NCBI GenBank assembly: GCA_023389195.1
Contig: JAEWET010000020.1
Span: 33,059-97,058 of the forward strand
Reading direction: 5' to 3'
DNA length: 64,000 bases
From: Pseudomonadota bacterium
GTDB lineage: Bacteria; Pseudomonadota; Alphaproteobacteria; Rhizobiales; Rhizobiaceae
Part shown: positions 1 to 64,000 of the stretch, one piece after another
Layout: every line of letters starts with the position of its first letter
Numbering within the stretch: position 1 is the first letter of the stretch
Notes under the pieces: model-generated
The model's database searches: none
What the model was told of the DNA's origin: nothing
Seen by the model: the letters and a program-made list of their open reading frames with translations, nothing else
Position numbers and translations under genes: made by a program

Positions 1-536
1 CCGGATTTCGTGGCGTCGAGGAAGTCCGCCTCCAGCACCTGCAATTGCAGCGGCACTGGCAGACCATCCGACGACCGGCGCAATCGGCGGCGCACCAGGA
101 CCTCGCCCGCTTCGACCATCTCGCGGCAGATCAGCGTCTGCAGACCGTAGAAGTCGATCTGACCATCGGCATCGCACTCCGCCGTCCAGCGCTCGAACAG
201 CGCATCGACCTTGCGGTCGAGCGTGTCGTCGCCGCTCGCGGCGCGCGGCATGATGCCCGCGCCGATGATGTTGTTCACCAGCACTGCGACGGCCTTGGCC
301 GCATGCGGGTTGTTGCGCACCAGATCGCGCATCCGGTCGCGCAGCAGGGCACCGGCCACGCCGATCTCGGTATCGGCCGAGGATCCCGGCGCGCGCCAGC
401 CCTCGGTCCGCCGCCCGCGCGCGGCGCCGTCATACCCCCGCGTCAGGGTCTCGAAGGCCTGACGCGCCATGACGCGGCGCGCGGCCATGCGCGGCGCCAC
501 CGTGGCGATGGCGTGGTCGAACCAGTTCGCCGACAT
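1..536 (-). CDS. phage portal protein (lambda gpB type), N-terminal part; the gene runs off the left edge of the window
   Basis: Not in the ORF track because there is no stop inside the window. My translation of the minus strand from the ATG at 534-536 reads MSANWFDHAIATVAPRMAARRVMARQAFETLTRGYDGAARGRRTEGWRAPGSSADTEIGVAGALLRDRMRDLVRNNPHAAKAVAVLVNNIIGAGI... The start overlaps the stop of the upstream gpW-like gene (ATGA). Position fits the lambda order terminase-W-portal. Confidence 0.75.
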   Translation of the reverse strand, partial: MSANWFDHAIATVAPRMAARRVMARQAFETLTRGYDGAARGRRTEGWRAPGSSADTEIGVAGALLRDRMRDLVRNNPHAAKAVAVLVNNIIGAGIMPRAASGDDTLDRKVDALFERWTAECDADGQIDFYGLQTLICREMVEAGEVLVRRRLRRSSDGLPVPLQLQVLEADFLDATKS

Positions 537-745
537 CAGCGATCCCCGCGCGAGAAGCCCGCGAGCCCGGCCACCGGCAATGGCCGCGTGCTGCCCGCGA
601 TGGCGCGCTCGATGGTGCGGATGCGGGCGAGCAGGTCCTCGGCGGAGCCGTAGTCGACGGATTTGCCGTCGTAGCTCACCCGCGTCGTGCCGCTGGCATA
701 AGCGCGGCGCAGCGCCGAGAGCTCGGTTTCCGTCCAGTCGGTCAT
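536..745 (-). CDS. small head-tail joining / head completion protein (lambda gpW-like)
   Basis: Internal ATG (743-745) of track ORF 536..1066 gives 69 aa: MTDWTETELSALRRAYASGTTRVSYDGKSVDYGSAEDLLARIRTIERAIAG... It lies 3 nt after the terminase stop and before the portal. Size and position match gpW. Confidence 0.6.
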   Translation of the reverse strand: MTDWTETELSALRRAYASGTTRVSYDGKSVDYGSAEDLLARIRTIERAIAGSTRPLPVAGLAGFSRGDR

Positions 746-747
746 GT

Positions 748-2754
748 TCAGAACCATCCTCCGCGCCGTCCGAGCCAGTCGGAGCGGCGCTTGCCCTGCG
801 GGGCCTGTCCCGGCCGGTTGATCTGCCCGGCGGGATCGGTGTCGGTGGGGGCGGACCCGAGCTGATCCTCGAGGTCGCGCCATTTGTCGTCCGGCCAGCG
901 ATCCGCGCCCACTATCCAGGCGGCGGCGCGGGCATAGACCCGGCAGTCCAGCGCCTCGTTGCGCTCGCGCAGCTTCTGCCATTCCAGCCGGGCGAAGCCG
1001 CGCTTCGTGCGCACCGTCACCAGCTGTTCGGCGACGAACTGCTTCAGCCATTCGTTCTCGACCCAATACGGCAGATGCACCGAGCCGGGCGGGAATGCAG
1101 CCCCCTCGACCATCTCCTCCTCGGTCGGGCGCGCCAGCCGCAGGAAGCGGTAGGTCTCGGCCTTGAAGGTCGACACCGCCACGGTCCAGAGCCGGGCCCC
1201 GCGACGTAGGCGTTTCCCACCCTCGGTCGCATCGACAAACGTTGGCCCCGACACCGGGCTCGAGCGGTTGAACCCCTCGACGCCTTTGACCGGCGACACC
1301 TGCGCGAACCCCTGCGCCCGCGACCAGGAATAGACCGCCGGAGCCTCGTAACCCGTATCGATAGCCAGCCGCGCGATGCGCAGATGCGCGCCGCGTTCAT
1401 GCGGCCAGCTTCGGTCCAGGAGCGCGCTCAACTCCAACCAGGCGTCGTGCCGGTCGGGCCCGCCCTCGATGACGATGTGATCGACGAGCCAGCTTTCGAG
1501 CCCGCGCCCCCAGGCCCAGACGTCGACCTCGATCCGGTCCTTCTGCACGTCGGCCCCGGCGGTCAGGAACAGCCCGCCCGCAGGCACCGTGCCGGACGTC
1601 CAGCGCTCGCGCCGGTCGTAGAGCCGCTGCCAGTCGGGCGCCTCCCCGGTCTCGACCCACGTCTCGCCGAGGATCGTGTTGCGGAACGCCTTGATCGCCT
1701 CGTCCGACCCCTGTGCCGCGTCCCAGGCCCGCACGATCCGCTCCCAGCTCAGCCAGCCGATAGGCGAATAGAGCGCCGAGAGGTGATACCCGACCGTGGT
1801 CGGATCGGTGGCCGTGGCGGTCGCCCGCCATTCGCCGCCCTGCAGCATCGCCGTCTTGTGGTGTTCCGCGATTGCCGCGTCGCAGCCCTCGCAGTGATAC
1901 TCCGCCGTCTCCGGGCGGCCCTTCTGCCAGCGCAGCCGGTCGAACTTCAGCCACTGCATCGCGCCGCAATGCGGGCACGGCACGAAGAACCGGCGCTGAT
2001 CCGATGCCTCGTATTCCCGCTCGATCCGGCTCAGCCCCCGGATGGTGGGCGTCGAGACCAGCAGCACCTTCCGCCGATGGGCGAAGGTCAGCGACCGCGC
2101 TTCGGCCAGCGTGACCGGATCGCCTTCCTCGTCGGCGGACGCGGGATACGCGTCGACCTCGTCGAGGAAGATGTAGCGCGCGGGCGTCGAGCGCAGCCCG
2201 ACCGCCGAGTTCGCGCCCGTCATGATCAGGATGCCGCCCGCGAATTCCTTCGACAGCATGGTGTTGCCCGCGTCGCGCGACCGGGCCGGTTTGACCCGCT
2301 CCCGCAGGTCGGGACTTTCGTCGATCAGCGGGTCGATCCGCTGGCGCGAGTTGCGCTTGGCCAGTTCCACCGTGGGCTGGACCGCCAGCATCGGGCCGGG
2401 CGCCTGGTGGATGGCGAACCCGATCCAGTTGTTGCCCGCCTCGGTCGCGCCGACCTGCGCGGCCTTCATGAACACGATCCGCTGCGTGGGATCGCCGGGG
2501 CTCAGCCGGTCCATGATCTCGCGCATATAAGGCGTGCGCACGGTGCGATACCGCCCGGGTTCGGCCGAGGCCCGGCCCGAGAGCATCCGGTGCCGGTCCG
2601 CCCATTCCGAGACGGTCAGGTCCGGGTCGGGCCGCAGCCCGTTGCCCCAGGCGCGCAGGATCTCGCCCGCGCCGTCGAAGTCCGTCAGGCCATCGCCGCT
2701 CTCACCGGAAGTCGGGCCGGACCTCGGCGAGTTCGTCGAGGTGGGCGCGTACAT
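748..2754 (-). CDS. phage terminase large subunit (GpA family)
   Basis: 668-aa ORF. It has the GpA-type ATPase region (VFMKAAQVGATEAGNNWIG; IFLDEVDAYP) and a zinc-ribbon-like CPHCG...CEGC, then a nuclease half. The true start may be slightly downstream because of a 52-nt overlap with the small subunit. Confidence 0.9.
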   Translation of the reverse strand: MYAPTSTNSPRSGPTSGESGDGLTDFDGAGEILRAWGNGLRPDPDLTVSEWADRHRMLSGRASAEPGRYRTVRTPYMREIMDRLSPGDPTQRIVFMKAAQVGATEAGNNWIGFAIHQAPGPMLAVQPTVELAKRNSRQRIDPLIDESPDLRERVKPARSRDAGNTMLSKEFAGGILIMTGANSAVGLRSTPARYIFLDEVDAYPASADEEGDPVTLAEARSLTFAHRRKVLLVSTPTIRGLSRIEREYEASDQRRFFVPCPHCGAMQWLKFDRLRWQKGRPETAEYHCEGCDAAIAEHHKTAMLQGGEWRATATATDPTTVGYHLSALYSPIGWLSWERIVRAWDAAQGSDEAIKAFRNTILGETWVETGEAPDWQRLYDRRERWTSGTVPAGGLFLTAGADVQKDRIEVDVWAWGRGLESWLVDHIVIEGGPDRHDAWLELSALLDRSWPHERGAHLRIARLAIDTGYEAPAVYSWSRAQGFAQVSPVKGVEGFNRSSPVSGPTFVDATEGGKRLRRGARLWTVAVSTFKAETYRFLRLARPTEEEMVEGAAFPPGSVHLPYWVENEWLKQFVAEQLVTVRTKRGFARLEWQKLRERNEALDCRVYARAAAWIVGADRWPDDKWRDLEDQLGSAPTDTDPAGQINRPGQAPQGKRRSDWLGRRGGWF

Positions 2755-3298
2755 GTCTCTCCAGCACCTTCTGCATCGCGGCTGGCTCCACGGTGATCTG
2801 CTGGCCCGTCGCGTCGCTGGATGCCGCCGAGAGCTCTGCCGCCATTAACGCAGCCGCGCGCGCGGGCCAGTTCACCCACGCGTCCCGTTCCTCCCGCGCC
2901 AGCCGGAACACCAGCGCCAGCGCGCGGGCCCGCTCGATCAACCCCCCCTTCAGCTTCTGGAGCCGGATGCGCCGTTCCTGCGCCTTCAGCACCTCGTTCG
3001 CGGTCTTCGCCTGCAGGAAGGTCGTGCCGCCGCCCACCGCCGGGACAGCCAGCCCCTGTTCGCGCAGCGTGTCGCCGACAGCCACCACCGCCGCCTCGGG
3101 GACAGGCTTCAGCTTCGGCGCGGGCGGCTTGCGGGTCTTGGACGGGTCGGTCGTCTCGGCACGCCGGGCGTCGCTCGCGGCCGCGTTGATACTGCCATCA
3201 GGATAGAGAACCAGCCGCTCGGCCGCCTTCGCCTTCTGGATCGCGCCCCGCGACAGCCCGACATGGGCCGCGTACTGGCGCTCGCTCATGCCCTGCAT
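2702..3298 (-). CDS. phage terminase small subunit (N-terminal HTH)
   Basis: 198 aa immediately upstream of and overlapping the large terminase. N-terminal HTH: SERQYAAHVGLSRGAIQKAKAAERL. Confidence 0.65.
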   Translation of the reverse strand: MQGMSERQYAAHVGLSRGAIQKAKAAERLVLYPDGSINAAASDARRAETTDPSKTRKPPAPKLKPVPEAAVVAVGDTLREQGLAVPAVGGGTTFLQAKTANEVLKAQERRIRLQKLKGGLIERARALALVFRLAREERDAWVNWPARAAALMAAELSAASSDATGQQITVEPAAMQKVLERHVRAHLDELAEVRPDFR

Positions 3299-3383
3299 CG
3301 CCGACCCCGATTATCATTCATAATCATGTGCTTATCGAGTTGATAAGCGCGCCGGAGAGAGCGAGCGTCACTCAAACGAAGCG

Positions 3384-3635
3384 ATGAAACTCGACCCAAG
3401 GAGCCACCCGATGACTCGCCGCGCCGCTGACAATTCCAAGGCCCTCGACGCCTTTATCGCCGCGAAGACCGAGATCGACGCGATGCTGGAGCGGCTCGCC
3501 GCCCTCAGCGCGGACCATTTCGAGACCAGCTCCGACGAGATCAACTGGGACCGTGTCGGCACCCTGAACCACTACCGCGCCAAGCTGCGCGAGATCACCG
3601 ACATGGCCTTCAGCGAAGGCGAACACGCCGAGTAA
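3384..3635 (+). CDS. hypothetical small protein
   Basis: 83-aa ORF on the opposite strand to the packaging genes. Helical-looking sequence, no motif recognised. Confidence 0.4.
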   Translation: MKLDPRSHPMTRRAADNSKALDAFIAAKTEIDAMLERLAALSADHFETSSDEINWDRVGTLNHYRAKLREITDMAFSEGEHAE

Positions 3636-3725
3636 GACGACCAGCTCCCGGTCCCGCCCGCTGAATGGCGGGCTCGACCTCGTAGAAGGGCCCGCATTCC
3701 GCGCGCCCCGATACGGGAGACGACG

Positions 3726-4313
3726 ATGACCAAACTTTCCGACACCCAACTCGTGATCCTCAGCGCCGCCGCGCAGCGCGAGGACCGCAACGTCCTGCCA
3801 CTCCCCGGCTCGCTTCGCGGTGGCGCCGCCGCCAAGGTGGTTGGCGCACTGCTCTCGCGCAGGCTGATCGCGGAGACGGTGACCGACAGCCAGACCAAGG
3901 CCGACGCCGCGCTAAACCGGATCTGGCGCAACGACGAGGACGGGCGCGCCATCCTCCTGCACATCACCGAGGCAGGCCTTTCCGCCATCGGCATCGAGCC
4001 CGACGACGCGAACCCCGCGCCTGCGGGCGCGACGGAAGCGCCGAGCGCGGAGGCCCCGCAGGACGCTCCAGCCGAAGCCGACCCGGCGCCTAAGGCGCGC
4101 ACGCCGCGCACAGGCACGAAGCAGGCAAAGCTGATCGAGATGCTCCGCGCCGAGGGTGGCGCGACCATCGACGAGATCGTCGCCGAAACGGGGTGGCAGC
4201 CGCACACGGTGCGCGGCGCCTTCGCCGGGGCGCTCAAGAAGAAGCTCGGACTCGAAGTCACCTCCGAGAAGGTCGAGGGCCGGGGCCGGGTCTACAGCCT
4301 GCCGCACAACTGA
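3726..4313 (+). CDS. DUF3489-like protein (mobile-element associated)
   Basis: 195 aa. The N-terminal LSDTQLVILSAAAQRED and C-terminal KQAKLIEMLRAEGGATIDEIVAETGWQPHTVRGAFAGALKKKLGL match the repeated winged-helix signature I associate with DUF3489. The linker is Ala/Pro-rich. Confidence 0.7.
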   Translation: MTKLSDTQLVILSAAAQREDRNVLPLPGSLRGGAAAKVVGALLSRRLIAETVTDSQTKADAALNRIWRNDEDGRAILLHITEAGLSAIGIEPDDANPAPAGATEAPSAEAPQDAPAEADPAPKARTPRTGTKQAKLIEMLRAEGGATIDEIVAETGWQPHTVRGAFAGALKKKLGLEVTSEKVEGRGRVYSLPHN

Positions 4314-4338
4314 CACCGCTCTCAATGCAGGTCTCAAT

Positions 4339-4364
4339 GCCGCCGTCCCACATGGGGCGGCGGC
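4339..4364. terminator. GC-rich hairpin between convergent genes (possible bidirectional terminator)
   Basis: gccgccgtccc-acat-ggggcggcggc is an 11-bp stem with one G-T pair. It lies between the stop of 3726..4313 (+) and the stop of 4374..5159 (-). The T-tract is weak. Confidence 0.45.
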
Positions 4365-4373
4365 TTCCGCGTC

Positions 4374-5159
4374 TCAGAGCGAGATGCTCCAGTAGTCGAG
4401 CACCTTGCGGACATCATCCCGAGGATAGTGCGGGCCAGCCGATGCCAGATCATTGCGAATGGCGGCCTTCCTGCGGTCGGCCGCATCCTTGATCCGCTTT
4501 GAGAACTTGGCCGTCCCGAGGGGGAGCGAGGTCCGGTCGGGCTTCGGCCAGCTCTTCGGATACGCGTCCCAGTTCTCCCATTCGGCAACCTGACCAGCGA
4601 TGCCCGCGACATCTTCATGATCGCAGGACCAGCCGTAGAGGTGGAGCGCACAGACGCGAAGCATCATCTTCACGTCGGCCATCACGTCAGTGAACGCCTT
4701 CAGCGGCGTAGGCAGCAGGACCATGTTCGCGACGCAGGAGAAGAAGCGTCTGTCCTGAACCACAGCGTTGCTGACCTGGAAGAGAGCATCATCGACGCCC
4801 CAGATGTGGCAGCACGACCAGTTCGGTCGTTCTCCGGCCCGCAGGCCGAGAGCCAGCGTCAGCGCCTTATTCGCGTGCACGTTTCCTTCGGGTTTGTGGA
4901 TGCTGACGCCCGTCTGGCGGTTGCGGTTCATCTGCGGCTCGGACCAGTTGGATTTGTAGAACAAGCCACGCCGCGCATGCTCAGGATACCAGACCGGCAG
5001 ATAAGAGAACGTCTTCGGGTCGACCCATCGCGCTGTCCGCTCAATCAGTCCCATCACATCCGAAAGGCTGAGTTCCCGCCGCAGGGCCTCGAGGCCATCC
5101 GGAAGCGTATCCGCGCTGGTCGTTTGCTCGTTAGCGTCCTTCAAGATTTCGATCCCCAT
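4374..5159 (-). CDS. hypothetical protein, possible divergent HNH-type nuclease
   Basis: 261 aa in a visibly AT-richer gene. The segment CCHIWGVDD...VANMVLLPTPLKAFTD loosely resembles the HI.P...N.L.L....FD core of HNH_2-type nucleases, but the second His is missing. It is the last gene of the methylase operon. Confidence 0.5.
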   Translation of the reverse strand: MGIEILKDANEQTTSADTLPDGLEALRRELSLSDVMGLIERTARWVDPKTFSYLPVWYPEHARRGLFYKSNWSEPQMNRNRQTGVSIHKPEGNVHANKALTLALGLRAGERPNWSCCHIWGVDDALFQVSNAVVQDRRFFSCVANMVLLPTPLKAFTDVMADVKMMLRVCALHLYGWSCDHEDVAGIAGQVAEWENWDAYPKSWPKPDRTSLPLGTAKFSKRIKDAADRRKAAIRNDLASAGPHYPRDDVRKVLDYWSISL

Positions 5160-5257
5160 CCATACGCCTGGACGGGAAGCATTTCAGGCCCATCCCCAAC
5201 TTCGGTAAACCATAGGATCTGAACAGTATCGCGGCAATGCTGAGCCCCTGCATGTGG

Positions 5258-5494
5258 TCAGCTGGATCGGCTCTGATTTGACGCGACGCGGACCACCTCG
5301 AACACTCGCCGTAGCGCGAATGATCGTGCGATGCTGACCACGGTGAAGACGGCGCCCATCTGCAGGTTCTGCGCCAGCGTGGTGTGCAGGCCGAAAACTG
5401 GGAAGATCAGGATCTGCGTCACGACGGCGACGCCGTAGCCGATCGCGACATTGGCGATCGACTCGACCAGCGACATGAGCCGTGACTGTTTCAT
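5258..5494 (-). CDS. small membrane protein (two predicted TM helices)
   Basis: Only the last 78 codons of track ORF 5258..5956 are plausible: MKQSRLMSLVESIANVAIGYGVAVVTQILIFPVFGLHTTLAQNLQMGAVFTVVSIARSFALRRVF. The start overlaps the methylase stop (ATGA). Confidence 0.6.
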   Translation of the reverse strand: MKQSRLMSLVESIANVAIGYGVAVVTQILIFPVFGLHTTLAQNLQMGAVFTVVSIARSFALRRVFEVVRVASNQSRSS

Positions 5495-6867
5495 GCGGCG
5501 GACTTGCGCTTTCGCGCGGGTTCGGGGGCGGATTCCGTATCCGGCGTATCGGCCGGGGGTGCAGCATCGTCGCCCAGCCGCTCGGTTCTCACCTCGGCGA
5601 AGGTTCGGCCATCGCCGTCTAGGATCGCGGGTCGGCCGGCCTCGGCCTGCCAGCGTTCCACGGCGACATCGACATAGGCGGGGCTGATTTCCATCGCGAA
5701 GACGCGGCGGCCATCGGCCTCGCCCGCCATGATCTGCGAGCCGGAGCCCGAGAACGGTTCGTAGCAAAGCCCGCCGCGCACGACGTGCTGTCGCATCGGT
5801 ATGCCGAATGCGTCGAGCGGCTTCGGGGTCGGGTGATCGGGCCGGTCGTCGCGCGCGAAGCTCGGCATCTCCCAAGTCGAGGGCAGCGTCTGCTCGGCGA
5901 CCTTCGGCGGGCGGTTCGGGCGGCGCCAGCCCATGAAGCAGGGCTCGTGTTTCCACAGGTAGTGCGATCGGGTCAGGACGCCGCGGTCCTTCACCCAGAT
6001 GATCTGCTGATGCACGAAGGCGCCAGCCTTCTCCCAGCAGGCTTCAAGCATCGCCTGCCGGCGCGATGCGTGCCAGCAGTACCAGGCCGCGTCGTCGGTG
6101 ATCGCCTCGGCGACGGCTGCAGCGATGAAGCCGTCGTAGAGTTCCGCGCCTTGCGAACTGTCGTCCCAGGTCGTGCCGTAGGACGCCGACCAGTCTTTGT
6201 TCCGCGTAGGATGGTTCGAGCCGTCGTAGTCGACGAGATAGGGCGGGTCAGTCGCGAACAGCACGGCGCGCTCGCCATTCATCAGGCGGCGCACATCGGC
6301 CGCGCTGGTGCTGTCGCCGCACAGCAGGCGATGGTCGCCAAGGATCCAGAGATCGCCCGTGCGCGATGCCGGATTGCGCGGCGGCTCGGGGAAGGTCACC
6401 GGCGGCACGGAGCCCCCGGCGCCACCTTCTTCACCGCCGTCTTCCGCGACGTAGGCCAGCAGCTTGTCCAACTCGCCATCGGAGAACCCGACCAGCGACA
6501 GGTCGAAATCCTCGGCCAGGAGGTCGTTCAGTTCCGCCGACAGCAGTGCCTCGTCCCAGCTGCCGAGTTCCGTCAGCTTGTTGTCCGCGATCCGGTAAGC
6601 CCGGCGCTGTGCCTCGGTCAGATGGCCCAGCACGATCACCGGCGCTTCGGTCAGTCCAAGCTGCGTCGCAGCCAGCACCCGGCCATGGCCCGCGATCAGC
6701 TCCCCGTCCTCGGCGACGAGGCACGGCACGGTCCAGCCGAACTCGGCCATGCTGGCGGCGATTTTCGCGACCTGGTCCGCGCCATGCGCCTTCGCGTTCT
6801 TCGCGTAGGGCTGCAGGCGCGACAGCGGCCACGTCTCGATCGCGTCCGGGGCGAAGCTCAGCGTCAT
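5491..6867 (-). CDS. ParB-like nuclease domain fused to an N4/N6 DNA methyltransferase (phage methylase)
   Basis: ParB/Srx N-terminus (LQPYAKNAKAHGADQVAKIAASMAEFGWTVPCLVAEDGELIAGHGRVLAA). MTase motif IV is LFATDPPYLVDY and motif I is CYEPFSGSGSQIMAG. I chose the ATG at 6865-6867 (MTLSFAPD) rather than the track start at 6936. Confidence 0.9.
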   Translation of the reverse strand: MTLSFAPDAIETWPLSRLQPYAKNAKAHGADQVAKIAASMAEFGWTVPCLVAEDGELIAGHGRVLAATQLGLTEAPVIVLGHLTEAQRRAYRIADNKLTELGSWDEALLSAELNDLLAEDFDLSLVGFSDGELDKLLAYVAEDGGEEGGAGGSVPPVTFPEPPRNPASRTGDLWILGDHRLLCGDSTSAADVRRLMNGERAVLFATDPPYLVDYDGSNHPTRNKDWSASYGTTWDDSSQGAELYDGFIAAAVAEAITDDAAWYCWHASRRQAMLEACWEKAGAFVHQQIIWVKDRGVLTRSHYLWKHEPCFMGWRRPNRPPKVAEQTLPSTWEMPSFARDDRPDHPTPKPLDAFGIPMRQHVVRGGLCYEPFSGSGSQIMAGEADGRRVFAMEISPAYVDVAVERWQAEAGRPAILDGDGRTFAEVRTERLGDDAAPPADTPDTESAPEPARKRKSAA

Positions 6868-7205
6868 GGTGGGCAAGGTTCCTCGGTCGCCTGGATGCCG
6901 GTGGCTTCCGGACTCCAAGCGGGGTCCAGCGGCCACCAGCAGTGTCCGGTCGGAAGGTCAGCGTTCATTGGTGTTTGCGCGGGGCGCGCGTGGCTCCGGC
7001 GTCCGGGTGGCTTCCCAAAAATCCGGCCCTGTCGCTGGCGATGTCCCGCGCTTCGCCCGCCAGCATAGGATTTTCGCCAGGAAGGACCCGGAAATCGGTC
7101 TGGGAGGGCGACGCCCGCCTCGCCTGAGGTTAGCCAGAAACCTATCCCGATCCGCCGTTTTTGTCCGTTCGAAAAGTGTTCGCCGAACACTTTCCTCGGC
7201 GCTGC

Positions 7206-7640
7206 TCAGGGCTGCGCCGATCCGGCCAGTTCGATCACCCTGCGCTTCGACAGGTTGCGGTTCAGCCGCCGCCCGTTAAGCCTGAAGGCAATGACGCAGA
7301 GTGCATATAGCCAGTGTTCGTGGGCGGCGGTACGGTGCAATCCGACTGTCCAACAAATCGTCTTCCACCGTTCGCCATGGGCACGCAGCCAGACGATCTT
7401 GCCGTCGGTCGCATCGAGGCCGACCGTCCAGGTGAGCGTTTCCTCCATCCGGCTGATGGCGGCGGGCGATGGGACGAGCCGCATCGGCTGCGGCTCCTGG
7501 CCGACGAGGTCGGCGAATTCGTAGAAATAGTCCGGCCAGGTGTTGAAGTAGCCTTGCCGACGCGGTTCCGGCAGGCGCTTCAGCACCGAAGCGGCCTCCG
7601 AGAGCCGGGCTTCGACGAGGCTGGGGGTCCACTGGGTCAT
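7206..7640 (-). CDS. conserved prophage protein of unknown function
   Basis: 144 aa, translationally coupled to neighbours. It resembles a family seen in alphaproteobacterial prophages (DUF6362-like from memory, unverified). Confidence 0.6.
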   Translation of the reverse strand: MTQWTPSLVEARLSEAASVLKRLPEPRRQGYFNTWPDYFYEFADLVGQEPQPMRLVPSPAAISRMEETLTWTVGLDATDGKIVWLRAHGERWKTICWTVGLHRTAAHEHWLYALCVIAFRLNGRRLNRNLSKRRVIELAGSAQP

Positions 7641-7843
7641 TTACGCACCTCGTTCTGCGTTGGGCGTGCGCCGTAAAGCCGTTCGCCGAGTTGCCGGACC
7701 AGTTCGCGTTCGGGCCAACTGAGCCGATGATCGTCGACGGACACGGCGAGCAGGCCCTGATCACGCCAACCGTCACGCTTGACCTCGTCGGCATCGCGAC
7801 GGTGCCCGCCATAGCCGGGCGGGGTGAACTTCATGGTCTTCAT
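7637..7843 (-). CDS. hypothetical phage protein
   Basis: 68 aa with 4-nt overlaps on both neighbouring genes in the same operon. Confidence 0.5.
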   Translation of the reverse strand: MKTMKFTPPGYGGHRRDADEVKRDGWRDQGLLAVSVDDHRLSWPERELVRQLGERLYGARPTQNEVRK

Positions 7844-8097
7844 GGCTGCACCTCGGGCAGCAGGGCGGCATAGCCGATGACGTCGACGAGGCTGTCGCGG
7901 TGACCGGGATCGTGCGTGAGCCGAACCAGCTTGAGATCAATCATGCACAGCACCACCTCGGCCGGCGTGATGGTGCGGCCAAGGGTGAGCGACCAGCGCG
8001 CGGCGACAGCTGCGAAAGATGCGGCGGCTGGGCCGTAGCTCTCGGCGCGGGCGTTCAGCACCTGTGCCGCACGATCGAGGATGGCGGAGCGGGTCAT
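7840..8097 (-). CDS. conserved small phage protein (DUF6378-like)
   Basis: 85 aa. The pattern ESYGPAAASFAAVAARWSLTLGRTITPAEVVLCMIDLKLVRL...D..GYAAL recalls a widespread phage family (assignment from memory). Confidence 0.6.
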   Translation of the reverse strand: MTRSAILDRAAQVLNARAESYGPAAASFAAVAARWSLTLGRTITPAEVVLCMIDLKLVRLTHDPGHRDSLVDVIGYAALLPEVQP

Positions 8098-8630
8098 GCC
8101 AGACCTCCGTTGGTTTCGATCGCCCAGAGCAGGATGGCGATGGCGTCGGCCTCGTTATCATCGGCGGGTGAAAAGCCACGCGCGCGAACGGCGGCGATCA
8201 TCGCCGCCTTATCGGCATTGCCCCTGGCGGTGGCGTGGCGTTTGATGGTGCCAACCGGCACACCCTGATAGGGCACGCCGCGCAATTCCGCCCATGCGGT
8301 GAGCGTCGCCATCAGGCCGCCGTAGACGTGGGCGGCGTCTGTACCAGCATGACGTCGAACCTCCTCGAACCAGATGGTGGTCATCGGCCCGGACAGCCGA
8401 TCAATCTCGGTCAGCCAACTGGCGAAGCGCAGATAGCGCATGCCGCCACCGTCGAAACGGCCCGGGCGCAGCGACAGCGTGCCGCTGGTGATCAGACCGT
8501 CGGCGTCGCGCAACGCCCAGCCGGTGGTGGTGCCGAGGTCGAGGGCGAGGATCGGGCGATGGTGCGCCATCGTGACGGGCAGCGCGGGGATTGCACTGCG
8601 GTCTGCAATGCGCAGAGTCGGGTCAGCCAT
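8094..8630 (-). CDS. RuvC-like Holliday junction resolvase (phage)
   Basis: Only the C-terminal 178 codons of track ORF 8094..9575 are plausible, starting MADPTL (ATG at 8628-8630). RuvC-type motifs: ILALDLGTTTGWAL near the N-terminus and DDNEADAIAILLWA near the C-terminus. Confidence 0.75.
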   Translation of the reverse strand: MADPTLRIADRSAIPALPVTMAHHRPILALDLGTTTGWALRDADGLITSGTLSLRPGRFDGGGMRYLRFASWLTEIDRLSGPMTTIWFEEVRRHAGTDAAHVYGGLMATLTAWAELRGVPYQGVPVGTIKRHATARGNADKAAMIAAVRARGFSPADDNEADAIAILLWAIETNGGLA

Positions 8631-8871
8631 GGTCAGTCTCCTTCTCGGGTTGGCTGCTTTGGTGGAGGACGACGGCGGTCTGGTGCCTGGCAGCAGGGGA
8701 CCGCCGTCGTCGGATCGGGGATGCGGGTGGGCGCTGGCCTCGCGCGCGAAACCCCTGGGGGTGGGAGTGGGAGAACCCGCCTGCGGCGTTCTCCCCCACC
8801 CCCGTAGGGGGTGGTTTCGCCCCCCTGTAGTTGTGCTCGGCATCAACCACTTGATGTTGCAGATAATTTTC

Positions 8872-9049
8872 CAGTTTCGGGAGTTTCGGCCGATGCATCC
8901 CGCCGAATCTGATTGCAGCGAAACCGATCTGGCTCGCGCGTAATCCTGAAGGGGCAGTTTCGGCAGCGGGCCCAATCTGGTCACGACTGGGCAGGGCTTA
9001 GTTGCGCGCAGGTGTGACAGGGCAGTTTCGGAATTGCGCCCCATCTGGT
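8872..9049. repeat. iteron-like direct repeats in an ORF-free gap of the prophage replication operon
   Basis: Two 27-nt units, cagtttcggcagcgggcccaatctggt (8955-8981) and cagtttcggaattgcgccccatctggt (9023-9049), match at 22/27. Half-sites are cagtttcgg/gagtttcgg (8872-8889), aatctg (8906-8911) and gatctgg (8926-8932). Confidence 0.5.
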
Positions 9050-9097
9050 TCAAACTGATCGGCGCGTAGTTCTGCGGGCGACGGTCTGTCCGGGCGA

Positions 9098-11440
9098 TCA
9101 TGGCTGTTCGCCCTCCGGATAGACCCAGACGAGCGGGTTCTCGACCTCGAGCAGCGCGCCGGTCTGCGGTGATTTGTAATGGGTCGGCAGCACAGCAATG
9201 GTGCCGCTCGACACCTCGCCGGTGATGAGATCGACGTCCTCCCCATCGACAGGGAAGATCATCCCCTCGACGCACAGGAAACCGAAGCGGGACCGCGAGG
9301 GCTTCAGCCCATAAGGTGCGCCGTCGCGTACGAACTTGATGAAGCCCTTGGTTGCCTGAACGCTGATCCGCTCGCGGATCCCGTCCTTGCCTCCGAGCCC
9401 AGCCTCGTTCTCGAATGCTTCGGCAAACTGGTTGATGGTGTAGAGCCGACCCTTCGCCGCTTCCTCGAGCAGGATGTCGATGATGACGTCCTGCTTGCGC
9501 ACGCGCTCGGCGTCGTATCTGGCGCCAACCTCGGCGCGGACCAGCCGCTCGTTCATCGGGTTGAGCTCGACCCATCGGCCGTTGACCTTGTCGACGAGTT
9601 TTGCTGGCAGCGCCGGGCCATTGCGCAGTTCAATCTCCAACCGGCGCTGGGACGAATCCTCGTCCGGCCGGTGCAGGATGAGGCCGGTGGTGTAGAAGCC
9701 GCGTAGCGCGCTGGCGCCGGAGAGCGCCAGGAACGGGTCGTCCTTCACCTGGCTCTTCGACAGCTTCTTCGTGTGGTGGACGAGGATGACGCCGCAGTCG
9801 GGATCGATGTGGTCGCGCAGGGTCTCGACCCGGTCCTTGAGGAAGAACATCATGGCGGCATTGTCGTTCTCGCCGCCGCCATCCGGGCCGCCGTCGAAGA
9901 GGTTGCGGATCGGATCAATGCAGATGATGTCGGCGGGCTCGGCCGGAAAAGCACGTCGGATCGCTGCGGCGACACGCACGCTGCCCTCGGCATCGAGCAG
10001 CATCTGCAGTTTCGGCGTGGCGACGAGATTGTCGCGCGCGGCGCCAAGTAGATCGCGCGGCAGACCGATCTGCTGCATGCGCTCGCGCAGGTAGTGATAC
10101 TGGATCTCCGCCTGCAGGTAGAAGATCCGCAGCGGCCGTGACGGAGTGAACCCAAGAAAGGGCACGCTCGCCGCCATGTGCACGAGCCAGGTGATCAGCA
10201 GATCGCTCTTGCCGACTTTTGGTGCGCCGCCCAGCACGAGGAGACCGCCCGGCGTCAGCACACGGGGCGCAATGATGTCGCCCGGCATCGGGCTGGTGTC
10301 GTCGAGCAGTGCGCCGAGCGTGAAGGTGGGAAGCTCGTTCGGCGCAGGCGCTGCACTGCCGAGGCGGATCAGCGGCGGCCCGTGTTTGTCGACATGGATG
10401 GACCAGAGCCGCTCGGACTCGCGCTTCAGGCGCTCCACCGGCCAGGCCGGGCGCAGCATGGCGGCGTTGTATTCGCAGATCGCCTGCCAGCCTTCGTCCT
10501 TCGACAGCCGGCCGTCATGCACCATGCGAATGTAGTGGCCGATGGCCGCCGAAGCGCCCTCGAAGCGCGACCAGTCATCCTGCGCGCCCTCGCGCACCGG
10601 TGTCACCAGCACATCGGCGACGGCCGGCTTGTCGGACGCTGAGAAGTCGGGCGTGAGCGAAATGCCGGGCGCAGGCGGCATGTCGGTGACGGCCTCGATG
10701 AAGTCGTCGAGATCGCGCTCGAAGCCAGCATTCAACTCGACGATCCGGACCTGCGTCTTGAGACTGTTCTTGTAATAGATCGAGCCTGCCACCCGGATCG
10801 GCTGATGCGCCGAGCGGAAATGCGTATCGCCGCCGATCTTCGCGGCAATGTCACCGCGCAGACGGCAGATGCGGGCGATGTCGTCACCCTCGGCGGGTTC
10901 GTTCAGCTTCCACCAGACATGGGCCTTGCGCTGGCCCTCGGGCGTCGCCCCGCCGCTTTCCACCACCATGGTCGGCGGGCCGAGATGGCGCTCGAGATGG
11001 GCGCGCTTGGCGGCGATGTTGCCGGTGTCGATATCGACCACCACAGTCTGCATCTGCAGGATGTCGGTGGCTTTGGCCTGACCCTTGGCAGCAACGGTGC
11101 CGGGGATCACATAGACGGCCGCACCCTCGCGATCGGCCCATGCGGCAAAGGTCGCCATCTTGTCGGCAACCGAGCGGTCGGCATCGATCCAGATGTTATG
11201 CGGGCGGCCATCAAACCCCTGACCCTTGTCGATGAAGCTGCGGACCGGGATCAGACCTTCGCAATAGCCGAACACCACCTCCATGAACTGCGCGATCTGG
11301 TCAGGATCCGGCTCGTCGCCGAACACATCGACTTGCACCGGCGCGTCATTGAAGTCGCGCCAGGGATTGAAATGAACGATCTCGCCGGCCGCGGGCTGCT
11401 CGGCAGAACTGGTCATGTCGTCGTCACACTCGCCGCTCAT
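9098..11440 (-). CDS. bifunctional primase-polymerase (AEP-like) / RecA-fold AAA_25 replicative ATPase
   Basis: N-terminal AEP-like motifs: VVVDIDTG and KAHVWWKL. The central Walker A is LVLGGAPKVGKSDLL and the Walker B-like segment is ICIDPIRN. I prefer the start at 11440 (MSGECDDD), where the ATGA overlaps the upstream stop. The track start at 11485 is also possible. Confidence 0.8.
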   Translation of the reverse strand: MSGECDDDMTSSAEQPAAGEIVHFNPWRDFNDAPVQVDVFGDEPDPDQIAQFMEVVFGYCEGLIPVRSFIDKGQGFDGRPHNIWIDADRSVADKMATFAAWADREGAAVYVIPGTVAAKGQAKATDILQMQTVVVDIDTGNIAAKRAHLERHLGPPTMVVESGGATPEGQRKAHVWWKLNEPAEGDDIARICRLRGDIAAKIGGDTHFRSAHQPIRVAGSIYYKNSLKTQVRIVELNAGFERDLDDFIEAVTDMPPAPGISLTPDFSASDKPAVADVLVTPVREGAQDDWSRFEGASAAIGHYIRMVHDGRLSKDEGWQAICEYNAAMLRPAWPVERLKRESERLWSIHVDKHGPPLIRLGSAAPAPNELPTFTLGALLDDTSPMPGDIIAPRVLTPGGLLVLGGAPKVGKSDLLITWLVHMAASVPFLGFTPSRPLRIFYLQAEIQYHYLRERMQQIGLPRDLLGAARDNLVATPKLQMLLDAEGSVRVAAAIRRAFPAEPADIICIDPIRNLFDGGPDGGGENDNAAMMFFLKDRVETLRDHIDPDCGVILVHHTKKLSKSQVKDDPFLALSGASALRGFYTTGLILHRPDEDSSQRRLEIELRNGPALPAKLVDKVNGRWVELNPMNERLVRAEVGARYDAERVRKQDVIIDILLEEAAKGRLYTINQFAEAFENEAGLGGKDGIRERISVQATKGFIKFVRDGAPYGLKPSRSRFGFLCVEGMIFPVDGEDVDLITGEVSSGTIAVLPTHYKSPQTGALLEVENPLVWVYPEGEQP

Positions 11441-12204
11441 GCGGGCTGCTCCCAGCAGCGGCTGGCCCACGGGCAGAAGCGGCATTCGTAGAAATCGCGA
11501 TTGCTGGCGATGCGCGGCAGCAATTCGCCGGCATCGGTCGCCTCCAGGATGCGCACGCCACGGTCGGACATGCGCTGCGCGAGATCGGCATCGAACGGCA
11601 CCAGCTCATGGTGGAGTTCGGCTGTGTCCTTGTTGATGGCGGTGAACAGCGCCGACGCGGCAGAAATGCCGGGCACCGAGGCTTCCATGTAAGCCTGGTA
11701 GAGCGCGATCTGGGCGGCATAGACCGGCTTCGACTTCGTCACGCCGTCCTTGACACAGGCGCGCCAGTTCTTCGCGTTCATGGTCTTGCATTCCCACAGC
11801 GCGGGAACGGCGAGGCCAAAGCCTTGAGGCCCGGCGGTGATAATGCCGTCGACATGGCCACGGATGCGGCCGCCAGCGGCGGAAAAACCGAACTGGCCGC
11901 CATCGGGTCGATTGCCCTTGCGCGTATAGAGATCGAAACCGGCGGCACGCAGCCAGCTGATGGCGAGGCCTTCGAGCGCATGGCCGATGGCGAAGATGCG
12001 TAGCGTCTGTCCGGAAAATCCGACGCCCTCGTCTTTGGGCGTCGCGGTGAACTCGAACTGCAGGGCGCGCTCGCAGGCAACACCGAGGCGGGAACCGCCA
12101 AGGTAATCGCGCGGCGGCGTGGCTGCGTGCTCCGCCTCGAGGGCGCTATCGATCAGGTTGGTAATCCGCTCGCCCGGCTTCGGTTTGTGATTGAAGTCCA
12201 GCAT
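11437..12204 (-). CDS. PD-(D/E)XK nuclease, Cas4/RecB-like, with a C-terminal Cys cluster (phage exonuclease)
   Basis: 255 aa. N-terminal C (GVACERAL), core GHVDGII...LWECKT, and C-terminal YECRFCPWASRCW. This fits the Cas4-type 4-Cys nuclease architecture. Confidence 0.75.
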   Translation of the reverse strand: MLDFNHKPKPGERITNLIDSALEAEHAATPPRDYLGGSRLGVACERALQFEFTATPKDEGVGFSGQTLRIFAIGHALEGLAISWLRAAGFDLYTRKGNRPDGGQFGFSAAGGRIRGHVDGIITAGPQGFGLAVPALWECKTMNAKNWRACVKDGVTKSKPVYAAQIALYQAYMEASVPGISAASALFTAINKDTAELHHELVPFDADLAQRMSDRGVRILEATDAGELLPRIASNRDFYECRFCPWASRCWEQPA

Positions 12205-12422
12205 CAGAAGGGCACCTCGGGATCAGCGGTGCGATTGGCGGCGACGTATTCACGAAGTGCGCCCTGGTAACCCGTCACGGTCACCTCGATCAGGGTGAGC
12301 ACCTGCGGCTCCGAGAGATCGGCGAGTCGGGTCTGCCAGCCGATCTCCTCCATGATCTCGGCGACGGGCTTCGTGGTGCTGCGGATCGCAGCCTGTTCGG
12401 CGAGCGTCGGGTCGATCATCAT
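12204..12422 (-). CDS. small hypothetical phage protein
   Basis: 72 aa (MMIDPTLAEQAAIRSTTKPVAEIMEEIGW...). The start overlaps the helicase stop and the stop abuts the nuclease start. Confidence 0.55.
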   Translation of the reverse strand: MMIDPTLAEQAAIRSTTKPVAEIMEEIGWQTRLADLSEPQVLTLIEVTVTGYQGALREYVAANRTADPEVPF

Positions 12423-14098
12423 GCCGCCCTCGCCAGGTCCTGCCGGTCGGCACCGAAGACGAGGCTGCGGATGGCGGCGCGGTTGAACTGGAAGGAGAGC
12501 AGCGCCGAGGCCTGATAGCGGGTCAGCCCAAAATCGTGTCGGTAGTCGGCCGGCAGCCAGGCGAGTTGCCTGTCTGTCGGCGGTTGCGACAACCAGCGCT
12601 GGGTCTTGTGGGCGCTCTCGTCGGTTTCGTGCTCGTTCAGCCAATCGTCGGCAGCGGCGAGGCCGACCATGCGCTCGCCGATGGCCAGCAGACGCGGCGC
12701 GACCCCTTTTGCGGCGCCAACGCCGTACCAGCGGCCGTTGAGGAAGAAGACGCCGGCCCATGCGGAGAACCCGTTGGCCATCAGTGCGGCATCGTCACCG
12801 AACAGGTCACACCAGCGGAAGCTGGAGCATTTCAGGAGGTCGATCTCCGACATCACGAAATCGCTGAGCGGAATGTCGCCGCCGCCGTCGATGCTCTCGA
12901 AGACGAAGCCGCAAAGCGGGCATTCATGGCAACCGAGCGGAATATCAGCCTCGCATTGCGGGCAGGTCCTGGTCGGTGCATCGCCGGACGCCTCGTGTCC
13001 GGCAAGGTCGACCTCCTGCTCGAGCGAGCCGTGCATCAGGCTGGAGGTGCCGAAGTCCAGCACCACGCAGTCGGTCTTGACGATACCGGGGTGCTCGTTG
13101 GGATTAACGGTGCGCAAGCCCCGCCCGACCATCTGGATCATGGTCGACTTGTAAGAGGATGGGCGCAGCAGCACGACGCAGGAGGTTGGCGGATGATCCC
13201 AGCCTTCGGTCAGCACGGCGACATTGACGATGACCTGAACGTCACCGACGGCATAGGCGGCAAGCACAGCCTTGCGCTCGGCGTCGCCCATCTCGCCATG
13301 AACGAGAGCCGCGGCAATGCCGGCGGCGTTGAACGCGTCGGTCACGCCGCGTGCGTGGTCGACGGTCGAGCAGAACACCACGGTCTGCCGATCGGCGGCC
13401 TTCTCCCGCCAGTTCCGGATGACGGCATCGGTGACCGGCGTGCGGTTCATGATGCGCTCGACTTCGCCCATGTCGAAATCGCTGGCAGTCTTCCTGACCC
13501 TGGCCAGCTCATCCCGGACGCCGACATCGATGACGAAGGTGCGCGGCGCCACCAGATGGCCGGAGCGGATCAACTCACCGATGCGGATCTGGTCTGAAAC
13601 ATTGGAGAAGACCTCGCGCAGCCCTTTGCGGTCCCCGCGATTGGGCGTGGCGGTGACGCCGAAGATGCGGCAGGAGGGGTTGGTCTTCAGCGCCTGGTCG
13701 ATGATGCGGCGATAGCTGTCGGCCGTCGCATGATGCGCCTCGTCGATGACCAGCAGATCGAGCGCCGGCATGGCGTTGAGGTTGGTGCTGCGCGACAGCG
13801 TCGGGACCATGGCGAAGGTGACCCGGCCACCCCAGGACTTGCCGCTGGCGTCGACCACCGAGGTGGTGATCGCAGGATTGACCCGGGCGAACTTCTCGCG
13901 GTTCTGCGCGGTCAGCTCGTCGCGATGAGCGAGGACGGCGGCCCTGGCGTCTGTGTCGCCGATCATGCGGCCGGCGACGGCGGACAGCATCACGGTTTTG
14001 CCGGCACCTGTCGGGGCCACGCCGAGCGTGTTGGCGTGAGCGCCGAGCGCAGCGACACTGCGCTCGACAAAGAGTTTCTGGCGAGGGCGAAGCAGCAT
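12419..14098 (-). CDS. superfamily-2 DEAD/DEAH-box DNA helicase with a Zn-ribbon insert
   Basis: Motif I is APTGAGKT, motif II is VIDEAHH, motif VI is QMVGRGLR. It also has CPQCEADIPLGCHECPLCG. Confidence 0.85.
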   Translation of the reverse strand: MLLRPRQKLFVERSVAALGAHANTLGVAPTGAGKTVMLSAVAGRMIGDTDARAAVLAHRDELTAQNREKFARVNPAITTSVVDASGKSWGGRVTFAMVPTLSRSTNLNAMPALDLLVIDEAHHATADSYRRIIDQALKTNPSCRIFGVTATPNRGDRKGLREVFSNVSDQIRIGELIRSGHLVAPRTFVIDVGVRDELARVRKTASDFDMGEVERIMNRTPVTDAVIRNWREKAADRQTVVFCSTVDHARGVTDAFNAAGIAAALVHGEMGDAERKAVLAAYAVGDVQVIVNVAVLTEGWDHPPTSCVVLLRPSSYKSTMIQMVGRGLRTVNPNEHPGIVKTDCVVLDFGTSSLMHGSLEQEVDLAGHEASGDAPTRTCPQCEADIPLGCHECPLCGFVFESIDGGGDIPLSDFVMSEIDLLKCSSFRWCDLFGDDAALMANGFSAWAGVFFLNGRWYGVGAAKGVAPRLLAIGERMVGLAAADDWLNEHETDESAHKTQRWLSQPPTDRQLAWLPADYRHDFGLTRYQASALLSFQFNRAAIRSLVFGADRQDLARAA

Positions 14099-14113
14099 GG
14101 CTGGCTCCTCGCT

Positions 14114-14710
14114 CTACTGAGCCCAGGACGGGCGCGACGACGGTGTTGCGCCATGCTGCCTGGCCGCGGCATAGGCGTTGGTCTGCGCGGCGTTGGTCTG
14201 CAGCGTCGCCGTGACCATCCCCATGATGGCGGCGTAGTCCTTGTGGCTGGCGGTGACGGCGGAACGGACCTCGTTCTTGTCGTCGCCGTTGGTGTCGGTG
14301 CTGATGTCGATACGGGCGACGAACTCCAGCCCGTCGAGATCGGCAAATCCGGAGATGCGGCGCGCAGCCTGGGCCGCTTCGCTCTGATCCTTGTCGGAAA
14401 GGCCGCGGGCCGAATTGAGCATGCCGCGGATCAGGCCGCGCCCCATATTGGCCCATTCCGGACCCTTGGGGCTGTAGAGCCCGATCAGGGTGAAGATCTT
14501 GCGGCGTGCATATGGGCCCTCAAGCACCGTGAACTCACCGTTGAGATAGACCGCGCCGGTCGATCCGCGCGTGGCATAGCCACCGGTCCAGCCCTGCGAG
14601 CCATCATCAAAGCCGCCGGGGCGGATGGTCAGCCGCACTTTGGCCAGCGTGCCCTTGGGGATGAGGTTGGTGTTGGTCTGCGCGTCGTTGAAATCGTTCC
14701 ATGCCGACAT
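14114..14710 (-). CDS. DUF669-like phage protein (putative ssDNA-binding/annealing accessory)
   Basis: 198 aa directly downstream of the AAA_24 ATPase, the usual Sak4-DUF669 pairing. The N-terminus is FNDAQTNTNLIPKGTLAKVRLTI. Confidence 0.65.
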   Translation of the reverse strand: MSAWNDFNDAQTNTNLIPKGTLAKVRLTIRPGGFDDGSQGWTGGYATRGSTGAVYLNGEFTVLEGPYARRKIFTLIGLYSPKGPEWANMGRGLIRGMLNSARGLSDKDQSEAAQAARRISGFADLDGLEFVARIDISTDTNGDDKNEVRSAVTASHKDYAAIMGMVTATLQTNAAQTNAYAAARQHGATPSSRPSWAQ

Positions 14711-14713
14711 GGG

Positions 14714-15589
14714 TCAGGCTCCTTGTTCCTGGACTGGGGTGGAGGATGTTTGGGGGGAGGCAGTCGATACGGCCGCGAAAGTCTGGCGCGCGGCGTTGCG
14801 GATCTTGTCCATCAGCCGCCCGAGATCGGGCTGCTCGACCATGTCGAGCCGGCCGGAGCGGTCCTTTGCCGGAAAGCCGAAGGGATTGAGCGTCTGGCAG
14901 ACGAAGGCGCGGTAGGGCTCGCCCTGGTCGTCCTTCAGCTCAACCATGCTGATGACTTCATCGACGATGCCGGGCAGTTCGAGGCCGGTCTTCGAACCGT
15001 CGATCTGCGGGACGAACAGCTTGCGATTGAAGTCGTCGAGCTTCTCGTCGAGAATGCCGACGAACCAGATGTTCTTCGAACGCGTATGCTGCAGGTGGGT
15101 CAGCCAGGCGATCATCTCGCGGCCATGCAGGCCATAGGCGCCACGAATGTCCGGCTTGCCGGTCTTGTCGGAGAATGCCTCCGGTTGACCCTTGGCCCAC
15201 TGGAAGCAGAGCCGACCGGCCACAGTGATCGAGTCGACGAAGACCGTCCGGTAGCGGTCGAGCTGAGCCGGATCGCCGAGACGTGCGATGACGGCGTCGA
15301 AATGCGCCAGGCTATAGGGCTGGTCGTCACGCAACGCCGGATTGGCGCCACCGATGAACACCGCAAAATCGCGGCATTCATCCCAGGTCCGGGGACGGAT
15401 CGTGTCGCCGGCCCAACCCTCGATGGCGAGATCGCCGGCTTCCAGATCCATGAACAGCGTGGTGGCGGGGTCGAGCGTCCACAACAGCGACGTCTTGCCG
15501 ATGCCGGATTTGCCGAAGATGCAACCCTTGATGCTGCGGGGTGCCGCCAGACGCTGATCGGCTGAGATGATGGGGAGTGCGGCCGTCAT
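14714..15589 (-). CDS. AAA_24 family ATPase (Sak4-like recombination protein)
   Basis: Walker A is IFGKSGIGKTSLL and Walker B-like is TVFVDSIT. It sits in the recombination module. Confidence 0.75.
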   Translation of the reverse strand: MTAALPIISADQRLAAPRSIKGCIFGKSGIGKTSLLWTLDPATTLFMDLEAGDLAIEGWAGDTIRPRTWDECRDFAVFIGGANPALRDDQPYSLAHFDAVIARLGDPAQLDRYRTVFVDSITVAGRLCFQWAKGQPEAFSDKTGKPDIRGAYGLHGREMIAWLTHLQHTRSKNIWFVGILDEKLDDFNRKLFVPQIDGSKTGLELPGIVDEVISMVELKDDQGEPYRAFVCQTLNPFGFPAKDRSGRLDMVEQPDLGRLMDKIRNAARQTFAAVSTASPQTSSTPVQEQGA

Positions 15590-16071
15590 TGGGCACCCCC
15601 ATTCAGTTCGAGCTTCACCTTGAGTGCGCCGGTCCTGACCGTGCGGGCGGGCTCGAAGGTCTGGCGGATCGACTCGGGCCAGGCGGCGTATTTGCGCTCG
15701 GCTACCTTGAAGCTGACGTCGACATATTCGGTGGGATCGTCACCGGCGGCGCTGATACGCTCCACCAGTTGTGCAAGCTGTGCCTGGTCCCAATCGACGC
15801 GCTTGGGCAGGTCGGCGATCACGGTAACCGCCCCGTCATCGAAGCGGACGGTTCCGGTGTCCTTGCTCGCCTCCATGCGCGCCATCACGGCGCGATCGGT
15901 GTATTTGAGCGCGATGGCGCTTTCGAGCCAGTCGCTGATTGCCTTCGCGCTGCGGACGTTCGCGTCGGTCGCCTCCTGCAGGAGGGCGAGCTGTTCGGCC
16001 GGCAGAGCAACGATCTCTCCGATCTGCATCTTGCGCAGATCATCGAGGGTGATGTGGTTGGGGATCGTCAT
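15586..16071 (-). CDS. hypothetical phage early protein
   Basis: 161 aa from the ATG at 16069-16071 (MTIPNHITLDDL...). It overlaps the downstream gene by 4 nt. Confidence 0.55.
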   Translation of the reverse strand: MTIPNHITLDDLRKMQIGEIVALPAEQLALLQEATDANVRSAKAISDWLESAIALKYTDRAVMARMEASKDTGTVRFDDGAVTVIADLPKRVDWDQAQLAQLVERISAAGDDPTEYVDVSFKVAERKYAAWPESIRQTFEPARTVRTGALKVKLELNGGAQ

Positions 16072-16081
16072 CACCGCATCC

Positions 16082-16291
16082 TCACGCCGTAGCCTGGTGG
16101 CGGTGGCCGGCGGTGCTCTGGCGGATCTGCTCGGCCTCGTAGGCTTCGACATCCTCGAGGCGATAGACGACGCGGCCGCCGAGCTTGACGAATTGCGGGC
16201 CTTCACCCGTCCAGCGCCAGCGTTCCAGCGTGCGATGCGAAATGTTCCAGCGAGCAGCCAGCTCGATCTGAGAGAGGTGTCTGGTAGCCAT
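16082..16291 (-). CDS. MerR/AlpA-type HTH DNA-binding protein (excisionase-like)
   Basis: 69 aa: LSQIELAARWNISHRTLERWRWTGEGPQFVKLGGRVVYRLEDVEAYE. This is the typical helix-turn-helix_17/excisionase pattern. Confidence 0.7.
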   Translation of the reverse strand: MATRHLSQIELAARWNISHRTLERWRWTGEGPQFVKLGGRVVYRLEDVEAYEAEQIRQSTAGHRHQATA

Positions 16292-16462
16292 CTCGTTCTC
16301 CTTGGGTCCTTGAGAAAATCTGCGGAGAGGATGGCGGAGGATCAGAATGGTGTCTTCGGGATGGAAAGTGGATCGTCAGGGGATCAGAATCACCGTTTCT
16401 TGCGCATGAAGGGGGATGGACAAGGGGATGACAGGGGGATGCGCCGGCGTGGGCATACGGAA

Positions 16463-16483
16463 AAGCCCGGCAGAACCGGGCTT
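16463..16483 (-). terminator. putative rho-independent terminator after the 16496..17185 gene
   Basis: On the minus strand it reads AAGCCCGG-TTCTG-CCGGGCTT followed by TT. It lies 13 nt after the stop codon. The U-tract is short. Confidence 0.45.
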
Positions 16484-16495
16484 GGGAGAAGGGGA

Positions 16496-17185
16496 TCAGA
16501 AGAACCGGATATTGAGCCGGTAACGGCCGCGCCGGTCGGACTGGATCAATCTGCGCCACTCCGGCTGTGTCTTGAACAGATCCGACAGGCGCGTGCAGGA
16601 AGAGCCGGCTTCGGCCAGGACCGCCTTGCCGTGCTGCCAGGGAACGCCACGCATGGCCGCCTCATGAAGGATGCGCACGACGCGCGCCTGGATCTGGCCG
16701 AGCATGAAGGTCCGCTCCCCGAGTACGATCTCGCTGAAATCATGCCGTTGCTCGAAGACGATTTCGGATGTCCGCCGCGTACCGGCCAGTCCGTGCTTGG
16801 CTTCGGCGCGGTCGCGCTCATCGCGCCGGACGACCAGCTCCTCCTTCCGGATCAGGATTCCATCCTCGGGCCGTAGCACGACACAATAGCGATCCTTCGG
16901 GGCGTCGAAGCGATCGATCCGCAGCGCGCCCTCGTGAAACAGGCGGTAGGCGTCATGGGTGCGCAGATCCTGAAGCCCGTGAAAGTGGGCCTGGCTCTCG
17001 GGAATGCTGCACCACTGGCCCTCGTCGATCTCCTCGTAGCTGCCATGTTCGAGCTGGGCCCCATAGAGGCGGACAGAGACCTTCAGCAGGCCGTTCTCGG
17101 CGAGATAGGCCAGATCGCGCTGCGGCACCTCCCATCGCTCCTCCAGCTCGTCCAGTGCGAAATAATCCTTCTCGATCGACGCCAT
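16496..17185 (-). CDS. hypothetical early/immunity-region protein, transcribed divergently from the repressor
   Basis: 229 aa from the ATG at 17183-17185 (MASIEKDYFALDELEERW...). The track start at 17194 is GTG. No domain recognised. Confidence 0.6.
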   Translation of the reverse strand: MASIEKDYFALDELEERWEVPQRDLAYLAENGLLKVSVRLYGAQLEHGSYEEIDEGQWCSIPESQAHFHGLQDLRTHDAYRLFHEGALRIDRFDAPKDRYCVVLRPEDGILIRKEELVVRRDERDRAEAKHGLAGTRRTSEIVFEQRHDFSEIVLGERTFMLGQIQARVVRILHEAAMRGVPWQHGKAVLAEAGSSCTRLSDLFKTQPEWRRLIQSDRRGRYRLNIRFF

Positions 17186-17233
17186 TCCACGCACCCGTCC
17201 CGCAGATTTTCGTTCCTGTTATGTTCTATTTGC

Positions 17234-17262
17234 TTGACGCGGATGAATCAATCCTCTCTAAT
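17234..17262 (+). promoter_or_regulatory. sigma70-like promoter for the repressor gene
   Basis: TTGACG (17234-17239), 17 nt, then TCTAAT (17257-17262). It is followed by a tandem AATCCACA repeat (17260-17267 and 17269-17276) just upstream of the ATG at 17291. Confidence 0.4.
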
Positions 17263-17290
17263 CCACAAAATCCACATGCCGGACGAAACC

Positions 17291-17959
17291 ATGAGCATCA
17301 CCATCGCCGACAGACTGAGAGCCCGAGCCGAACAGCTGGGGCTGAATGCGCGTGAGGTGGCCGAGCAGGCGCGTGTCAACAGGTCCTTCGTCTACGACAT
17401 CATGCGCGGGCGTTCGGAGCGCCCGAACCTGGAAAAGCTCGACAAGGTCGCGGCGATCATCAAGGTCGATCGAAACTGGCTCCTGCATGGCAAGGGCATG
17501 ATCGAGGGAGACGAGCCGACCCTGGAGGAGGAGGCCGATTCCTTTGTGGCAATCCCCTCCGTCGAGGTGACCGCGTCGATGGGCGGCGGCAAGATCGTCG
17601 CGGACGAAGTGGAAAACGGTGAACCCTACCACTTCAGGAGTTCGTGGATCACGCATCGGCTGCGCGCCAGCCCGGCAAACCTGCGCATCATGCACGTCGA
17701 GGGCGACAGCATGATGCCGACCCTGCACGACGGGGACGTCGTGCTCGTCGACCTCGCGCGCTGCATGCCGACCCCTCCAGGCATCTTCGTGCTGTTCGAT
17801 GGCATGGGACTGGTGGCCAAGCGTCTCGAGCACATCCCGAACTCGGAGCCGCCGCAGGTGCGCATCATCTCTGACAACACGTTCTACAGCCCCTATGAGC
17901 GCACCGCCGAAGAGATCAGGATCATCGGCCGGATCCGCTGGTTCGGCCGGGAGATCTGA
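17291..17959 (+). CDS. cI/LexA-type phage repressor (HTH_XRE plus S24 peptidase)
   Basis: The N-terminal HTH is LGLNAREVAEQARVNRSFVYDIMRG. The C-terminal S24 motifs are MHVEGDSMMPTL (Ser) and LVAKRL (Lys). The start is the internal ATG of track ORF 16934..17959. Confidence 0.85.
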   Translation: MSITIADRLRARAEQLGLNAREVAEQARVNRSFVYDIMRGRSERPNLEKLDKVAAIIKVDRNWLLHGKGMIEGDEPTLEEEADSFVAIPSVEVTASMGGGKIVADEVENGEPYHFRSSWITHRLRASPANLRIMHVEGDSMMPTLHDGDVVLVDLARCMPTPPGIFVLFDGMGLVAKRLEHIPNSEPPQVRIISDNTFYSPYERTAEEIRIIGRIRWFGREI

Positions 17960-17960
17960 G

Positions 17961-18683
17961 ATGATCTCGTTTCGGGAAGTGGACGATGCCAATCCGGCGC
18001 TTGCCCATTCACCCATGGTGCGTGCGCTCGAAAAAACATTCGCCTATATCGGCGAACATGGTGGGATCCCTCTGACCCCGTCCAAGGCCTTCAAACGTGC
18101 CTTCGTCCATTGGGCCGCTGCCGAGTTCGAATGGCCAGAATATTCGGAAACCGACCTCTTCTCCATCAACAAGGTGCTCAACGAAACAGATTTCGGGCCG
18201 CTGATGGAACTGCACGACCTGATGATCGCCCTGAAGATCGGGCGTCACTACAAGGGGCGGTTCGCGTTGTCGCGGGCGGGCGAGTCCCTGATAGATCGTC
18301 CTGGTCGCCTTTTCGGGATCGTCACGCCATTCTACCTCTTCGAGGTCGACCACCTGCGGTTTTCGCGGCGGCAGGAGCGACCGCTGGGCAACTGGGACAC
18401 TTTCCTCAATGTGCTGAATGTTGAGGCCGAGAACGGTGTTACGGGCGCAGAAATCCGGCGCACATTCTATGGGCCGGCAGAGCAGGCAGGAGGGTTCGAT
18501 GGGGTCCTTGGAGACCTCTATATCCACGTGCTGCGCCCTCTCTGCTGGACGGGATTGTTGCACGAGGAACGCGCGGACGGCGCAAGACGATTCGAGCAAC
18601 GCATGTTCATGAAGACGCCGCTATGGCGCGCGGCGCTCCATCTGAGCACCGACAACGAGGTACGGCAGGCGGTACGCCACTAA
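17961..18683 (+). CDS. hypothetical protein co-transcribed with the repressor (lysogeny-expressed moron candidate)
   Basis: 240 aa from the ATG at 17961, 1 nt after the repressor stop. No motif recognised. Confidence 0.65.
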   Translation: MISFREVDDANPALAHSPMVRALEKTFAYIGEHGGIPLTPSKAFKRAFVHWAAAEFEWPEYSETDLFSINKVLNETDFGPLMELHDLMIALKIGRHYKGRFALSRAGESLIDRPGRLFGIVTPFYLFEVDHLRFSRRQERPLGNWDTFLNVLNVEAENGVTGAEIRRTFYGPAEQAGGFDGVLGDLYIHVLRPLCWTGLLHEERADGARRFEQRMFMKTPLWRAALHLSTDNEVRQAVRH

Positions 18684-18800
18684 AACAAACACGATCTGGC
18701 TCGCATGATTTCGCAGCAGTTCGACAAGCATTTGAAATCGCTTGTATTTTAGGATTTTACGCCCACCGTTCGCTCATCATCTCCTGTTGCGAACGGTCTC

Positions 18801-19025
18801 ATGCACGACATCTCCTCCGCCCCGAACCCCTTGTCGCCCGAGCGCATGACGAGCGATGAGCGGCTTGCCGAACTCGGCCGGATTCTCGCCGCTGGGCTGA
18901 GGCGGGTTCTGCCCGAACAGTCCAGTCATTTATCTGCCGCCGGCAAAGACAGTTCATTCGACATTCTCGCCCTCAAACGCCGTGTTGGTCGTCGCAAACC
19001 GAGCAACCGAGTTGGAGGACAATGA
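18801..19025 (+). CDS. small hypothetical protein upstream of the recombinase module
   Basis: 74 aa. It overlaps the next gene by 4 nt. Confidence 0.4.
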   Translation: MHDISSAPNPLSPERMTSDERLAELGRILAAGLRRVLPEQSSHLSAAGKDSSFDILALKRRVGRRKPSNRVGGQ

Positions 19026-19534
19026 TGTCGGAAACGACGAAACGGGCTGGATCGAAACAGAACCAGCAGCATGAAAAAATGGCGGCGGACACGCCGGTGC
19101 TGGCCAGGCTGGCGGCGCTGAAGCGCATGTCGGTTAGGGAGCTGAAAGCCGAGTGGGAGGCCTTGTTCGCGGCGCCAGCGCCGAACAACAGCCGCGGCTA
19201 TCTCGAAATGCGGCTGGCCTGGCGCATCCAGGAACTGGCCCTTGGCGGGCTTTCCCGTGAGACTCGCAAGATACTGGACCTGCTGGCCGACGAGATCGAC
19301 GGCAATTCCGGTCGCAAGGCGATCATTGCCGATCCGCGCAATCCGGTCATCGGCACGCGGCTGGTCCGCGAGTGGGATGGTATCGAACACACTGTCACCG
19401 TAATGAAGGACGGGTTCGATTGGCAGGGCCGCCGGTTCAAGTCGCTGTCGGCGGCAGCGCGCGCGATCACCGGCACGCAATGGAACGGCTACCGCTTCTT
19501 CGGCCTCCGCGAGCCGCGGAGGGATGACCGATGA
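19022..19534 (+). CDS. DUF2924-like protein (serine-recombinase accessory)
   Basis: 170 aa. The segment LKAEWEALF...NSRGYLEMRLAWRIQELALGGLS...REWDGIEHTVTVMKDGFDWQGRRFKSLSAAARAITGTQWNGYRFFGL matches the DUF2924 pattern. It is coupled to the recombinase. Confidence 0.75.
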   Translation: MMSETTKRAGSKQNQQHEKMAADTPVLARLAALKRMSVRELKAEWEALFAAPAPNNSRGYLEMRLAWRIQELALGGLSRETRKILDLLADEIDGNSGRKAIIADPRNPVIGTRLVREWDGIEHTVTVMKDGFDWQGRRFKSLSAAARAITGTQWNGYRFFGLREPRRDDR

Positions 19535-20865
19535 GCCGTCATCAGGAAACCGCCGCACCCGTTCCGCGCCGTTTGCGCTGCGCCATCTACACCCGCAAGT
19601 CGAGCGAGGAAGGGCTCGACATGGAATTCAACTCGCTCGATGCCCAGCGCGAATCCTGCGAGGCCTATGTCGCCAGCCAGCGTTCGGAGGGGTTTGCCGC
19701 CATCCGCGAACGCTATGACGATGGCGGTCATTCCGGCGGCACCCTGGAGCGACCGGCGCTGCAGCGTCTGCTCGTCGATGTGGAAGCCGGGCTGATCGAC
19801 GTGATCGTGGTCTACAAGATCGACAGGCTCAGCCGATCGCTGATGGATTTCGCCAAGCTGGTGGAAATCTTTGACCGCAATCAGGTGACCTTCGTGTCGG
19901 TCACCCAGTCGTTCAACACCACGACCTCGATGGGGCGGCTGACGCTCAACATCCTGCTGTCCTTCGCCCAGTTCGAGCGCGAGGTGATCGGTGAGCGCAT
20001 CCGCGACAAGATTGCCGCCTCGCGCAAGCGCGGCATGTGGATGGGCGGCTTCGTGCCGCTCGGCTACCGTGTCGAAAATCGCAAGCTGCTGATCGAAGAG
20101 ACGGAAGCCGAGACGGTGCGTATGATCTTCGAGCGGTTCGTTGCCATCGGCTCGGCCACGGTGCTGGCGAAGACGCTTGCCGCCGAGGGCGTGCGCACGC
20201 GGCGCGGCAAGCCGATCGACAAGGGCTTTCTCTACAAGCTCCTCAACAACCGCGTCTATATTGGCGAGGCTGTGCATAAGGGCGCGAGCTATCCCGGTGA
20301 GCACGAGCCGATCATCGACCGTGCGCTGTGGGACAAGGTCCACACCATCCTGCAAACCAGCCCGCGCCAGCGTGCCGCCAACACACGTGCGCAGACACCG
20401 GCCCTGCTCAAGGGGCTGATCTTCACCGACACCCGCACGGCGATGACGCCGACGGCGACGAAAAAGGGAGTCAAGCTCTATCGCTACTATACCTCGATGG
20501 ACCTGATCCGGAACCGCACGGTCGATGCCGCTGGGCCGCAGCGCCTTCCCGCCGGCATGGTCGAGGATGCCGTCATCGGCGAAATCCGCCGCATGATCGC
20601 GACGCCCGAGGTCCGGGCGCGGGCGCTTTCCGCCCTGAAGGCGGACATGCCGGACGTCGACGACAAGGCAGTCATCGCCGCTCTTGGCGAGTTCGATGCT
20701 TTGTGGGCGTCGCTGTTTCCGGCCGAACAGGCACGCATCGTCCAGCTTCTGGTGGCCCGCGTCACGGTCGGTACCGCAGGGCTGGCGATCGATCTGCGCC
20801 ATGACGGAATCGGCTCGCTGGCGCGTCAGATGATGGCGTCACAGACCCGAATGGATGCAGCATGA
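19531..20865 (+). CDS. large serine recombinase (prophage integrase)
   Basis: The resolvase catalytic N-terminus is RCAIYTRKSSEEG...DDGGHSGGTLERPALQRLL...VVYKIDRLSRS. A recombinase domain follows (GGFVPLGYRVENRKL). Confidence 0.9.
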   Translation: MSRHQETAAPVPRRLRCAIYTRKSSEEGLDMEFNSLDAQRESCEAYVASQRSEGFAAIRERYDDGGHSGGTLERPALQRLLVDVEAGLIDVIVVYKIDRLSRSLMDFAKLVEIFDRNQVTFVSVTQSFNTTTSMGRLTLNILLSFAQFEREVIGERIRDKIAASRKRGMWMGGFVPLGYRVENRKLLIEETEAETVRMIFERFVAIGSATVLAKTLAAEGVRTRRGKPIDKGFLYKLLNNRVYIGEAVHKGASYPGEHEPIIDRALWDKVHTILQTSPRQRAANTRAQTPALLKGLIFTDTRTAMTPTATKKGVKLYRYYTSMDLIRNRTVDAAGPQRLPAGMVEDAVIGEIRRMIATPEVRARALSALKADMPDVDDKAVIAALGEFDALWASLFPAEQARIVQLLVARVTVGTAGLAIDLRHDGIGSLARQMMASQTRMDAA

Positions 20866-21245
20866 CGGACCGGACCATCCGTGTGGTCATTCCGCTGGCC
20901 GTGCGCAAGAAGAATGGTCGTCCGAAGATCCTGCCGCCGGCCGACCACATGCCCGCCGAGACGCGGGCGCAGGATACGCATGTGCTGCGCGCCATCGCTC
21001 GTGCATGGAACTGGCGGCGCAGGCTGGAACGCGGTGAGGCCTCGACCATTGCCGACATCGCCACCGCCGACAAGGTCACCGACCGCTTCGTCAGCCGCAT
21101 GATGCGATTGGCTTACCTTGCCCCAGACGTGCTGGAGAAGCTGCTGATCCACCGCATTCCGCCGGCGCTATCGCTCAACGATCTGATCGCCGCAGCAGAT
21201 CTGCCATGGGCGGAGCAGATGGAGGCAGTGTTCGAATCAGCATAG
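20862..21245 (+). CDS. recombinase-associated small protein
   Basis: 127 aa with a 4-nt overlap on the recombinase stop. It has an HTH-like segment, IADIATADKVTDRFVSRMMRLAYLAP. Confidence 0.6.
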   Translation: MTDRTIRVVIPLAVRKKNGRPKILPPADHMPAETRAQDTHVLRAIARAWNWRRRLERGEASTIADIATADKVTDRFVSRMMRLAYLAPDVLEKLLIHRIPPALSLNDLIAAADLPWAEQMEAVFESA

Positions 21246-21349
21246 CGGATACTGCTTTTCTGAAAAGCGTTTGATACGGTCGGAAGATTATCTTCGCAGT
21301 GAATTATCCTGGTCATTATAGGTGAGACATCAGAAATCACGGAGGGGGA

Positions 21350-22291
21350 ATGCCGGCGTATTGGTGGGTGAACCACAAGCAGACTTTCGATCAGGAGGTC
21401 GGCGGAAACTATATCTGGTCGCCGCTCACCAGAAGCGATGGCGGTCGCAATGTGTTCTATGAGAACATGAAGCGCGTAGAGCTCGGTGACATCGTATTCT
21501 CTTTTGCGGATGCGCGCATACAGGCCGTTGGTGTGTGCGTCGCACCGGCAGTTTTGGCTCCAAAGCCCGACGAGTTCGGTGCGGCAGGTTCAGCTTGGCA
21601 TGATCAAGGGTGGCAAGTGTCCGTTCGCTTTAAGCGACTGAACGTTCCGGTTCGCCCTAAAGACCAAATGGATATCTTGGGGCCGCTCCTGCCCGAAAAA
21701 TACTCTCCTATTCGGTCAACGGGAGATGGCAATCAAGGTGCCTATCTGGCGTCTATCCCGGCAGCAATGGCAGCCCAACTTATCAAACTGATCGGCAATG
21801 AATGGACCGGGCTTGGGTTGGAATTAAGCGTCGATGCCAATGCGGCCGTAGAGCGCGCCGAGCGGCAAGTAGCCACGGCAATAAAGAATAGAACGGATAT
21901 AGGCGACACCGCGAAGCGGCAACTCATACGGGCCCGGCGTGGTCAGGGTGTATATCGCCAGAATCTTCAAGGTTTCGAGAAAACCTGTCGCGTCACAGGT
22001 ATTTCAAACCCACGTCATTTGCGTGCCAGCCATATCAAGCCATGGCGGCTTTCAAGCGATTTTGAGAAGCTCGATGGCAATAATGGATTGTTTCTCAGCC
22101 CCCATGTCGATCATCTATTTGACCAGGGGTATATCAGCTTCTCCGATACGGGGACGCTCATTATATCATCGAGAATGGACCAAGACGTATTGTTGCGATG
22201 GCATATAGTGCCGGACACGCTGGGTGGCCGGTTTCGCGCGAGCCAATTACTGTACATCGCATTCCACAGAGAGTTTGTCTTCAAGCATTAG
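21350..22291 (+). CDS. PUA/EVE-like reader domain fused to an HNH_2 nuclease (candidate modification-dependent type IV restriction enzyme)
   Basis: 313 aa. The N-terminus YWWVNHKQTF...NVFYENMKRVELGDIVFSF resembles EVE/PUA-fold readers. The C-terminus CRVTGISNPRHLRASHIKPW...NNGLFLSPHVDHLFDQGYISF is a clear HNH_2 core. Confidence 0.75.
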   Translation: MPAYWWVNHKQTFDQEVGGNYIWSPLTRSDGGRNVFYENMKRVELGDIVFSFADARIQAVGVCVAPAVLAPKPDEFGAAGSAWHDQGWQVSVRFKRLNVPVRPKDQMDILGPLLPEKYSPIRSTGDGNQGAYLASIPAAMAAQLIKLIGNEWTGLGLELSVDANAAVERAERQVATAIKNRTDIGDTAKRQLIRARRGQGVYRQNLQGFEKTCRVTGISNPRHLRASHIKPWRLSSDFEKLDGNNGLFLSPHVDHLFDQGYISFSDTGTLIISSRMDQDVLLRWHIVPDTLGGRFRASQLLYIAFHREFVFKH

Positions 22292-23028
22292 TTCCGGGCC
22301 ATGCGCCATCCGGCTGCCTGCGCTTCATCCTCGGTGCAGAACCAGCGCTCACCCGTGTTCTCCGTGATCCTGGTCCGGTCGTAATCCTGCTGACCCGGCA
22401 TATGGTAGATTCGGGCGCCGTTGCGGCTGATATTGCCCTTGATTCGACAGCCAGATGTTGGGCTTGCAGACGCCACCGGTTGCGGCAGGAGATGTTGCTG
22501 CGCATTGATCGGCACCGACAGGGCGCCCAGAATCTCGGTCTGTGTGCCGCGATGGCGCCAATCCCATGGCGCAATGAACGCGCCGGACCACAGACCTGCT
22601 TGCCTGGTGCGCGCGATCTGTTCTTCGCCAACATAGATATCGGAATAACGCCGGAAGGCGAGCGCCCAACCACCGGCTACCATCGCCGCGTTGATGTCCA
22701 TCTCGCCAGCAACGCAGGACATGATGCGTCGGCCATAGCGGTCTATGTCATTGCCCGTGCAGGTGACCGAGCGTCCCTCAACCAGCCGAGCCAGCGCATC
22801 GCGGGCGGCGATCCCGCAAGTGTAGTTCTTTCCGGCCTTGTTGATACAGACCTGGTCGGTTTCCGGCGCATCGATACCGTTCAACCGGATCCTCGTGCCC
22901 TTTATTGTAATGGTGTCGCCGTCGGAAATTCTTGCGAAGCCTGTTATTGTCGCTGCCGTTGCTGCGGCAATCGGACCTGCAAGCAGTAAAGTAGCGATCA
23001 GAAGAATCAGGGCAGGGCGATGAATCAT
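22288..23028 (-). CDS. secreted thermonuclease (SNase) family protein
   Basis: The signal peptide is MIHRPALILLIATLLLAGPIAAATA. The SNase motif is IRLNGIDAPE. The C-terminal CRIKGNIS...IYHMPGQQDYDRT...RWFCTEDEAQAAGWR tail is typical of rhizobial ExoI-like nucleases. Confidence 0.8.
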   Translation of the reverse strand: MIHRPALILLIATLLLAGPIAAATAATITGFARISDGDTITIKGTRIRLNGIDAPETDQVCINKAGKNYTCGIAARDALARLVEGRSVTCTGNDIDRYGRRIMSCVAGEMDINAAMVAGGWALAFRRYSDIYVGEEQIARTRQAGLWSGAFIAPWDWRHRGTQTEILGALSVPINAQQHLLPQPVASASPTSGCRIKGNISRNGARIYHMPGQQDYDRTRITENTGERWFCTEDEAQAAGWRMARN

Positions 23029-23311
23029 GGGGGTCTTGTCTGACGTAAAAGCATGGATTGAAAGGCGGCGACAATTGAGGCGGCTTTTCCAGGATGATGC
23101 CCGCCAACTGGTCGAGCGGGATCCCGTGACAGCCTACTATGATGCGCAACGGGCCGCAGCTCGGGCCCGTTTTGCAGGTGACGGCCGCTCCTTTTTGCAT
23201 TGGGCGAAAGTGGCGGCCGAGGTCGCGCGGATCAGCAATGCGCCGATGGACTACGAAATCGTTAAAAGAATGGTCGACGAAGAGGAAAGGCGGACGAAGA
23301 GGGGAAAGTAG
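23027..23311 (+). CDS. hypothetical small protein
   Basis: 94 aa. Its ATG overlaps the divergent thermonuclease ATG (CATG). Confidence 0.4.
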   Translation: MGVLSDVKAWIERRRQLRRLFQDDARQLVERDPVTAYYDAQRAAARARFAGDGRSFLHWAKVAAEVARISNAPMDYEIVKRMVDEEERRTKRGK

Positions 23312-23378
23312 TGGGTGGCCGTGCCACTGGAGCGACTGGGGGAAGTGGTACAGATGATCAACAATCGCGGGCGAATCA

Positions 23379-24569
23379 TTATCCCCACGGCCCGCGGTCA
23401 GCATCCGCACGCTCAATCAACGTCGCCATAGGTACGGAGTGCAAGTGGTGCTCGGAGTTTGACATCAGCAACAGCCGATTGATGGTGTTGTCTTGAAAGC
23501 CTCCGAAGCGAAATTCGGTCGTGATGCGCGCGGCAACGGAAGGGACCTTGGCGCGGGTGATTAAGGATTGCATCGAACCCCGCTGCCGCCGGAAGCGTGC
23601 GGCGAGCTGTGCCTCGAAGTTCGGTTTCAGGGTCTCCGCGGTACGGGAAGCCGTGTAGGCGAAGGCGGCTCCAAATAGCGACTCCATCTCGCGAAATGAG
23701 CGGTCGTCTAACACTCGGAAAATTGCTTGGTGGCCCACCGGAAATGTGACTGGGGTCGATGCGACCTCGCGTTGCAATTGGATCAGGGCAGGCGTGGTTC
23801 CGATATGTCGCCTGGCGAGCGCTGCCTGAAGCTCTCTCCAGCGGAAGATACTATCGGTCAGTATCTGCGCGCCGGTCGCTTGGGCCAGGTACATCGCTAT
23901 CTCAAAGTTAGGAGCCATCTTCATCACTTCGAACTGGCCGCCATTCGTAAGCGGGTCGTCCTGAAGGATAGCCAGCTTATCTTCGACCTTCATCTGCTCG
24001 ATGAGATCGACGAGGGTATCCATCCTGACTGGCTCGTCATTGCCGACCGACTCCAATATGCGCTTGGCGAGGGCATCTTTTGGCATGTTCAACATCATGC
24101 GGCGCATGTCTTCTTGCATCACCGCCTCGAGCCTCGGGTCGTCGGAGGGGCTAAACTTGATGGCCCTGGACCGGGCCCGAGCCATGGCCATCATCTGATC
24201 ACGGAGGTGAAAATCGAAGTCGCACGGATCCGGGATCAGGGTGACCAGCCCGGCCTCGACGAGCGGCATGAGGTGTAGGAACGTCATCAGGGTCTTGAGG
24301 GCTTCGCCACGGTATTGGCGGGGGTACTCCGTGGGTCGCTTCTCCTTCCGTAGGGTTCGTGAGATCATGAAAGGGTTCTGAATGATGACCTCACCGAAAT
24401 ACAGTGGCGCCCCCAGCGCGAACTCCATAATCAGCTTGGGATGGAGTGAGCCGGTATAGACGGAACGCATCTTGCGATCCGGCTTGGGCAGGAGCGATAG
24501 CAGGTCGGTCTCGAGCGGCCAGAGGGCCTCGTATAAGCCGTACATCCGCGCGATCCTGTCGTCAGTCAT
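23379..24569 (-). CDS. hypothetical 396-aa protein, downstream partner of the DUF4238/SEC-C gene
   Basis: The start MTDDRIARMYGLYE (ATG at 24567-24569) overlaps the upstream stop (ATGA). The longer track ORF (to 24785) is an artefactual extension. No domain recognised. Confidence 0.65.
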   Translation of the reverse strand: MTDDRIARMYGLYEALWPLETDLLSLLPKPDRKMRSVYTGSLHPKLIMEFALGAPLYFGEVIIQNPFMISRTLRKEKRPTEYPRQYRGEALKTLMTFLHLMPLVEAGLVTLIPDPCDFDFHLRDQMMAMARARSRAIKFSPSDDPRLEAVMQEDMRRMMLNMPKDALAKRILESVGNDEPVRMDTLVDLIEQMKVEDKLAILQDDPLTNGGQFEVMKMAPNFEIAMYLAQATGAQILTDSIFRWRELQAALARRHIGTTPALIQLQREVASTPVTFPVGHQAIFRVLDDRSFREMESLFGAAFAYTASRTAETLKPNFEAQLAARFRRQRGSMQSLITRAKVPSVAARITTEFRFGGFQDNTINRLLLMSNSEHHLHSVPMATLIERADADRGPWG

Positions 24570-25837
24570 CTCGCCGCCGTATCCCAGTCCTTGCTCCTCA
24601 ACTCGAAGAGCTGAGCCAGGGCGTCCATGAACATCATGTTGCGCTCGCGGGTACTCTTCTGCGTCCACGACATGCGCAGGTGTGCCGGCTTGTCCCGACA
24701 GCAGTCTCCAAACGACTGCCCGGATCCACACGGACAGTAATCGCGTGGCCGAAGTGGGGTCTTCGGCTCGGCCTTCAGCAGCCATACCCTCGGCTTTTCG
24801 GTTCGCCCGAATTCGTCCTGATAGTGGACATCACCGTTCTCGAATCTGGCAAACATCTCGCCACCGAACTGGTAGAGCCCATCCGCCGGTGGCAGGAACG
24901 TCGCGCGAAGGTCGGCCCAGGACTTCGACACCACCTGTTCGGGATAAAGGTCCTCTCGGCGCGCCCCGGCGACATAGCGGTTTGCGCGTGCCTTGATCAC
25001 GAAGTTCACCTCGACGACCTGATCGTCGGTTAGGTACCGCGTCTTGATGAAATTGATGGTCGATACCATCGTCGACTGGTAGTTCCGCGCGAACGTCCTC
25101 TTTGCGTCAGGGCGCACCTCAGGGTTCTTGGCGTACTCGAGGTTCGTCAGGATCAGGAGGTGATCCGGCCCCAACGGAAAAAGCGTCTGCGAGCCCTTAA
25201 GCGCAGTCGACGGATCTTCGGGGTATTGGTTGCGCGCGTCGGACGGCGGTACGCCATGGTTGTAGGCCGTGACCGGATGATCGCTCAGGATGAACTTGAC
25301 GCTGGCCCGCTCCGCCGAGACAATTTCCCGAACCCCGGTCGTCCAAGTCGTCACGTTGAGCATGTGGATACTCTGCATCTCCAACATCAACTGGTTCTGG
25401 GCTACGCCCGGTAACGTCTCGCCGAGCCGACCAATTTCCGGATACTGCTGCCGTAGCCATGCGAGACCCTTTGGCGTTCGCAATTTCTGGATGTCCAGAA
25501 AATCGAAGAGATCTTCGAAATGTTCATGCCAAGCACGCTGGTTATCACCGCAGAATGCCCGGACCGCGTCGGCGCCCCGCCGGTCGATGTCACCGAAAAG
25601 CTTTCTCTCAATCTCGTCGTCCACATCGACTCCAAAGAACGTGGAGTAGAGGTCCTGCTCGACAAACGCGCGCGACGTGGGCGAATTGAACAAGCTGCGA
25701 GCGTTCGACACCGTTCCGTCCCGGCCCTTGTAGCTAGGCGGCTTCAGGTCGAGCAGGAAGTGAGTCTTCCTGCCCGGAGTAAAGAACCTTTCCTGATGCC
25801 ATTGGGGAACATAATGGTTCTTCCTCGTGACCGACAT
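24566..25837 (-). CDS. DUF4238-like protein with a C-terminal SEC-C metal-binding motif
   Basis: 423 aa. The N-terminal RKNHYVPQWHQERFF matches the HYVPQ signature of DUF4238. The C-terminal YCPCGSGQSFGDCC is a SEC-C motif. Confidence 0.75.
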   Translation of the reverse strand: MSVTRKNHYVPQWHQERFFTPGRKTHFLLDLKPPSYKGRDGTVSNARSLFNSPTSRAFVEQDLYSTFFGVDVDDEIERKLFGDIDRRGADAVRAFCGDNQRAWHEHFEDLFDFLDIQKLRTPKGLAWLRQQYPEIGRLGETLPGVAQNQLMLEMQSIHMLNVTTWTTGVREIVSAERASVKFILSDHPVTAYNHGVPPSDARNQYPEDPSTALKGSQTLFPLGPDHLLILTNLEYAKNPEVRPDAKRTFARNYQSTMVSTINFIKTRYLTDDQVVEVNFVIKARANRYVAGARREDLYPEQVVSKSWADLRATFLPPADGLYQFGGEMFARFENGDVHYQDEFGRTEKPRVWLLKAEPKTPLRPRDYCPCGSGQSFGDCCRDKPAHLRMSWTQKSTRERNMMFMDALAQLFELRSKDWDTAAR

Positions 25838-26375
25838 AAATGCTCGCTACGTAAGTTATGGATATTCAACCAGCATGATCCGTTGACTGTCCAACCGACA
25901 ATATCCGCTATCAATGATAGTAAGAAGCTTGCCGAGCGTCTGTAGTGGGGGCGCATTTTGCTAAAGGCCGTCGGGCATCTGAATGTCAGCTTTTCGGCAA
26001 GAAGCCGTTCGAAAGCGGCCTGCCCGTTTTCCACCCCCATCGCCGACTTTGATCTACAGACACGATATCGCCTCGCTGTACTGCGTCCCAATCCGCCGGA
26101 GAACGTCCATCTCCGGTGTCTCTGGGCGAGATGGCTGGCGGCGGCGGCCATTGCAACTTGAGCGCAGCCCCGAATGCCATCGTATTGAAATCACACAGAC
26201 TTTTTCGGCCGAACCAAATCGCGTAAGGTTCGCATGGTTTGAGACAAAAGCCGTTCAGAGACCGAAAATCGACGCCAAGGCAGTCTCCGAGGTTCGGTCG
26301 GCGTTGCTAACCCTTTTGAAATCAAAAGGAATTTTGCCACTCAAATCGGGATGTAAGGAGTTCGCAATTTGATAG

Positions 26376-26389
26376 TGGCGGAGAGGGAG
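26376..26389. repeat. distal att repeat: displaced copy of the tRNA-Ser 3' end
   Basis: TGGCGGAGAGGGAG is identical to 52018-52031, the 3'-terminal 14 nt of the tRNA-Ser gene in reverse complement. It lies 424 nt upstream of the integrase ATG. Confidence 0.55.
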
Positions 26390-26812
26390 ACCGCCATATC
26401 TATTTCCGTAGGTGTTCGTGGGTGACTTTCAGTGTGGTGTAAGTCTCGGACTTTAAACGACTTTTCATCGGTTCCGTTCGCGCGCGTTCGTGGGTGTCTC
26501 TTGCAATCCGCAAAAATAGGGTGGCTCATAAGGTGGCTGACGGGCACCAGCCACCTTATTCGCTGCCCTGGATACCAGAATGACCGCCTTCGACCTCTCG
26601 CAAGACACGACCTCTGCTGACATTCCAATCCAGCTATCGGCTCCGTGCTGGGACTTGTTGACCGCCATGGTTCAACAACTGGTGGCACAGGCCACATTCC
26701 CCGCGCACATGATCACCAACGCCTGGGTGTGTGAGCACAGCCACCAACCAACCCTTCTGCTGACGATCGGTCGTCAGCCGCCCGCAACGATGCATTGACG
26801 GGGAGGAAAGAC

Positions 26813-28141
26813 ATGTCTGACGCCGACAAGACTTCGGGCTCCCGGAGCCGCGCCCTGCACCGACTGACGGCGCGCAAGGTTGAAACGCTTACAGCGCCGG
26901 GTGCTTATATGGATGGGGGCGGGCTCCTGCTGCGTTTGGGAGATGGCGGCACCAAGAAATGGCTGTTCCGCTTCAAGTCGCCCAGCACGGGGAAGCGCCG
27001 CGAAATGGGCCTTGGGCGTGCCGACAAGGGCACGGGCTTCGTGTCACTGGCCGACGCGCGGGCCAAGGCAGATAGTGCTCGCCAGCAGCTTGCCCGCGAC
27101 CTCGATCCACTGGACGAGGCGGAGCGCGAAGCAGCTGCCCGGACTGCCGAGGCGCAGAAGAAGGCCCCAAAGACCTTCGGTGCCGTTTCCGACGCATGGC
27201 TGGATGAAAACGACATGCGCTTTCGGAACGAGAAACACCGCGCGCAATGGCGTATGACGATGCGCGAATACGCGGGTCCGTTGAGGGGCAAGCTGCCCGG
27301 CGAAATCACCACGGATGATATCCTGAGCATCCTAAAGCCGCTGTGGCAAAGCAAGCCGGAAACGGCGAAGCGGACCCAGGGGCGTATTGAGCGCATTCTT
27401 GATGCCGCGTCCGCACAGGGGCTTTTCGATAGCCGCAACCCCGCCCGCTGGCGCGGACACCTGGACAAGCTGCTTCCGTCGCGCCGCAAGTTGTCGCGCG
27501 GGCACCACGCTGCCTTGCCGCACGCAGACCTGCCGTCGTTCATGGTGGCCCTGCGGGATCAATCGGCGGTGGCCGCGCAGGCGCTGGAATTTCTCATCCT
27601 CACTGCCGCTCGGTCCGGCGAAGTCCGCAATATGACGTGGGGCGAACTGGATGCGGACCGGACCCGCTGGACGGTTCCCGCCAAGCGCATGAAAGCCGGG
27701 CGCGAACATCGTGTGCCGCTCACCAACCGGGCACGGGCGATCCTTGCAGAGGTTGGGCGGCTGCGGCGGAACGACGATGATCCTGCCGAGCTTGTTTTCC
27801 CTGGCCAGAGGCGGCACGCCGATGGAAGCGCGAAGCCAATGTCCGACATGACGCTGGCTGCCGTCCTGCGCCGCATGAAAATGAAGGAACCGGGCGGGCA
27901 GGGGATCACGGTCCACGGGTTCCGTTCGACCTTCCGCGATTGGGCGGGCGACCGGACCAACTTCGCGAGGGACATTGTGGAGCAGGCACTGGCACATCGC
28001 GTAGGCGATGCCACGGAGCAGGCATATCGTCGGGGCGATGCACTTGACCGGCGCGCCAAGCTGATGACGGCATGGGAAGCGTATGCCGCGTCCGGCACTG
28101 CTGGGGCGAACATTGTCCAGATGAAGCGAACGCCCCTTTGA
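26813..28141 (+). CDS. int: tyrosine integrase, P4-like (DUF4102 arm-binding N-terminus plus phage integrase catalytic domain)
   Basis: The ATG at 26813 is preceded by GGAGGA. The N-terminus is LTARKVETL...GGLLLRLGDGGTKKWLFRF. Catalytic residues are in TAARSGEVR, HGFRSTFRDWA and LAHRVGDATEQAYRRGD. Confidence 0.9.
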   Translation: MSDADKTSGSRSRALHRLTARKVETLTAPGAYMDGGGLLLRLGDGGTKKWLFRFKSPSTGKRREMGLGRADKGTGFVSLADARAKADSARQQLARDLDPLDEAEREAAARTAEAQKKAPKTFGAVSDAWLDENDMRFRNEKHRAQWRMTMREYAGPLRGKLPGEITTDDILSILKPLWQSKPETAKRTQGRIERILDAASAQGLFDSRNPARWRGHLDKLLPSRRKLSRGHHAALPHADLPSFMVALRDQSAVAAQALEFLILTAARSGEVRNMTWGELDADRTRWTVPAKRMKAGREHRVPLTNRARAILAEVGRLRRNDDDPAELVFPGQRRHADGSAKPMSDMTLAAVLRRMKMKEPGGQGITVHGFRSTFRDWAGDRTNFARDIVEQALAHRVGDATEQAYRRGDALDRRAKLMTAWEAYAASGTAGANIVQMKRTPL

Positions 28142-28487
28142 CAGAAATCCCTGGCCCCACGGCCCGCTTTGCTGCGCTAGGGATCAGCCGATGGTGCGGC
28201 GGCTCGATCGGAGCCGTTGGCAATACTAGGTCGCTGGGGGCGTGCCCAAGCCGCCATTGTGCGAAGCAAACCGGAGGTGCCGACAGGAGCCGGGCGAAGC
28301 GGTAGAGAGAAGGCGTGAACGGGTTAGTTTGCCAGGTCTGTCAGACTTCTGACGAGCTTGGCGGGAATACCCATTTTGTCCTCAATTTTCCGCGTTTTTA
28401 TTTTGCAGAAGCTGGGCGTTTCGGTCCTACTGGTGTTGGCGCAGGCGGTTGCCTGAAACCAGCAGAGAAACGGAACGGAGCGCACGT

Positions 28488-28715
28488 ATGCCCAACCACG
28501 CCGCGACAAACGCCTGTGAAAATTTGTTGTACGACAAACTCGTCCCGTGCCGGGACGTAGAAGCCGTGACAGGCTTAAGCAAGGCGACAATTTACCGGCT
28601 GATGGCAGCCAAGAGCTTCCCAAAACCGGCGCGGGTTGGAAGCGCTTCGCGCTGGTCTTGGATCGCTGTCCAGAATTGGATTGCGGATCAGTTGCGCGCG
28701 GAAGCCGCCGAGTAA
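28488..28715 (+). CDS. AlpA-family transcriptional regulator / excisionase-like
   Basis: 75 aa from the internal ATG. It contains CRDVEAVTGLSKATIYRLMAAKSFPKPARVGSASRWSWIAVQNWI. Confidence 0.75.
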   Translation: MPNHAATNACENLLYDKLVPCRDVEAVTGLSKATIYRLMAAKSFPKPARVGSASRWSWIAVQNWIADQLRAEAAE

Positions 28716-28727
28716 GGGGGCCGGGCC

Positions 28728-28949
28728 TTGAACCTCACACACGACAACCAGAACACCCCTTTTCGCGACCGCCTGATCCGTTGCCCGGAGGTCAAGAACC
28801 TTACGGGCCTGGGCCGCACAACCATCTACAAGATGATGGGCACGGGGGCTTTCCCCAAGTCGGTCAACGTGGGCCGTGCGGCTCTTTGGTCCGAAGGCGA
28901 GGTGTTCGCCTGGATTGAAGCGCAAAAATTGCGGGCGCGTGCTGCCTGA
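28728..28949 (+). CDS. AlpA-family transcriptional regulator (second paralogue)
   Basis: 73 aa containing CPEVKNLTGLGRTTIYKMMGTGAFPKSVNVGRAALWSEGEVFAWI. A hairpin at 28958-28979 follows. Confidence 0.75.
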   Translation: MNLTHDNQNTPFRDRLIRCPEVKNLTGLGRTTIYKMMGTGAFPKSVNVGRAALWSEGEVFAWIEAQKLRARAA

Positions 28950-29040
28950 ATAGAAAACGGCCCGCCGATTGGCGGACCGCGCTCAATACCGTCCCCCGGT
29001 CATCACCCCAGGGGCCTCAAGTGACAAGGAAATATAGCAC

Positions 29041-32022
29041 ATGACCCAAGCCGCGCGCAAAGCAGTTGGTGGGGCGCTCGCCCCTGCCGACGCCAAAGGC
29101 ACCGACGTGCCACATCCTTCTGCCCCCAAGGGTTCGGACGTTGCTCGCAAGATCGCAGCAGCGCTTGGCAGCGCGCCGGGTACGAAAGAAGTTCGCGCGC
29201 TCTTTGCCGCCCATTCGCTTCACAGGCTTCTTTCCGATGGCCCGGGAGACATCGCGCTGGTCAATTCGTTCGGCAGCGCTCTCCGGGCGGGCAACGAAGC
29301 GGAAGCCTATTCCGTCCTCGTGGACCTTCGTCACCGTGGTCCTGCACTGGACCGGGCGTTGGACGCGGTGGTGGCGCTGTTTGGCCCGGACGTGGACGTC
29401 GAGCTCCGCGCTCTTGCCCCAGCCGCAAAGGCATCCTGGAGCTTCACCTGGCTGACAGGATCGGACCGCGTTTCCGTTCTGGAATGGCTGCGCCAGCATG
29501 ACGGGCTCCGGAACCTCTATGTCGGCGTGAACCCGCGCAAAGCGCACCTTCGCGGCACCGCCCGTGCCTCCAATGAGGCGGACGTGGCTATGCGCCGGTT
29601 CGTCGTGTTTGATCACGACAATAAAGACGCGCCGGACAGCGACCCAGGATGGAAGGCGGCAACCCGCCTCATGCTGGGCGCGAAGCCGCAGATGCAGGTC
29701 GCAAGCGGCAATGGTATCCAGACCTGGTTCCAAATCGAGGAAGTAAGTGGCGAGGCTACCATCACCGCAACCACCAAGCCGATCAATGATCTGTTGCGGG
29801 CGGCGGGGTCCGACCCCGTTGGTGACGCACCCCGTGTGATGCGCCTTCCTTGGACGATCAATATTCCGAACGCAGCGAAGCGCGCGCGGGGCTGCAGCCT
29901 TGCGCTTGCAACCGTGATGCACGGTCCTGATCCGCAGGTGACGGTTTGGCAGTGGCCGGACTTGGCAGTTTATGTCCAGCGGGTGCTGGGCCTGGACCTC
30001 ACAGCTTCCCTCTCGGCTACCGCTCTCGGTGCAAGCGGCGGCGGGGATGCGCTTCCAGCGGACATGCTGCGCGCGCCGAACTCTGACCTGCTGGTTGCGG
30101 CGCTGGACCTGCTTCCGAACGACGCCAATACCGAACGTCAGTTCCAGGTGGATTTGGCTCACGCGGTCCGTGGCGCGTCGGCAGGTACGCCGTTTGAGGC
30201 AGAGGCGAAGGACGCTTTTCTCCGGTGGTCGGACAAATTTCCAACCGCCGACACGGACGCAGATGAACGGGTTTACGACACGATCCGCTCCACCAAACGC
30301 GGTTGGCCGCACATCGTTGGCGCTCTGCGCACGACGAACCCCAGCGGATATCGGATGATTTTGGACAGGGAAGCGCCCCTTCGTGTGGCGGCAGCGGGGC
30401 ACGCGTTCGCTGACACCCCGGTATCGGACGACCAAAAGTTCCTGATTTCGCTTCCTGCGAACGACAATCACGACGCCGACCACGCTGACCGCGCGGTTGC
30501 GGCATTGGCGGCCAGCGATGCGGCACCGGATGCCAAGGCGGCGCGGCGCTCCGTGGCACAGAACGCCGTGGAAGCGTTGCGCAGGGCCGGAGCCGAGTTC
30601 TTCCAAAGCCCAAATGCGCGGGCGTGGATCGTGCTTGCCGGGCGTATCTATCGTATCGACAGCGAGGCCGGTTTCCGCGCTGTGGTTTCTTGGCTCACGG
30701 TCCACACCGATCTGTCCATCACCGGCAGTGCAAAGGCCGATCTGAAAGAGCTGTTGCTGAACCGCGCCTTCGTTGGCGAGCAACACCCAGTCCACTACCG
30801 GCAGACACAGGACGCGGCCCCGGCGAACCCCGTGGCATTTGTCAACATGATGGACGGGCACGGCAACGGCATCTGTGTGGATGGCAAGGGCTGGCGTGTC
30901 TTTCCTACCGCTGCCATGCCGGTTCGCTTCACCGACCGCACTGGCGGGCGGGCAATGCCCCAGCCCGTCCGCCCGAACGATGGTGTTTCCATGTTCGACC
31001 GGCTTGGGCGTCACGTCCCGCTGCAACCTGTCCAAACGCAGGTTGACCCGGAAGATGCGGGCACCCAGCAGCGGGCCGGATTGCTGATGTTCCTGCTGAA
31101 CCAGTTCTTCCGGGCTGGATCGGCGGTGCATCTGTCTGTTCACGCGCCCCAGGGGTCGGGCAAAACGATGGCAACGCTGCGGCTGAAAGACTTGCTGGAC
31201 CCGGACGAGGCACCGCTAGTGCCGTCGCTCCCATCGGATGAAGCGATGCTGTTCTCGATTGCGCAGCAGCAGCCGTTGCTGGGCCTGGACAACTTGAGTT
31301 CGATGAAGGGCGACGTTGCCGACCTGTTCTGCGGGCTTGCGACGGGCACGTTCCAGCAGAAACGCGGACTTTATACGAACGACGACCGCGTGATCTACGG
31401 CGCGAAAACCAGCCTCATGTTCGGGTCCATCCGTGAAGACCTGATCCAGCGCCCGGATTTGTTGGACCGGACCGTAGTGATGGACCTGCCGCCGCTGGGC
31501 CCGAAAGGTCGCAAGACGGAGCAGGACTTGAACGCGGCCTGGGAGCACGACAAACCGCGCCTGCTCGCGGACGTGCTCGATACGTTGGCCGGGGGCTTGG
31601 CGCTCCTTCAAGTCGTCCGCGCGATCACCCCGCCCGAAGCACTGCCTCGGCTTACGGATGCGGCCCTACTGGCCGAAGCCGCAGCGCAGGGGCTTGGATG
31701 GAAGCCGGGTCTTTGCCTCGCCGCGATCAAGGCCTCGCGGCGCGGCGCGAACGAACGCCAGCTTGAAGAAAATCCATATACGGCCCGCGTCCGGGAAATG
31801 CTCAATGCAGAAGGCGGCACCTGGACCGGGACGGTCGCCGAACTTCGGGACAAGCTTCAGTTCGTAGATGGACCGGAATGGGGCACGGCGGGGCGCAGCA
31901 TTCAGGCGTTCACTTCGGCGGTCAACCGCATGGAGAGTCCGCTCGCCGAGGCATGGAACATCCGCACCAGCCGGACCCGCAGTCGCGGGGTTCGCCGGGT
32001 CAAGTTCGACCGGGTGCCGTGA
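29041..32022 (+). CDS. island replication protein: RepB-like AEP primase N-terminus plus P-loop ATPase
   Basis: 993 aa. AEP motifs are NLYVGVNP, FVVFDHDNKD and SGNGIQTWF. The Walker A-like segment is HAPQGSGKTMATL. Confidence 0.75.
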   Translation: MTQAARKAVGGALAPADAKGTDVPHPSAPKGSDVARKIAAALGSAPGTKEVRALFAAHSLHRLLSDGPGDIALVNSFGSALRAGNEAEAYSVLVDLRHRGPALDRALDAVVALFGPDVDVELRALAPAAKASWSFTWLTGSDRVSVLEWLRQHDGLRNLYVGVNPRKAHLRGTARASNEADVAMRRFVVFDHDNKDAPDSDPGWKAATRLMLGAKPQMQVASGNGIQTWFQIEEVSGEATITATTKPINDLLRAAGSDPVGDAPRVMRLPWTINIPNAAKRARGCSLALATVMHGPDPQVTVWQWPDLAVYVQRVLGLDLTASLSATALGASGGGDALPADMLRAPNSDLLVAALDLLPNDANTERQFQVDLAHAVRGASAGTPFEAEAKDAFLRWSDKFPTADTDADERVYDTIRSTKRGWPHIVGALRTTNPSGYRMILDREAPLRVAAAGHAFADTPVSDDQKFLISLPANDNHDADHADRAVAALAASDAAPDAKAARRSVAQNAVEALRRAGAEFFQSPNARAWIVLAGRIYRIDSEAGFRAVVSWLTVHTDLSITGSAKADLKELLLNRAFVGEQHPVHYRQTQDAAPANPVAFVNMMDGHGNGICVDGKGWRVFPTAAMPVRFTDRTGGRAMPQPVRPNDGVSMFDRLGRHVPLQPVQTQVDPEDAGTQQRAGLLMFLLNQFFRAGSAVHLSVHAPQGSGKTMATLRLKDLLDPDEAPLVPSLPSDEAMLFSIAQQQPLLGLDNLSSMKGDVADLFCGLATGTFQQKRGLYTNDDRVIYGAKTSLMFGSIREDLIQRPDLLDRTVVMDLPPLGPKGRKTEQDLNAAWEHDKPRLLADVLDTLAGGLALLQVVRAITPPEALPRLTDAALLAEAAAQGLGWKPGLCLAAIKASRRGANERQLEENPYTARVREMLNAEGGTWTGTVAELRDKLQFVDGPEWGTAGRSIQAFTSAVNRMESPLAEAWNIRTSRTRSRGVRRVKFDRVP

Positions 32023-32293
32023 AGCACGGCACCGGGGTGCCGTGGGTGGAACTGATTAAGTGTTTGTTTTTGCACGGTCGGGTGCCATGGTGCCGTGGGG
32101 GTGGCGAAATGCCAAGACTTCTAGCGTCTTCCGGCACCGCCTGTCTGCCTCCTGCCTCTTTCTACACTCTTGCATAAAGTGACCCCACGGCCCCCACGGC
32201 ACCCGACCTTCGCAAAGCCTTATGCCGCAAGGGGTTGCGGACTTGAGGCCACGGCACCCGCCACGGCACGTTCACGGCACCCCCAAGGCACCC
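32013..32293. repeat. iteron array (CACGGCACC in both orientations): putative island replication origin
   Basis: Perfect 9-mers lie at 32013, 32025, 32036, 32089, 32195, 32250 and 32273. One-mismatch copies lie at 32081, 32186 and 32262, and partial copies at 32132 and 32287. An AT-rich stretch ctgattaagtgtttgttttt sits at about 32052-32071. Confidence 0.6.
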
Positions 32294-32366
32294 GACAGAT
32301 ACCAGCGCGATATTCTTTCCGGTCCGCCACCGCGCAGCGGACCATCGAATAGGAAAGATTGAAAAC

Positions 32367-32702
32367 ATGGACCAAGCGCAAGAAACGACCCCCAAGCCCA
32401 TCGACCTGTCACAGGAGCCGAAGATCGCGGCGGCTCTGCCGACTGTCGAAATGGGAGTGAAGGATGTGACGCCCGCGTCCGGGGCGAAAATCGACGGCAA
32501 GCCGGTGCGGGTGCTGTACGCACTTGCCCACATCGAATACCCCGCCAACGGTTCCGGCGGGCGGTGCATCCGTTGTAACCACGGGATCGGCTGGGACGAC
32601 CTTCAAGGCTTCCTGGTCGAGCACGAGGGGCGCGTGAGCCCGCTGTGCCGCACCTGCGTGACTACCGCCTGCAACGGCGGGCTTGGCGCTATCTCGTCCT
32701 AG
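32367..32702 (+). CDS. hypothetical protein with a C-terminal CxxC...CxxC zinc-ribbon-like motif
   Basis: 111 aa containing RCIRCNHGIGW...LCRTCVTTAC. A degraded paralogue lies at 48568..48759. Confidence 0.5.
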   Translation: MDQAQETTPKPIDLSQEPKIAAALPTVEMGVKDVTPASGAKIDGKPVRVLYALAHIEYPANGSGGRCIRCNHGIGWDDLQGFLVEHEGRVSPLCRTCVTTACNGGLGAISS

Positions 32703-32862
32703 CACCAACGACTGTAGGGCTGGTCAAACTCTGATCGGCCCTACGCCTCCACTCGACGTTCTTCAGCGTTTGGATGGTCGTCATCCAGCGAGCCCGTGCC
32801 GTGCCGTCATCGGGGCGGCGATAATCGCTCGCAGTGCTTCAACGACCACTCTTTGTTCATTG

Positions 32863-33255
32863 TCACTGCGACACCGTTCGATAGGGAGCCCAGGGGGGCT
32901 TCTTCCACGTGTCGCGCAGCTTGTTCACAGCGCGCTTACCTTCCGCGCGAGTCCAGTCCGAATGCGTGATACGCCCGGCGCAGTAGCTCGGCGGTTTCGA
33001 ATACGACATCATCTTGGCGACGCTGTCGCGCGATATGTTGTAATGCTTTCCAGCCTGACGACGGCTCATCCCTTCCGAGCAAGCCAGTCGAACCTTCAGA
33101 TAAAGTTCCACGGTGTAGATCCCCAAGCCCCCTCCTGCATTCTTCGCAGAAGGGAAATAGGTGGCCGGGTTATACGCCGTCCGAAGCGGGACCATCCCGC
33201 CGCTACCGGATCGTAAGGCACGGTGGCCTTTCCTGTTGCGAACACCTGAGAACAC
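32863..33255 (-). pseudogene. chimeric remnant: IS21-family istA N-terminal HTH fragment joined to a deleted copy of the 48801..49688 gene
   Basis: Codons at 33120-32983 read IYTVELYLKVRLACSEGMSRRQAGKHYNISRDSVAKMMSYSKPPSY, the typical IstA N-terminus. From 32982 down the frame reads CAGRITHSDWTRAEGKRAVNKLRDTWKKPPWAP, which parallels CAGRISHGDWTRAEGKRTVNKLRDTWKKNPWAP of the 295-aa gene. About 430 bp of that gene is then missing. Confidence 0.5.
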
Positions 33256-33505
33256 GATGCTCAGAGACTAGAACGAATGGGCCCGTAGCTTCATCTTCCT
33301 AATTCGAAGGCCGGAAACGATTGTGGGTCAAGGCGTAGGCGATCGGTCGCTGAAGGCCACCGCTCTGTCCAGGCGGTCCATCAATGAGCCCGCGCACTGA
33401 CTCTCCCATTTAAGATTGAGCCCACGTCAGTTCTCGGATAGCTTGATCAAACGTCAAGTAACTGGGCTCGCATAGTTACAAGACGGATCATGTCGCTGGG
33501 AGTGC

Positions 33506-34387
33506 ATGGTGGAAACAGAGAAGGCAGACCTTCGGTGGGGAGTCGAGCAGCGGCTCGAATTCATCGACTTCCGCCTGTTTTGGGAGGGGCATGTGAATCG
33601 AGTCGATCTGATGAGCACGTTCGGGGTGTCGGTGAACCAGGCGTCCACCGACCTGAACCGCTATATCGGAATGGCGCCGGAGAACATGCAGTACGACAAG
33701 AGCGCGCGTGCGTATGTCCGCGGCGCAGCATTCGCGCCGCTTTACCTGAAGCCGGACGCCAGTCGATATCTCGCGCAACTTAGGTCCGTCGCCGATGGCA
33801 TCCTAGACAGGGCTGACGGATGGATCGGTCAGTTTCCATCCTCTGACGCCGCACCGACGCCCATCCGCGGCGTCAACGCCAAGACACTGCGTTCGGTGAT
33901 CGCCGCGATCCGACGATCCGAAGCGATTGAGGTCAAGTACCAGTCGCTCTCCCGGCCCGAGCCTCGCTGGAGGTGGATCGCGCCACACGCCTTGGGATTC
34001 GACGGGTTCCGCTGGCACACGCGAGCCTTCTGCCTCATCGACCAGAGCTTCAAGGACTTCCTGCTTTCGCGGATCATCGAGACTCGCGGTACCAAGTTGA
34101 GCGAGGTGGGGCCTGACGCGGACACAGACTGGAACGAGCAGGTAACCCTGGAAATAGGGCCGCATCCGGAGCTTTCCGCCACACAGCAGAAAGTGATCGC
34201 CCTCGATTACGGTATGCGCAGCGGCAGGGCCAAGGTCCTCGTCCGGAAGGCTCTTCTTTCCTACGCGCTCAAACGGCTCGGTCTGGACACGGATCCCGCT
34301 GGGCGGCGTCCCCAGGATCAACAGATCGTTCTCATCAACCGCTCTCAGGTACATGCCGCGAGCACGTCTACGAGCAGTACGGATTGA
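33506..34387 (+). CDS. WYL-domain transcriptional regulator (BrxR/CapW-like)
   Basis: 293 aa. The N-terminal wHTH is VSVNQASTDLNRYI. The WYL core is RWRWIAPHALGFDGFRWHTRAFC. It lies immediately upstream of the cassette, and its stop at 34385-34387 is followed by the next ATG at 34389. Confidence 0.8.
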   Translation: MVETEKADLRWGVEQRLEFIDFRLFWEGHVNRVDLMSTFGVSVNQASTDLNRYIGMAPENMQYDKSARAYVRGAAFAPLYLKPDASRYLAQLRSVADGILDRADGWIGQFPSSDAAPTPIRGVNAKTLRSVIAAIRRSEAIEVKYQSLSRPEPRWRWIAPHALGFDGFRWHTRAFCLIDQSFKDFLLSRIIETRGTKLSEVGPDADTDWNEQVTLEIGPHPELSATQQKVIALDYGMRSGRAKVLVRKALLSYALKRLGLDTDPAGRRPQDQQIVLINRSQVHAASTSTSSTD

Positions 34388-34388
34388 T

Positions 34389-37300
34389 ATGGCGCACCTC
34401 GAAGAACTCCTTCCCAACACGTCAGTCCGCGGGATCTTGCCCGATGGATTGGTGACTGTCGTCAATGTCCAGTGGTACGGCTCCGAGGCTCTTGAGCTCA
34501 CGTACAAGGACGCGCGTGGAAAAGTTGCGAACGAGTTGCTCTACCGGCACGACGAAACGCGGCTGGATGTCGTCGAAGAGGGGCGGCCGTGGAGCCTTGA
34601 CGGTGATGGGCGTCTGTTCAGGCTTGTGTCCGAAGCTCATCGGATAAGGCTCGCCCATCTGTTTGACCCGGTACTCGCGGTTCACACCTCGCTTGTTGAA
34701 CCTCTGCCTCATCAGATCACTGCGGTCTATGAGGAAATGTTGCCTCGTCAGCCACTGCGCTTTCTGTTGGCGGATGACCCCGGTGCGGGCAAGACCATCA
34801 TGGCCGGCCTTCTCATCAAGGAACTTATCGCTAGGGGCGACCTACAACGTTGCTTGGTTGTCTGCCCGGGTAGCCTGGCCGAACAGTGGCAAGATGAGCT
34901 GTACCGGCGCTTTCAGCTTCCGTTCGAAATCATGACGAACGACAAACTCGAAGCGGCACGAACAGGAAACTGGTTTCTTGAGAACAATCTCGTCATAGCA
35001 CGGCTCGACAAGCTCAGCCGAAACGAAGACGTCCAAGCAAAACTCGAGGTCCCGGATGCAAGGTGGGACCTCGTGGTGTGCGACGAAGCTCATAAGATGT
35101 CCGCGAGCTTTTTCGGCGGCGAGATCAAATACACGAAACGATATCAGCTCGGCCAGAAGCTATCTGCACTGACCCGTCACTTCCTCTTGATGACCGCCAC
35201 TCCCCACAACGGTAAGGAGGCAGACTTCCAGCTGTTCATGGCCCTTATTGACGGGGATCGTTTCGAGGGACGATTTCGCGACGGCGTGCATGCAAGCGAC
35301 GTCTCTGACCTGATGCGGCGGATGGTCAAGGAAAACCTGCTGAAGTTCGATGCCACCCCATTGTTTCCACCCCGAGTAGCGAAGACTGTTCCGTACCGAC
35401 TCTCGGACAAGGAGGCCGAACTCTACAAGGCTGTGACGGCCTATGTGCGCGAGGAATTCAACCGCGCAGAAGCGCTGCAGAACGACAAGCGTGCTGGAAC
35501 CGTGGGCTTTGCTCTCACAATTCTGCAGCGTCGGCTCGCCTCGTCGCCAGAAGCAATTTATCAGTCGCTGCGCCGCCGTCGTGAGCGCCTCGAAGGCCGC
35601 CTTCGCGAACTTGAGCTCCTTCAGCGGGGGGCAGCGGTTCATGCTCTCACAAGCTTCGGGCCCTCGTTCGATGCCGAGGATCTGGACGACCTCGAAGACG
35701 CACCTGACCAAGAGATCGAAGACACTGAGGATCAGATTCTCGATCAAGCCACTGCTGCTCGCACCATCGACGAGCTCAAGGCAGAGATCTCAACGCTCGT
35801 AGACCTCGAACAACTCGCACTTGGTGTTCGCCGGGGCGGCCAAGACAAAAAATGGCGCGAGTTGGCCGAGCTCCTTACCGAAATATTTAAGCCAGCTGCC
35901 GTGGCCAATCAGCTTGCTGAAGACCCCGCTGATTATGATGCGGCGACTCCAATTCCAAAATCATCACCGCATCAGAAACTCGTAATCTTTACCGAGCATC
36001 GCGATACCCTCTCGTACCTGGTCAACCGCGTTAGCACGCTTCTTGGCCAAAGAGAGGCTGTGGTCACCATTCATGGCGGCGTGGGCCGAGAAGACCGCTT
36101 GAAGGCCCAAGAAGCATTTCGCCACGACCCGGAAGTGAAGGTGCTCATCGCCACCGACGCAGCCGGTGAAGGCATCAATCTTCAGCGCGCCCATCTGATG
36201 GTCAACTACGATCTGCCGTGGAATCCGAACCGCCTCGAACAACGGTTCGGCCGAATTCACCGCATTGGGCAGACGGAGGTCTGTTTTCTCTGGAACCTCG
36301 TCGCTGATGAGACGCGGGAGGGCGATGTCTACCGAACCCTGCTCGAAAAACTTGAGAGGGCGCGCGAGGCTTTAGGAGGTCAGGTTTTTGATGTCCTCGG
36401 CAAGGTAGTTTTTGACGGCAAGCCACTCCGAGAGCTGCTTATCGAGGCCGTACGTTTTGGCGAACGCCCCGACATCAAAGAACACCTTACGAAGGTGGTG
36501 GAGGGTGCTCTCGATCACGAAAAGCTTCGTTCGCTGCTGGAAGATCGCGTTCTTGCGCCCGAATCCATGGACGCGAGCCGCGTGCACCGGGTGCGAGAGG
36601 AGATGGAGCGGGCTGACGCACGTCGCCTCCAGCCTCATTACATCGAGTCTTTCTTCTTAGAGGCGTTTAAGGAACTAGGTGGGGCTGCGCGTCAACGCGA
36701 GCATCGACGCTATGAAGCGACTCGTGTCCCCGCACCGATCCGCAATCGGGACCGCCTGATCGGACTAGGTGAGCCGGTACTCTCCCGATACGAGCGCATC
36801 GTCTTTGACAAAGCTCTGATAGCTCCACAAGGACAGCCACTCGCCGCCTTCGTGTGTCCAGGCCATCCGTTACTCGACGCTACGCTTGGTCTAACGCTTG
36901 AGCGACACCGTGACCTGATGCGGCGCGGGGCCATACTTATCGACGAACGTGACGGTGGTGAAAGCCCGAGGATGCTGTTCTATTTAGAGCACGCGATCCA
37001 GGACGGCAGTGAAACCCGCTCTGGTGAACGTCGTGTCGTTTCGAAGCGAATGCTTTATGTGGAGATGGATGTCGAAAGCAATGCGCGCCACTTGAACTAT
37101 GCGCCCTACCTAGACTACCGGCCGCTTCAGGAGGGCGAACCCACTTCTGCCGAAATCCTCCAGCGGCCAGAGTGTTCGTGGCTCAGTCGCGACCTTGAAG
37201 CAAAGGCGCAGGCGCATGCAATCGGAAGCGTGGTTCCCGAGCATGTACGCGAAGTGTCGGGACGGCGTCTGGAACTTATCGCCAAGACGGAAGCCGCGGT

Positions 37301-37973
37301 GAAGGAGCGACTGACGAAGGAAATAAGCTATTGGGATCATCGGGCTGAGGAGCTCAAACTCCAAGAGCAGTCAGGCAAGGCCAACGCTCGCCTCAACTCG
37401 AACGAGGCACGACGCCGGGCAGACCAGTTGCAGGCACGCCTTGAGAAGAGAACTGCGGAACTGAAGTTGGAGGCGAAGCTGTCGCCGCTTCCGCCGGTCG
37501 TCATGGGCGGGATGCTCGTTGTTCCTCTTGGTCTGCTCGCGAAAATGGCTCCTGATCGAGTTCCGAAGCCCAAGGTCTCGGCAGATACACAGGCTGCAGC
37601 AGCTCGTGCTCGGCAGATAGTCATGGAGGTCGAGCGTCAGCTCGGCTTTGACCCTACCGATCGAGAATTTGAAAAACTTGGCTACGACATTGAAAGTCGG
37701 ATGGAGGGCACGGGCCGCCTGCGCTTCATTGAGGTCAAAGGACGCGCGCAGGATGCAGCCACGATCACAGTGACCAAGAATGAGGTCCTGTATTCGCTAA
37801 ATAAGCCTGACGACTTCATTCTAGCGATCGTCGAGTTCAAGGGTGATCTGCATAACGGTGATCACCAAGTTCACTACTTGCGACGTCCGTTCCAGCGGGA
37901 GCCTGATTTTGGCGTCACCAGTATCAACTATGACTTTGCTGAGCTTCTTGCCCGTGCGGAGCCGCCCAAATGA
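34389..37973 (+). CDS. SNF2-family helicase with a C-terminal PD-(D/E)XK (DUF3883-like) nuclease domain
   Basis: Motif I is LLADDPGAGKTIMAG, motif II is VVCDEAHKMS, motif V is LIATDAAGEGINLQ and motif VI is QRFGRIHRIGQ. The C-terminus GYDIES...RFIEVKGRAQDAATITVTKNEV carries D...E.K. Confidence 0.9.
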   Translation: MAHLEELLPNTSVRGILPDGLVTVVNVQWYGSEALELTYKDARGKVANELLYRHDETRLDVVEEGRPWSLDGDGRLFRLVSEAHRIRLAHLFDPVLAVHTSLVEPLPHQITAVYEEMLPRQPLRFLLADDPGAGKTIMAGLLIKELIARGDLQRCLVVCPGSLAEQWQDELYRRFQLPFEIMTNDKLEAARTGNWFLENNLVIARLDKLSRNEDVQAKLEVPDARWDLVVCDEAHKMSASFFGGEIKYTKRYQLGQKLSALTRHFLLMTATPHNGKEADFQLFMALIDGDRFEGRFRDGVHASDVSDLMRRMVKENLLKFDATPLFPPRVAKTVPYRLSDKEAELYKAVTAYVREEFNRAEALQNDKRAGTVGFALTILQRRLASSPEAIYQSLRRRRERLEGRLRELELLQRGAAVHALTSFGPSFDAEDLDDLEDAPDQEIEDTEDQILDQATAARTIDELKAEISTLVDLEQLALGVRRGGQDKKWRELAELLTEIFKPAAVANQLAEDPADYDAATPIPKSSPHQKLVIFTEHRDTLSYLVNRVSTLLGQREAVVTIHGGVGREDRLKAQEAFRHDPEVKVLIATDAAGEGINLQRAHLMVNYDLPWNPNRLEQRFGRIHRIGQTEVCFLWNLVADETREGDVYRTLLEKLERAREALGGQVFDVLGKVVFDGKPLRELLIEAVRFGERPDIKEHLTKVVEGALDHEKLRSLLEDRVLAPESMDASRVHRVREEMERADARRLQPHYIESFFLEAFKELGGAARQREHRRYEATRVPAPIRNRDRLIGLGEPVLSRYERIVFDKALIAPQGQPLAAFVCPGHPLLDATLGLTLERHRDLMRRGAILIDERDGGESPRMLFYLEHAIQDGSETRSGERRVVSKRMLYVEMDVESNARHLNYAPYLDYRPLQEGEPTSAEILQRPECSWLSRDLEAKAQAHAIGSVVPEHVREVSGRRLELIAKTEAAVKERLTKEISYWDHRAEELKLQEQSGKANARLNSNEARRRADQLQARLEKRTAELKLEAKLSPLPPVVMGGMLVVPLGLLAKMAPDRVPKPKVSADTQAAAARARQIVMEVERQLGFDPTDREFEKLGYDIESRMEGTGRLRFIEVKGRAQDAATITVTKNEVLYSLNKPDDFILAIVEFKGDLHNGDHQVHYLRRPFQREPDFGVTSINYDFAELLARAEPPK

Positions 37974-40900
37974 AAGGTAGCCCAGCATACTTCGAAGCCA
38001 TTCGTCAGAAGGCTTCGAAGCGATGGGACCAGTTGGAGAAGGACCCGGAGTTGGCCGGCCCGTGGCACCAGCTTTTCAAGCAGGTCCAAAGCCCGCGACA
38101 TATCCTGTCGGAGCTTCTTCAGAACGCCGACGATGCTGGCGCGACAGCTGCTGCTGTTTGGGTTGAAGATGGGGTTTTCATTTTCGAACATGACGGAGAG
38201 GATTTTGCAGAGGAGCATTTTGCATCGCTATGCCGCTTCGGATACTCCAACAAGCGCGCGCTCCACACCATCGGTTTCCGAGGAATAGGCTTTAAGAGCA
38301 CGTTCAGTCTTGGAGACCAGGTCGAACTGCACACTCCCTCCCTCGGCGTGGCGTTTCATCGTCGACGATTCACGGAGCCGGTCTGGCTGTCGGCGGCGAC
38401 GGGAACCGACGGGAACACGAGGATCCGCGTCGAGATCAGCGATCTTCACAGGCAGCGAGAGGTCGAAAAGAACCTCTCTGAGTGGATCAAGAGCCCTGTT
38501 TCCCTACTATTCTTCAAGAACATCCGCCGCATGCGGATCGGTGATCACGAGGTCCATTGGGGGAGTCTCGGTCCAGGTCCCGTCCCCGATAGCGAATGGA
38601 TGGCTCTCTACGAGAAGGAAGATGAGGCATACCTGCTGATCAGGTCGGAGCCCGAGGCATTCCCGGAGGAGGCGCTCGCCGAGATCCGGCAGGAGAGGAT
38701 GCTCGGATCCGAAGAAGGCGCAGAGTTTCCTCCGTGCAAGGTGGAAGTAGTTCTCGGTGCAGAGGGGCGCCTCTATGTCGTCCTTCCCACAGGTGTGGAG
38801 ACGGAGCTGCCTTTTGCCTGCAACGCGCCATTCATTCAGGATCCTGCCCGTCTAAAAATCAAAGACCCTGAGACATCCCCAACGAACCGTTGGCTCCTCG
38901 AGCGGGCAGGCAAACTTGCTGCGTCGGCCATGCTTCACTGGCTTGCCGATGGAAGTGCGGCGCTCGTCGAGCGCGCTCGGGCCTACGGCCTGCTCCCGGA
39001 CGTTGACAGGGAAGACAGCTCACTGGAAGGCGTCTGTGGCACAGTCGTAGAGGAGGCCTTCGCCGAGGCGATTGACAATAAAGAGCTTCTGCTCACCGAG
39101 GGTGGAAAGCTCGTCCCGGAGAAGCAAAGCGTCATCGTCCCCCGAGCAGTGCTCAATGTCTGGCCGGCGGCGCAGGCGGCAGCGCTACTGGACGCGGAGG
39201 GCAGACCGGCGCTCTGCCACAATGTCGACGCGCTCGATAAAAAGAAGCTGCTTCGATGGGGGGTTGTTGAGGAAATCGACAAGCAGACGCTTCTCGGCAT
39301 CCTGCAGGAAAAGCATCTCCCGAAGCCAGAGACGTGGCGCCAGCTTCTGATCTTGTGGGCTTATGTAGCACCCGAGATTACCGGCTATCGCCATTATGTG
39401 AACGCTGAGGATGTCAAGATCGTGCCCGCTCAGGGCAAGGACGTCCTGTATGCCGCGAGCGAAGTCGTCCGTCTGGGCGAGAAGAAGCTCCTACAATCGG
39501 ACGACGACTGGGAGTTTCTTGCGAAATATTTGATCGTCGTGAATCAGAAATGGCCGCGTTTTCTCGCAGAGCAGCGCCGCAGCACATCCGAGAAATCGGG
39601 CGTGTTTCTGAAGGACGATGTAGAGGGAGCCTACGCCGTTCTGGAGGAGATAGGCCTCGAACACACGAGCGACGTGAACAAGGTGATCGAGCAGGTCGCC
39701 ACCGAATTTTTCCGTCAGGATGGAATTGCTCTCTCCGGTTGCGTCCAGCTCGCACAGATCGCGGCGAAACTCGGGGCAAGCGTTGGTGATGGATTTCGAT
39801 ATGCCACGCGGGATCGACACCTAAGGTCGATCGACAAGGGCATCCTTCTTGATGATGACGGAAAGCTACAGGATCTGCTCCCAGAGAATCTGAACCAGAC
39901 ACAGCTCCTCCATTCAGACTATACCTCGAGCTATAAATCTTGCTCACGTGAAGACTGGCTACAATGGATTTCCTCGGGCAGGTCGGGCTTGAGGACATTT
40001 GTGCCCCTTGTCGAGGCACGAACTTTCTCTGGTCGCCGAAGAGGCCTCGATGATGAATTGACTAAGCGCGCGTTCGCTGGACGGGTCGAGCCACGATACA
40101 AGGACCCATGGTTTTACATCTATGACTGGGATTTCGATTCGGCTGTTTGGGTCCACTGGCAGGCTAATGCCAAAGAGGACCCATCATTGTGGGCAGCGGT
40201 TATTGAGCGCCTTCTGCAAGAGAAGTCGGACTACTGGTCGCAAAAAACGTCCGCCCGGATCGTTGAGGAGGCATCGAACGGTCATCAGCGGACCGTTGTG
40301 CGTCGCGATCTGACACCGTCGTGGGCACTGCGACTTGGCGCTCTTCCCTGTCTTCCCGACACTCGCGGCTTTCACAGAAGGCCTGACGATCTCCTTCGGC
40401 GCACGCCAGAGACTGAGTCCCTGATGGACGTTGAACCGTTCGTCCACGGCCTTCTTGATCGTGAGACGACGCGGCCTCTTCTCGATCTCCTTGGCGTCCG
40501 AAGCACCCCAACCGGTCCTGACCGGCTTCTCGATTGCCTTCGAGCCTTGGGGAAGGCGGACAAGCCGCCTGTCCATGAGGTCGAGAAATGGTATCGCCGC
40601 CTCGATCAGATGTTGGAAACCTGCGCGACGGCCGACTTTCAGAAGATCCGACAGGCGCTACGCACGGAAAAACTAATCTTCACGCAGGACGGTGTCTGGG
40701 CGACGGCACCGTCGGTATTCCTCTCGTCCGACAATGACGATGTCCCTGACGCCGCAGTGGTCAGAGACTCTGTCCGCGATCTGACGCTCTGGCGCAAGAT
40801 CGGCGTGGCCGAACGCCCCACCGCCGATCTTGCGATCGAATGGCTGAAAAGCCTCGCATCCGGAGAAGGTCTTTCCCAGGAAGACGCGCGCCGAGTTCGC

Positions 40901-42199
40901 TCATTGCTAACGCGGCATCCCATTCGGATCTGGGAAGAATGCGGGCATTGGCTGAACCTGGCGGGAGAATGGGCGCCGGTCGAAAGTCTCGCCTACGCCC
41001 TGACGATGCAGTCGCTCATTCCGTGGCGCCACCTTCACCAGTGGGTGAAGCAGAAGACGGCTGATCTGCAGCGACTTCCTGGCGACTCAACGAGCAATCC
41101 GCCGTTTTCGGATCTGCCGCCCTTGGCGGCGCACATTGAGGAGCGCTTCCAGCACGATCCGTTGTTTGCGGGCCAGCCCCTCAAGAAGGACTGGCTGAGA
41201 ACCTTCGGCGCGGAGCTATGCCGAATTGAACTCGACGGCGAGGACGAGACGGATCGGGTCCGCGCCCTCGCGGACTGCCTTGCGATGACCCAGTGGTTGG
41301 AAACGCCGGGTCTCGAAATCTTACCTTACATCGACGGAACGCCGGCAGGGACGCCGCGCCAGGCGGATGTCGTGTGGCTTGATGACCGCCTCTATGTGGA
41401 GCAACTGTCGAAGGCAAAATTGGCACGCCGGGTGCCGGAGGAGATCGGAAAGGCATTCGCTAGGCCGGATATCAAGGCCGCGCTCGACTACAGCTTCGAA
41501 CGGTCGTCGCAGGACGTGCGGGAATACCTTGAGGAGAACTTTTCGCTATCGGCTGTCGCTCCGCGAGCGGTTGAGCCGATAGACGCAAGGGCCGAAGAAG
41601 TGGGAGGCCACGAGCCGGAGAGTTCCGTCACGCCGAACCCCAACGACGAGCGCACCGATGACCCGACCGCGCCTCAGAATGACCCGCTCGTTAGGCCTGA
41701 CCCTGAGACCGCAGACGTGGCGCCCGAGACCGGCGATGAAACTGGAGTGGAGCAGCAGCCACTCGACGGTATGGATCCGCGCGACGCCCGCCCCCGGCAA
41801 GCGCCAAAGCCCTCGAAGCCGAGCATCATGGAGCGCTTTGCCAAGGCACTGGGGTTCCGGGGGGACGGCGAGGACCGCTTCTTCCATGAAAGCGGCAGCT
41901 GGATCGGAAAGGCGAACGCGGGCCGCTTCCCATGGGAGCACCGCACCGCGGGCGGCGATCTGGTCCGTTATTACTGGCCCAAGGACCACTGCCTTCAGCA
42001 GGAGCCGCTCCAACTCGAGGTCGACGTCTGGGGGCTGATCGACCAGCACCCAGAGACCTACGCACTCATTCTATCCGACATCGAGGGTGGCCCGGTCGAA
42101 GTGACCGGCGCCCGCCTACGCGCGATGCGCGACGAGGGCGAAGTCACCCTTTTTCCAGCAACTTACAGGCTTGTATACGATCATGACCGCCACGCATAA
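37970..42199 (+). CDS. 1409-aa sacsin/MORC-like GHKL ATPase protein
   Basis: The N-terminal Bergerat-fold motifs are ELLQNADDAGAT (N box), FEHDGEDF (G1) and IGFRGIGFKSTF (G2). About 1000 aa follow with no recognised domain, then an acidic Pro-rich linker around the 41.6-41.8 kb coding region. The start overlaps the SNF2 stop (ATGA). Confidence 0.85.
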   Translation: MKGSPAYFEAIRQKASKRWDQLEKDPELAGPWHQLFKQVQSPRHILSELLQNADDAGATAAAVWVEDGVFIFEHDGEDFAEEHFASLCRFGYSNKRALHTIGFRGIGFKSTFSLGDQVELHTPSLGVAFHRRRFTEPVWLSAATGTDGNTRIRVEISDLHRQREVEKNLSEWIKSPVSLLFFKNIRRMRIGDHEVHWGSLGPGPVPDSEWMALYEKEDEAYLLIRSEPEAFPEEALAEIRQERMLGSEEGAEFPPCKVEVVLGAEGRLYVVLPTGVETELPFACNAPFIQDPARLKIKDPETSPTNRWLLERAGKLAASAMLHWLADGSAALVERARAYGLLPDVDREDSSLEGVCGTVVEEAFAEAIDNKELLLTEGGKLVPEKQSVIVPRAVLNVWPAAQAAALLDAEGRPALCHNVDALDKKKLLRWGVVEEIDKQTLLGILQEKHLPKPETWRQLLILWAYVAPEITGYRHYVNAEDVKIVPAQGKDVLYAASEVVRLGEKKLLQSDDDWEFLAKYLIVVNQKWPRFLAEQRRSTSEKSGVFLKDDVEGAYAVLEEIGLEHTSDVNKVIEQVATEFFRQDGIALSGCVQLAQIAAKLGASVGDGFRYATRDRHLRSIDKGILLDDDGKLQDLLPENLNQTQLLHSDYTSSYKSCSREDWLQWISSGRSGLRTFVPLVEARTFSGRRRGLDDELTKRAFAGRVEPRYKDPWFYIYDWDFDSAVWVHWQANAKEDPSLWAAVIERLLQEKSDYWSQKTSARIVEEASNGHQRTVVRRDLTPSWALRLGALPCLPDTRGFHRRPDDLLRRTPETESLMDVEPFVHGLLDRETTRPLLDLLGVRSTPTGPDRLLDCLRALGKADKPPVHEVEKWYRRLDQMLETCATADFQKIRQALRTEKLIFTQDGVWATAPSVFLSSDNDDVPDAAVVRDSVRDLTLWRKIGVAERPTADLAIEWLKSLASGEGLSQEDARRVRSLLTRHPIRIWEECGHWLNLAGEWAPVESLAYALTMQSLIPWRHLHQWVKQKTADLQRLPGDSTSNPPFSDLPPLAAHIEERFQHDPLFAGQPLKKDWLRTFGAELCRIELDGEDETDRVRALADCLAMTQWLETPGLEILPYIDGTPAGTPRQADVVWLDDRLYVEQLSKAKLARRVPEEIGKAFARPDIKAALDYSFERSSQDVREYLEENFSLSAVAPRAVEPIDARAEEVGGHEPESSVTPNPNDERTDDPTAPQNDPLVRPDPETADVAPETGDETGVEQQPLDGMDPRDARPRQAPKPSKPSIMERFAKALGFRGDGEDRFFHESGSWIGKANAGRFPWEHRTAGGDLVRYYWPKDHCLQQEPLQLEVDVWGLIDQHPETYALILSDIEGGPVEVTGARLRAMRDEGEVTLFPATYRLVYDHDRHA

Positions 42200-44999
42200 G
42201 AAGAAACTCATCGAGGCGGCGCTCCCGCTGCCGGAGATCAACGACGCTTCTGCCTACGACAAGATGCCGGGAATTGGTCCGCATCCCAAGGGTATCCATC
42301 ACTGGTGGGCGCGCCTGCCATTGCCGACCGCGCGGGCGATCCTCTTCGCTTCGGTCGTGGACGACCCGGAATCTCATCCCGAAAAATGGCCAACAGAGGA
42401 AGAGCAGAACGCCGAACGCGAGCGCCTGTTCGACATCCTGCGCCTGATGATGAGCAAAAAGCTGCACGAAGCGCCTGAGATTTATGCCGAGGCGCGCCTC
42501 GAGATGCTGAAACATTGCGACGGCGAGCTACCCACCGTTTTCGATCCCTTCTCTGGAGGCGGATCAATCCCTCTCGAGGCAAATCGCATGGGGTTCGAGG
42601 CACATGCGGGCGACCTCAATCCCGTCGCTGTGCTATTGAACAAGTGTAATCTCGAAATCGCGCCACGATGGGTGAAATACCCGCCCGCAAATCCTGTGGA
42701 TCGGAAGCGGATCGGCGGTGGCGAAGCATGGCAGGGCACTGACGGCATTGCTGCCGATATCCGACACTACGGCGCACAGATAAAAAAGGATGCCGAGAAG
42801 AGACTCGCGCAACTTTACCCCCAAGCCAAACTAAATGATGCGCTCGGAGGCAGGAAGGCTGATGTGATTGCTTGGATCTGGGCGCGCACGGTCGCAAGCC
42901 CCAACCCAGCCTTTAGGGGAAAGCATGTACCGCTGGTAAATTCGTTCTGGCTTTCAAACAAAAATGGAAACGTGGCATGGCTGTCCCCTCAAGTAGACCG
43001 CCAGAAGGGGACATTTAATTTCCAGGTACGCACTGACAAGCCTGATGATGCGACAACAATAGCCTCCGGGACCAAGGCAAAGAAAGGAGGGTTCCGGTGT
43101 TTGCTCAGCGACGATCCAATACCTTTCGAGTACATTCGGGAAGAAGGAAAGCAAGGTCGACTGGGTGAGATACTGCTGACCACAATTGCCGACACCGGAC
43201 GAGGACGCATTTATCTGCCGCCTGATGACAGCCAGATACAAGCCGCTGCGGGCGCCGACCCGACGGATTATCCTGACACAGATCTTCCTGCTGAAGCCCT
43301 CGGCTTTCGAATTCAGAACTATGGTGTGCGACACCATTGGCAGATGTTTACCCCACGCCAGCTTGAAGCCACTGTCGTGCTGAGCGACCTGATCCGAGCG
43401 TCTTGCGGCAAAATACTTGATGACGCGCGGGACTCCGGAATGTCATCCGATGACGCTGGCCTATACGCGAGCCACATTACAACGTTCCTAGCACTTTCTC
43501 TCGATCGACTTGCATCGTTCAACAACAGATTTTCAAAGTGGAACGGCAATCAAACAGTATTCATGTTTACGCGTCAGGCGATCCCCATGCTTTGGGACTT
43601 CGCTGAAGCGAACGTATTGGGCAAACGATCTGTATGCTGGGAGACATCAGTAAATATTTGCGCCGATGCTGTTCAGACTATTTCACCTAGAGACGGAATT
43701 GACGCAAGCGCTAGACAACTCGACGCCGCTACCGGTGCAAATGGCTTGAAGAATCTGCTCGTTAGCACTGATCCACCATATTACGACAACATCGGATATG
43801 CAGCTCTATCTGACTTTTTCTATGTATGGTTGCGCCGAACCGTCGGGGACATCCATAAGCAAATTTTTGACACTGTCCTCGTGCCGAAGGGACCAGAGCT
43901 GATCGCGTCGGCGGAGGTCTTCGATGGAGACAAATCAAAAGCCAAAGAGCATTTTGAGTCTGGATTTAAGCGCGCATTTTCTGCTTTGAAGAACAAAATG
44001 AACCCGGAGTTCCCACTGACCGTTTACTATGCCTTCAAGCAAGATGACGAAGGCGCTGGACAAGTAGACGAAGAGGAAGACGACGGTGTCGATCTCACGA
44101 CGGGATGGGAGACGCTGCTCGCCTCGTTGGTGGAGAGCGGCTTCCAGATCACAGCAACTTGGCCTGTTCGAGCTTCATTCAGTTGGCGGGTGAGAGCACT
44201 GCGCTCAAACGCGCTGGCCTCCTACATCGTTCTGGCCTGCCGTCCACGTGCAGATGATGCGCCTCAGATCGGGAGTAATCAGTTCCGAAACGAGCTGAAA
44301 CGCACCCTACCACCAGCATTGCGCCATCTACAGCAGGGCAACATAGCGCCGGTGGACTTTGCGCAGGCCGCGATTGGGCCAGGCATGGCAGTCTATTCAC
44401 GCTACAGCCGGATTATCGACTCGTCCGGCAGGCCGATGACCGTGCGGACCGCCCTCGGCATCATCAACCAGGCGCTCACCGAGGTGCTGAGCGAGCTGGA
44501 AGACGACTTTGACGCGGATACCCGCTGGGCGATCTCCTGGTTCGAGCAGAATGGCTTCGGCGAAGGTGACTACGGCGACGCGGAGCTGCTGAGCAAGGCG
44601 AAGGTCACCTCGGTCACCGGTCTCAGGCAGGCCGGAGTGGTCGACTCTAAGAGCGGCAAGGTGCGCCTGCTTGCACCTGCCGAATTGCCCGCCGATTGGG
44701 ATCCGACGAGCGACAAGCGGCCGACGGTGTGGGAGATGACGCATCATCTGCTGCGCCTTTATCATGTCGAAAAGGCTGGTGACGAAGCAACCGCAACTCT
44801 GCTGCGAAAGATCGGGAGCCAGGGGGAGGTCGCACGCGAGCTTGCCTATCGTCTGCACAATATCAGCGAACGCAAGAGGTGGTCGCAGGAAGCGCAGGGC
44901 TACAACGCCCTCGTACTCGGCTGGCCGGAGATCGCGCGGCTTGCCCGTGAAATGCCTGGGACGGCATTGCCGACGCCTTCCCAGGGCACACTCATCTGA
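42183..44999 (+). CDS. DUF1156-type DNA methyltransferase (N6A/N4C class)
   Basis: The N-terminus KKLIEAALPLPEINDASAYDKMPGIGPHPKGIHHWWARLPLPTARA is the DUF1156 signature. Motif I is VFDPFSGGGSIPLEA and motif IV is LVSTDPPYYDNIGY. I prefer the ATG at 42183 over the TTG at 42171. The gene overlaps the GHKL gene end. Confidence 0.9.
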   Translation: MTATHKKKLIEAALPLPEINDASAYDKMPGIGPHPKGIHHWWARLPLPTARAILFASVVDDPESHPEKWPTEEEQNAERERLFDILRLMMSKKLHEAPEIYAEARLEMLKHCDGELPTVFDPFSGGGSIPLEANRMGFEAHAGDLNPVAVLLNKCNLEIAPRWVKYPPANPVDRKRIGGGEAWQGTDGIAADIRHYGAQIKKDAEKRLAQLYPQAKLNDALGGRKADVIAWIWARTVASPNPAFRGKHVPLVNSFWLSNKNGNVAWLSPQVDRQKGTFNFQVRTDKPDDATTIASGTKAKKGGFRCLLSDDPIPFEYIREEGKQGRLGEILLTTIADTGRGRIYLPPDDSQIQAAAGADPTDYPDTDLPAEALGFRIQNYGVRHHWQMFTPRQLEATVVLSDLIRASCGKILDDARDSGMSSDDAGLYASHITTFLALSLDRLASFNNRFSKWNGNQTVFMFTRQAIPMLWDFAEANVLGKRSVCWETSVNICADAVQTISPRDGIDASARQLDAATGANGLKNLLVSTDPPYYDNIGYAALSDFFYVWLRRTVGDIHKQIFDTVLVPKGPELIASAEVFDGDKSKAKEHFESGFKRAFSALKNKMNPEFPLTVYYAFKQDDEGAGQVDEEEDDGVDLTTGWETLLASLVESGFQITATWPVRASFSWRVRALRSNALASYIVLACRPRADDAPQIGSNQFRNELKRTLPPALRHLQQGNIAPVDFAQAAIGPGMAVYSRYSRIIDSSGRPMTVRTALGIINQALTEVLSELEDDFDADTRWAISWFEQNGFGEGDYGDAELLSKAKVTSVTGLRQAGVVDSKSGKVRLLAPAELPADWDPTSDKRPTVWEMTHHLLRLYHVEKAGDEATATLLRKIGSQGEVARELAYRLHNISERKRWSQEAQGYNALVLGWPEIARLAREMPGTALPTPSQGTLI

Positions 45000-45014
45000 C
45001 GGAGGGCATGCGCC

Positions 45015-48000
45015 ATGGCGATCACCAATCACGAACGTGTCGGCAACGCTCTTGACCTGCTCCGCGCCGGTCTCGGGCCCTTCGTCGAGCGAGAGATCAA
45101 GGCGGCTATGAAGGACGGGACCAGTGTACCCGCATTGCAGTCGCTCGCGAGTGATCCGCTGATCAAGGACAAGCCGATCACGGAATGGGACGCTGCTCTG
45201 CTGCTGAAGGTCATGTGGGAATCCTGGAACGAGGTCTTCCGCAAAACACTCGGTCCCGCAGAACGCGGCATCGTTGGTGAGTTGCGAGGCCACAGGAATA
45301 AGTGGGCGCATCAGGAAGCGTTCACCAGCGACGACGCATATCGTGCACTCGACAGCGCCGGTCGGCTTCTCACCGCTGTGTCGGCTCCGCAGTCGCGGGA
45401 TCTGGAACGCATCAAGATGGAACTGTTGCGTGTTCGGTTCGACGAACAGGCGCGCAATGAGAAGCGGAAGGCTGCGGGGACCGCAATCGAGAGTCAGGCG
45501 ACCGGCACGCTGAAGCCGTGGCGTGAAGTTGTCAGCCCCCACCGTGACGTAGCGAGCGGCCGCTATCAGCAGGCGGAATTCGCCGCAGACCTGTGGCAGG
45601 TACACATCGGCGAGGGCGTCGACGAGTACAGAAAGCCGGTGGAGTTCTTCCGCCGGACATTCCTGACTGACAGCCTCCAACAATTGCTGGTGGGTGCGGT
45701 TCGCCGCCTGTCGTCAGACGGCGGCGATCCGGTCATCCAGCTGCAGACCAACTTTGGCGGTGGCAAGACCCACTCGATGCTGGCGCTGTACCATCTGTTC
45801 TCAGGCGCTACGCCAAGCGAGCTACTGGGCGTTGAGGGCGTCGTGAAAGAGGCGGGCATCGGCGACCTGCCTGCGGTCAAGCGAGTGGTTCTTGTCGGGA
45901 ACAAGATCTCGCCGGGGAATCCGGTGAGGAAAGACGATGGGACGATCGTCCATACGCTGTGGGGTGAACTCGCCTGGCAGCTCGGCGGCCGAGCAGCCTA
46001 TGATCGGATTCGAGCCGACGATGAGAAGGCCACCAGCCCCGGTGACGTTCTCCGTGATCTCTTCAACGAGTACGGACCGGCGCTCGTCCTGATTGATGAG
46101 TGGGTGGCCTACGCACGGCAGCTTCATGACCAGAGCGACCTCCCAGCCGGCAGTTTCGAGACCCACTTTACTTTCGCACAGGCGCTGACGGAGTCGGCCA
46201 AGCTGGCGAAGCACTGCCTTCTGGTCGTCAGTCTACCCGCATCAGATACGGCCGGATCACCCCATACCCAAGCCGACGATGTCGAGGTCGGCGGCCGACG
46301 CGGGCGCGAAGCGCTGGATCGCCTCCGCAACGCCATTGGTCGTGTCGAATCATCATGGCGTCCGGCCAGTGCAGAAGAAGGCTTCGAGATCGTACGCAGA
46401 CGCCTATTCGAGCCCCTCATCGAGCAGTCGCAGTTTGTTGCCCGCGATACCGTTGCGAAAGCTTATTTCGACCTCTATCGAAGCCAGCATCAGGAGTTCC
46501 CGCCAGAATGCCGGGACTCCGAGTACGAAGGGCGCCTGAAGGCTGCTTATCCCATCCACCCCGAGGTGTTCGATCGCTTGTACACGGAGTGGTCGACGCT
46601 GGTGAAATTCCAGCGGACCCGCGGCGTCCTTCGTCTCATGGCGGCAGTGATCCACAGCCTCTGGGAAAAAGGCGATCGCAACCCGTTGATCCAGCCGGCC
46701 AACATCCCGATTGACGATCCGCGCGTTCAGTTCGAGCTGACCCGCTATCTGTCCGACAACTGGACACCGATCATCGAGAAGGACGTGGACGGACCGAATT
46801 CGCTGCCACTCCGGATCGACGGTGAGGTGCCCAATCTCGGGAAGTTCTCGGCGTGTCGCCGGATCGCACGCACCATCTATCTGGGCTCGGCGCCGGGATC
46901 GACGGTTTCGAACCGGGGGATTGAGGACCGGAGAATTAAGCTCGGATGCGTAATGCCGTCCGAGTCGCCCGCGATCTTCGGTGACGCTCTGCGCCGCCTC
47001 AGCGGTGCCGCGACCTACCTTTACCAGGACGGTGCGCGGTACTGGTACTCGACGCAGCCAACTGTCACGAAGCTGGCCGAGGACCGGACGGAACAATTGA
47101 AGTCAGATCCTGATCGGATCAATCGAGAACTTGATACGCGGCTGCGCGCTGATCTACGGAAGCAGGGTGACTTTGCGAGGATCCATGCGCTTCCGCAGTC
47201 CGGGCAAGACGTGCCAGACGACTTTGATGCCCGGCTCGTCGTTTTAGGAGCGGACCATCCGCATAGCCGCGACACAAACAGCGCCGCGGAGGCGGCCGCC
47301 AAGGCCATTCTTGAAACACGCGGTAGCGCGCCGCGCCTTTACAGGAACACGCTCGTTTTTCTCGCGGCTGACAAGACGCGGCTTCAGGACCTTGATGAAT
47401 CTATCCGCCGGTATCTTGCTTGGCAGTCGGTCCTCGACGAGAAGGACGAGCTGGACCTGACGCCGCACCAGGTGCGGCAAGCGGAAACCCAGAAGGCAAG
47501 CGCGGACAGCGCAGCCAATGCTCGTCTGCCTGAGGCATTCCAATGGCTGCTTGTGCCTCAACAGCCGACGCCGCAGTCTCCGATTGAGTGGCAAAGTTTC
47601 CGCCTGAGCGGGCAAGAGCCATTGGCCGCCCGGGCTAGCCGTAAGCTCAAGAACGACGAGCTCTTAGTGACTGGCCTCGCGGCTACTCGGCTTCGTCTCG
47701 AGCTCGATCAAGTTCCGCTTTGGCGTGGGGATCACGTCCTGGTCAAACAGCTGGTCGAGGATTTTGCGCGATACCTCTACCTCCCGCGCCTTCGCGATAC
47801 GGCAATTCTGCTCGACGCGATCCGTGAGGGCTTGGGACTGTTGACGTGGGGCAAGGATTCATTTGCCTACGCAGAGAGCTTTGATGAAGCGGCGTCCAGA
47901 TACCGAGGGCTCCGCTGTGGGCAGATGGTCTCCCTCTCGCCGGATAATCCTCTAGGTCTGCTTGTGAAGCCCGAACCGGCCGTCAAGCAGCAGGATGATG

Positions 48001-48356
48001 AGGCGCCCCGCCCTGCAAGTGGCGGCATGCCTACCGGAACAATCTCCGTGAATCCCGTTGGTGATTCACCGACGGCGACAGGAGGGGGCACCACAACTGC
48101 GGAACTGCCGAAACAGGGGCAACCTAAACGCTTCCATGGCTCCATCACCCTGGATCCAGCACGCGTGGGACGAGATGCGAGCCGCGTGGCAGATGAGGTA
48201 ATCTCTCACCTATCGGGATTGATGGGCACGAATGTCCGTGTAACACTTGAAATCGAAGCGGAAATTCCCGATGGAGCCCCGGAAAACGTCGTCCGGACCG
48301 TCACCGAGAACAGCCGGACGCTGAAGTTCGACAATCAGGGCTTTGAACTGGAGTGA
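45015..48356 (+). CDS. Swt1-like HEPN domain fused to a DUF499 P-loop ATPase
   Basis: The N-terminal HEPN R-x4-H motif is ELRGHRNKWAHQ. The Walker A is TNFGGGKTHSMLAL and the Walker B is LVLIDEWVAY. 1113 aa. Confidence 0.85.
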   Translation: MAITNHERVGNALDLLRAGLGPFVEREIKAAMKDGTSVPALQSLASDPLIKDKPITEWDAALLLKVMWESWNEVFRKTLGPAERGIVGELRGHRNKWAHQEAFTSDDAYRALDSAGRLLTAVSAPQSRDLERIKMELLRVRFDEQARNEKRKAAGTAIESQATGTLKPWREVVSPHRDVASGRYQQAEFAADLWQVHIGEGVDEYRKPVEFFRRTFLTDSLQQLLVGAVRRLSSDGGDPVIQLQTNFGGGKTHSMLALYHLFSGATPSELLGVEGVVKEAGIGDLPAVKRVVLVGNKISPGNPVRKDDGTIVHTLWGELAWQLGGRAAYDRIRADDEKATSPGDVLRDLFNEYGPALVLIDEWVAYARQLHDQSDLPAGSFETHFTFAQALTESAKLAKHCLLVVSLPASDTAGSPHTQADDVEVGGRRGREALDRLRNAIGRVESSWRPASAEEGFEIVRRRLFEPLIEQSQFVARDTVAKAYFDLYRSQHQEFPPECRDSEYEGRLKAAYPIHPEVFDRLYTEWSTLVKFQRTRGVLRLMAAVIHSLWEKGDRNPLIQPANIPIDDPRVQFELTRYLSDNWTPIIEKDVDGPNSLPLRIDGEVPNLGKFSACRRIARTIYLGSAPGSTVSNRGIEDRRIKLGCVMPSESPAIFGDALRRLSGAATYLYQDGARYWYSTQPTVTKLAEDRTEQLKSDPDRINRELDTRLRADLRKQGDFARIHALPQSGQDVPDDFDARLVVLGADHPHSRDTNSAAEAAAKAILETRGSAPRLYRNTLVFLAADKTRLQDLDESIRRYLAWQSVLDEKDELDLTPHQVRQAETQKASADSAANARLPEAFQWLLVPQQPTPQSPIEWQSFRLSGQEPLAARASRKLKNDELLVTGLAATRLRLELDQVPLWRGDHVLVKQLVEDFARYLYLPRLRDTAILLDAIREGLGLLTWGKDSFAYAESFDEAASRYRGLRCGQMVSLSPDNPLGLLVKPEPAVKQQDDEAPRPASGGMPTGTISVNPVGDSPTATGGGTTTAELPKQGQPKRFHGSITLDPARVGRDASRVADEVISHLSGLMGTNVRVTLEIEAEIPDGAPENVVRTVTENSRTLKFDNQGFELE

Positions 48357-48567
48357 GGAAGCGCAGGCAAGAGTCAGAGCCAACGGCTGGCGAGAACGGA
48401 GTTCACTCATCATCGCGAACATGCCCGCGCCTGATTCGGCATGACGCTGTAGTCGGCGAGCATGTCGGCAATCGCCGTCCCTCCGGCAGGGAGACGAGCT
48501 CCTCGGCCGCGCGCGCCTGGAACTGGCGGGTGAACGACATGACGCTCGTCACGGCGAGCCCGGGCGG

Positions 48568-48759
48568 TTGATCTACTACGTCCAGGATATCGAGAACCCA
48601 GCCGACGGGTCATCGAGGCACGGCGCCCTCTGTGGCTGCCAAATTGATTGGGGTGCGGTTCTTCAAGGGTTCCTGGTCGAGCATGATGGGCACGTAAACC
48701 ATTTGTGTCGCACCTGGGCCACAGCCTACAACGGCGGCGCTGGGGCTATCTCGTCGTAA
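48568..48759 (+). pseudogene. degraded paralogue of 32367..32702
   Basis: LQGFLVEHDGHVNHLCRTWATAYNGGAGAISS parallels LQGFLVEHEGRVSPLCRTCVTTACNGGLGAISS. The Cys ligands and the N-terminal two thirds are lost. Confidence 0.4.
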
Positions 48760-48800
48760 GCATCCGCCGCGGTGGGTCCGGTCAAAGATCGGCCCTACGC

Positions 48801-49688
48801 CTACCTCTCGACGGTGTTCAGCGTTTGGATAGTGGTCATCCAACGAACGCGCGCCGCGCCGTCGTCGGGTGCTGCGATGATCGCCTGCAGCGCTTCAACA
48901 ACGGCCTTCCGCTCGTTGTCGCTGCGGCAACGGTCCAGGAGCGGCACCAGCACTTGCCGGTGTTCGTGGATCATCATTGCGAATGCATCCCCGGCCAATC
49001 CCTCGTCCTGGTGGCTGGAACGCCGCAGCAAGCGCGGCGGCTTCTGTTTCCGAGCCGCCCTTGGCCTGTCCAGTTGCCCGCGCTTGAACAGCCCGGCCTT
49101 GGCGTCGCTCCACAAAGGCACGGGTGCGCGTGGCATCGGTTCAGCCTTGGGCGTTGCGGGAGCCGGACCCGCCTCCTGGACCCGGCGCGTGAATTCGCCG
49201 CGAAGCACCGAAAGCCATTCGGCATCGCGCTTGCGGTCAATTTGCAGCCGTCGATACTTCCATCGGAGGAAGTCCAGCGCCGCAGGCGGGAGGCGAGCGT
49301 CCGCACTGCCGCCAAGACCCGCCGCCACGCGGAAGGTCGTTTCGTGTTCGGCAAGATCGATTGTCGCGCCGGGGGCCCAGGGGTTCTTCTTCCACGTGTC
49401 GCGCAGCTTGTTCACGGTGCGCTTGCCTTCGGCGCGGGTCCAGTCCCCGTGCGAGATACGTCCCGCGCAATAGTCCTGCTTCTGCCGCTCGCGCAGTTCC
49501 CGCGCCGCCTTCGGTCCGCAGTGGCGGATGCAGCGCTTTGACCCTTTCAGTGGCAGAGCCCGACAAGCCCCGCCCGTGCGGGTTTGGGCACCGCAAGTTG
49601 GCGCATCAGGCCCGCCACGCCGGACCCGGACGTTGGCTTCGCGGAAATTGCGCTCTTGCTCGGCGCCATAAAACCCTGCACCGCCCAA
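48801..49688 (-). CDS. hypothetical island protein with an N-terminal Cys-rich (zinc-ribbon-like) motif
   Basis: 295 aa containing CGAQTRTGGACRALPLKGSKRCIRHCG. It is the intact counterpart of the remnant at 32863-32982. Confidence 0.6.
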   Translation of the reverse strand: MGGAGFYGAEQERNFREANVRVRRGGPDAPTCGAQTRTGGACRALPLKGSKRCIRHCGPKAARELRERQKQDYCAGRISHGDWTRAEGKRTVNKLRDTWKKNPWAPGATIDLAEHETTFRVAAGLGGSADARLPPAALDFLRWKYRRLQIDRKRDAEWLSVLRGEFTRRVQEAGPAPATPKAEPMPRAPVPLWSDAKAGLFKRGQLDRPRAARKQKPPRLLRRSSHQDEGLAGDAFAMMIHEHRQVLVPLLDRCRSDNERKAVVEALQAIIAAPDDGAARVRWMTTIQTLNTVER

Positions 49689-49971
49689 TCTGACGCCTCA
49701 CTGCATGACACATCAATCGCCCATGGGTAGTAATGGTATTACATTGCAAACGCGACGACAAGGGTTTGGTTCGTTCGTCGGCAGCGCTCGGTGTGACGCA
49801 CATCGCGCGGTTCTAAGGCCCTTAAAGTCGGTCATCCACCGTACAACGATTGTCGGGACAGCTACCGACAGGACTGCTAATACCCGGTTCGTGAACAGGA
49901 TGGATCCGGCATCGCTGACCCTAACAGTGTTTCTGGTTGCAATGGGCGTTTTTGGTTGAGGGGCTATCCGA

Positions 49972-50385
49972 ATGAAAATTGTACTCGTACTCGCCGCCGT
50001 GCTTCTGAGTGGCTGCGGGCCAAGCGATCCGTCCTACTGGAACGAGACGATGGACCGAGTGTACGCCTGTCACGTAGAAGCCGCTCAGACAGTTGGCGTC
50101 GATTTCACTGAGCCGGTGACGTTTCGCGATCTGGAAACCATTGCGGAGATACGCGCCCAGTGCATTGTGGACGCGGGCATAGTGGACGAAAAGGCTGCAG
50201 CTCTGTGTCTGGTGCTGCACGACAACTACAGCGATTATGCTGATTGTTTGGACGAAAGCGGCCCGCAAGACAGAACGGCTAATTGTCGGAATGAGCACGA
50301 GAACGACGACGAAGAGTACCAGGAATGCATGGAACGGCCCCTCGTGACATTGCGCTCGAGCTATGAGCCGCGATCGAAACGGTAA
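49972..50385 (+). CDS. putative lipoprotein
   Basis: 137 aa. MKIVLVLAAVLLSGCG is a lipobox with Cys at position 15. The mature part has several Cys residues and the gene is AT-richer. Confidence 0.6.
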   Translation: MKIVLVLAAVLLSGCGPSDPSYWNETMDRVYACHVEAAQTVGVDFTEPVTFRDLETIAEIRAQCIVDAGIVDEKAAALCLVLHDNYSDYADCLDESGPQDRTANCRNEHENDDEEYQECMERPLVTLRSSYEPRSKR

Positions 50386-50709
50386 GCCATTCGCCACGCG
50401 CGGCAGGGGCGCCAGTGAAGCGTTCGGGGAAGATCGGGCTGCCAGGAAGCACTCCGTCGTTTCGTCTGTCTGGATTGTCAGGAGGTCCAGCAACCCCACG
50501 CTTTTGATGGATGGGTGATAGCCATAACCTGGGTCGCCGCCGGCAAGAGGAGAGGCGCGGGGTCCTGCTGCGAGGCCGTGGCTTGCGGCGAGACAAGCTT
50601 GGGGGCGGAACGCATAGGAGCCGGACCGACCCCATGGGCCCCGCGCCCGAACTCGCCTCGTAGATTCGCAATCCAGTCAGCATTTACGCGCCGTCGCCAA
50701 TAGCACTAA

Positions 50710-51051
50710 TCACTCGAATGGGGGCAATGGCCTGGTCCACTCGTTGGCACCGCCTGGGTGCTTCGGGGCATCGCGAGGAATTTCGTGGCCGGTAAAGCCG
50801 TCACGGACCCAACGAAAGATTATCGGGACAGCGAAAGGTAGGGCTGCCAGCACCGGAAACATGAATAAGACAACTACCGCTTCGCTGAACCCCATGCTTC
50901 GGTTGCCGCCCATACCGTTGCTCGTGCCAGCACGGTCAATCACGTCAATCGCAGCGACCAGAAGCCACATTATGGACACGACTACCCACAGTCGAACGTA
51001 ACCTCTTTTCCAATTCGTCCGCGCGCGCGGTGCAAAAATATCTGCCTTCAT
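50710..51051 (-). CDS. hypothetical membrane protein
   Basis: 113 aa with two hydrophobic helices, LWVVVSIMWLLVAAIDVI and VVVLFMFPVLAALPFAVPIIF. Confidence 0.5.
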   Translation of the reverse strand: MKADIFAPRARTNWKRGYVRLWVVVSIMWLLVAAIDVIDRAGTSNGMGGNRSMGFSEAVVVLFMFPVLAALPFAVPIIFRWVRDGFTGHEIPRDAPKHPGGANEWTRPLPPFE

Positions 51052-52017
51052 GGTGTCGCCCCCTTTGCCCTAAGGCGCTGTATCGTGAACGGGGCGGCTG
51101 GCAACGGCAAGCTCCTATCCGTCGTCTCGTCCTTTCAGGACTGTCAAAAGTCCAGATCGCCAAGCAAAGAGGGACGCGTTGCGCTTTGTTCCGTCTGTCT
51201 AAAATGTCAGAAAAGTCCAGACGCCCCGCGATTTGTGCGAAAGGGTAATAGGTGAAATCGAGGTCGCGCCGGGCGACGGAGAGGGGCGCGGGTTCGGCCC
51301 GGTTCACATAGGCCCAACTAGCCCGCTAGACCGCGCTCACTGCGCATGCAAACTTGACGCAATTCCTTTGGAGGGCTTGGCGATTTTCAGGTACTTCTTT
51401 TCCGTGCGCGCGAACTAGAAAGTGCACCGCGCGCTTATCAATGCGATGTTACAAGGGTCTACCTGCCTCCGCGTGGGATACCTTGAAGGCACCGCCCTTT
51501 GCTGGGTTTCTGATAGTAACCGAATTGGGGCTTATCGCACCTGCCGGATCAGGCGGGCGGCTCAAGGCGCGGGACGTTACTTGGATTGTGGCGATGGAAA
51601 TTGCCTCCGCATGGAAAACACTATCGCACTGGTGTGGATAACCAAAAACCGCAGGCAAGGGTCTACTCGCAGGTCGCTTTCCAAGCGGCTGTCAATGCGC
51701 TTCTAGAAATCATGCCACAGAAGACGCCCGAAGAAGTGGGCCGCATCATTGGCGAAAGTCTGCAGCAGCGCACAGAGCACTATTCAGCACTGCTTGTGAT
51801 TGGTCAGTCACCGTTAGTCTCTTGACCGCTACCATGCCAGCGCCGCGCCCATCCGAGCCACGCGTCGAGGCGTTGCGCTTAGCGGTCGATGCGCTCTTGG
51901 TTGACTATCCGCGTTCGGCGAAGGACTCGCGATAAGGTGGCGTAGAGGGTGGCTCAGGCGACTTCGATCCGGTCGCACATAAAATCGCAAATGAAATCAA
52001 TGGGTTGCTGAAGGTAC

Positions 52018-52031
52018 TGGCGGAGAGGGAG
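52018..52031. repeat. tRNA-proximal att repeat (3' end of tRNA-Ser)
   Basis: TGGCGGAGAGGGAG is identical to 26376-26389. Confidence 0.55.
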
Positions 52032-52107
52032 GGATTCGAACCCCCGATGGGCTTGCACCCATGCCGCATTTCGAGTGCGGTGCATTCAACCACTCTGCCA
52101 CCTCTCC
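52018..52107 (-). tRNA. tRNA-Ser (anticodon CGA), class II with a long variable arm, CCA encoded
   Basis: The reverse complement reads GGAGAGGTGGCAGAGTGGTTGAATGCACCGCACTCGAAATGCGGCATGGGTGCAAGCCCATCGGGGGTTCGAATCCCTCCCTCTCCGCCA. The acceptor stem is GGAGAGG/CCTCTCC. The anticodon stem is CCGCA/TGCGG with loop CUCGAAA. The T-loop is TTCGAAT. Confidence 0.9.
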
Positions 52108-52413
52108 GCGGGGCGTGGTCCGCTCTTTCGAACGCGGCGCACACATAGCCATTGTGATGGATCGGCACAAGTGGTTTTGTCGAGGAATTGGGGGCACTCG
52201 GGCGAGTGGGTGCGAAAGCGCGGCAGCGCGCTGCTTTGCGTTGACTTCAAGGCGGCGCTGACGTATGAGCAGCCTCGAAAATCCGGTGTGGCGTCTCGCC
52301 GCGCCGGTTCTCTGCTGGAAAAAACGCCCGCAGGGACAGTTTCAACCGACTGAACAAGAAGCCGGCCGGGTGCTCGCGCATCCAGAGCCGGAACCGAACA
52401 GAAAGGACAAAAA

Positions 52414-52863
52414 ATGTTCGCAGTCATCAAGACCGGTGGCAAGCAGTATCGCGTCGCCGCCGACCAGGTTCTGGAAATCGGCCGCGTCGCCGGCGAGATC
52501 GGCGACATCGTCGAGATCGGCCACGTGCTCGCGCACGGCAACGGCGACGACGTGACGATCGGTGCGCCGCTCGTGTCGGGCGCTTCGGTCTCCGCCGAGA
52601 TCATCGACCAGAACCGCGCCGAGAAGGTCATCGCGTTCAAGAAGCGCCGCCGCCAGAATTCGCGCCGCAAGCGCGGCCACCGTCAGCTTCTGACGACGGT
52701 CCGCATCTCGGAGATCCTGCTCGACGGCGCCAAGCCCTCGAAAAAGGCTTCCGAGAAGAAGGCTGCGAAGGCTGAAGCCGGCGACGAGACGCCGAAGGCC
52801 GCCAAGAAGGCAGCGCCGAAGAAGGCTGCCGCCAAGACCGAAGCTGCCGAAGCCGGCGAATAA
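52414..52863 (+). CDS. rplU: 50S ribosomal protein L21 with a Lys/Ala-rich C-terminal extension
   Basis: [22 protein letters not shown]...[15 protein letters not shown], then [40 protein letters not shown]. Confidence 0.95.
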
Positions 52864-52888
52864 GAACAAGGCATAAAGGAGAACTCCT

Positions 52889-53158
52889 ATGGCACATAAG
52901 AAAGCTGGCGGTTCCTCGCGCAACGGTCGCGATTCCGAATCCAAGCGCCTTGGCGTGAAGAAGTTCGGTGGCGAAGCCGTCATTCCGGGCAACATCATCA
53001 TTCGCCAGCGCGGCACCAAGTGGCACCCGGGTACCAATGTCGGCCTCGGCAAGGACCACACGATTTTTGCGATGCAAGAAGGCGTCGTGTCGTTCGCGCG
53101 TAAAGCCAACGGCCGAACCTACGTATCCGTGGATGCGGTCAAGGAAGCAGCGGAGTAG
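52889..53158 (+). CDS. rpmA: 50S ribosomal protein L27
   Basis: [48 protein letters not shown]. Confidence 0.95.
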
Positions 53159-53230
53159 TCGGTTCCGCACCACAACACCGGCGCCCCATCTCGGGTCCGG
53201 TGTCTGGTCGACAATCCAGAGCAAAGCACA

Positions 53231-53258
53231 GGGGAGATGGGTCGCCATCTCCCCTTTT
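53231..53258 (+). terminator. rho-independent terminator of rplU-rpmA
   Basis: ggggagatgg-gtcg-ccatctcccc (a perfect 10-bp stem) followed by tttt. Confidence 0.8.
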
Positions 53259-53283
53259 GCCGTTTTGATCTGGAGGAAGACCC

Positions 53284-53874
53284 ATGGTTCTGGAAAAGGA
53301 AGACCTCGAGGAGGAATGTTGGCGGATCGACTGCCCCGTCCTCGTCACCGAAAGGCTGGTCCTGCGCCCGCCGCATGAAGACGATCTCGAGGAGTTGGCG
53401 GAACTCGCCAACAACCGCCGCGTCGCCGAAATGCTCGGCCGCATGCCGCATCCCTACGGCCCGGCCGAGGCGCGCCAGTTCCTTGATTCCACGCGCGCGG
53501 ATCGCGAAGCGGGCTGCGTCTACGCCATCGCGCTCGGGGCCAATGGCGCGTTCATCGGCTGCGCGGGGCTCAACGCCACGGCGCGCGGGCTCGAGCTCGG
53601 CTACTGGATCGGCGAGCCCTATTGGGGCCGCGGCTATGCGACGGAAGCCGCGCACGCGCTGGTCGATCTCGCCTTCCGGGCGACGCCGATCGACGTGCTG
53701 CACGTCTCGTGCCGCGTCATCAACGCCGGCTCGCGCGGCGTCATCCACAAATGCGGGTTTCAGTATTCGGGCCAGGGAATGCTGGATTCGCGCGTCGTCG
53801 GGCGCGTTCCCGTCGAACGCTACCGGCTCGACCGCAAGACGTGGGTGAGCCTTAGAAGCTGGGGCATGGCTTGA
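53284..53874 (+). CDS. GNAT family N-acetyltransferase (RimJ/RimL-like)
   Basis: 196 aa containing ERLVLRPPHEDDLEEL...GYWIGEPYWGRGYATEAAHALVDLAF...NAGSRGVIHKCGF. Confidence 0.8.
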   Translation: MVLEKEDLEEECWRIDCPVLVTERLVLRPPHEDDLEELAELANNRRVAEMLGRMPHPYGPAEARQFLDSTRADREAGCVYAIALGANGAFIGCAGLNATARGLELGYWIGEPYWGRGYATEAAHALVDLAFRATPIDVLHVSCRVINAGSRGVIHKCGFQYSGQGMLDSRVVGRVPVERYRLDRKTWVSLRSWGMA

Positions 53875-53937
53875 CCGGCAAATCCGGCGGCGAGACGTCT
53901 GCGTAGACTGGTGAAATCCGGACTGGAGATCACCGTC

Positions 53938-54441
53938 ATGCGCCGTCTCGCCGCTTTCGCATCGATCATGCTGGCCGCCTTGCTCTCGCTTGGGCATGCG
54001 GAGGCCAAGAATTTCCTGCTCGAAGATTACTTCGCCGGCAAGACAGTCGCCGAAGGTCCGTTTCGGGCGATCAATTTCACGAGCCGCAAATTCACCGTCG
54101 ATCTGACGGGGACGTGGAACGGGCGCACGCTGACCTTGCGTGAAGACTTCGTCTACGACGATGGCGAGCGCGATACCAAGACGTGGCGGTTCACGAAGAC
54201 CTCGCCAACGACCTATACCGGAACACGCGAGGACGTCGTCGGGCAGACGCTGGTGACGATCGACGGCAATGTCGCGACGTTCTCCTATCAGGTCTATCTG
54301 ACGCCTGAAACGCAGGAAAACCTCGTCACCTTTTTCGACCGAATGGTCCTCAATGAGGACGGCACTGTTTTGAACAAGGCCACGGTGATGAAATACGGCT
54401 TTCCCGTAGCGTGGACACGTGTCGATTTCCGTCGCGACTAA
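53938..54441 (+). CDS. DUF3833-like secreted protein
   Basis: The signal peptide is MRRLAAFASIMLAALLSLGHAEA. The sequence LEDYFAGKTVAEGPF...W.GRTLTLREDFVYDDGE fits the DUF3833 pattern (from memory). The track start at 53911 is GTG. Confidence 0.65.
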   Translation: MRRLAAFASIMLAALLSLGHAEAKNFLLEDYFAGKTVAEGPFRAINFTSRKFTVDLTGTWNGRTLTLREDFVYDDGERDTKTWRFTKTSPTTYTGTREDVVGQTLVTIDGNVATFSYQVYLTPETQENLVTFFDRMVLNEDGTVLNKATVMKYGFPVAWTRVDFRRD

Positions 54442-55373
54442 AGCGCAAGTTCCCAGTCTTCGCCGACCATTTCCTGTCCGAAGGAAGAATGCGGCTTACG
54501 CGCGACGCATGTGAAACCCGCTGCCTGATAGATGTGCAGCGCCGACGACAAGATGTCGTTCGTCCAGAGCAGCAGACGTGAATAGCCGGCCTCGCGCGCG
54601 CCCTCGATACAGGCATCGACGAGCCTTCGTCCCAGTTTTTGCCCACGCAATGCGGGTTCGACGTAAAGAAGCCGCAGGCGTCCGACGTCTGCGCTGTCGC
54701 GCATCAGGAAGACCGAGCCAACCGTTGCGCCGCCGCGATCGGCGATCCAGGCGCGCTCCCCAAGTTCGCGTGGGCGCCGCGTGAATGCGACGAGGATTTC
54801 TGCCACCAGCGCCTCGAACGTGGCATCGAAGCCGTATTCGTGGTGGTAGAGCAGGCCCTGCCGATGCGCGATCCAGCCAAGATCACCGACTTCGAAATCA
54901 CGCAGACGGATCGGCGGCTCTGCGATTCCAGGCTCCAGGAGAGAGCGGACCTCCGACATGGCGCGCACCAGACGACTGCGGTCAGAGGACGCCAATCCAT
55001 CGACGAGTTCGGCGGCCTGCATTTGCGAGGCGCGATCGAGCGGGGCAAACGCGGCGCGACCGGCTGCGGTCAGTTCGAGAATGGAGCGGCGACCGTCCTT
55101 GGTCGATGGGGTCGCCTCAAGCAAGCCGGCTGCCTTGAACCGCGTCAGGATGCGGCTCAGATATCCGGCGTCTAGCCCAAGTTCGCGAGCGATCGTGCTT
55201 GCCACCAGGCCGTCGCGCGTGGCGAGTTCGTAGAGGATGCGTGCTTGCGTCAGGGTGAAATTGCTTGCCAGAAATCCATGTTCGAGCAAGCCCATGCGCC
55301 TTGTGTAGAAGCGGCCAAATGCCCGCAATGCCTCTTCCGGTGACGGTTCCGTATCAGTGGGGCGAGCGTCCAT
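54438..55373 (-). CDS. MarR-family HTH fused to a GNAT acetyltransferase
   Basis: The MarR part is LTQARILYELATRDGLVASTIARELGLDAGYLSRILTRF. The C-terminal GNAT part is LYVEPALRGQKLGRRLVDACIEGAREAGYSRLLLWT. Confidence 0.8.
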   Translation of the reverse strand: MDARPTDTEPSPEEALRAFGRFYTRRMGLLEHGFLASNFTLTQARILYELATRDGLVASTIARELGLDAGYLSRILTRFKAAGLLEATPSTKDGRRSILELTAAGRAAFAPLDRASQMQAAELVDGLASSDRSRLVRAMSEVRSLLEPGIAEPPIRLRDFEVGDLGWIAHRQGLLYHHEYGFDATFEALVAEILVAFTRRPRELGERAWIADRGGATVGSVFLMRDSADVGRLRLLYVEPALRGQKLGRRLVDACIEGAREAGYSRLLLWTNDILSSALHIYQAAGFTCVARKPHSSFGQEMVGEDWELAL

Positions 55374-55424
55374 GGCAGATCCTCCGCCACGAGCATTCGC
55401 GCATTAAGTTGACGGAGTCAACTA

Positions 55425-56288
55425 TTATACTGCAAGGTCCAGCCATAGCGGCAGGTGGTCCGAGCCTTGTGCGTCGATATCGACATGGGATGAAGCAAGA
55501 TGGGCGGCGAGGGTGGCCGTGACGAATGCGTAGTCGATGCGCTTATGACGCGCAGCGTCTGTCGGTCGTTCCGGATCGACCCAGCTATGCGATTCCGATT
55601 TGAGGTGCGCTGCCGCGTCCACGAACTTGTCCGCCACCAGCGGCAGACCAAACTCGTGGTCGATGCTGCCGGTCATTTCGAGATATTCGGGCGAGCCGGG
55701 GAGCATGTTGAAATCGCCCATCAGCACTGCGCTTTCGGGTCGCGGCGGTTCGGGGAAGCCCATTTCCGCGACGCCGGTCAGGCCGCCACCTTCATGCGGG
55801 TAGGCAAGGACGCGTTCCATCAGGTGCCGGATTTGCATCAGCCGTTCGTCGGGCGAGCGATGGTCGAGATGGGTCGAATAGAACCGGATCGGGCCGAGCG
55901 GTGTGTCGACCAGGGTCTCCAGCGCGCTGCGCTGGAAATTCATCTTCGCGATCGAGCGCCGGCGCGGCAGGAGAAGGTTGCGCGAGGCGAGGATCGGCGT
56001 TTTCGACAGGATCATGTTGCCAAACTGGAAGCGCAGATCATGCGCCTTTCCGTCCTTCACATGCGAGCCCATGTCGATCTCGAAGGAGGGGCCGTAGACG
56101 GAGAAATGATCCGGCAGCAAGGCGCGGATTTCGGCCGGCATGTCGCGGCCCTGATTGCTGGGGTTGTTGCGCGAGACCTCCTGCAGCGCGATCAGGTCGG
56201 CGCCGCGCACGGCGTCGACGATGCGCGCAATGTCGTATTCCTTGTCCAGACCGATACCGTACTGGATGTTGTAGGACACGCATTTCAT
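55425..56288 (-). CDS. endonuclease/exonuclease/phosphatase (EEP) family protein
   Basis: The N-terminus is MKCVSYNIQYGIG...ADLIALQEV and the C-terminus is GSDHLPLWLDL. Confidence 0.8.
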   Translation of the reverse strand: MKCVSYNIQYGIGLDKEYDIARIVDAVRGADLIALQEVSRNNPSNQGRDMPAEIRALLPDHFSVYGPSFEIDMGSHVKDGKAHDLRFQFGNMILSKTPILASRNLLLPRRRSIAKMNFQRSALETLVDTPLGPIRFYSTHLDHRSPDERLMQIRHLMERVLAYPHEGGGLTGVAEMGFPEPPRPESAVLMGDFNMLPGSPEYLEMTGSIDHEFGLPLVADKFVDAAAHLKSESHSWVDPERPTDAARHKRIDYAFVTATLAAHLASSHVDIDAQGSDHLPLWLDLAV

Positions 56289-56338
56289 CGGTTTCGCCCC
56301 CGCGCCCCTCGCACTTGAGCGCGCAATGGGCTAGATGA

Positions 56339-57415
<1,077 letters not shown>

Positions 57416-57420
57416 GCGCG

Positions 57421-58548
57421 ATGAAGGCGCTATCGTCTCACCGCCGCATCACGGTCAAGATCGGCTCGGCTCTTCTCGTCGACCGCGCGAGCGGGTTGAA
57501 GCGGGAATGGCTGGCCTCGCTTGCGGAGGATATTGGCAAACTGGCGGCAGACGGCTGCGAGGTTCTCGTCGTTTCCTCTGGAGCCATCGCGCTCGGCCGC
57601 AACATTCTGGGCCTCGGGCGGCGTGCCTTGCGGTTGGAGGAAAGCCAGGCGGCGGCGGCTGCCGGGCAGATCGCGCTTGCGGGTGCCTGGGCCGAGGAAT
57701 TGGGCCGCGTCGGGCTCAAATCCGGGCAGGTGCTCGTCACGCTCGGCGACACCGAGGAGCGGCGCCGCTATCTCAATGCCCGCGCGACGATCTCGACGCT
57801 TCTGAAGCTCAACGCGGTTCCCGTCATCAACGAGAACGACACGGTCGCGACCTCAGAAATCCGCTACGGCGACAACGACCGGCTCGCCGCGCGCGTCGCC
57901 ACCATGATGGGCGCGGACCTGCTCGTGCTTCTCTCCGACATCGACGGGCTCTACACCGCGCCGCCGCAACTCGATCCCGGCGCGACGTTCATCCCCCATG
58001 TCGAGGCGATCACGCCGCAGATCGAGGCGATGGCGGGCGCGGCCGCGTCCGAACTCTCGCGCGGCGGGATGCGCACCAAGATCGATGCCGGCAAGATCGC
58101 GACGGCTGCGGGAACCGCGATGATCATCACCTCCGGCGCGCGGCAGAACCCGCTTGCCGCGATCGATGCCGGCGAGCGGTCGACCTATTTCGAGGCGAGC
58201 GCCCATCCGGTGCGCGGCTACAAGACGTGGATCGCGGGCCAGCTTGAGCCGGCGGGCCGCATCACCGTCGATGCGGGCGCGGTGCGGGCGCTCGGCCAGG
58301 GCAAGTCGCTGCTGCCGGCGGGCGTCACGCTCGTCTCCGGCCAGTTCGCGCGCGGCGACACGGTCGCGATCCTGGGGCCAGACGGTGCTGAGGTCGCGCG
58401 CGGACTTGTTGCCTATGACGCAACGGATGCCGTAAAGATCGCAGGATTGAAGACGGCCGAGATCGAGACGGTTCTCGGCTATGAAGCGCGCGCGGCGATG
58501 GTGCATCGGGACGATCTCGTCATGTCCCGCGCGGTGGTTGCAGGATAA
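57421..58548 (+). CDS. proB: glutamate 5-kinase
   Basis: The ATG at 57421 gives [21 protein letters not shown]. It has SSGAIALGR and a C-terminal PUA domain ([13 protein letters not shown]). Confidence 0.95.
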
Positions 58549-58558
58549 GGAGAGCATC

Positions 58559-59845
58559 ATGCTCCAGGCGCATGAAGGATCGCGAAACGACGTCGCAGCG
58601 CTGATGGCCGATATCGGCCGCCGCGCGCGGACGGCGGCGCGACCGTTGGCGCTGGCCTCGGCGGAGCGCAAGCATGCGGCGCTGGTGGGCATGGCGCAGG
58701 CCGTTGCGCGGCAGGAGCAGGCGATCTTGTCTGCCAATGCACTCGATATGGCCAATGGTGAAGAGGCCGGGCTGTCGCCTGCGATGCTCGACCGCCTCAA
58801 GCTCGATGCCGGCCGCATCCGCGCGATCGCCGACGGCATCCGCGCGATCGCCGAACTGAGGGACCCGATCGGCGAAATCATCGCCGAATGGGACCGGCCG
58901 AACGGGCTTCACATCGAACGGGTGCGCACGCCGCTCGGCGTCATCGGCGTCATCTACGAAAGCCGCCCGAACGTGACGGCCGATGCCGGCGCGTTGTGCC
59001 TCAAGGCCGGCAATGCCGTCATCCTGCGCGGGGGATCGGATTCGCTCAATTCCTCGCAGGCGATCCACGCCTGCCTCGTCGAAGGCCTGAAGTCTGCCGG
59101 CCTGCCGGGCGACGCGATCCAGCTCGTCCCGACCACGGACCGCGCCGCCGTCGGCGAGATGCTGACCGGGCTGTCGGGCAATCTCGACGTCATCGTGCCG
59201 CGCGGCGGCAAGAGCCTCGTCGGCCGCGTGCAGACGGAAGCGCGGGTGCCGGTGTTCGCGCACCTCGAAGGCATCTGCCATCTCTACATCGACCGCAGCG
59301 CCGATCTCGACATGGCAGTGAAGATAGCCGTCAACGCCAAGATGCGGCGCACCGGCATCTGCGGTTCGGCCGAGACGCTGCTCGTCGACCGGGCAGTGAA
59401 GGACACGCACCTGTTGCCGGTTCTCGAGGCGCTCGATGCGGCCGGCTGCGAAATCCGCGCCGAGGACGAGGTGCGTTCCGTTTTCGCCAAGGCCGTGCCG
59501 GCGAGCAAGGACGACTGGTCGACCGAGTATCTCGACGCGATCATATCCGTGAAGCTGGTCGACGGCGTTTCCGGGGCAATCGACCATATCGAGCACTATT
59601 CCTCGCATCATACCGAGGCGATCGTCGCGAACGATGCGGCGACGGCGGAGCGGTTCTTCAACGAGATCGATTCGGCCATCCTGCTGCACAACGCCTCGAC
59701 CCAGTTCGCCGATGGCGGCGAGTTCGGCATGGGCGCGGAGATCGGCATCGCGACAGGGCGCATGCACGCGCGCGGGCCGGTGGGTGTCGAGCAGTTGACG
59801 TCGTTCAAATATCGCGTGCGCGGGGCCGGACAGGTGCGGCCATAG
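58559..59845 (+). CDS. proA: gamma-glutamyl phosphate reductase
   Basis: The ATG at 58559 follows AAGGAGA. It has [23 protein letters not shown] and CGSAETLLV. Confidence 0.95.
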
Positions 59846-59868
59846 CAGGTTCTGGTCAGTCTGCGCCA

Positions 59869-60030
59869 GGCACCCCCCTCTGCCCTGCCGGGCATCTCCC
59901 CCTCAAGGGGGGAGATCATGCTGTGGCGGTGGGTTCGCCAAGCATTGAACGTCGCAGAACGGGCGCGAGCTTGACGCGAATGATCTCCCCCCTTGGGGGG
60001 GAGATGGCCGGCAGGCCAGAGGGGGGTGCC
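59869..60030. repeat. RIME-like palindromic intergenic mosaic element
   Basis: The arms at 59869-59929 and 59980-60030 are near-perfect inverted copies (ggcacccccctctgccctgccgggcatctccccctcaaggggggagatcat versus atgatctccccccttgggggggagatggccggcaggccagaggggggtgcc). Each arm also holds an internal hairpin, tctcccc...ggggaga. Confidence 0.65.
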
Positions 60031-60035
60031 TCGCG

Positions 60036-60659
60036 ATGAGCCAGACCCCCATCTCCCCAAAACACCTGCGCATGCCGCACGTCGAAAAAGGCATGGCCGT
60101 CGGCCTTTTCGGCGGGTCGTTCAACCCACCGCATGGCGGACATGCACTCGTCGCCGAGATCGCGCTGCGTGCGCTTCGCCTCGACCAGCTCTGGTGGATC
60201 GTGACGCCCGGCAATCCGCTGAAGGCCGGGCGCGAGGCGTTGCCGCTGTCCGAGCGCATCGCGCTGTCCGAAACGCTGACTGAGAATCCCCGCATCAAGG
60301 TCACCGCATTCGAAGCCGGGTCGGCGATCCGCTACACGGCCGACGTGATCGACCATGTGACGACGCGCAATCCCGGCGTCGATTTCGTCTGGATCATGGG
60401 AGCCGACAATCTGCGCGATTTTCACCTCTGGCAGCGCTGGCGCGAGATCGCGCGGACCGTGCCGATCGCGGTGATCGACAGGCCGGGCGCGACGCTTGCA
60501 TTCCTGTCGTCGAAGATGGCGCAGACCTTCAGCCGCTCTCGCGTCGACGAAAGCGATGCGGCCACGCTCGCGCGCACCCGGCCGCCGGCCTGGACCTTCA
60601 TCCACGGTCCGCGATCCTCGCTTTCCTCCACCGCCATCCGCTCGGCCGAACGATCGTGA
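60036..60659 (+). CDS. nadD: nicotinate-nucleotide adenylyltransferase
   Basis: VGLFGGSFNPPHGGHALV is the HxGH motif. The start is uncertain (60036, 60072 or 60093) because the repeat element ends at 60030. Confidence 0.9.
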   Translation: MSQTPISPKHLRMPHVEKGMAVGLFGGSFNPPHGGHALVAEIALRALRLDQLWWIVTPGNPLKAGREALPLSERIALSETLTENPRIKVTAFEAGSAIRYTADVIDHVTTRNPGVDFVWIMGADNLRDFHLWQRWREIARTVPIAVIDRPGATLAFLSSKMAQTFSRSRVDESDAATLARTRPPAWTFIHGPRSSLSSTAIRSAERS

Positions 60660-60845
60660 TTGGATCGTGTCTTCGCGTGTCTTGAAACCTTAACGGGACT
60701 CTGCCTATCTATAGTGCGGGCAAGATCATCGGATTCGAATTCACGGACCGACATTAGATCGCCCCACTGTTGTTCTTGATCGAAAGGAAAAACGCTGAGA
60801 ACAGCACTCCAAGGGAAGGCCGAACACGTGCCTTCGTCGTCCGGG

Positions 60846-61205
60846 ATGACCCGCATGGTCGAGCCGTCCCAGATCCTGAACTCGGTCCTTGCCAGTCTGG
60901 AAGACTCCAAGGCCGAAAACATTGTCCCCATCGACATTCAGCGCAAGTCCAGCCTCGGCGACTTCATGGTCGTCGCGTCGGGCCGCTCCCATCGTCATGT
61001 CGCCGCCGTCGCCGATCATCTGATCAAGGCGGTCAAGGAGGCAGGGCTGGGTACGCCGCGCGTGGAGGGCCTGGCCAGTGCGGACTGGGTGCTCGTCGAT
61101 ACGGGCGACATCATCGTGCACATCTTCCGGCCCGAGGTGCGTGAGTTCTACAACATCGAAAAGATGTGGCAGGCTCCCGATCTCGACGACGAGACCGTGC
61201 ACTAG
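60846..61205 (+). CDS. rsfS: ribosome silencing factor RsfS
   Basis: DSKAENIVPIDIQRKSSLGDFMVVASGRSHRHVAAVADHL...DWVLVDTGDIIVHIFRPEVREFYNIEKMW. The ATG at 60846 lies within the track ORF that starts with GTG at 60828. Confidence 0.9.
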   Translation: MTRMVEPSQILNSVLASLEDSKAENIVPIDIQRKSSLGDFMVVASGRSHRHVAAVADHLIKAVKEAGLGTPRVEGLASADWVLVDTGDIIVHIFRPEVREFYNIEKMWQAPDLDDETVH

Positions 61206-61288
61206 GCCGCGGGCGTAGACCTCCGCCGGCTCGAAATGCCCGCATCCGGCGGGGATCGACATGTTCGGCTTGAAACCGGAGCGCCCGC

Positions 61289-61768
61289 TTGCGCCTCTCC
61301 ATACATGCTGTCGGCCGCATGAAGGCCGGGCCCGAACGCGACCTCGTTGCGCGCTATCTCGACCGCCTCGCCAAGACGGGCTCCGCCGTCGGCATGGAAT
61401 TTTCCGGCGTCACGGAGATCGCGGAGAGCCAGGCGCGCAGTGCCGAGCAACGCATGCGCGAAGAAGCCGAAAGGCTCGAAGGTACATTGGGCGACGCCGC
61501 CCTGGTGCTTCTCGACGAGCGCGGCAAGAACATGACGTCGCCGGCCTTCGCCGGCTATCTGTCGCGCCACATCGATGGCGGGCGCAAGGCGATGGTCGTC
61601 GCGATCGGCGGTGCCGACGGGCATGATCCGGCCCTGCGCGGCAAGGCTGACCTGCTCCTGTCCTTCGGGGCACTGACATGGCCGCATCAGCTCGTGCGGG
61701 TGCTTCTTGCCGAACAGCTCTACCGCGCCTCGACCATCCTTTCGAACCATCCCTACCACCGGATCTGA
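61289..61768 (+). CDS. rlmH: 23S rRNA (pseudouridine1915-N3)-methyltransferase RlmH
   Basis: TTG start, then (M)RLSIHAVGRMKAGPERDL...LLDERGKNMTSPAFA...VVAIGGADGH...LSFGALTWPHQLVRVLLAEQLYRA. Confidence 0.9.
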   Translation: MRLSIHAVGRMKAGPERDLVARYLDRLAKTGSAVGMEFSGVTEIAESQARSAEQRMREEAERLEGTLGDAALVLLDERGKNMTSPAFAGYLSRHIDGGRKAMVVAIGGADGHDPALRGKADLLLSFGALTWPHQLVRVLLAEQLYRASTILSNHPYHRI

Positions 61769-61837
61769 CATGGTTGATCGTTCCTTAACGATCGCGCCCC
61801 AGGATCGGCATCGACGATTCGGGTTGGACGGAATTCA

Positions 61838-63157
61838 GTGCGGCAGCTTTCGACGATTGGCAGGACGGGCGGCCTTGCATTGGCATTAATGATGCTGTGC
61901 CAGTTCGCCTCGCCGTCGCTGGCGAGCCCGGAAGCCGACGACATCGCGGCGATGGAGCTTCGGCACGCGCAGTCGACCGACGAATATAAGGAAATCCAGT
62001 CGCAGATCGCGCTGACGAGCGAGCGGCTGTCGGAACTGGAAGTCGAGATCGAGGCCGTGCGCAAGGACCACACCGCGCTTTCGGCCGCGCTGGTTCAGGC
62101 GGCCAAGACGGAGCGCAAGCTTCAGCAGGATATCGAGGACATCGCCGCCCGGCTGGACGGGATGCGGCACCAGGAAGACCGGCTGCGCTTATCGCTCGGC
62201 GAGCGGCGTGAATTGCTGGGCGAGGTTCTGGCTGCGCTGCAGCGCATGGGCCTCAACCCGCCGCCCGCAATCCTGGTGCAGCCGGAGGATGCGCTCGCCT
62301 CCGTTCGCAGCGCCATCCTGCTCGGCTCGGTCGTACCGGAAATGCGCCACGAGACAGCCGAACTCCTCGCCGACCTCAAGGAATTGTCGTCGCTGAAGGC
62401 GTCGATCGAAGGCGAGCGCGCGCGCCTCTTTCGGACCGTCGCCGATCAGGCCGGCGAAAAACATCGGCTGGCGGGCCTGATCTCGGAAAAGCAGAAGCTC
62501 GAAGAGCAGTCGGCGGCCGATCTCGCCGAGCAACAGGCGCGCTCCGAGGAGATGGCCGGGCGGGCGGGAACGCTCCAGGACCTGATCGCTTCACTGGAAA
62601 GTGACATTTCGGGCGCGCGCGACGCGGTGGAAGAGGCTGCGAAGGCGGCAGAGGAAGCGCGGCGCCAGCTACCCCCCGCACGGGAGCCGAACCTCGCCGC
62701 CAGCCTTCCCTTCGAGGCCCTCAAGAATCAGGTCGCATTGCCGGTTTTCGGCCAGATCGGACAGCGCTTCGGCGAGTCGGACGCGGCTGGAAGGCCCCTC
62801 ATGGGCGACATGGTTAAAACACATTCGGGCGCAATCGTCACGGCTCCGGCGGCCGGGGCCGTTCTCTATGCGGGGCCGTTCAGATCCTATGGACAACTCT
62901 TGATCCTGAATGTGGGCGAGGGCTATCATGTCGTCCTGGCGGGATTGGGTCGGGTGAGCGTGTCGCTCGGCCAGACCCTGATGGCGGGTGAGCCGGTCGG
63001 AGCCATGGGAGAGGCGAGGGTGGCAAGCACTGCCGCCTTCGGGAGTACGAACAACGGCCCGGAACTCTACGTGGAGTTCCGCAGGCAAGGAAAACCCGTC
63101 GATCCCTCACCATGGTGGGCGGAGCGCAGTTCTGGAAGGACAGGAAATGATACGTAG
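61838..63157 (+). CDS. M23 peptidase family murein hydrolase activator (EnvC-like)
   Basis: GTG start and a signal peptide, then long coiled-coil segments. The C-terminal LytM/M23 domain reads GAIVTAPAAGAVLYAGPFRSYGQLLILNVGEGYHVVLAGL...LYVEFRRQGKPVDPSPWW. Confidence 0.8.
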   Translation: MRQLSTIGRTGGLALALMMLCQFASPSLASPEADDIAAMELRHAQSTDEYKEIQSQIALTSERLSELEVEIEAVRKDHTALSAALVQAAKTERKLQQDIEDIAARLDGMRHQEDRLRLSLGERRELLGEVLAALQRMGLNPPPAILVQPEDALASVRSAILLGSVVPEMRHETAELLADLKELSSLKASIEGERARLFRTVADQAGEKHRLAGLISEKQKLEEQSAADLAEQQARSEEMAGRAGTLQDLIASLESDISGARDAVEEAAKAAEEARRQLPPAREPNLAASLPFEALKNQVALPVFGQIGQRFGESDAAGRPLMGDMVKTHSGAIVTAPAAGAVLYAGPFRSYGQLLILNVGEGYHVVLAGLGRVSVSLGQTLMAGEPVGAMGEARVASTAAFGSTNNGPELYVEFRRQGKPVDPSPWWAERSSGRTGNDT

Positions 63158-64000
63158 AATGTCTCTTCTGATTGCCGGTGCGTTGATGGGCGCGTCCGCG
63201 ATGAGCCTCGTCCACGGCGGTGCCGGGACGTCGGCGAACGCGGCCGGCTCCGAGACCTACCGGCAACTGGCGATTTTCGGAGACATCTTCGAACGCGTGC
63301 GTGCCCAGTATGTGACCGAGCCCGAGGACGCAAAGCTGATCGAGAACGCGATCAACGGCATGCTGACCTCGCTCGATCCGCATTCCTCCTATCTGACGCC
63401 CGACGCGGCGCAGGACATGCGCGTGCAGACCCGCGGCGAATTCGGTGGCCTCGGCATCGAGGTGACGATGGAAAACGACCTCGTGAAGGTCATTTCCCCG
63501 ATCGAGGATACGCCCGCCGCTCGCGCAGGCGTCCTGGCAGGCGACTTCATCTCGGCGATCGATGGCGAAGAGGTTCGTGGACTGACGCTCGCCGATGCCG
63601 TCGACAAGATGCGCGGCAAGGTCGATACCTCGATCGAGCTGACGATCCTGCGCGAAGGCGCTTCCGAACCGATCAAGATCGAGATCGTGCGCGACATCAT
63701 CAAGGTGCGTGCGGTGCGTCACCGCGTCGAGGAAGACATCGGCTACATCAAGATCAATTCCTTCACCGAGAAGACGCAGGACGACCTCAATGCCGCGATC
63801 GAGGCGATCAAGGCCGAGATTCCGGATGAGAACCTCAAGGGCTACGTGCTCGACCTGCGTCTCAATCCGGGCGGTCTGCTCGACCAGTCGGTCAGCGTGA
63901 CGGACACGTTCCTCGATCGCGGCGAGATCGTCTCGACCCGCGGCCGGGAGGCATCCAACGTGACGCGCTTCGATTCGCGGCCGGGCGATGCGATCGACGG
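63147..64000 (+). CDS. ctpA: carboxy-terminal processing protease (S41), N-terminal part; the gene runs off the right edge
   Basis: Not in the ORF track because there is no stop. My translation from the ATG at 63147 reads MIRRMSLLIAGALMGASAMSL...FGDIFERVRAQYV...GEFGGLGIEVTMENDLVKVISPIEDTPAARAGVLAGDFISAIDGE...GYVLDLRLNPGGLLDQSV. Confidence 0.85.
   Translation, partial: MIRRMSLLIAGALMGASAMSLVHGGAGTSANAAGSETYRQLAIFGDIFERVRAQYVTEPEDAKLIENAINGMLTSLDPHSSYLTPDAAQDMRVQTRGEFGGLGIEVTMENDLVKVISPIEDTPAARAGVLAGDFISAIDGEEVRGLTLADAVDKMRGKVDTSIELTILREGASEPIKIEIVRDIIKVRAVRHRVEEDIGYIKINSFTEKTQDDLNAAIEAIKAEIPDENLKGYVLDLRLNPGGLLDQSVSVTDTFLDRGEIVSTRGREASNVTRFDSRPGDAID

Follow-up and report, generated by a model that had tools for sequence, protein, structure and literature searches.

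Five open reading frames lie in tandem on the plus strand of the 64,000-nucleotide stretch of DNA that we analyzed (the window), at positions 33506-34387, 34389-37973, 37970-42199, 42183-44999, and 45015-48356. Their Pfam domains are, in order, WYL; SNF2-rel_dom, Helicase_C, and NOV_C; SACS/HATPase_c_3; DUF1156; and HEPN_Swt1 with DUF499. The stop codon of the WYL gene (TGA, 34385-34387) is followed by the ATG of hmaA at 34389, and hmaA and the GHKL gene share an ATGA overlap (37970-37973). The hmaB gene begins at ATG 42183, upstream of the GHKL stop codon (TAA, 42197-42199), giving a 17-nt overlap, and a 15-nt gap separates its own stop codon (TGA, 44997-44999) from the ATG of hmaC at 45015. 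The initial annotation described a single operon-like, restriction-modification (R-M)-like defense cassette with a WYL regulator. Our analysis supports this description, and the five co-oriented genes, all of the junctions, and all of the quoted motifs are present in the sequence. The proposed cassette start at 33458 was wrong, as it reads GTA and is followed by an in-frame TAG at 33473. The start codon of the WYL gene is ATG 33506, or GTG 33509 by the gene call of the ENA record. The catalytic motifs of the core genes are intact.

The first gene codes for a 293-aa BrxR-family WYL transcriptional regulator that contains WHD_BrxR, WYL (E = 5e-10), and BrxR_CTD domains and is matched by PADLOC WYL models. 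Just 5' of this gene, at 33452-33485, lies an inverted repeat, CGTCAAGTAACT-N10-AGTTACAAGACG, that represents a candidate BrxR operator through which BrxR may hold the operon repressed. The repeat core (AACTGG-N8-AGT) is kept in two related loci with the same regulator, L001 and L041; it ends in AGTT in the window and in L001, and in AGTA in L041.

The cassette was also proposed to be cargo of a tRNA-Ser island, which is supported by an integrase gene and a 14-bp repeat of the tRNA 3' end. The tRNA-Ser(CGA) gene occupies 52018-52107 on the minus strand and is the island's integration site. The direct repeat TGGCGGAGAGGGAG (26376-26389, plus strand) is identical to the 3' end of this gene and is its sole match of at least 14 nt within the window, making it the putative distal att site. 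About 400 nt downstream is the gene for a tyrosine integrase with Arm-DNA-bind_3, Phage_int_M, and Phage_integrase domains (26795-28141, plus strand). Two small AlpA-family regulator/excisionase genes, both with PF05930, are found at 28488-28715 and 28728-28949 on the same strand; their calls come from an identical ENA contig (window coordinate = L081 coordinate + 27969). The integrative island is about 25.6 kb long.

The cassette had been regarded as an unnamed, non-canonical system, but PADLOC matches genes 2, 4, and 5 over their full lengths to HmaA, HmaB, and HmaC. Hma, also called the Type-1 DUF499-centered BREX-related (BR) system, is an R-M-like system that acts against phages and plasmids. 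The name dates from 2021 (PMC8565338); the HEPN-DUF499 form was noted earlier, in 2013 and 2020 (PMC3710099, PMC7641849), and has been catalogued as a Type-1 BR system in 1370 taxa (PMC12839542). The initial annotation correctly named a core of DUF1156, DUF499, and helicase genes, and its exclusion of BREX, DISARM, and type I-III R-M also stands. Its suggestion that this core is shared with MADS, a different system, was not supported. It had further considered that all five genes might belong to one validated system, leaving nothing new. This holds for genes 2, 4, and 5 but not for the GHKL gene, which is absent from the Hma/BR definitions that we found; our search of the accessible literature also gave no description of it. 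We identify the region as an Hma system under a BrxR (WYL) regulator, in a four-component form that is in the minority. The three core genes are already known.

HmaA (1194 aa, 34389-37973) combines an SNF2 helicase with a C-terminal NOV_C nuclease of the PD-(D/E)XK type, as identified with PADLOC (1676.6 bits, residues 1-1193) and Pfam. Its motifs include GAGKT132, DEAH232, QRFGRIHRIGQ618, GYDI1098, and EVK1115, and NOV_C spans residues 1073-1153 (nt 37605-37847). The catalytic residues D1100, E1115, K1117, and E1132 are invariant across 14 homologues and correspond to the residues targeted by mutagenesis in the Halomonas protein (D1084, E1104, K1106, and E1121). The NOV_C domain acts as a nickase, and Halomonas HmaA alone protects an E. 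coli host against phage T4 (PMC11232893).

HmaB (938 aa, 42183-44999) is a DUF1156 DNA methyltransferase of the N6-adenine type, assigned from Pfam, its motifs, and full-length matches to PADLOC models (952.5 and 936.8 bits). Motif I (FSGGGS123) and motif IV (DPPY530) are separated by approximately 400 aa with a nested target-recognition domain between them. The single test of methylation by a Type-1 HmaB, performed in Halomonas, was negative (PMC11232893). HmaC (1113 aa, 45015-48356) joins a Swt1-type HEPN domain (HEPN_Swt1, residues 12-123, E = 1e-33, RNKWAH94) to a DUF499 ORC/Cdc6-like AAA+ ATPase with a Walker A motif at residues 254-259 (GGGKTH); the HmaC model of PADLOC matches residues 165-1111 (1150.8 bits), and both domains were identified with Pfam. 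The Walker A, Walker B, and RN...H motifs are conserved.

The remaining gene (37970-42199) codes for a 1409-aa Hsp90/sacsin-type GHKL ATPase identified with NCBIfam P_loop_sacsin (75.6 bits) and TmtA models. It belongs to a large family of uniform length that spans 437 species or more, archaea among them. The protein carries ELLQNADDAGAT48, HDGEDF74, and GFRGIGFKS102. Its only PADLOC matches are to TmtA, at residues 40-534 and 747-971, so the GHKL domain is not its sole recognizable part, as had been claimed. Residues 40-534 (38087-39571; PDLC03968, 193.6 bits) comprise the GHKL (Bergerat) ATPase and an Hsp90-like middle region and are the best-conserved part of the protein. Conservation of SELLQNADDA, F.H.G.DF, and IGFRG.GFKSTFSLG reaches at least 97% among 38 homologues with mutual identity down to 30%; evolution is fast in the two-thirds of the protein outside the ATPase. 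An AlphaFold2 model of residues 1-1195 was of moderate quality (pLDDT 70.8, pTM 0.45). Foldseek searches returned Hsp90, TRAP1, and HtpG (E about 1e-6) and matched full-length Hsp90-family dimers. By this comparison the protein is of the Hsp90/sacsin type, and the MORC part of the earlier sacsin/MORC-type assignment was not demonstrable.

The GHKL protein ends in a domain of about 134 aa (41795-42196; AlphaFold2 pLDDT 81) that lies 3' of an acidic disordered linker and occupies the place of NOV_C in TmtA-like homologues. The best fold matches of this domain were NhoI, Hjc, and D212 (E = 0.03-0.05), with none at E <= 0.001. Comparison with NOV_C by hhalign was negative, and the domain lacks an ExK motif. 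The predicted structure weakly suggests a PD-(D/E)XK-like fold, perhaps that of a degenerate nuclease. Neither NOV_C nor any other recognizable effector domain was found in the GHKL protein with Pfam and PADLOC models.

We examined the linkage of the GHKL gene in the best-scoring 80 of at least 437 loci, a sample that is biased to close relatives and spans many bacterial phyla and Methanobacteriota. Upstream sequence of 300 nt or more was available for 77 loci; hmaA was present in 71 of them and lay immediately upstream of the GHKL gene, in the same orientation, in 67. The GHKL match begins at the last aligned HmaA base in 22 of these 67 loci, the position that an ATGA overlap would give. In 18 loci, the GHKL gene and hmaB are separated by more than 1 kb of open reading frames in the same orientation, and no cargo of this size was found between hmaA and the GHKL gene in the locus set. 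In ten loci that were scanned, the GHKL-hmaB cargo included GmrSD_N, AAA_21 with DUF3226, AAA with a subtilase, and dynamin-like and E1/E2 proteins. Pairs of HmaA and GHKL genes also occur without HmaB or HmaC, beside housekeeping genes (L060, L072) or other methyltransferases (L037, L044). Pairwise distances of the GHKL protein correlated with those of HmaA at r = 0.72, HmaC at 0.63, and HmaB at 0.59; the correlation between HmaA and HmaC, 0.97, was far higher. The GHKL gene is thus tightly linked to hmaA across phyla. Roughly 7-14% of Hma loci carry it (4/53 plasmids with full-length HmaC; 2/16 full-length HmaA loci in IMG/VR), and it is also missing from loci in which HmaA or HmaC resembles that of the window as closely as in loci with the GHKL gene (L082 compared with L083 and L086). 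Because most Hma loci, including close relatives, do not carry the GHKL gene, it is dispensable for the core mechanism.

The hmaA-hmaB interval has been described as a hotspot for unrelated defense genes (PMC11232893), and adjacency by itself therefore counts for little. The GHKL gene could be an autonomous, single-gene, Tiamat-like defense system that inserted into this hotspot and works independently of HmaA, HmaB, and HmaC. Insertions occur in 66.5% of hma loci, with Septu, PARIS, Ppl, and GmrSD-like genes among them (PMC11232893), the only PADLOC matches of the GHKL protein are to a single-gene system, and the gene has been gained and lost among close relatives. We nevertheless consider autonomy unlikely, as the protein has no NOV_C or other effector of its own, unlike TmtA, and the gene occurs almost only beside hmaA, in many cases with the hmaA stop codon overlapping its start. 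The two genes remain paired in loci that have neither HmaB nor HmaC, and real cargo enters 3' of the GHKL gene rather than 5'. Moreover, the homologues that do have their own C-terminal NOV_C (L046 and L069) are the ones for which HmaA was not found in the available sequence, L069 having no upstream flank.

The short distance to hmaB (at most 60 nt between matches in 27 loci, and an overlap in the window) would suit a role in modification or recognition, with the GHKL protein acting as a co-activator of HmaC-loaded HmaB, comparable to MtsB of MANTIS, or as an additional sensor that detects phage DNA or proteins, rather than as a regulator of the HmaA nuclease. The authors of the MANTIS study proposed that the activating role of MtsB may fall to other proteins in other BR systems (10.64898/2026.09.23.753747), and the fast evolution outside the ATPase is sensor-like. 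Such a role is quite improbable, given that the GHKL gene is kept alongside hmaA in loci without HmaB and HmaC, that insertions part it from hmaB but never from hmaA, and that domain fusion ties it to the NOV_C nuclease and not to a methyltransferase. Finally, the location on a mobile island and the capacity of R-M-like modules to be selfish addiction systems would fit a role in addiction to the island or in its maintenance, or else a cassette in decay. We regard a primarily non-defensive cassette as very improbable in view of the five intact reading frames with conserved catalytic motifs, the classical defense genes neighboring related loci, and the protection against phages and plasmids provided by homologous HmaA and the related MANTIS (PMC11232893; 10.64898/2026.09.23.753747).

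We favor the model that the cassette is an Hma/BR system in which the GHKL protein probably serves as an accessory, ATP-driven partner of the HmaA nuclease. Gene linkage, homology to TmtA, the distribution of NOV_C, motif conservation, fold, and distance correlation together point to this putative partnership. The HmaC/HmaB pair is homologous to the AAA+/methyltransferase pair of MANTIS, a Type-2 BR system in which MtsA was found biochemically to load MtsC (10.64898/2026.09.23.753747). By analogy, the AAA+ ATPase HmaC would load and control HmaB, which would methylate adenine bases within short sites of the host genome. HmaB and HmaC would also mark those sites that arrive unmodified on incoming DNA, and HmaA, recruited there, would translocate by its SNF2 motor and nick or cut DNA with NOV_C. 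The HEPN domain of HmaC may provide a back-up RNase. The GHKL protein would bind HmaA and license or restrain its NOV_C nuclease, and it is probably a dimeric clamp closed by ATP, as are Hsp90, MutL, and MORC. MutL offers a model for this interaction through its activation of MutH, a nickase, and its loading of UvrD. The body of the GHKL protein is homologous to TmtA of Tiamat, but the NOV_C nuclease of TmtA is missing and is carried by HmaA instead; TmtA models match both the GHKL body and the NOV_C domain of HmaA. A function that TmtA performs in cis may be supplied in trans by the GHKL protein.

The five co-oriented ORFs of the cassette lie on the forward strand at 33506-34387, 34389-37973, 37970-42199, 42183-44999 and 45015-48356, as read from the window. 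They encode a BrxR-family WYL regulator, HmaA, a 1409-aa GHKL ATPase of the Hsp90/sacsin type, HmaB and HmaC. Direct reading of the sequence bore out every junction described in the initial annotation: a regulator stop codon (TGA, 34385-34387) followed by an ATG at 34389, an ATGA junction between the HmaA and GHKL genes at 37970, a 17-nt overlap of the ATG at 42183 with the TAA at 42197-42199, and a 15-nt gap before the ATG at 45015. The quoted motifs were all found, and domain calls by Pfam agree with them. The proposed cassette start at 33458 has to be moved. This position reads GTA and is followed by an in-frame TAG at 33473, and the regulator therefore starts at ATG 33506 or at GTG 33509, the latter being the start called on the identical ENA contig.

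[quoted passage not shown] Gene 2 matched the PADLOC model for HmaA (PDLC00659, 1676.6 bits, residues 1-1193 against model positions 1-1172 of 1176) and carries SNF2-rel_dom, Helicase_C and NOV_C domains in Pfam. Gene 4 matched the HmaB models PDLC00660 and PDLC00661 over its full length (952.5 and 936.8 bits) and has the FSGGGS and DPPY motifs. Gene 5 matched the HmaC model PDLC00662 over residues 165-1111 (1150.8 bits), keeps its Walker A and Walker B motifs, and bears a Swt1-type HEPN domain as an N-terminal addition (Pfam HEPN_Swt1, E = 1e-33; DUF499, E = 1e-30). The locus holds each element of the PADLOC definition of Hma, namely HmaA with SNF2 and a C-terminal NOV_C, HmaB and HmaC together. 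It also has the hallmarks of a Type-1 BR system: a DUF499 ORC/Cdc6-type AAA+ protein with the optional N-terminal HEPN domain, and a helicase with a PD-(D/E)XK nuclease whose NOV_C E, D and ExK residues are invariant. Type 2 is marked by a DUF3870 protein and a PLD nuclease, and Type 3 by PglZ and an iSTAND protein; Pfam gave no hit to PglZ, PLD or DUF3870, either within the operon or in the genes around it.

Hma was named in 2021 as a three-gene candidate system present in 1,638 loci from 26 phyla (PMC8565338; Payne et al. 2021). The Type-1 BR name comes from a 2026 NAR survey that counted 2,446 taxa, of which 1,370 have the HEPN fusion and 79% the helicase-nuclease fusion (PMC12839542). The same gene neighbourhood had already been noted in 2013 (PMC3710099) and 2020 (PMC7641849). 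HmaA from Halomonas is sufficient to protect E. coli from T4, and this protection requires the SNF2 motifs and the NOV_C nickase residues D1084, E1104, K1106 and E1121 (PMC11232893). These correspond to D1100, E1115, K1117 and E1132 of the window HmaA, which are invariant in 14 homologues. The cassette thus belongs to a named and partly validated family, so its earlier description as a non-canonical system was overstated. We set the GHKL component apart from that verdict. The initial annotation had left novelty to a PADLOC check, which gave a divided answer: genes 2, 4 and 5 are the named HmaA, HmaB and HmaC, and the GHKL protein matches models of TmtA, the single protein of the Tiamat system, in part.

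The first gene has the WHD_BrxR, WYL and BrxR_CTD domains (PF26109, PF13280 and PF26107 in precomputed Pfam annotation), and this three-domain architecture at the head of a defence operon is that of the BrxR family. Just upstream, a repeat search found an inverted repeat at 33452-33485 that is a candidate BrxR operator. Its core, AACTGG-N8-AGT, is kept in both related loci that share the regulator (L001 and L041), ending in AGTT in the window and L001 and in AGTA in L041. A promoter and terminator scan of the operon returned nothing above shuffled expectation.

We characterized the GHKL protein by sequence and fold searches. The one domain recognized by NCBIfam is 'sacsin N-terminal ATP-binding-like' (residues 44-120). 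Pfam searches with four fragments (from residues 301-1200 and 1271-1409) at E <= 1 gave nothing, and a PDB sequence search with the GHKL alignment profile gave only insignificant sacsin matches (E = 0.5-0.7). The protein belongs to a large family. A protein search retrieved 1,651 relatives, the best 120 of which are 1365-1427 aa long, 60-100% identical and 97-100% covering, and a scan of one genome per GTDB species found at least 437 loci. These loci include Pseudomonadota, Planctomycetota, Chloroflexota, Acidobacteriota, Actinomycetota, Bacillota, Verrucomicrobiota, a Synechococcus and Methanobacteriota; the closest to the window is from a Pacificispira sp. MAG. Searching cluster representatives with the family-specific C-terminal third (residues 972-1409) yielded 285 clusters (50% identity) at E <= 1e-30 and 602 at E <= 1e-3. 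Among the best 150 clusters, this region occupies the same position in proteins of ~1390-1450 aa, the exceptions being one 1690-aa protein and apparent fragments.

Most of the conservation falls in the ATPase: the motifs SELLQNADDA, F.H.G.DF and IGFRG.GFKSTFSLG are at least 97% conserved in 38 homologues whose mutual identity falls to 30%. AlphaFold2 models were built for residues 1-1195 (pLDDT 70.8, moderate confidence) and the last 137 residues (pLDDT 81). In Foldseek, the N-terminal 650-700 residues of the predicted model matched full-length Hsp90, TRAP1 and HtpG (E ~1e-6), and MLH1 appeared only at rank 50. Weak resemblance to PD-(D/E)XK-like folds (NhoI, Hjc and D212; E = 0.03-0.05) was all that the C-terminal domain showed, and it has no ExK motif. 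We considered a degenerate NOV_C at this end but could not call it one, as hhalign against the HmaA NOV_C returned a probability of 0.2%.

We surveyed the linkage of the GHKL gene by tblastn of the five window proteins against 80 retrieved loci, the best of at least 437. Upstream sequence of at least 300 nt is available for 77 of these 80 loci. In 67 of the 77, hmaA directly precedes the GHKL gene in the same orientation, and in 71 it is found somewhere in the locus. The GHKL match begins at the last aligned HmaA base in 22 of the 67, as expected for an ATGA overlap. HmaB and HmaC were both found in 43 of the 59 loci with at least 7 kb of downstream sequence. Insertions are unevenly placed. 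The interval between the GHKL gene and hmaB exceeds 1 kb in 18 loci and is filled by co-oriented ORFs that are mostly unrelated between loci, in agreement with an insertion hotspot described for hma (PMC11232893). Ten of the 18 were scanned, and their cargo includes GmrSD_N, AAA_21/AAA_15 with DUF3226, AAA with a subtilase, a dynamin-like protein, ThiF with Prok-E2_B, and DUF6119. Across the surveyed loci, no comparable insertion separates hmaA from the GHKL gene, except in one clade with a 163-aa ORF. The GHKL family acts like a partner dedicated to the HmaA helicase-nuclease.

Individual loci illustrate this variation (coordinates are within each locus). Cargo in the GHKL-hmaB hotspot occupies L020 14172-15976, L024 9310-12884, L031 9965-11677, L054 14838-17168 and L057 16323-18182. 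The 163-aa ORF was read in L009 (9471-9962), where its stop overlaps the GHKL start and it has no Pfam match; L015, L023 and L025 have a gap of similar size (534-545 nt) in the same place. In archaeal versions of the system, this place is reported to be taken by standalone EVE proteins (PMC7641849); an EVE fold could not be confirmed for the L009 ORF. Gene order also varies, with HmaA-HmaB-HmaC-GHKL in L061, L068 and probably L036, and the GHKL gene upstream of HmaA in L021 and L066.

The GHKL gene is far from universal among Hma systems. Plasmid records contain full-length HmaC in 53 cases and the GHKL protein in 4. Sixteen IMG/VR loci have full-length HmaA; 11 of them carry plain HmaA-HmaB-HmaC, and 2 carry the GHKL gene in an organisation nearly identical to that of the window. 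HmaC proteins can be equally close with or without it: one from a Burkholderia plasmid with the GHKL gene is 69% identical to ours, and one from a Meiothermus plasmid lacking it is 68% identical. This patchy presence, with equally close HmaC either way, indicates that the GHKL protein is an accessory that is gained and lost, not a core requirement. The two IMG/VR loci with the GHKL gene, L084 (67.6-kb contig) and L085 (39.5-kb contig), are on contigs that IMG/VR classes as viral and carry the same WYL-HmaA-GHKL-HmaB-HmaC cassette, with HmaA 92-94% identical to that of the window. The stretch covered by the HmaB match in L084 is ~5 kb long (13331-18404) and suggests that DNA has been inserted or rearranged within hmaB or behind it.

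We next related the GHKL protein to Tiamat. The TmtA model PDLC03968 matched GHKL residues 40-534 (193.6 bits) and 747-971 (65.4 bits), the stronger match covering only part of the model. The C-terminal part of the TmtA models instead matched the NOV_C of HmaA, and Pfam found no NOV_C (DUF3883) in the window GHKL protein. The protein therefore resembles Tiamat in its GHKL domain and middle region and lacks the single-polypeptide arrangement of a GHKL body with a C-terminal NOV_C. Two homologues do have their own C-terminal NOV_C: one in L046 (9932-14401; 47% identical over residues 1-1246) and one in L069 (1-4365; 40% identical over residues 44-1206). HmaA was not found in the available sequence of either locus, L069 being without upstream flank; the L046 gene is surrounded by HerA-like, UvrD, PD-(D/E)XK, methyltransferase and ResIII genes. 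Among the best 80 of at least 437 loci the pattern is complementary, with 2 of 2 NOV_C-fused homologues lacking hmaA versus ~71 of 75 others having it. The GHKL body thus has NOV_C either in its own chain or on the product of a neighbouring gene, and this is our main argument that it acts with the HmaA nuclease.

We propose a mechanism for the complete cassette that builds on sequence relationships and on analogy with better-studied systems, and we regard it as a whole as somewhat probable. By homology with MANTIS (Gao_RL, the Type-2 BR system), HmaC would load HmaB so that adenines in host sites are methylated and unmodified sites are recognized. HmaA would serve as a translocating nickase or nuclease. 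The GHKL protein would most likely be a dimeric clamp or matchmaker, closed by ATP, through which the NOV_C nuclease is licensed or held back, a role modelled on MutL with MutH and UvrD and on that proposed by Iyer et al. for restriction-modification (R-M) GHKL ATPases (PMC2292703). The HEPN domain of HmaC may provide a back-up RNase (PMC12839542), and BrxR would be a repressor.

Other readings account for parts of these data. The matches to TmtA and the existence of the insertion hotspot are what might be seen if the GHKL gene were an autonomous Tiamat-like system nested in that hotspot, but the absence of NOV_C from the window protein and its position directly behind hmaA, rather than among the changing cargo before hmaB, point to a partner of HmaA, and we consider autonomy unlikely. 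This reading of the GHKL gene as a random hotspot insertion is kept as a minority one only. Alternatively, the protein could work on the methylation or sensing side. Pairwise distances of the GHKL protein correlate best with those of HmaA (r = 0.72), followed by HmaC (0.63) and HmaB (0.59), all three far below the HmaA-HmaC value of 0.97. There are also HmaA and GHKL pairs without HmaB or HmaC: L037 (58-17121), adjoining an Eco57I-like methyltransferase and a pPIWI_RE (prokaryotic Argonaute-like) module; L044 (6405-15645), beside an HsdM methyltransferase; L060 (6453-14221), with ribonucleotide reductase downstream; and L072 (6330-14170), with methionine synthase downstream. We give the methylation or sensing role a slightly smaller chance than autonomy. 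A role outside defence is very improbable for a cassette whose HmaA has a phage-protective homologue.

The preferred reading of the GHKL protein as a clamp acting on the HmaA nuclease can be extended, more tentatively. The GHKL body and NOV_C could be an ancient two-part effector in which an Hsp90/MutL-like clamp licenses an Hjc-like nickase, with HmaA and the GHKL protein as a self-contained restriction module; this is possible, though we doubt it more than we believe it. An ATP-gated clamp would sense or hold DNA, and the parts would be fused in TmtA and split in HmaA plus GHKL. The split module would plug into varied modification modules: HmaB/HmaC, Eco57I-like, HsdM or none. The plant protein NO VEIN would be another fused form. 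If the two-part effector exists, how Tiamat works and how Hma restriction is regulated are one problem. The split and fused distribution of NOV_C offers a concrete, testable link between the two systems. It also suggests a MutL-like licensing step in some BREX-related systems.

Hma is reported to be among the most widespread candidate defence systems, with an inferred mechanism. A GHKL, Hsp90 or sacsin-like component is absent from the Hma papers and from the BR survey and its text supplements. The EVE and HEPN papers do not mention one either. Three surveys of the system are silent on it, and in the searchable literature (without subscription journals) no paper was found to bring GHKL, sacsin or HATPase together with DUF499, DUF1156 or Hma in this way. 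The same literature yielded no paper on the mechanism of Tiamat. What is known here is the Hma core; what appears to be new, judged from gene content and homology, is a large and uniform GHKL family as partner of HmaA. Annotation pipelines should treat a giant 'sacsin N-terminal ATP-binding-like' ATPase beside hmaA as part of the system and not as an unrelated insertion.

The initial annotation placed the cassette as cargo of a tRNA-Ser island, and this holds: the cassette is bracketed by the tRNA, a 14-nt repeat and an integrase. The tRNA-Ser(CGA) gene lies at 52018-52107 on the minus strand. The 14-nt repeat of its 3' end recurs in the window solely at 26376, ~400 nt upstream of a tyrosine integrase gene (26795-28141, by domain and gene calls) that is followed by two AlpA genes. 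A window search with 26 nt of the tRNA 3' end, allowing up to 3 mismatches, found no longer att repeat and returned only the tRNA itself. From the tRNA and the single repeat beside the integrase we conclude that the cassette is cargo of a ~25.6-kb island. Directly after the integrase and AlpA genes is a 993-aa ORF (29041-32022, forward strand; a gene call on the identical ENA contig) with no Pfam, PADLOC or PDB sequence match; it may serve replication or transfer of the island or be a further defence gene. To the left of the island, a second mobile- or defence-looking stretch (19531-25837) lies in a dip in G+C (0.58). It contains a serine recombinase (19531-20865), an HNH_2 endonuclease (21350-22291) with PADLOC HNH and type II REase matches, and a DUF4238 and SEC-C protein (24566-25837, minus strand).

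We compared the cassette to known systems. It agrees with Hma in its SNF2 and C-terminal NOV_C HmaA, its DUF1156 N6-methyltransferase HmaB with a nested target-recognition domain, its HEPN-fused DUF499 AAA+ HmaC, its identical gene order and its full-length HMM matches. Hma was described with three genes, whereas the cassette adds the GHKL gene, translationally coupled to hmaA, and is headed by a BrxR regulator. That predicted regulator, known here from its sequence, shares the domain architecture, first position in a defence operon and upstream inverted repeat of BrxR regulators, but heads an Hma operon instead of a BREX operon. The cassette is neither BREX nor DISARM, as had been stated: signature proteins of either have no match in it, and the combinations PglZ + BrxC + PglX and DrmA/DUF1998 + DrmB + DrmC are both lacking. 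DrmD and BrxH models match only the SNF2 core of HmaA (360 bits versus an NCBIfam cut-off of 610).

A core shared with the methylation-associated defence system (MADS), suggested earlier, does not hold, because MADS is a different system according to its preprint description. Both are methylation-based, multi-gene and include ATPases. The eight genes of the MADS operon, however, include those for a kinase, a type-I-like methylase and an HsdS-like specificity subunit, and MADS recognizes a bipartite site; it is also marked by mad6-8 signature proteins. Compared by that description, none of its distinguishing genes is in the cassette. None of the five proteins matched a kinase or HsdS in Pfam or PADLOC, and no MADS-named model was among their PADLOC matches. 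MANTIS is closer, having a homologous DUF499 AAA+ protein, a DUF1156-type methyltransferase and a helicase-nuclease effector. It is the only superfamily member with a worked-out mechanism, in which asymmetric 6-bp sites are hemimethylated by a methyltransferase that the DUF499 AAA+ protein loads, and restriction requires the methyltransferase, both ATPases and the helicase-nuclease (10.64898/2026.09.23.753747). Its effector is the PLD nuclease-helicase MtsD, in contrast to SNF2 + NOV_C in the cassette, and it has a small DUF3870 protein (MtsB), no GHKL protein and no HEPN fusion. The Gao_RL models PDLC02189, PDLC02192 and PDLC02193 gave only weak matches to the cassette proteins.

The GHKL protein itself was set beside two groups. 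MORC and paraMORC GHKL ATPases, predicted to belong to R-M operons, have a GHKL + S5 module with motifs specific to each family (Iyer et al. 2008, PMC2292703). Like these and the MutL-MutH-UvrD system, the cassette places a GHKL ATPase alongside a methyltransferase, a superfamily-II helicase and a nickase of the PD-(D/E)XK type, and the proposed role is alike: a matchmaker or clamp, driven by ATP, would license a nuclease on DNA while methylation marks self. The window protein has GHKL motifs I-III; its best folds are Hsp90, TRAP1 and HtpG, with MLH1 lower. It is closest in fold to Hsp90/sacsin, the analogy is one of function and not of membership, and as far as we could tell the protein probably lies outside the described MORC/paraMORC families. 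With Tiamat, the protein shares the GHKL ATPase and middle regions, with TmtA architecture in the L046 and L069 homologues (47% and 40% identical over ~1200 residues). Unlike TmtA, the window protein ends in a 134-aa domain that lacks catalytic residues in place of NOV_C, and the NOV_C nuclease is carried by the neighbouring HmaA.
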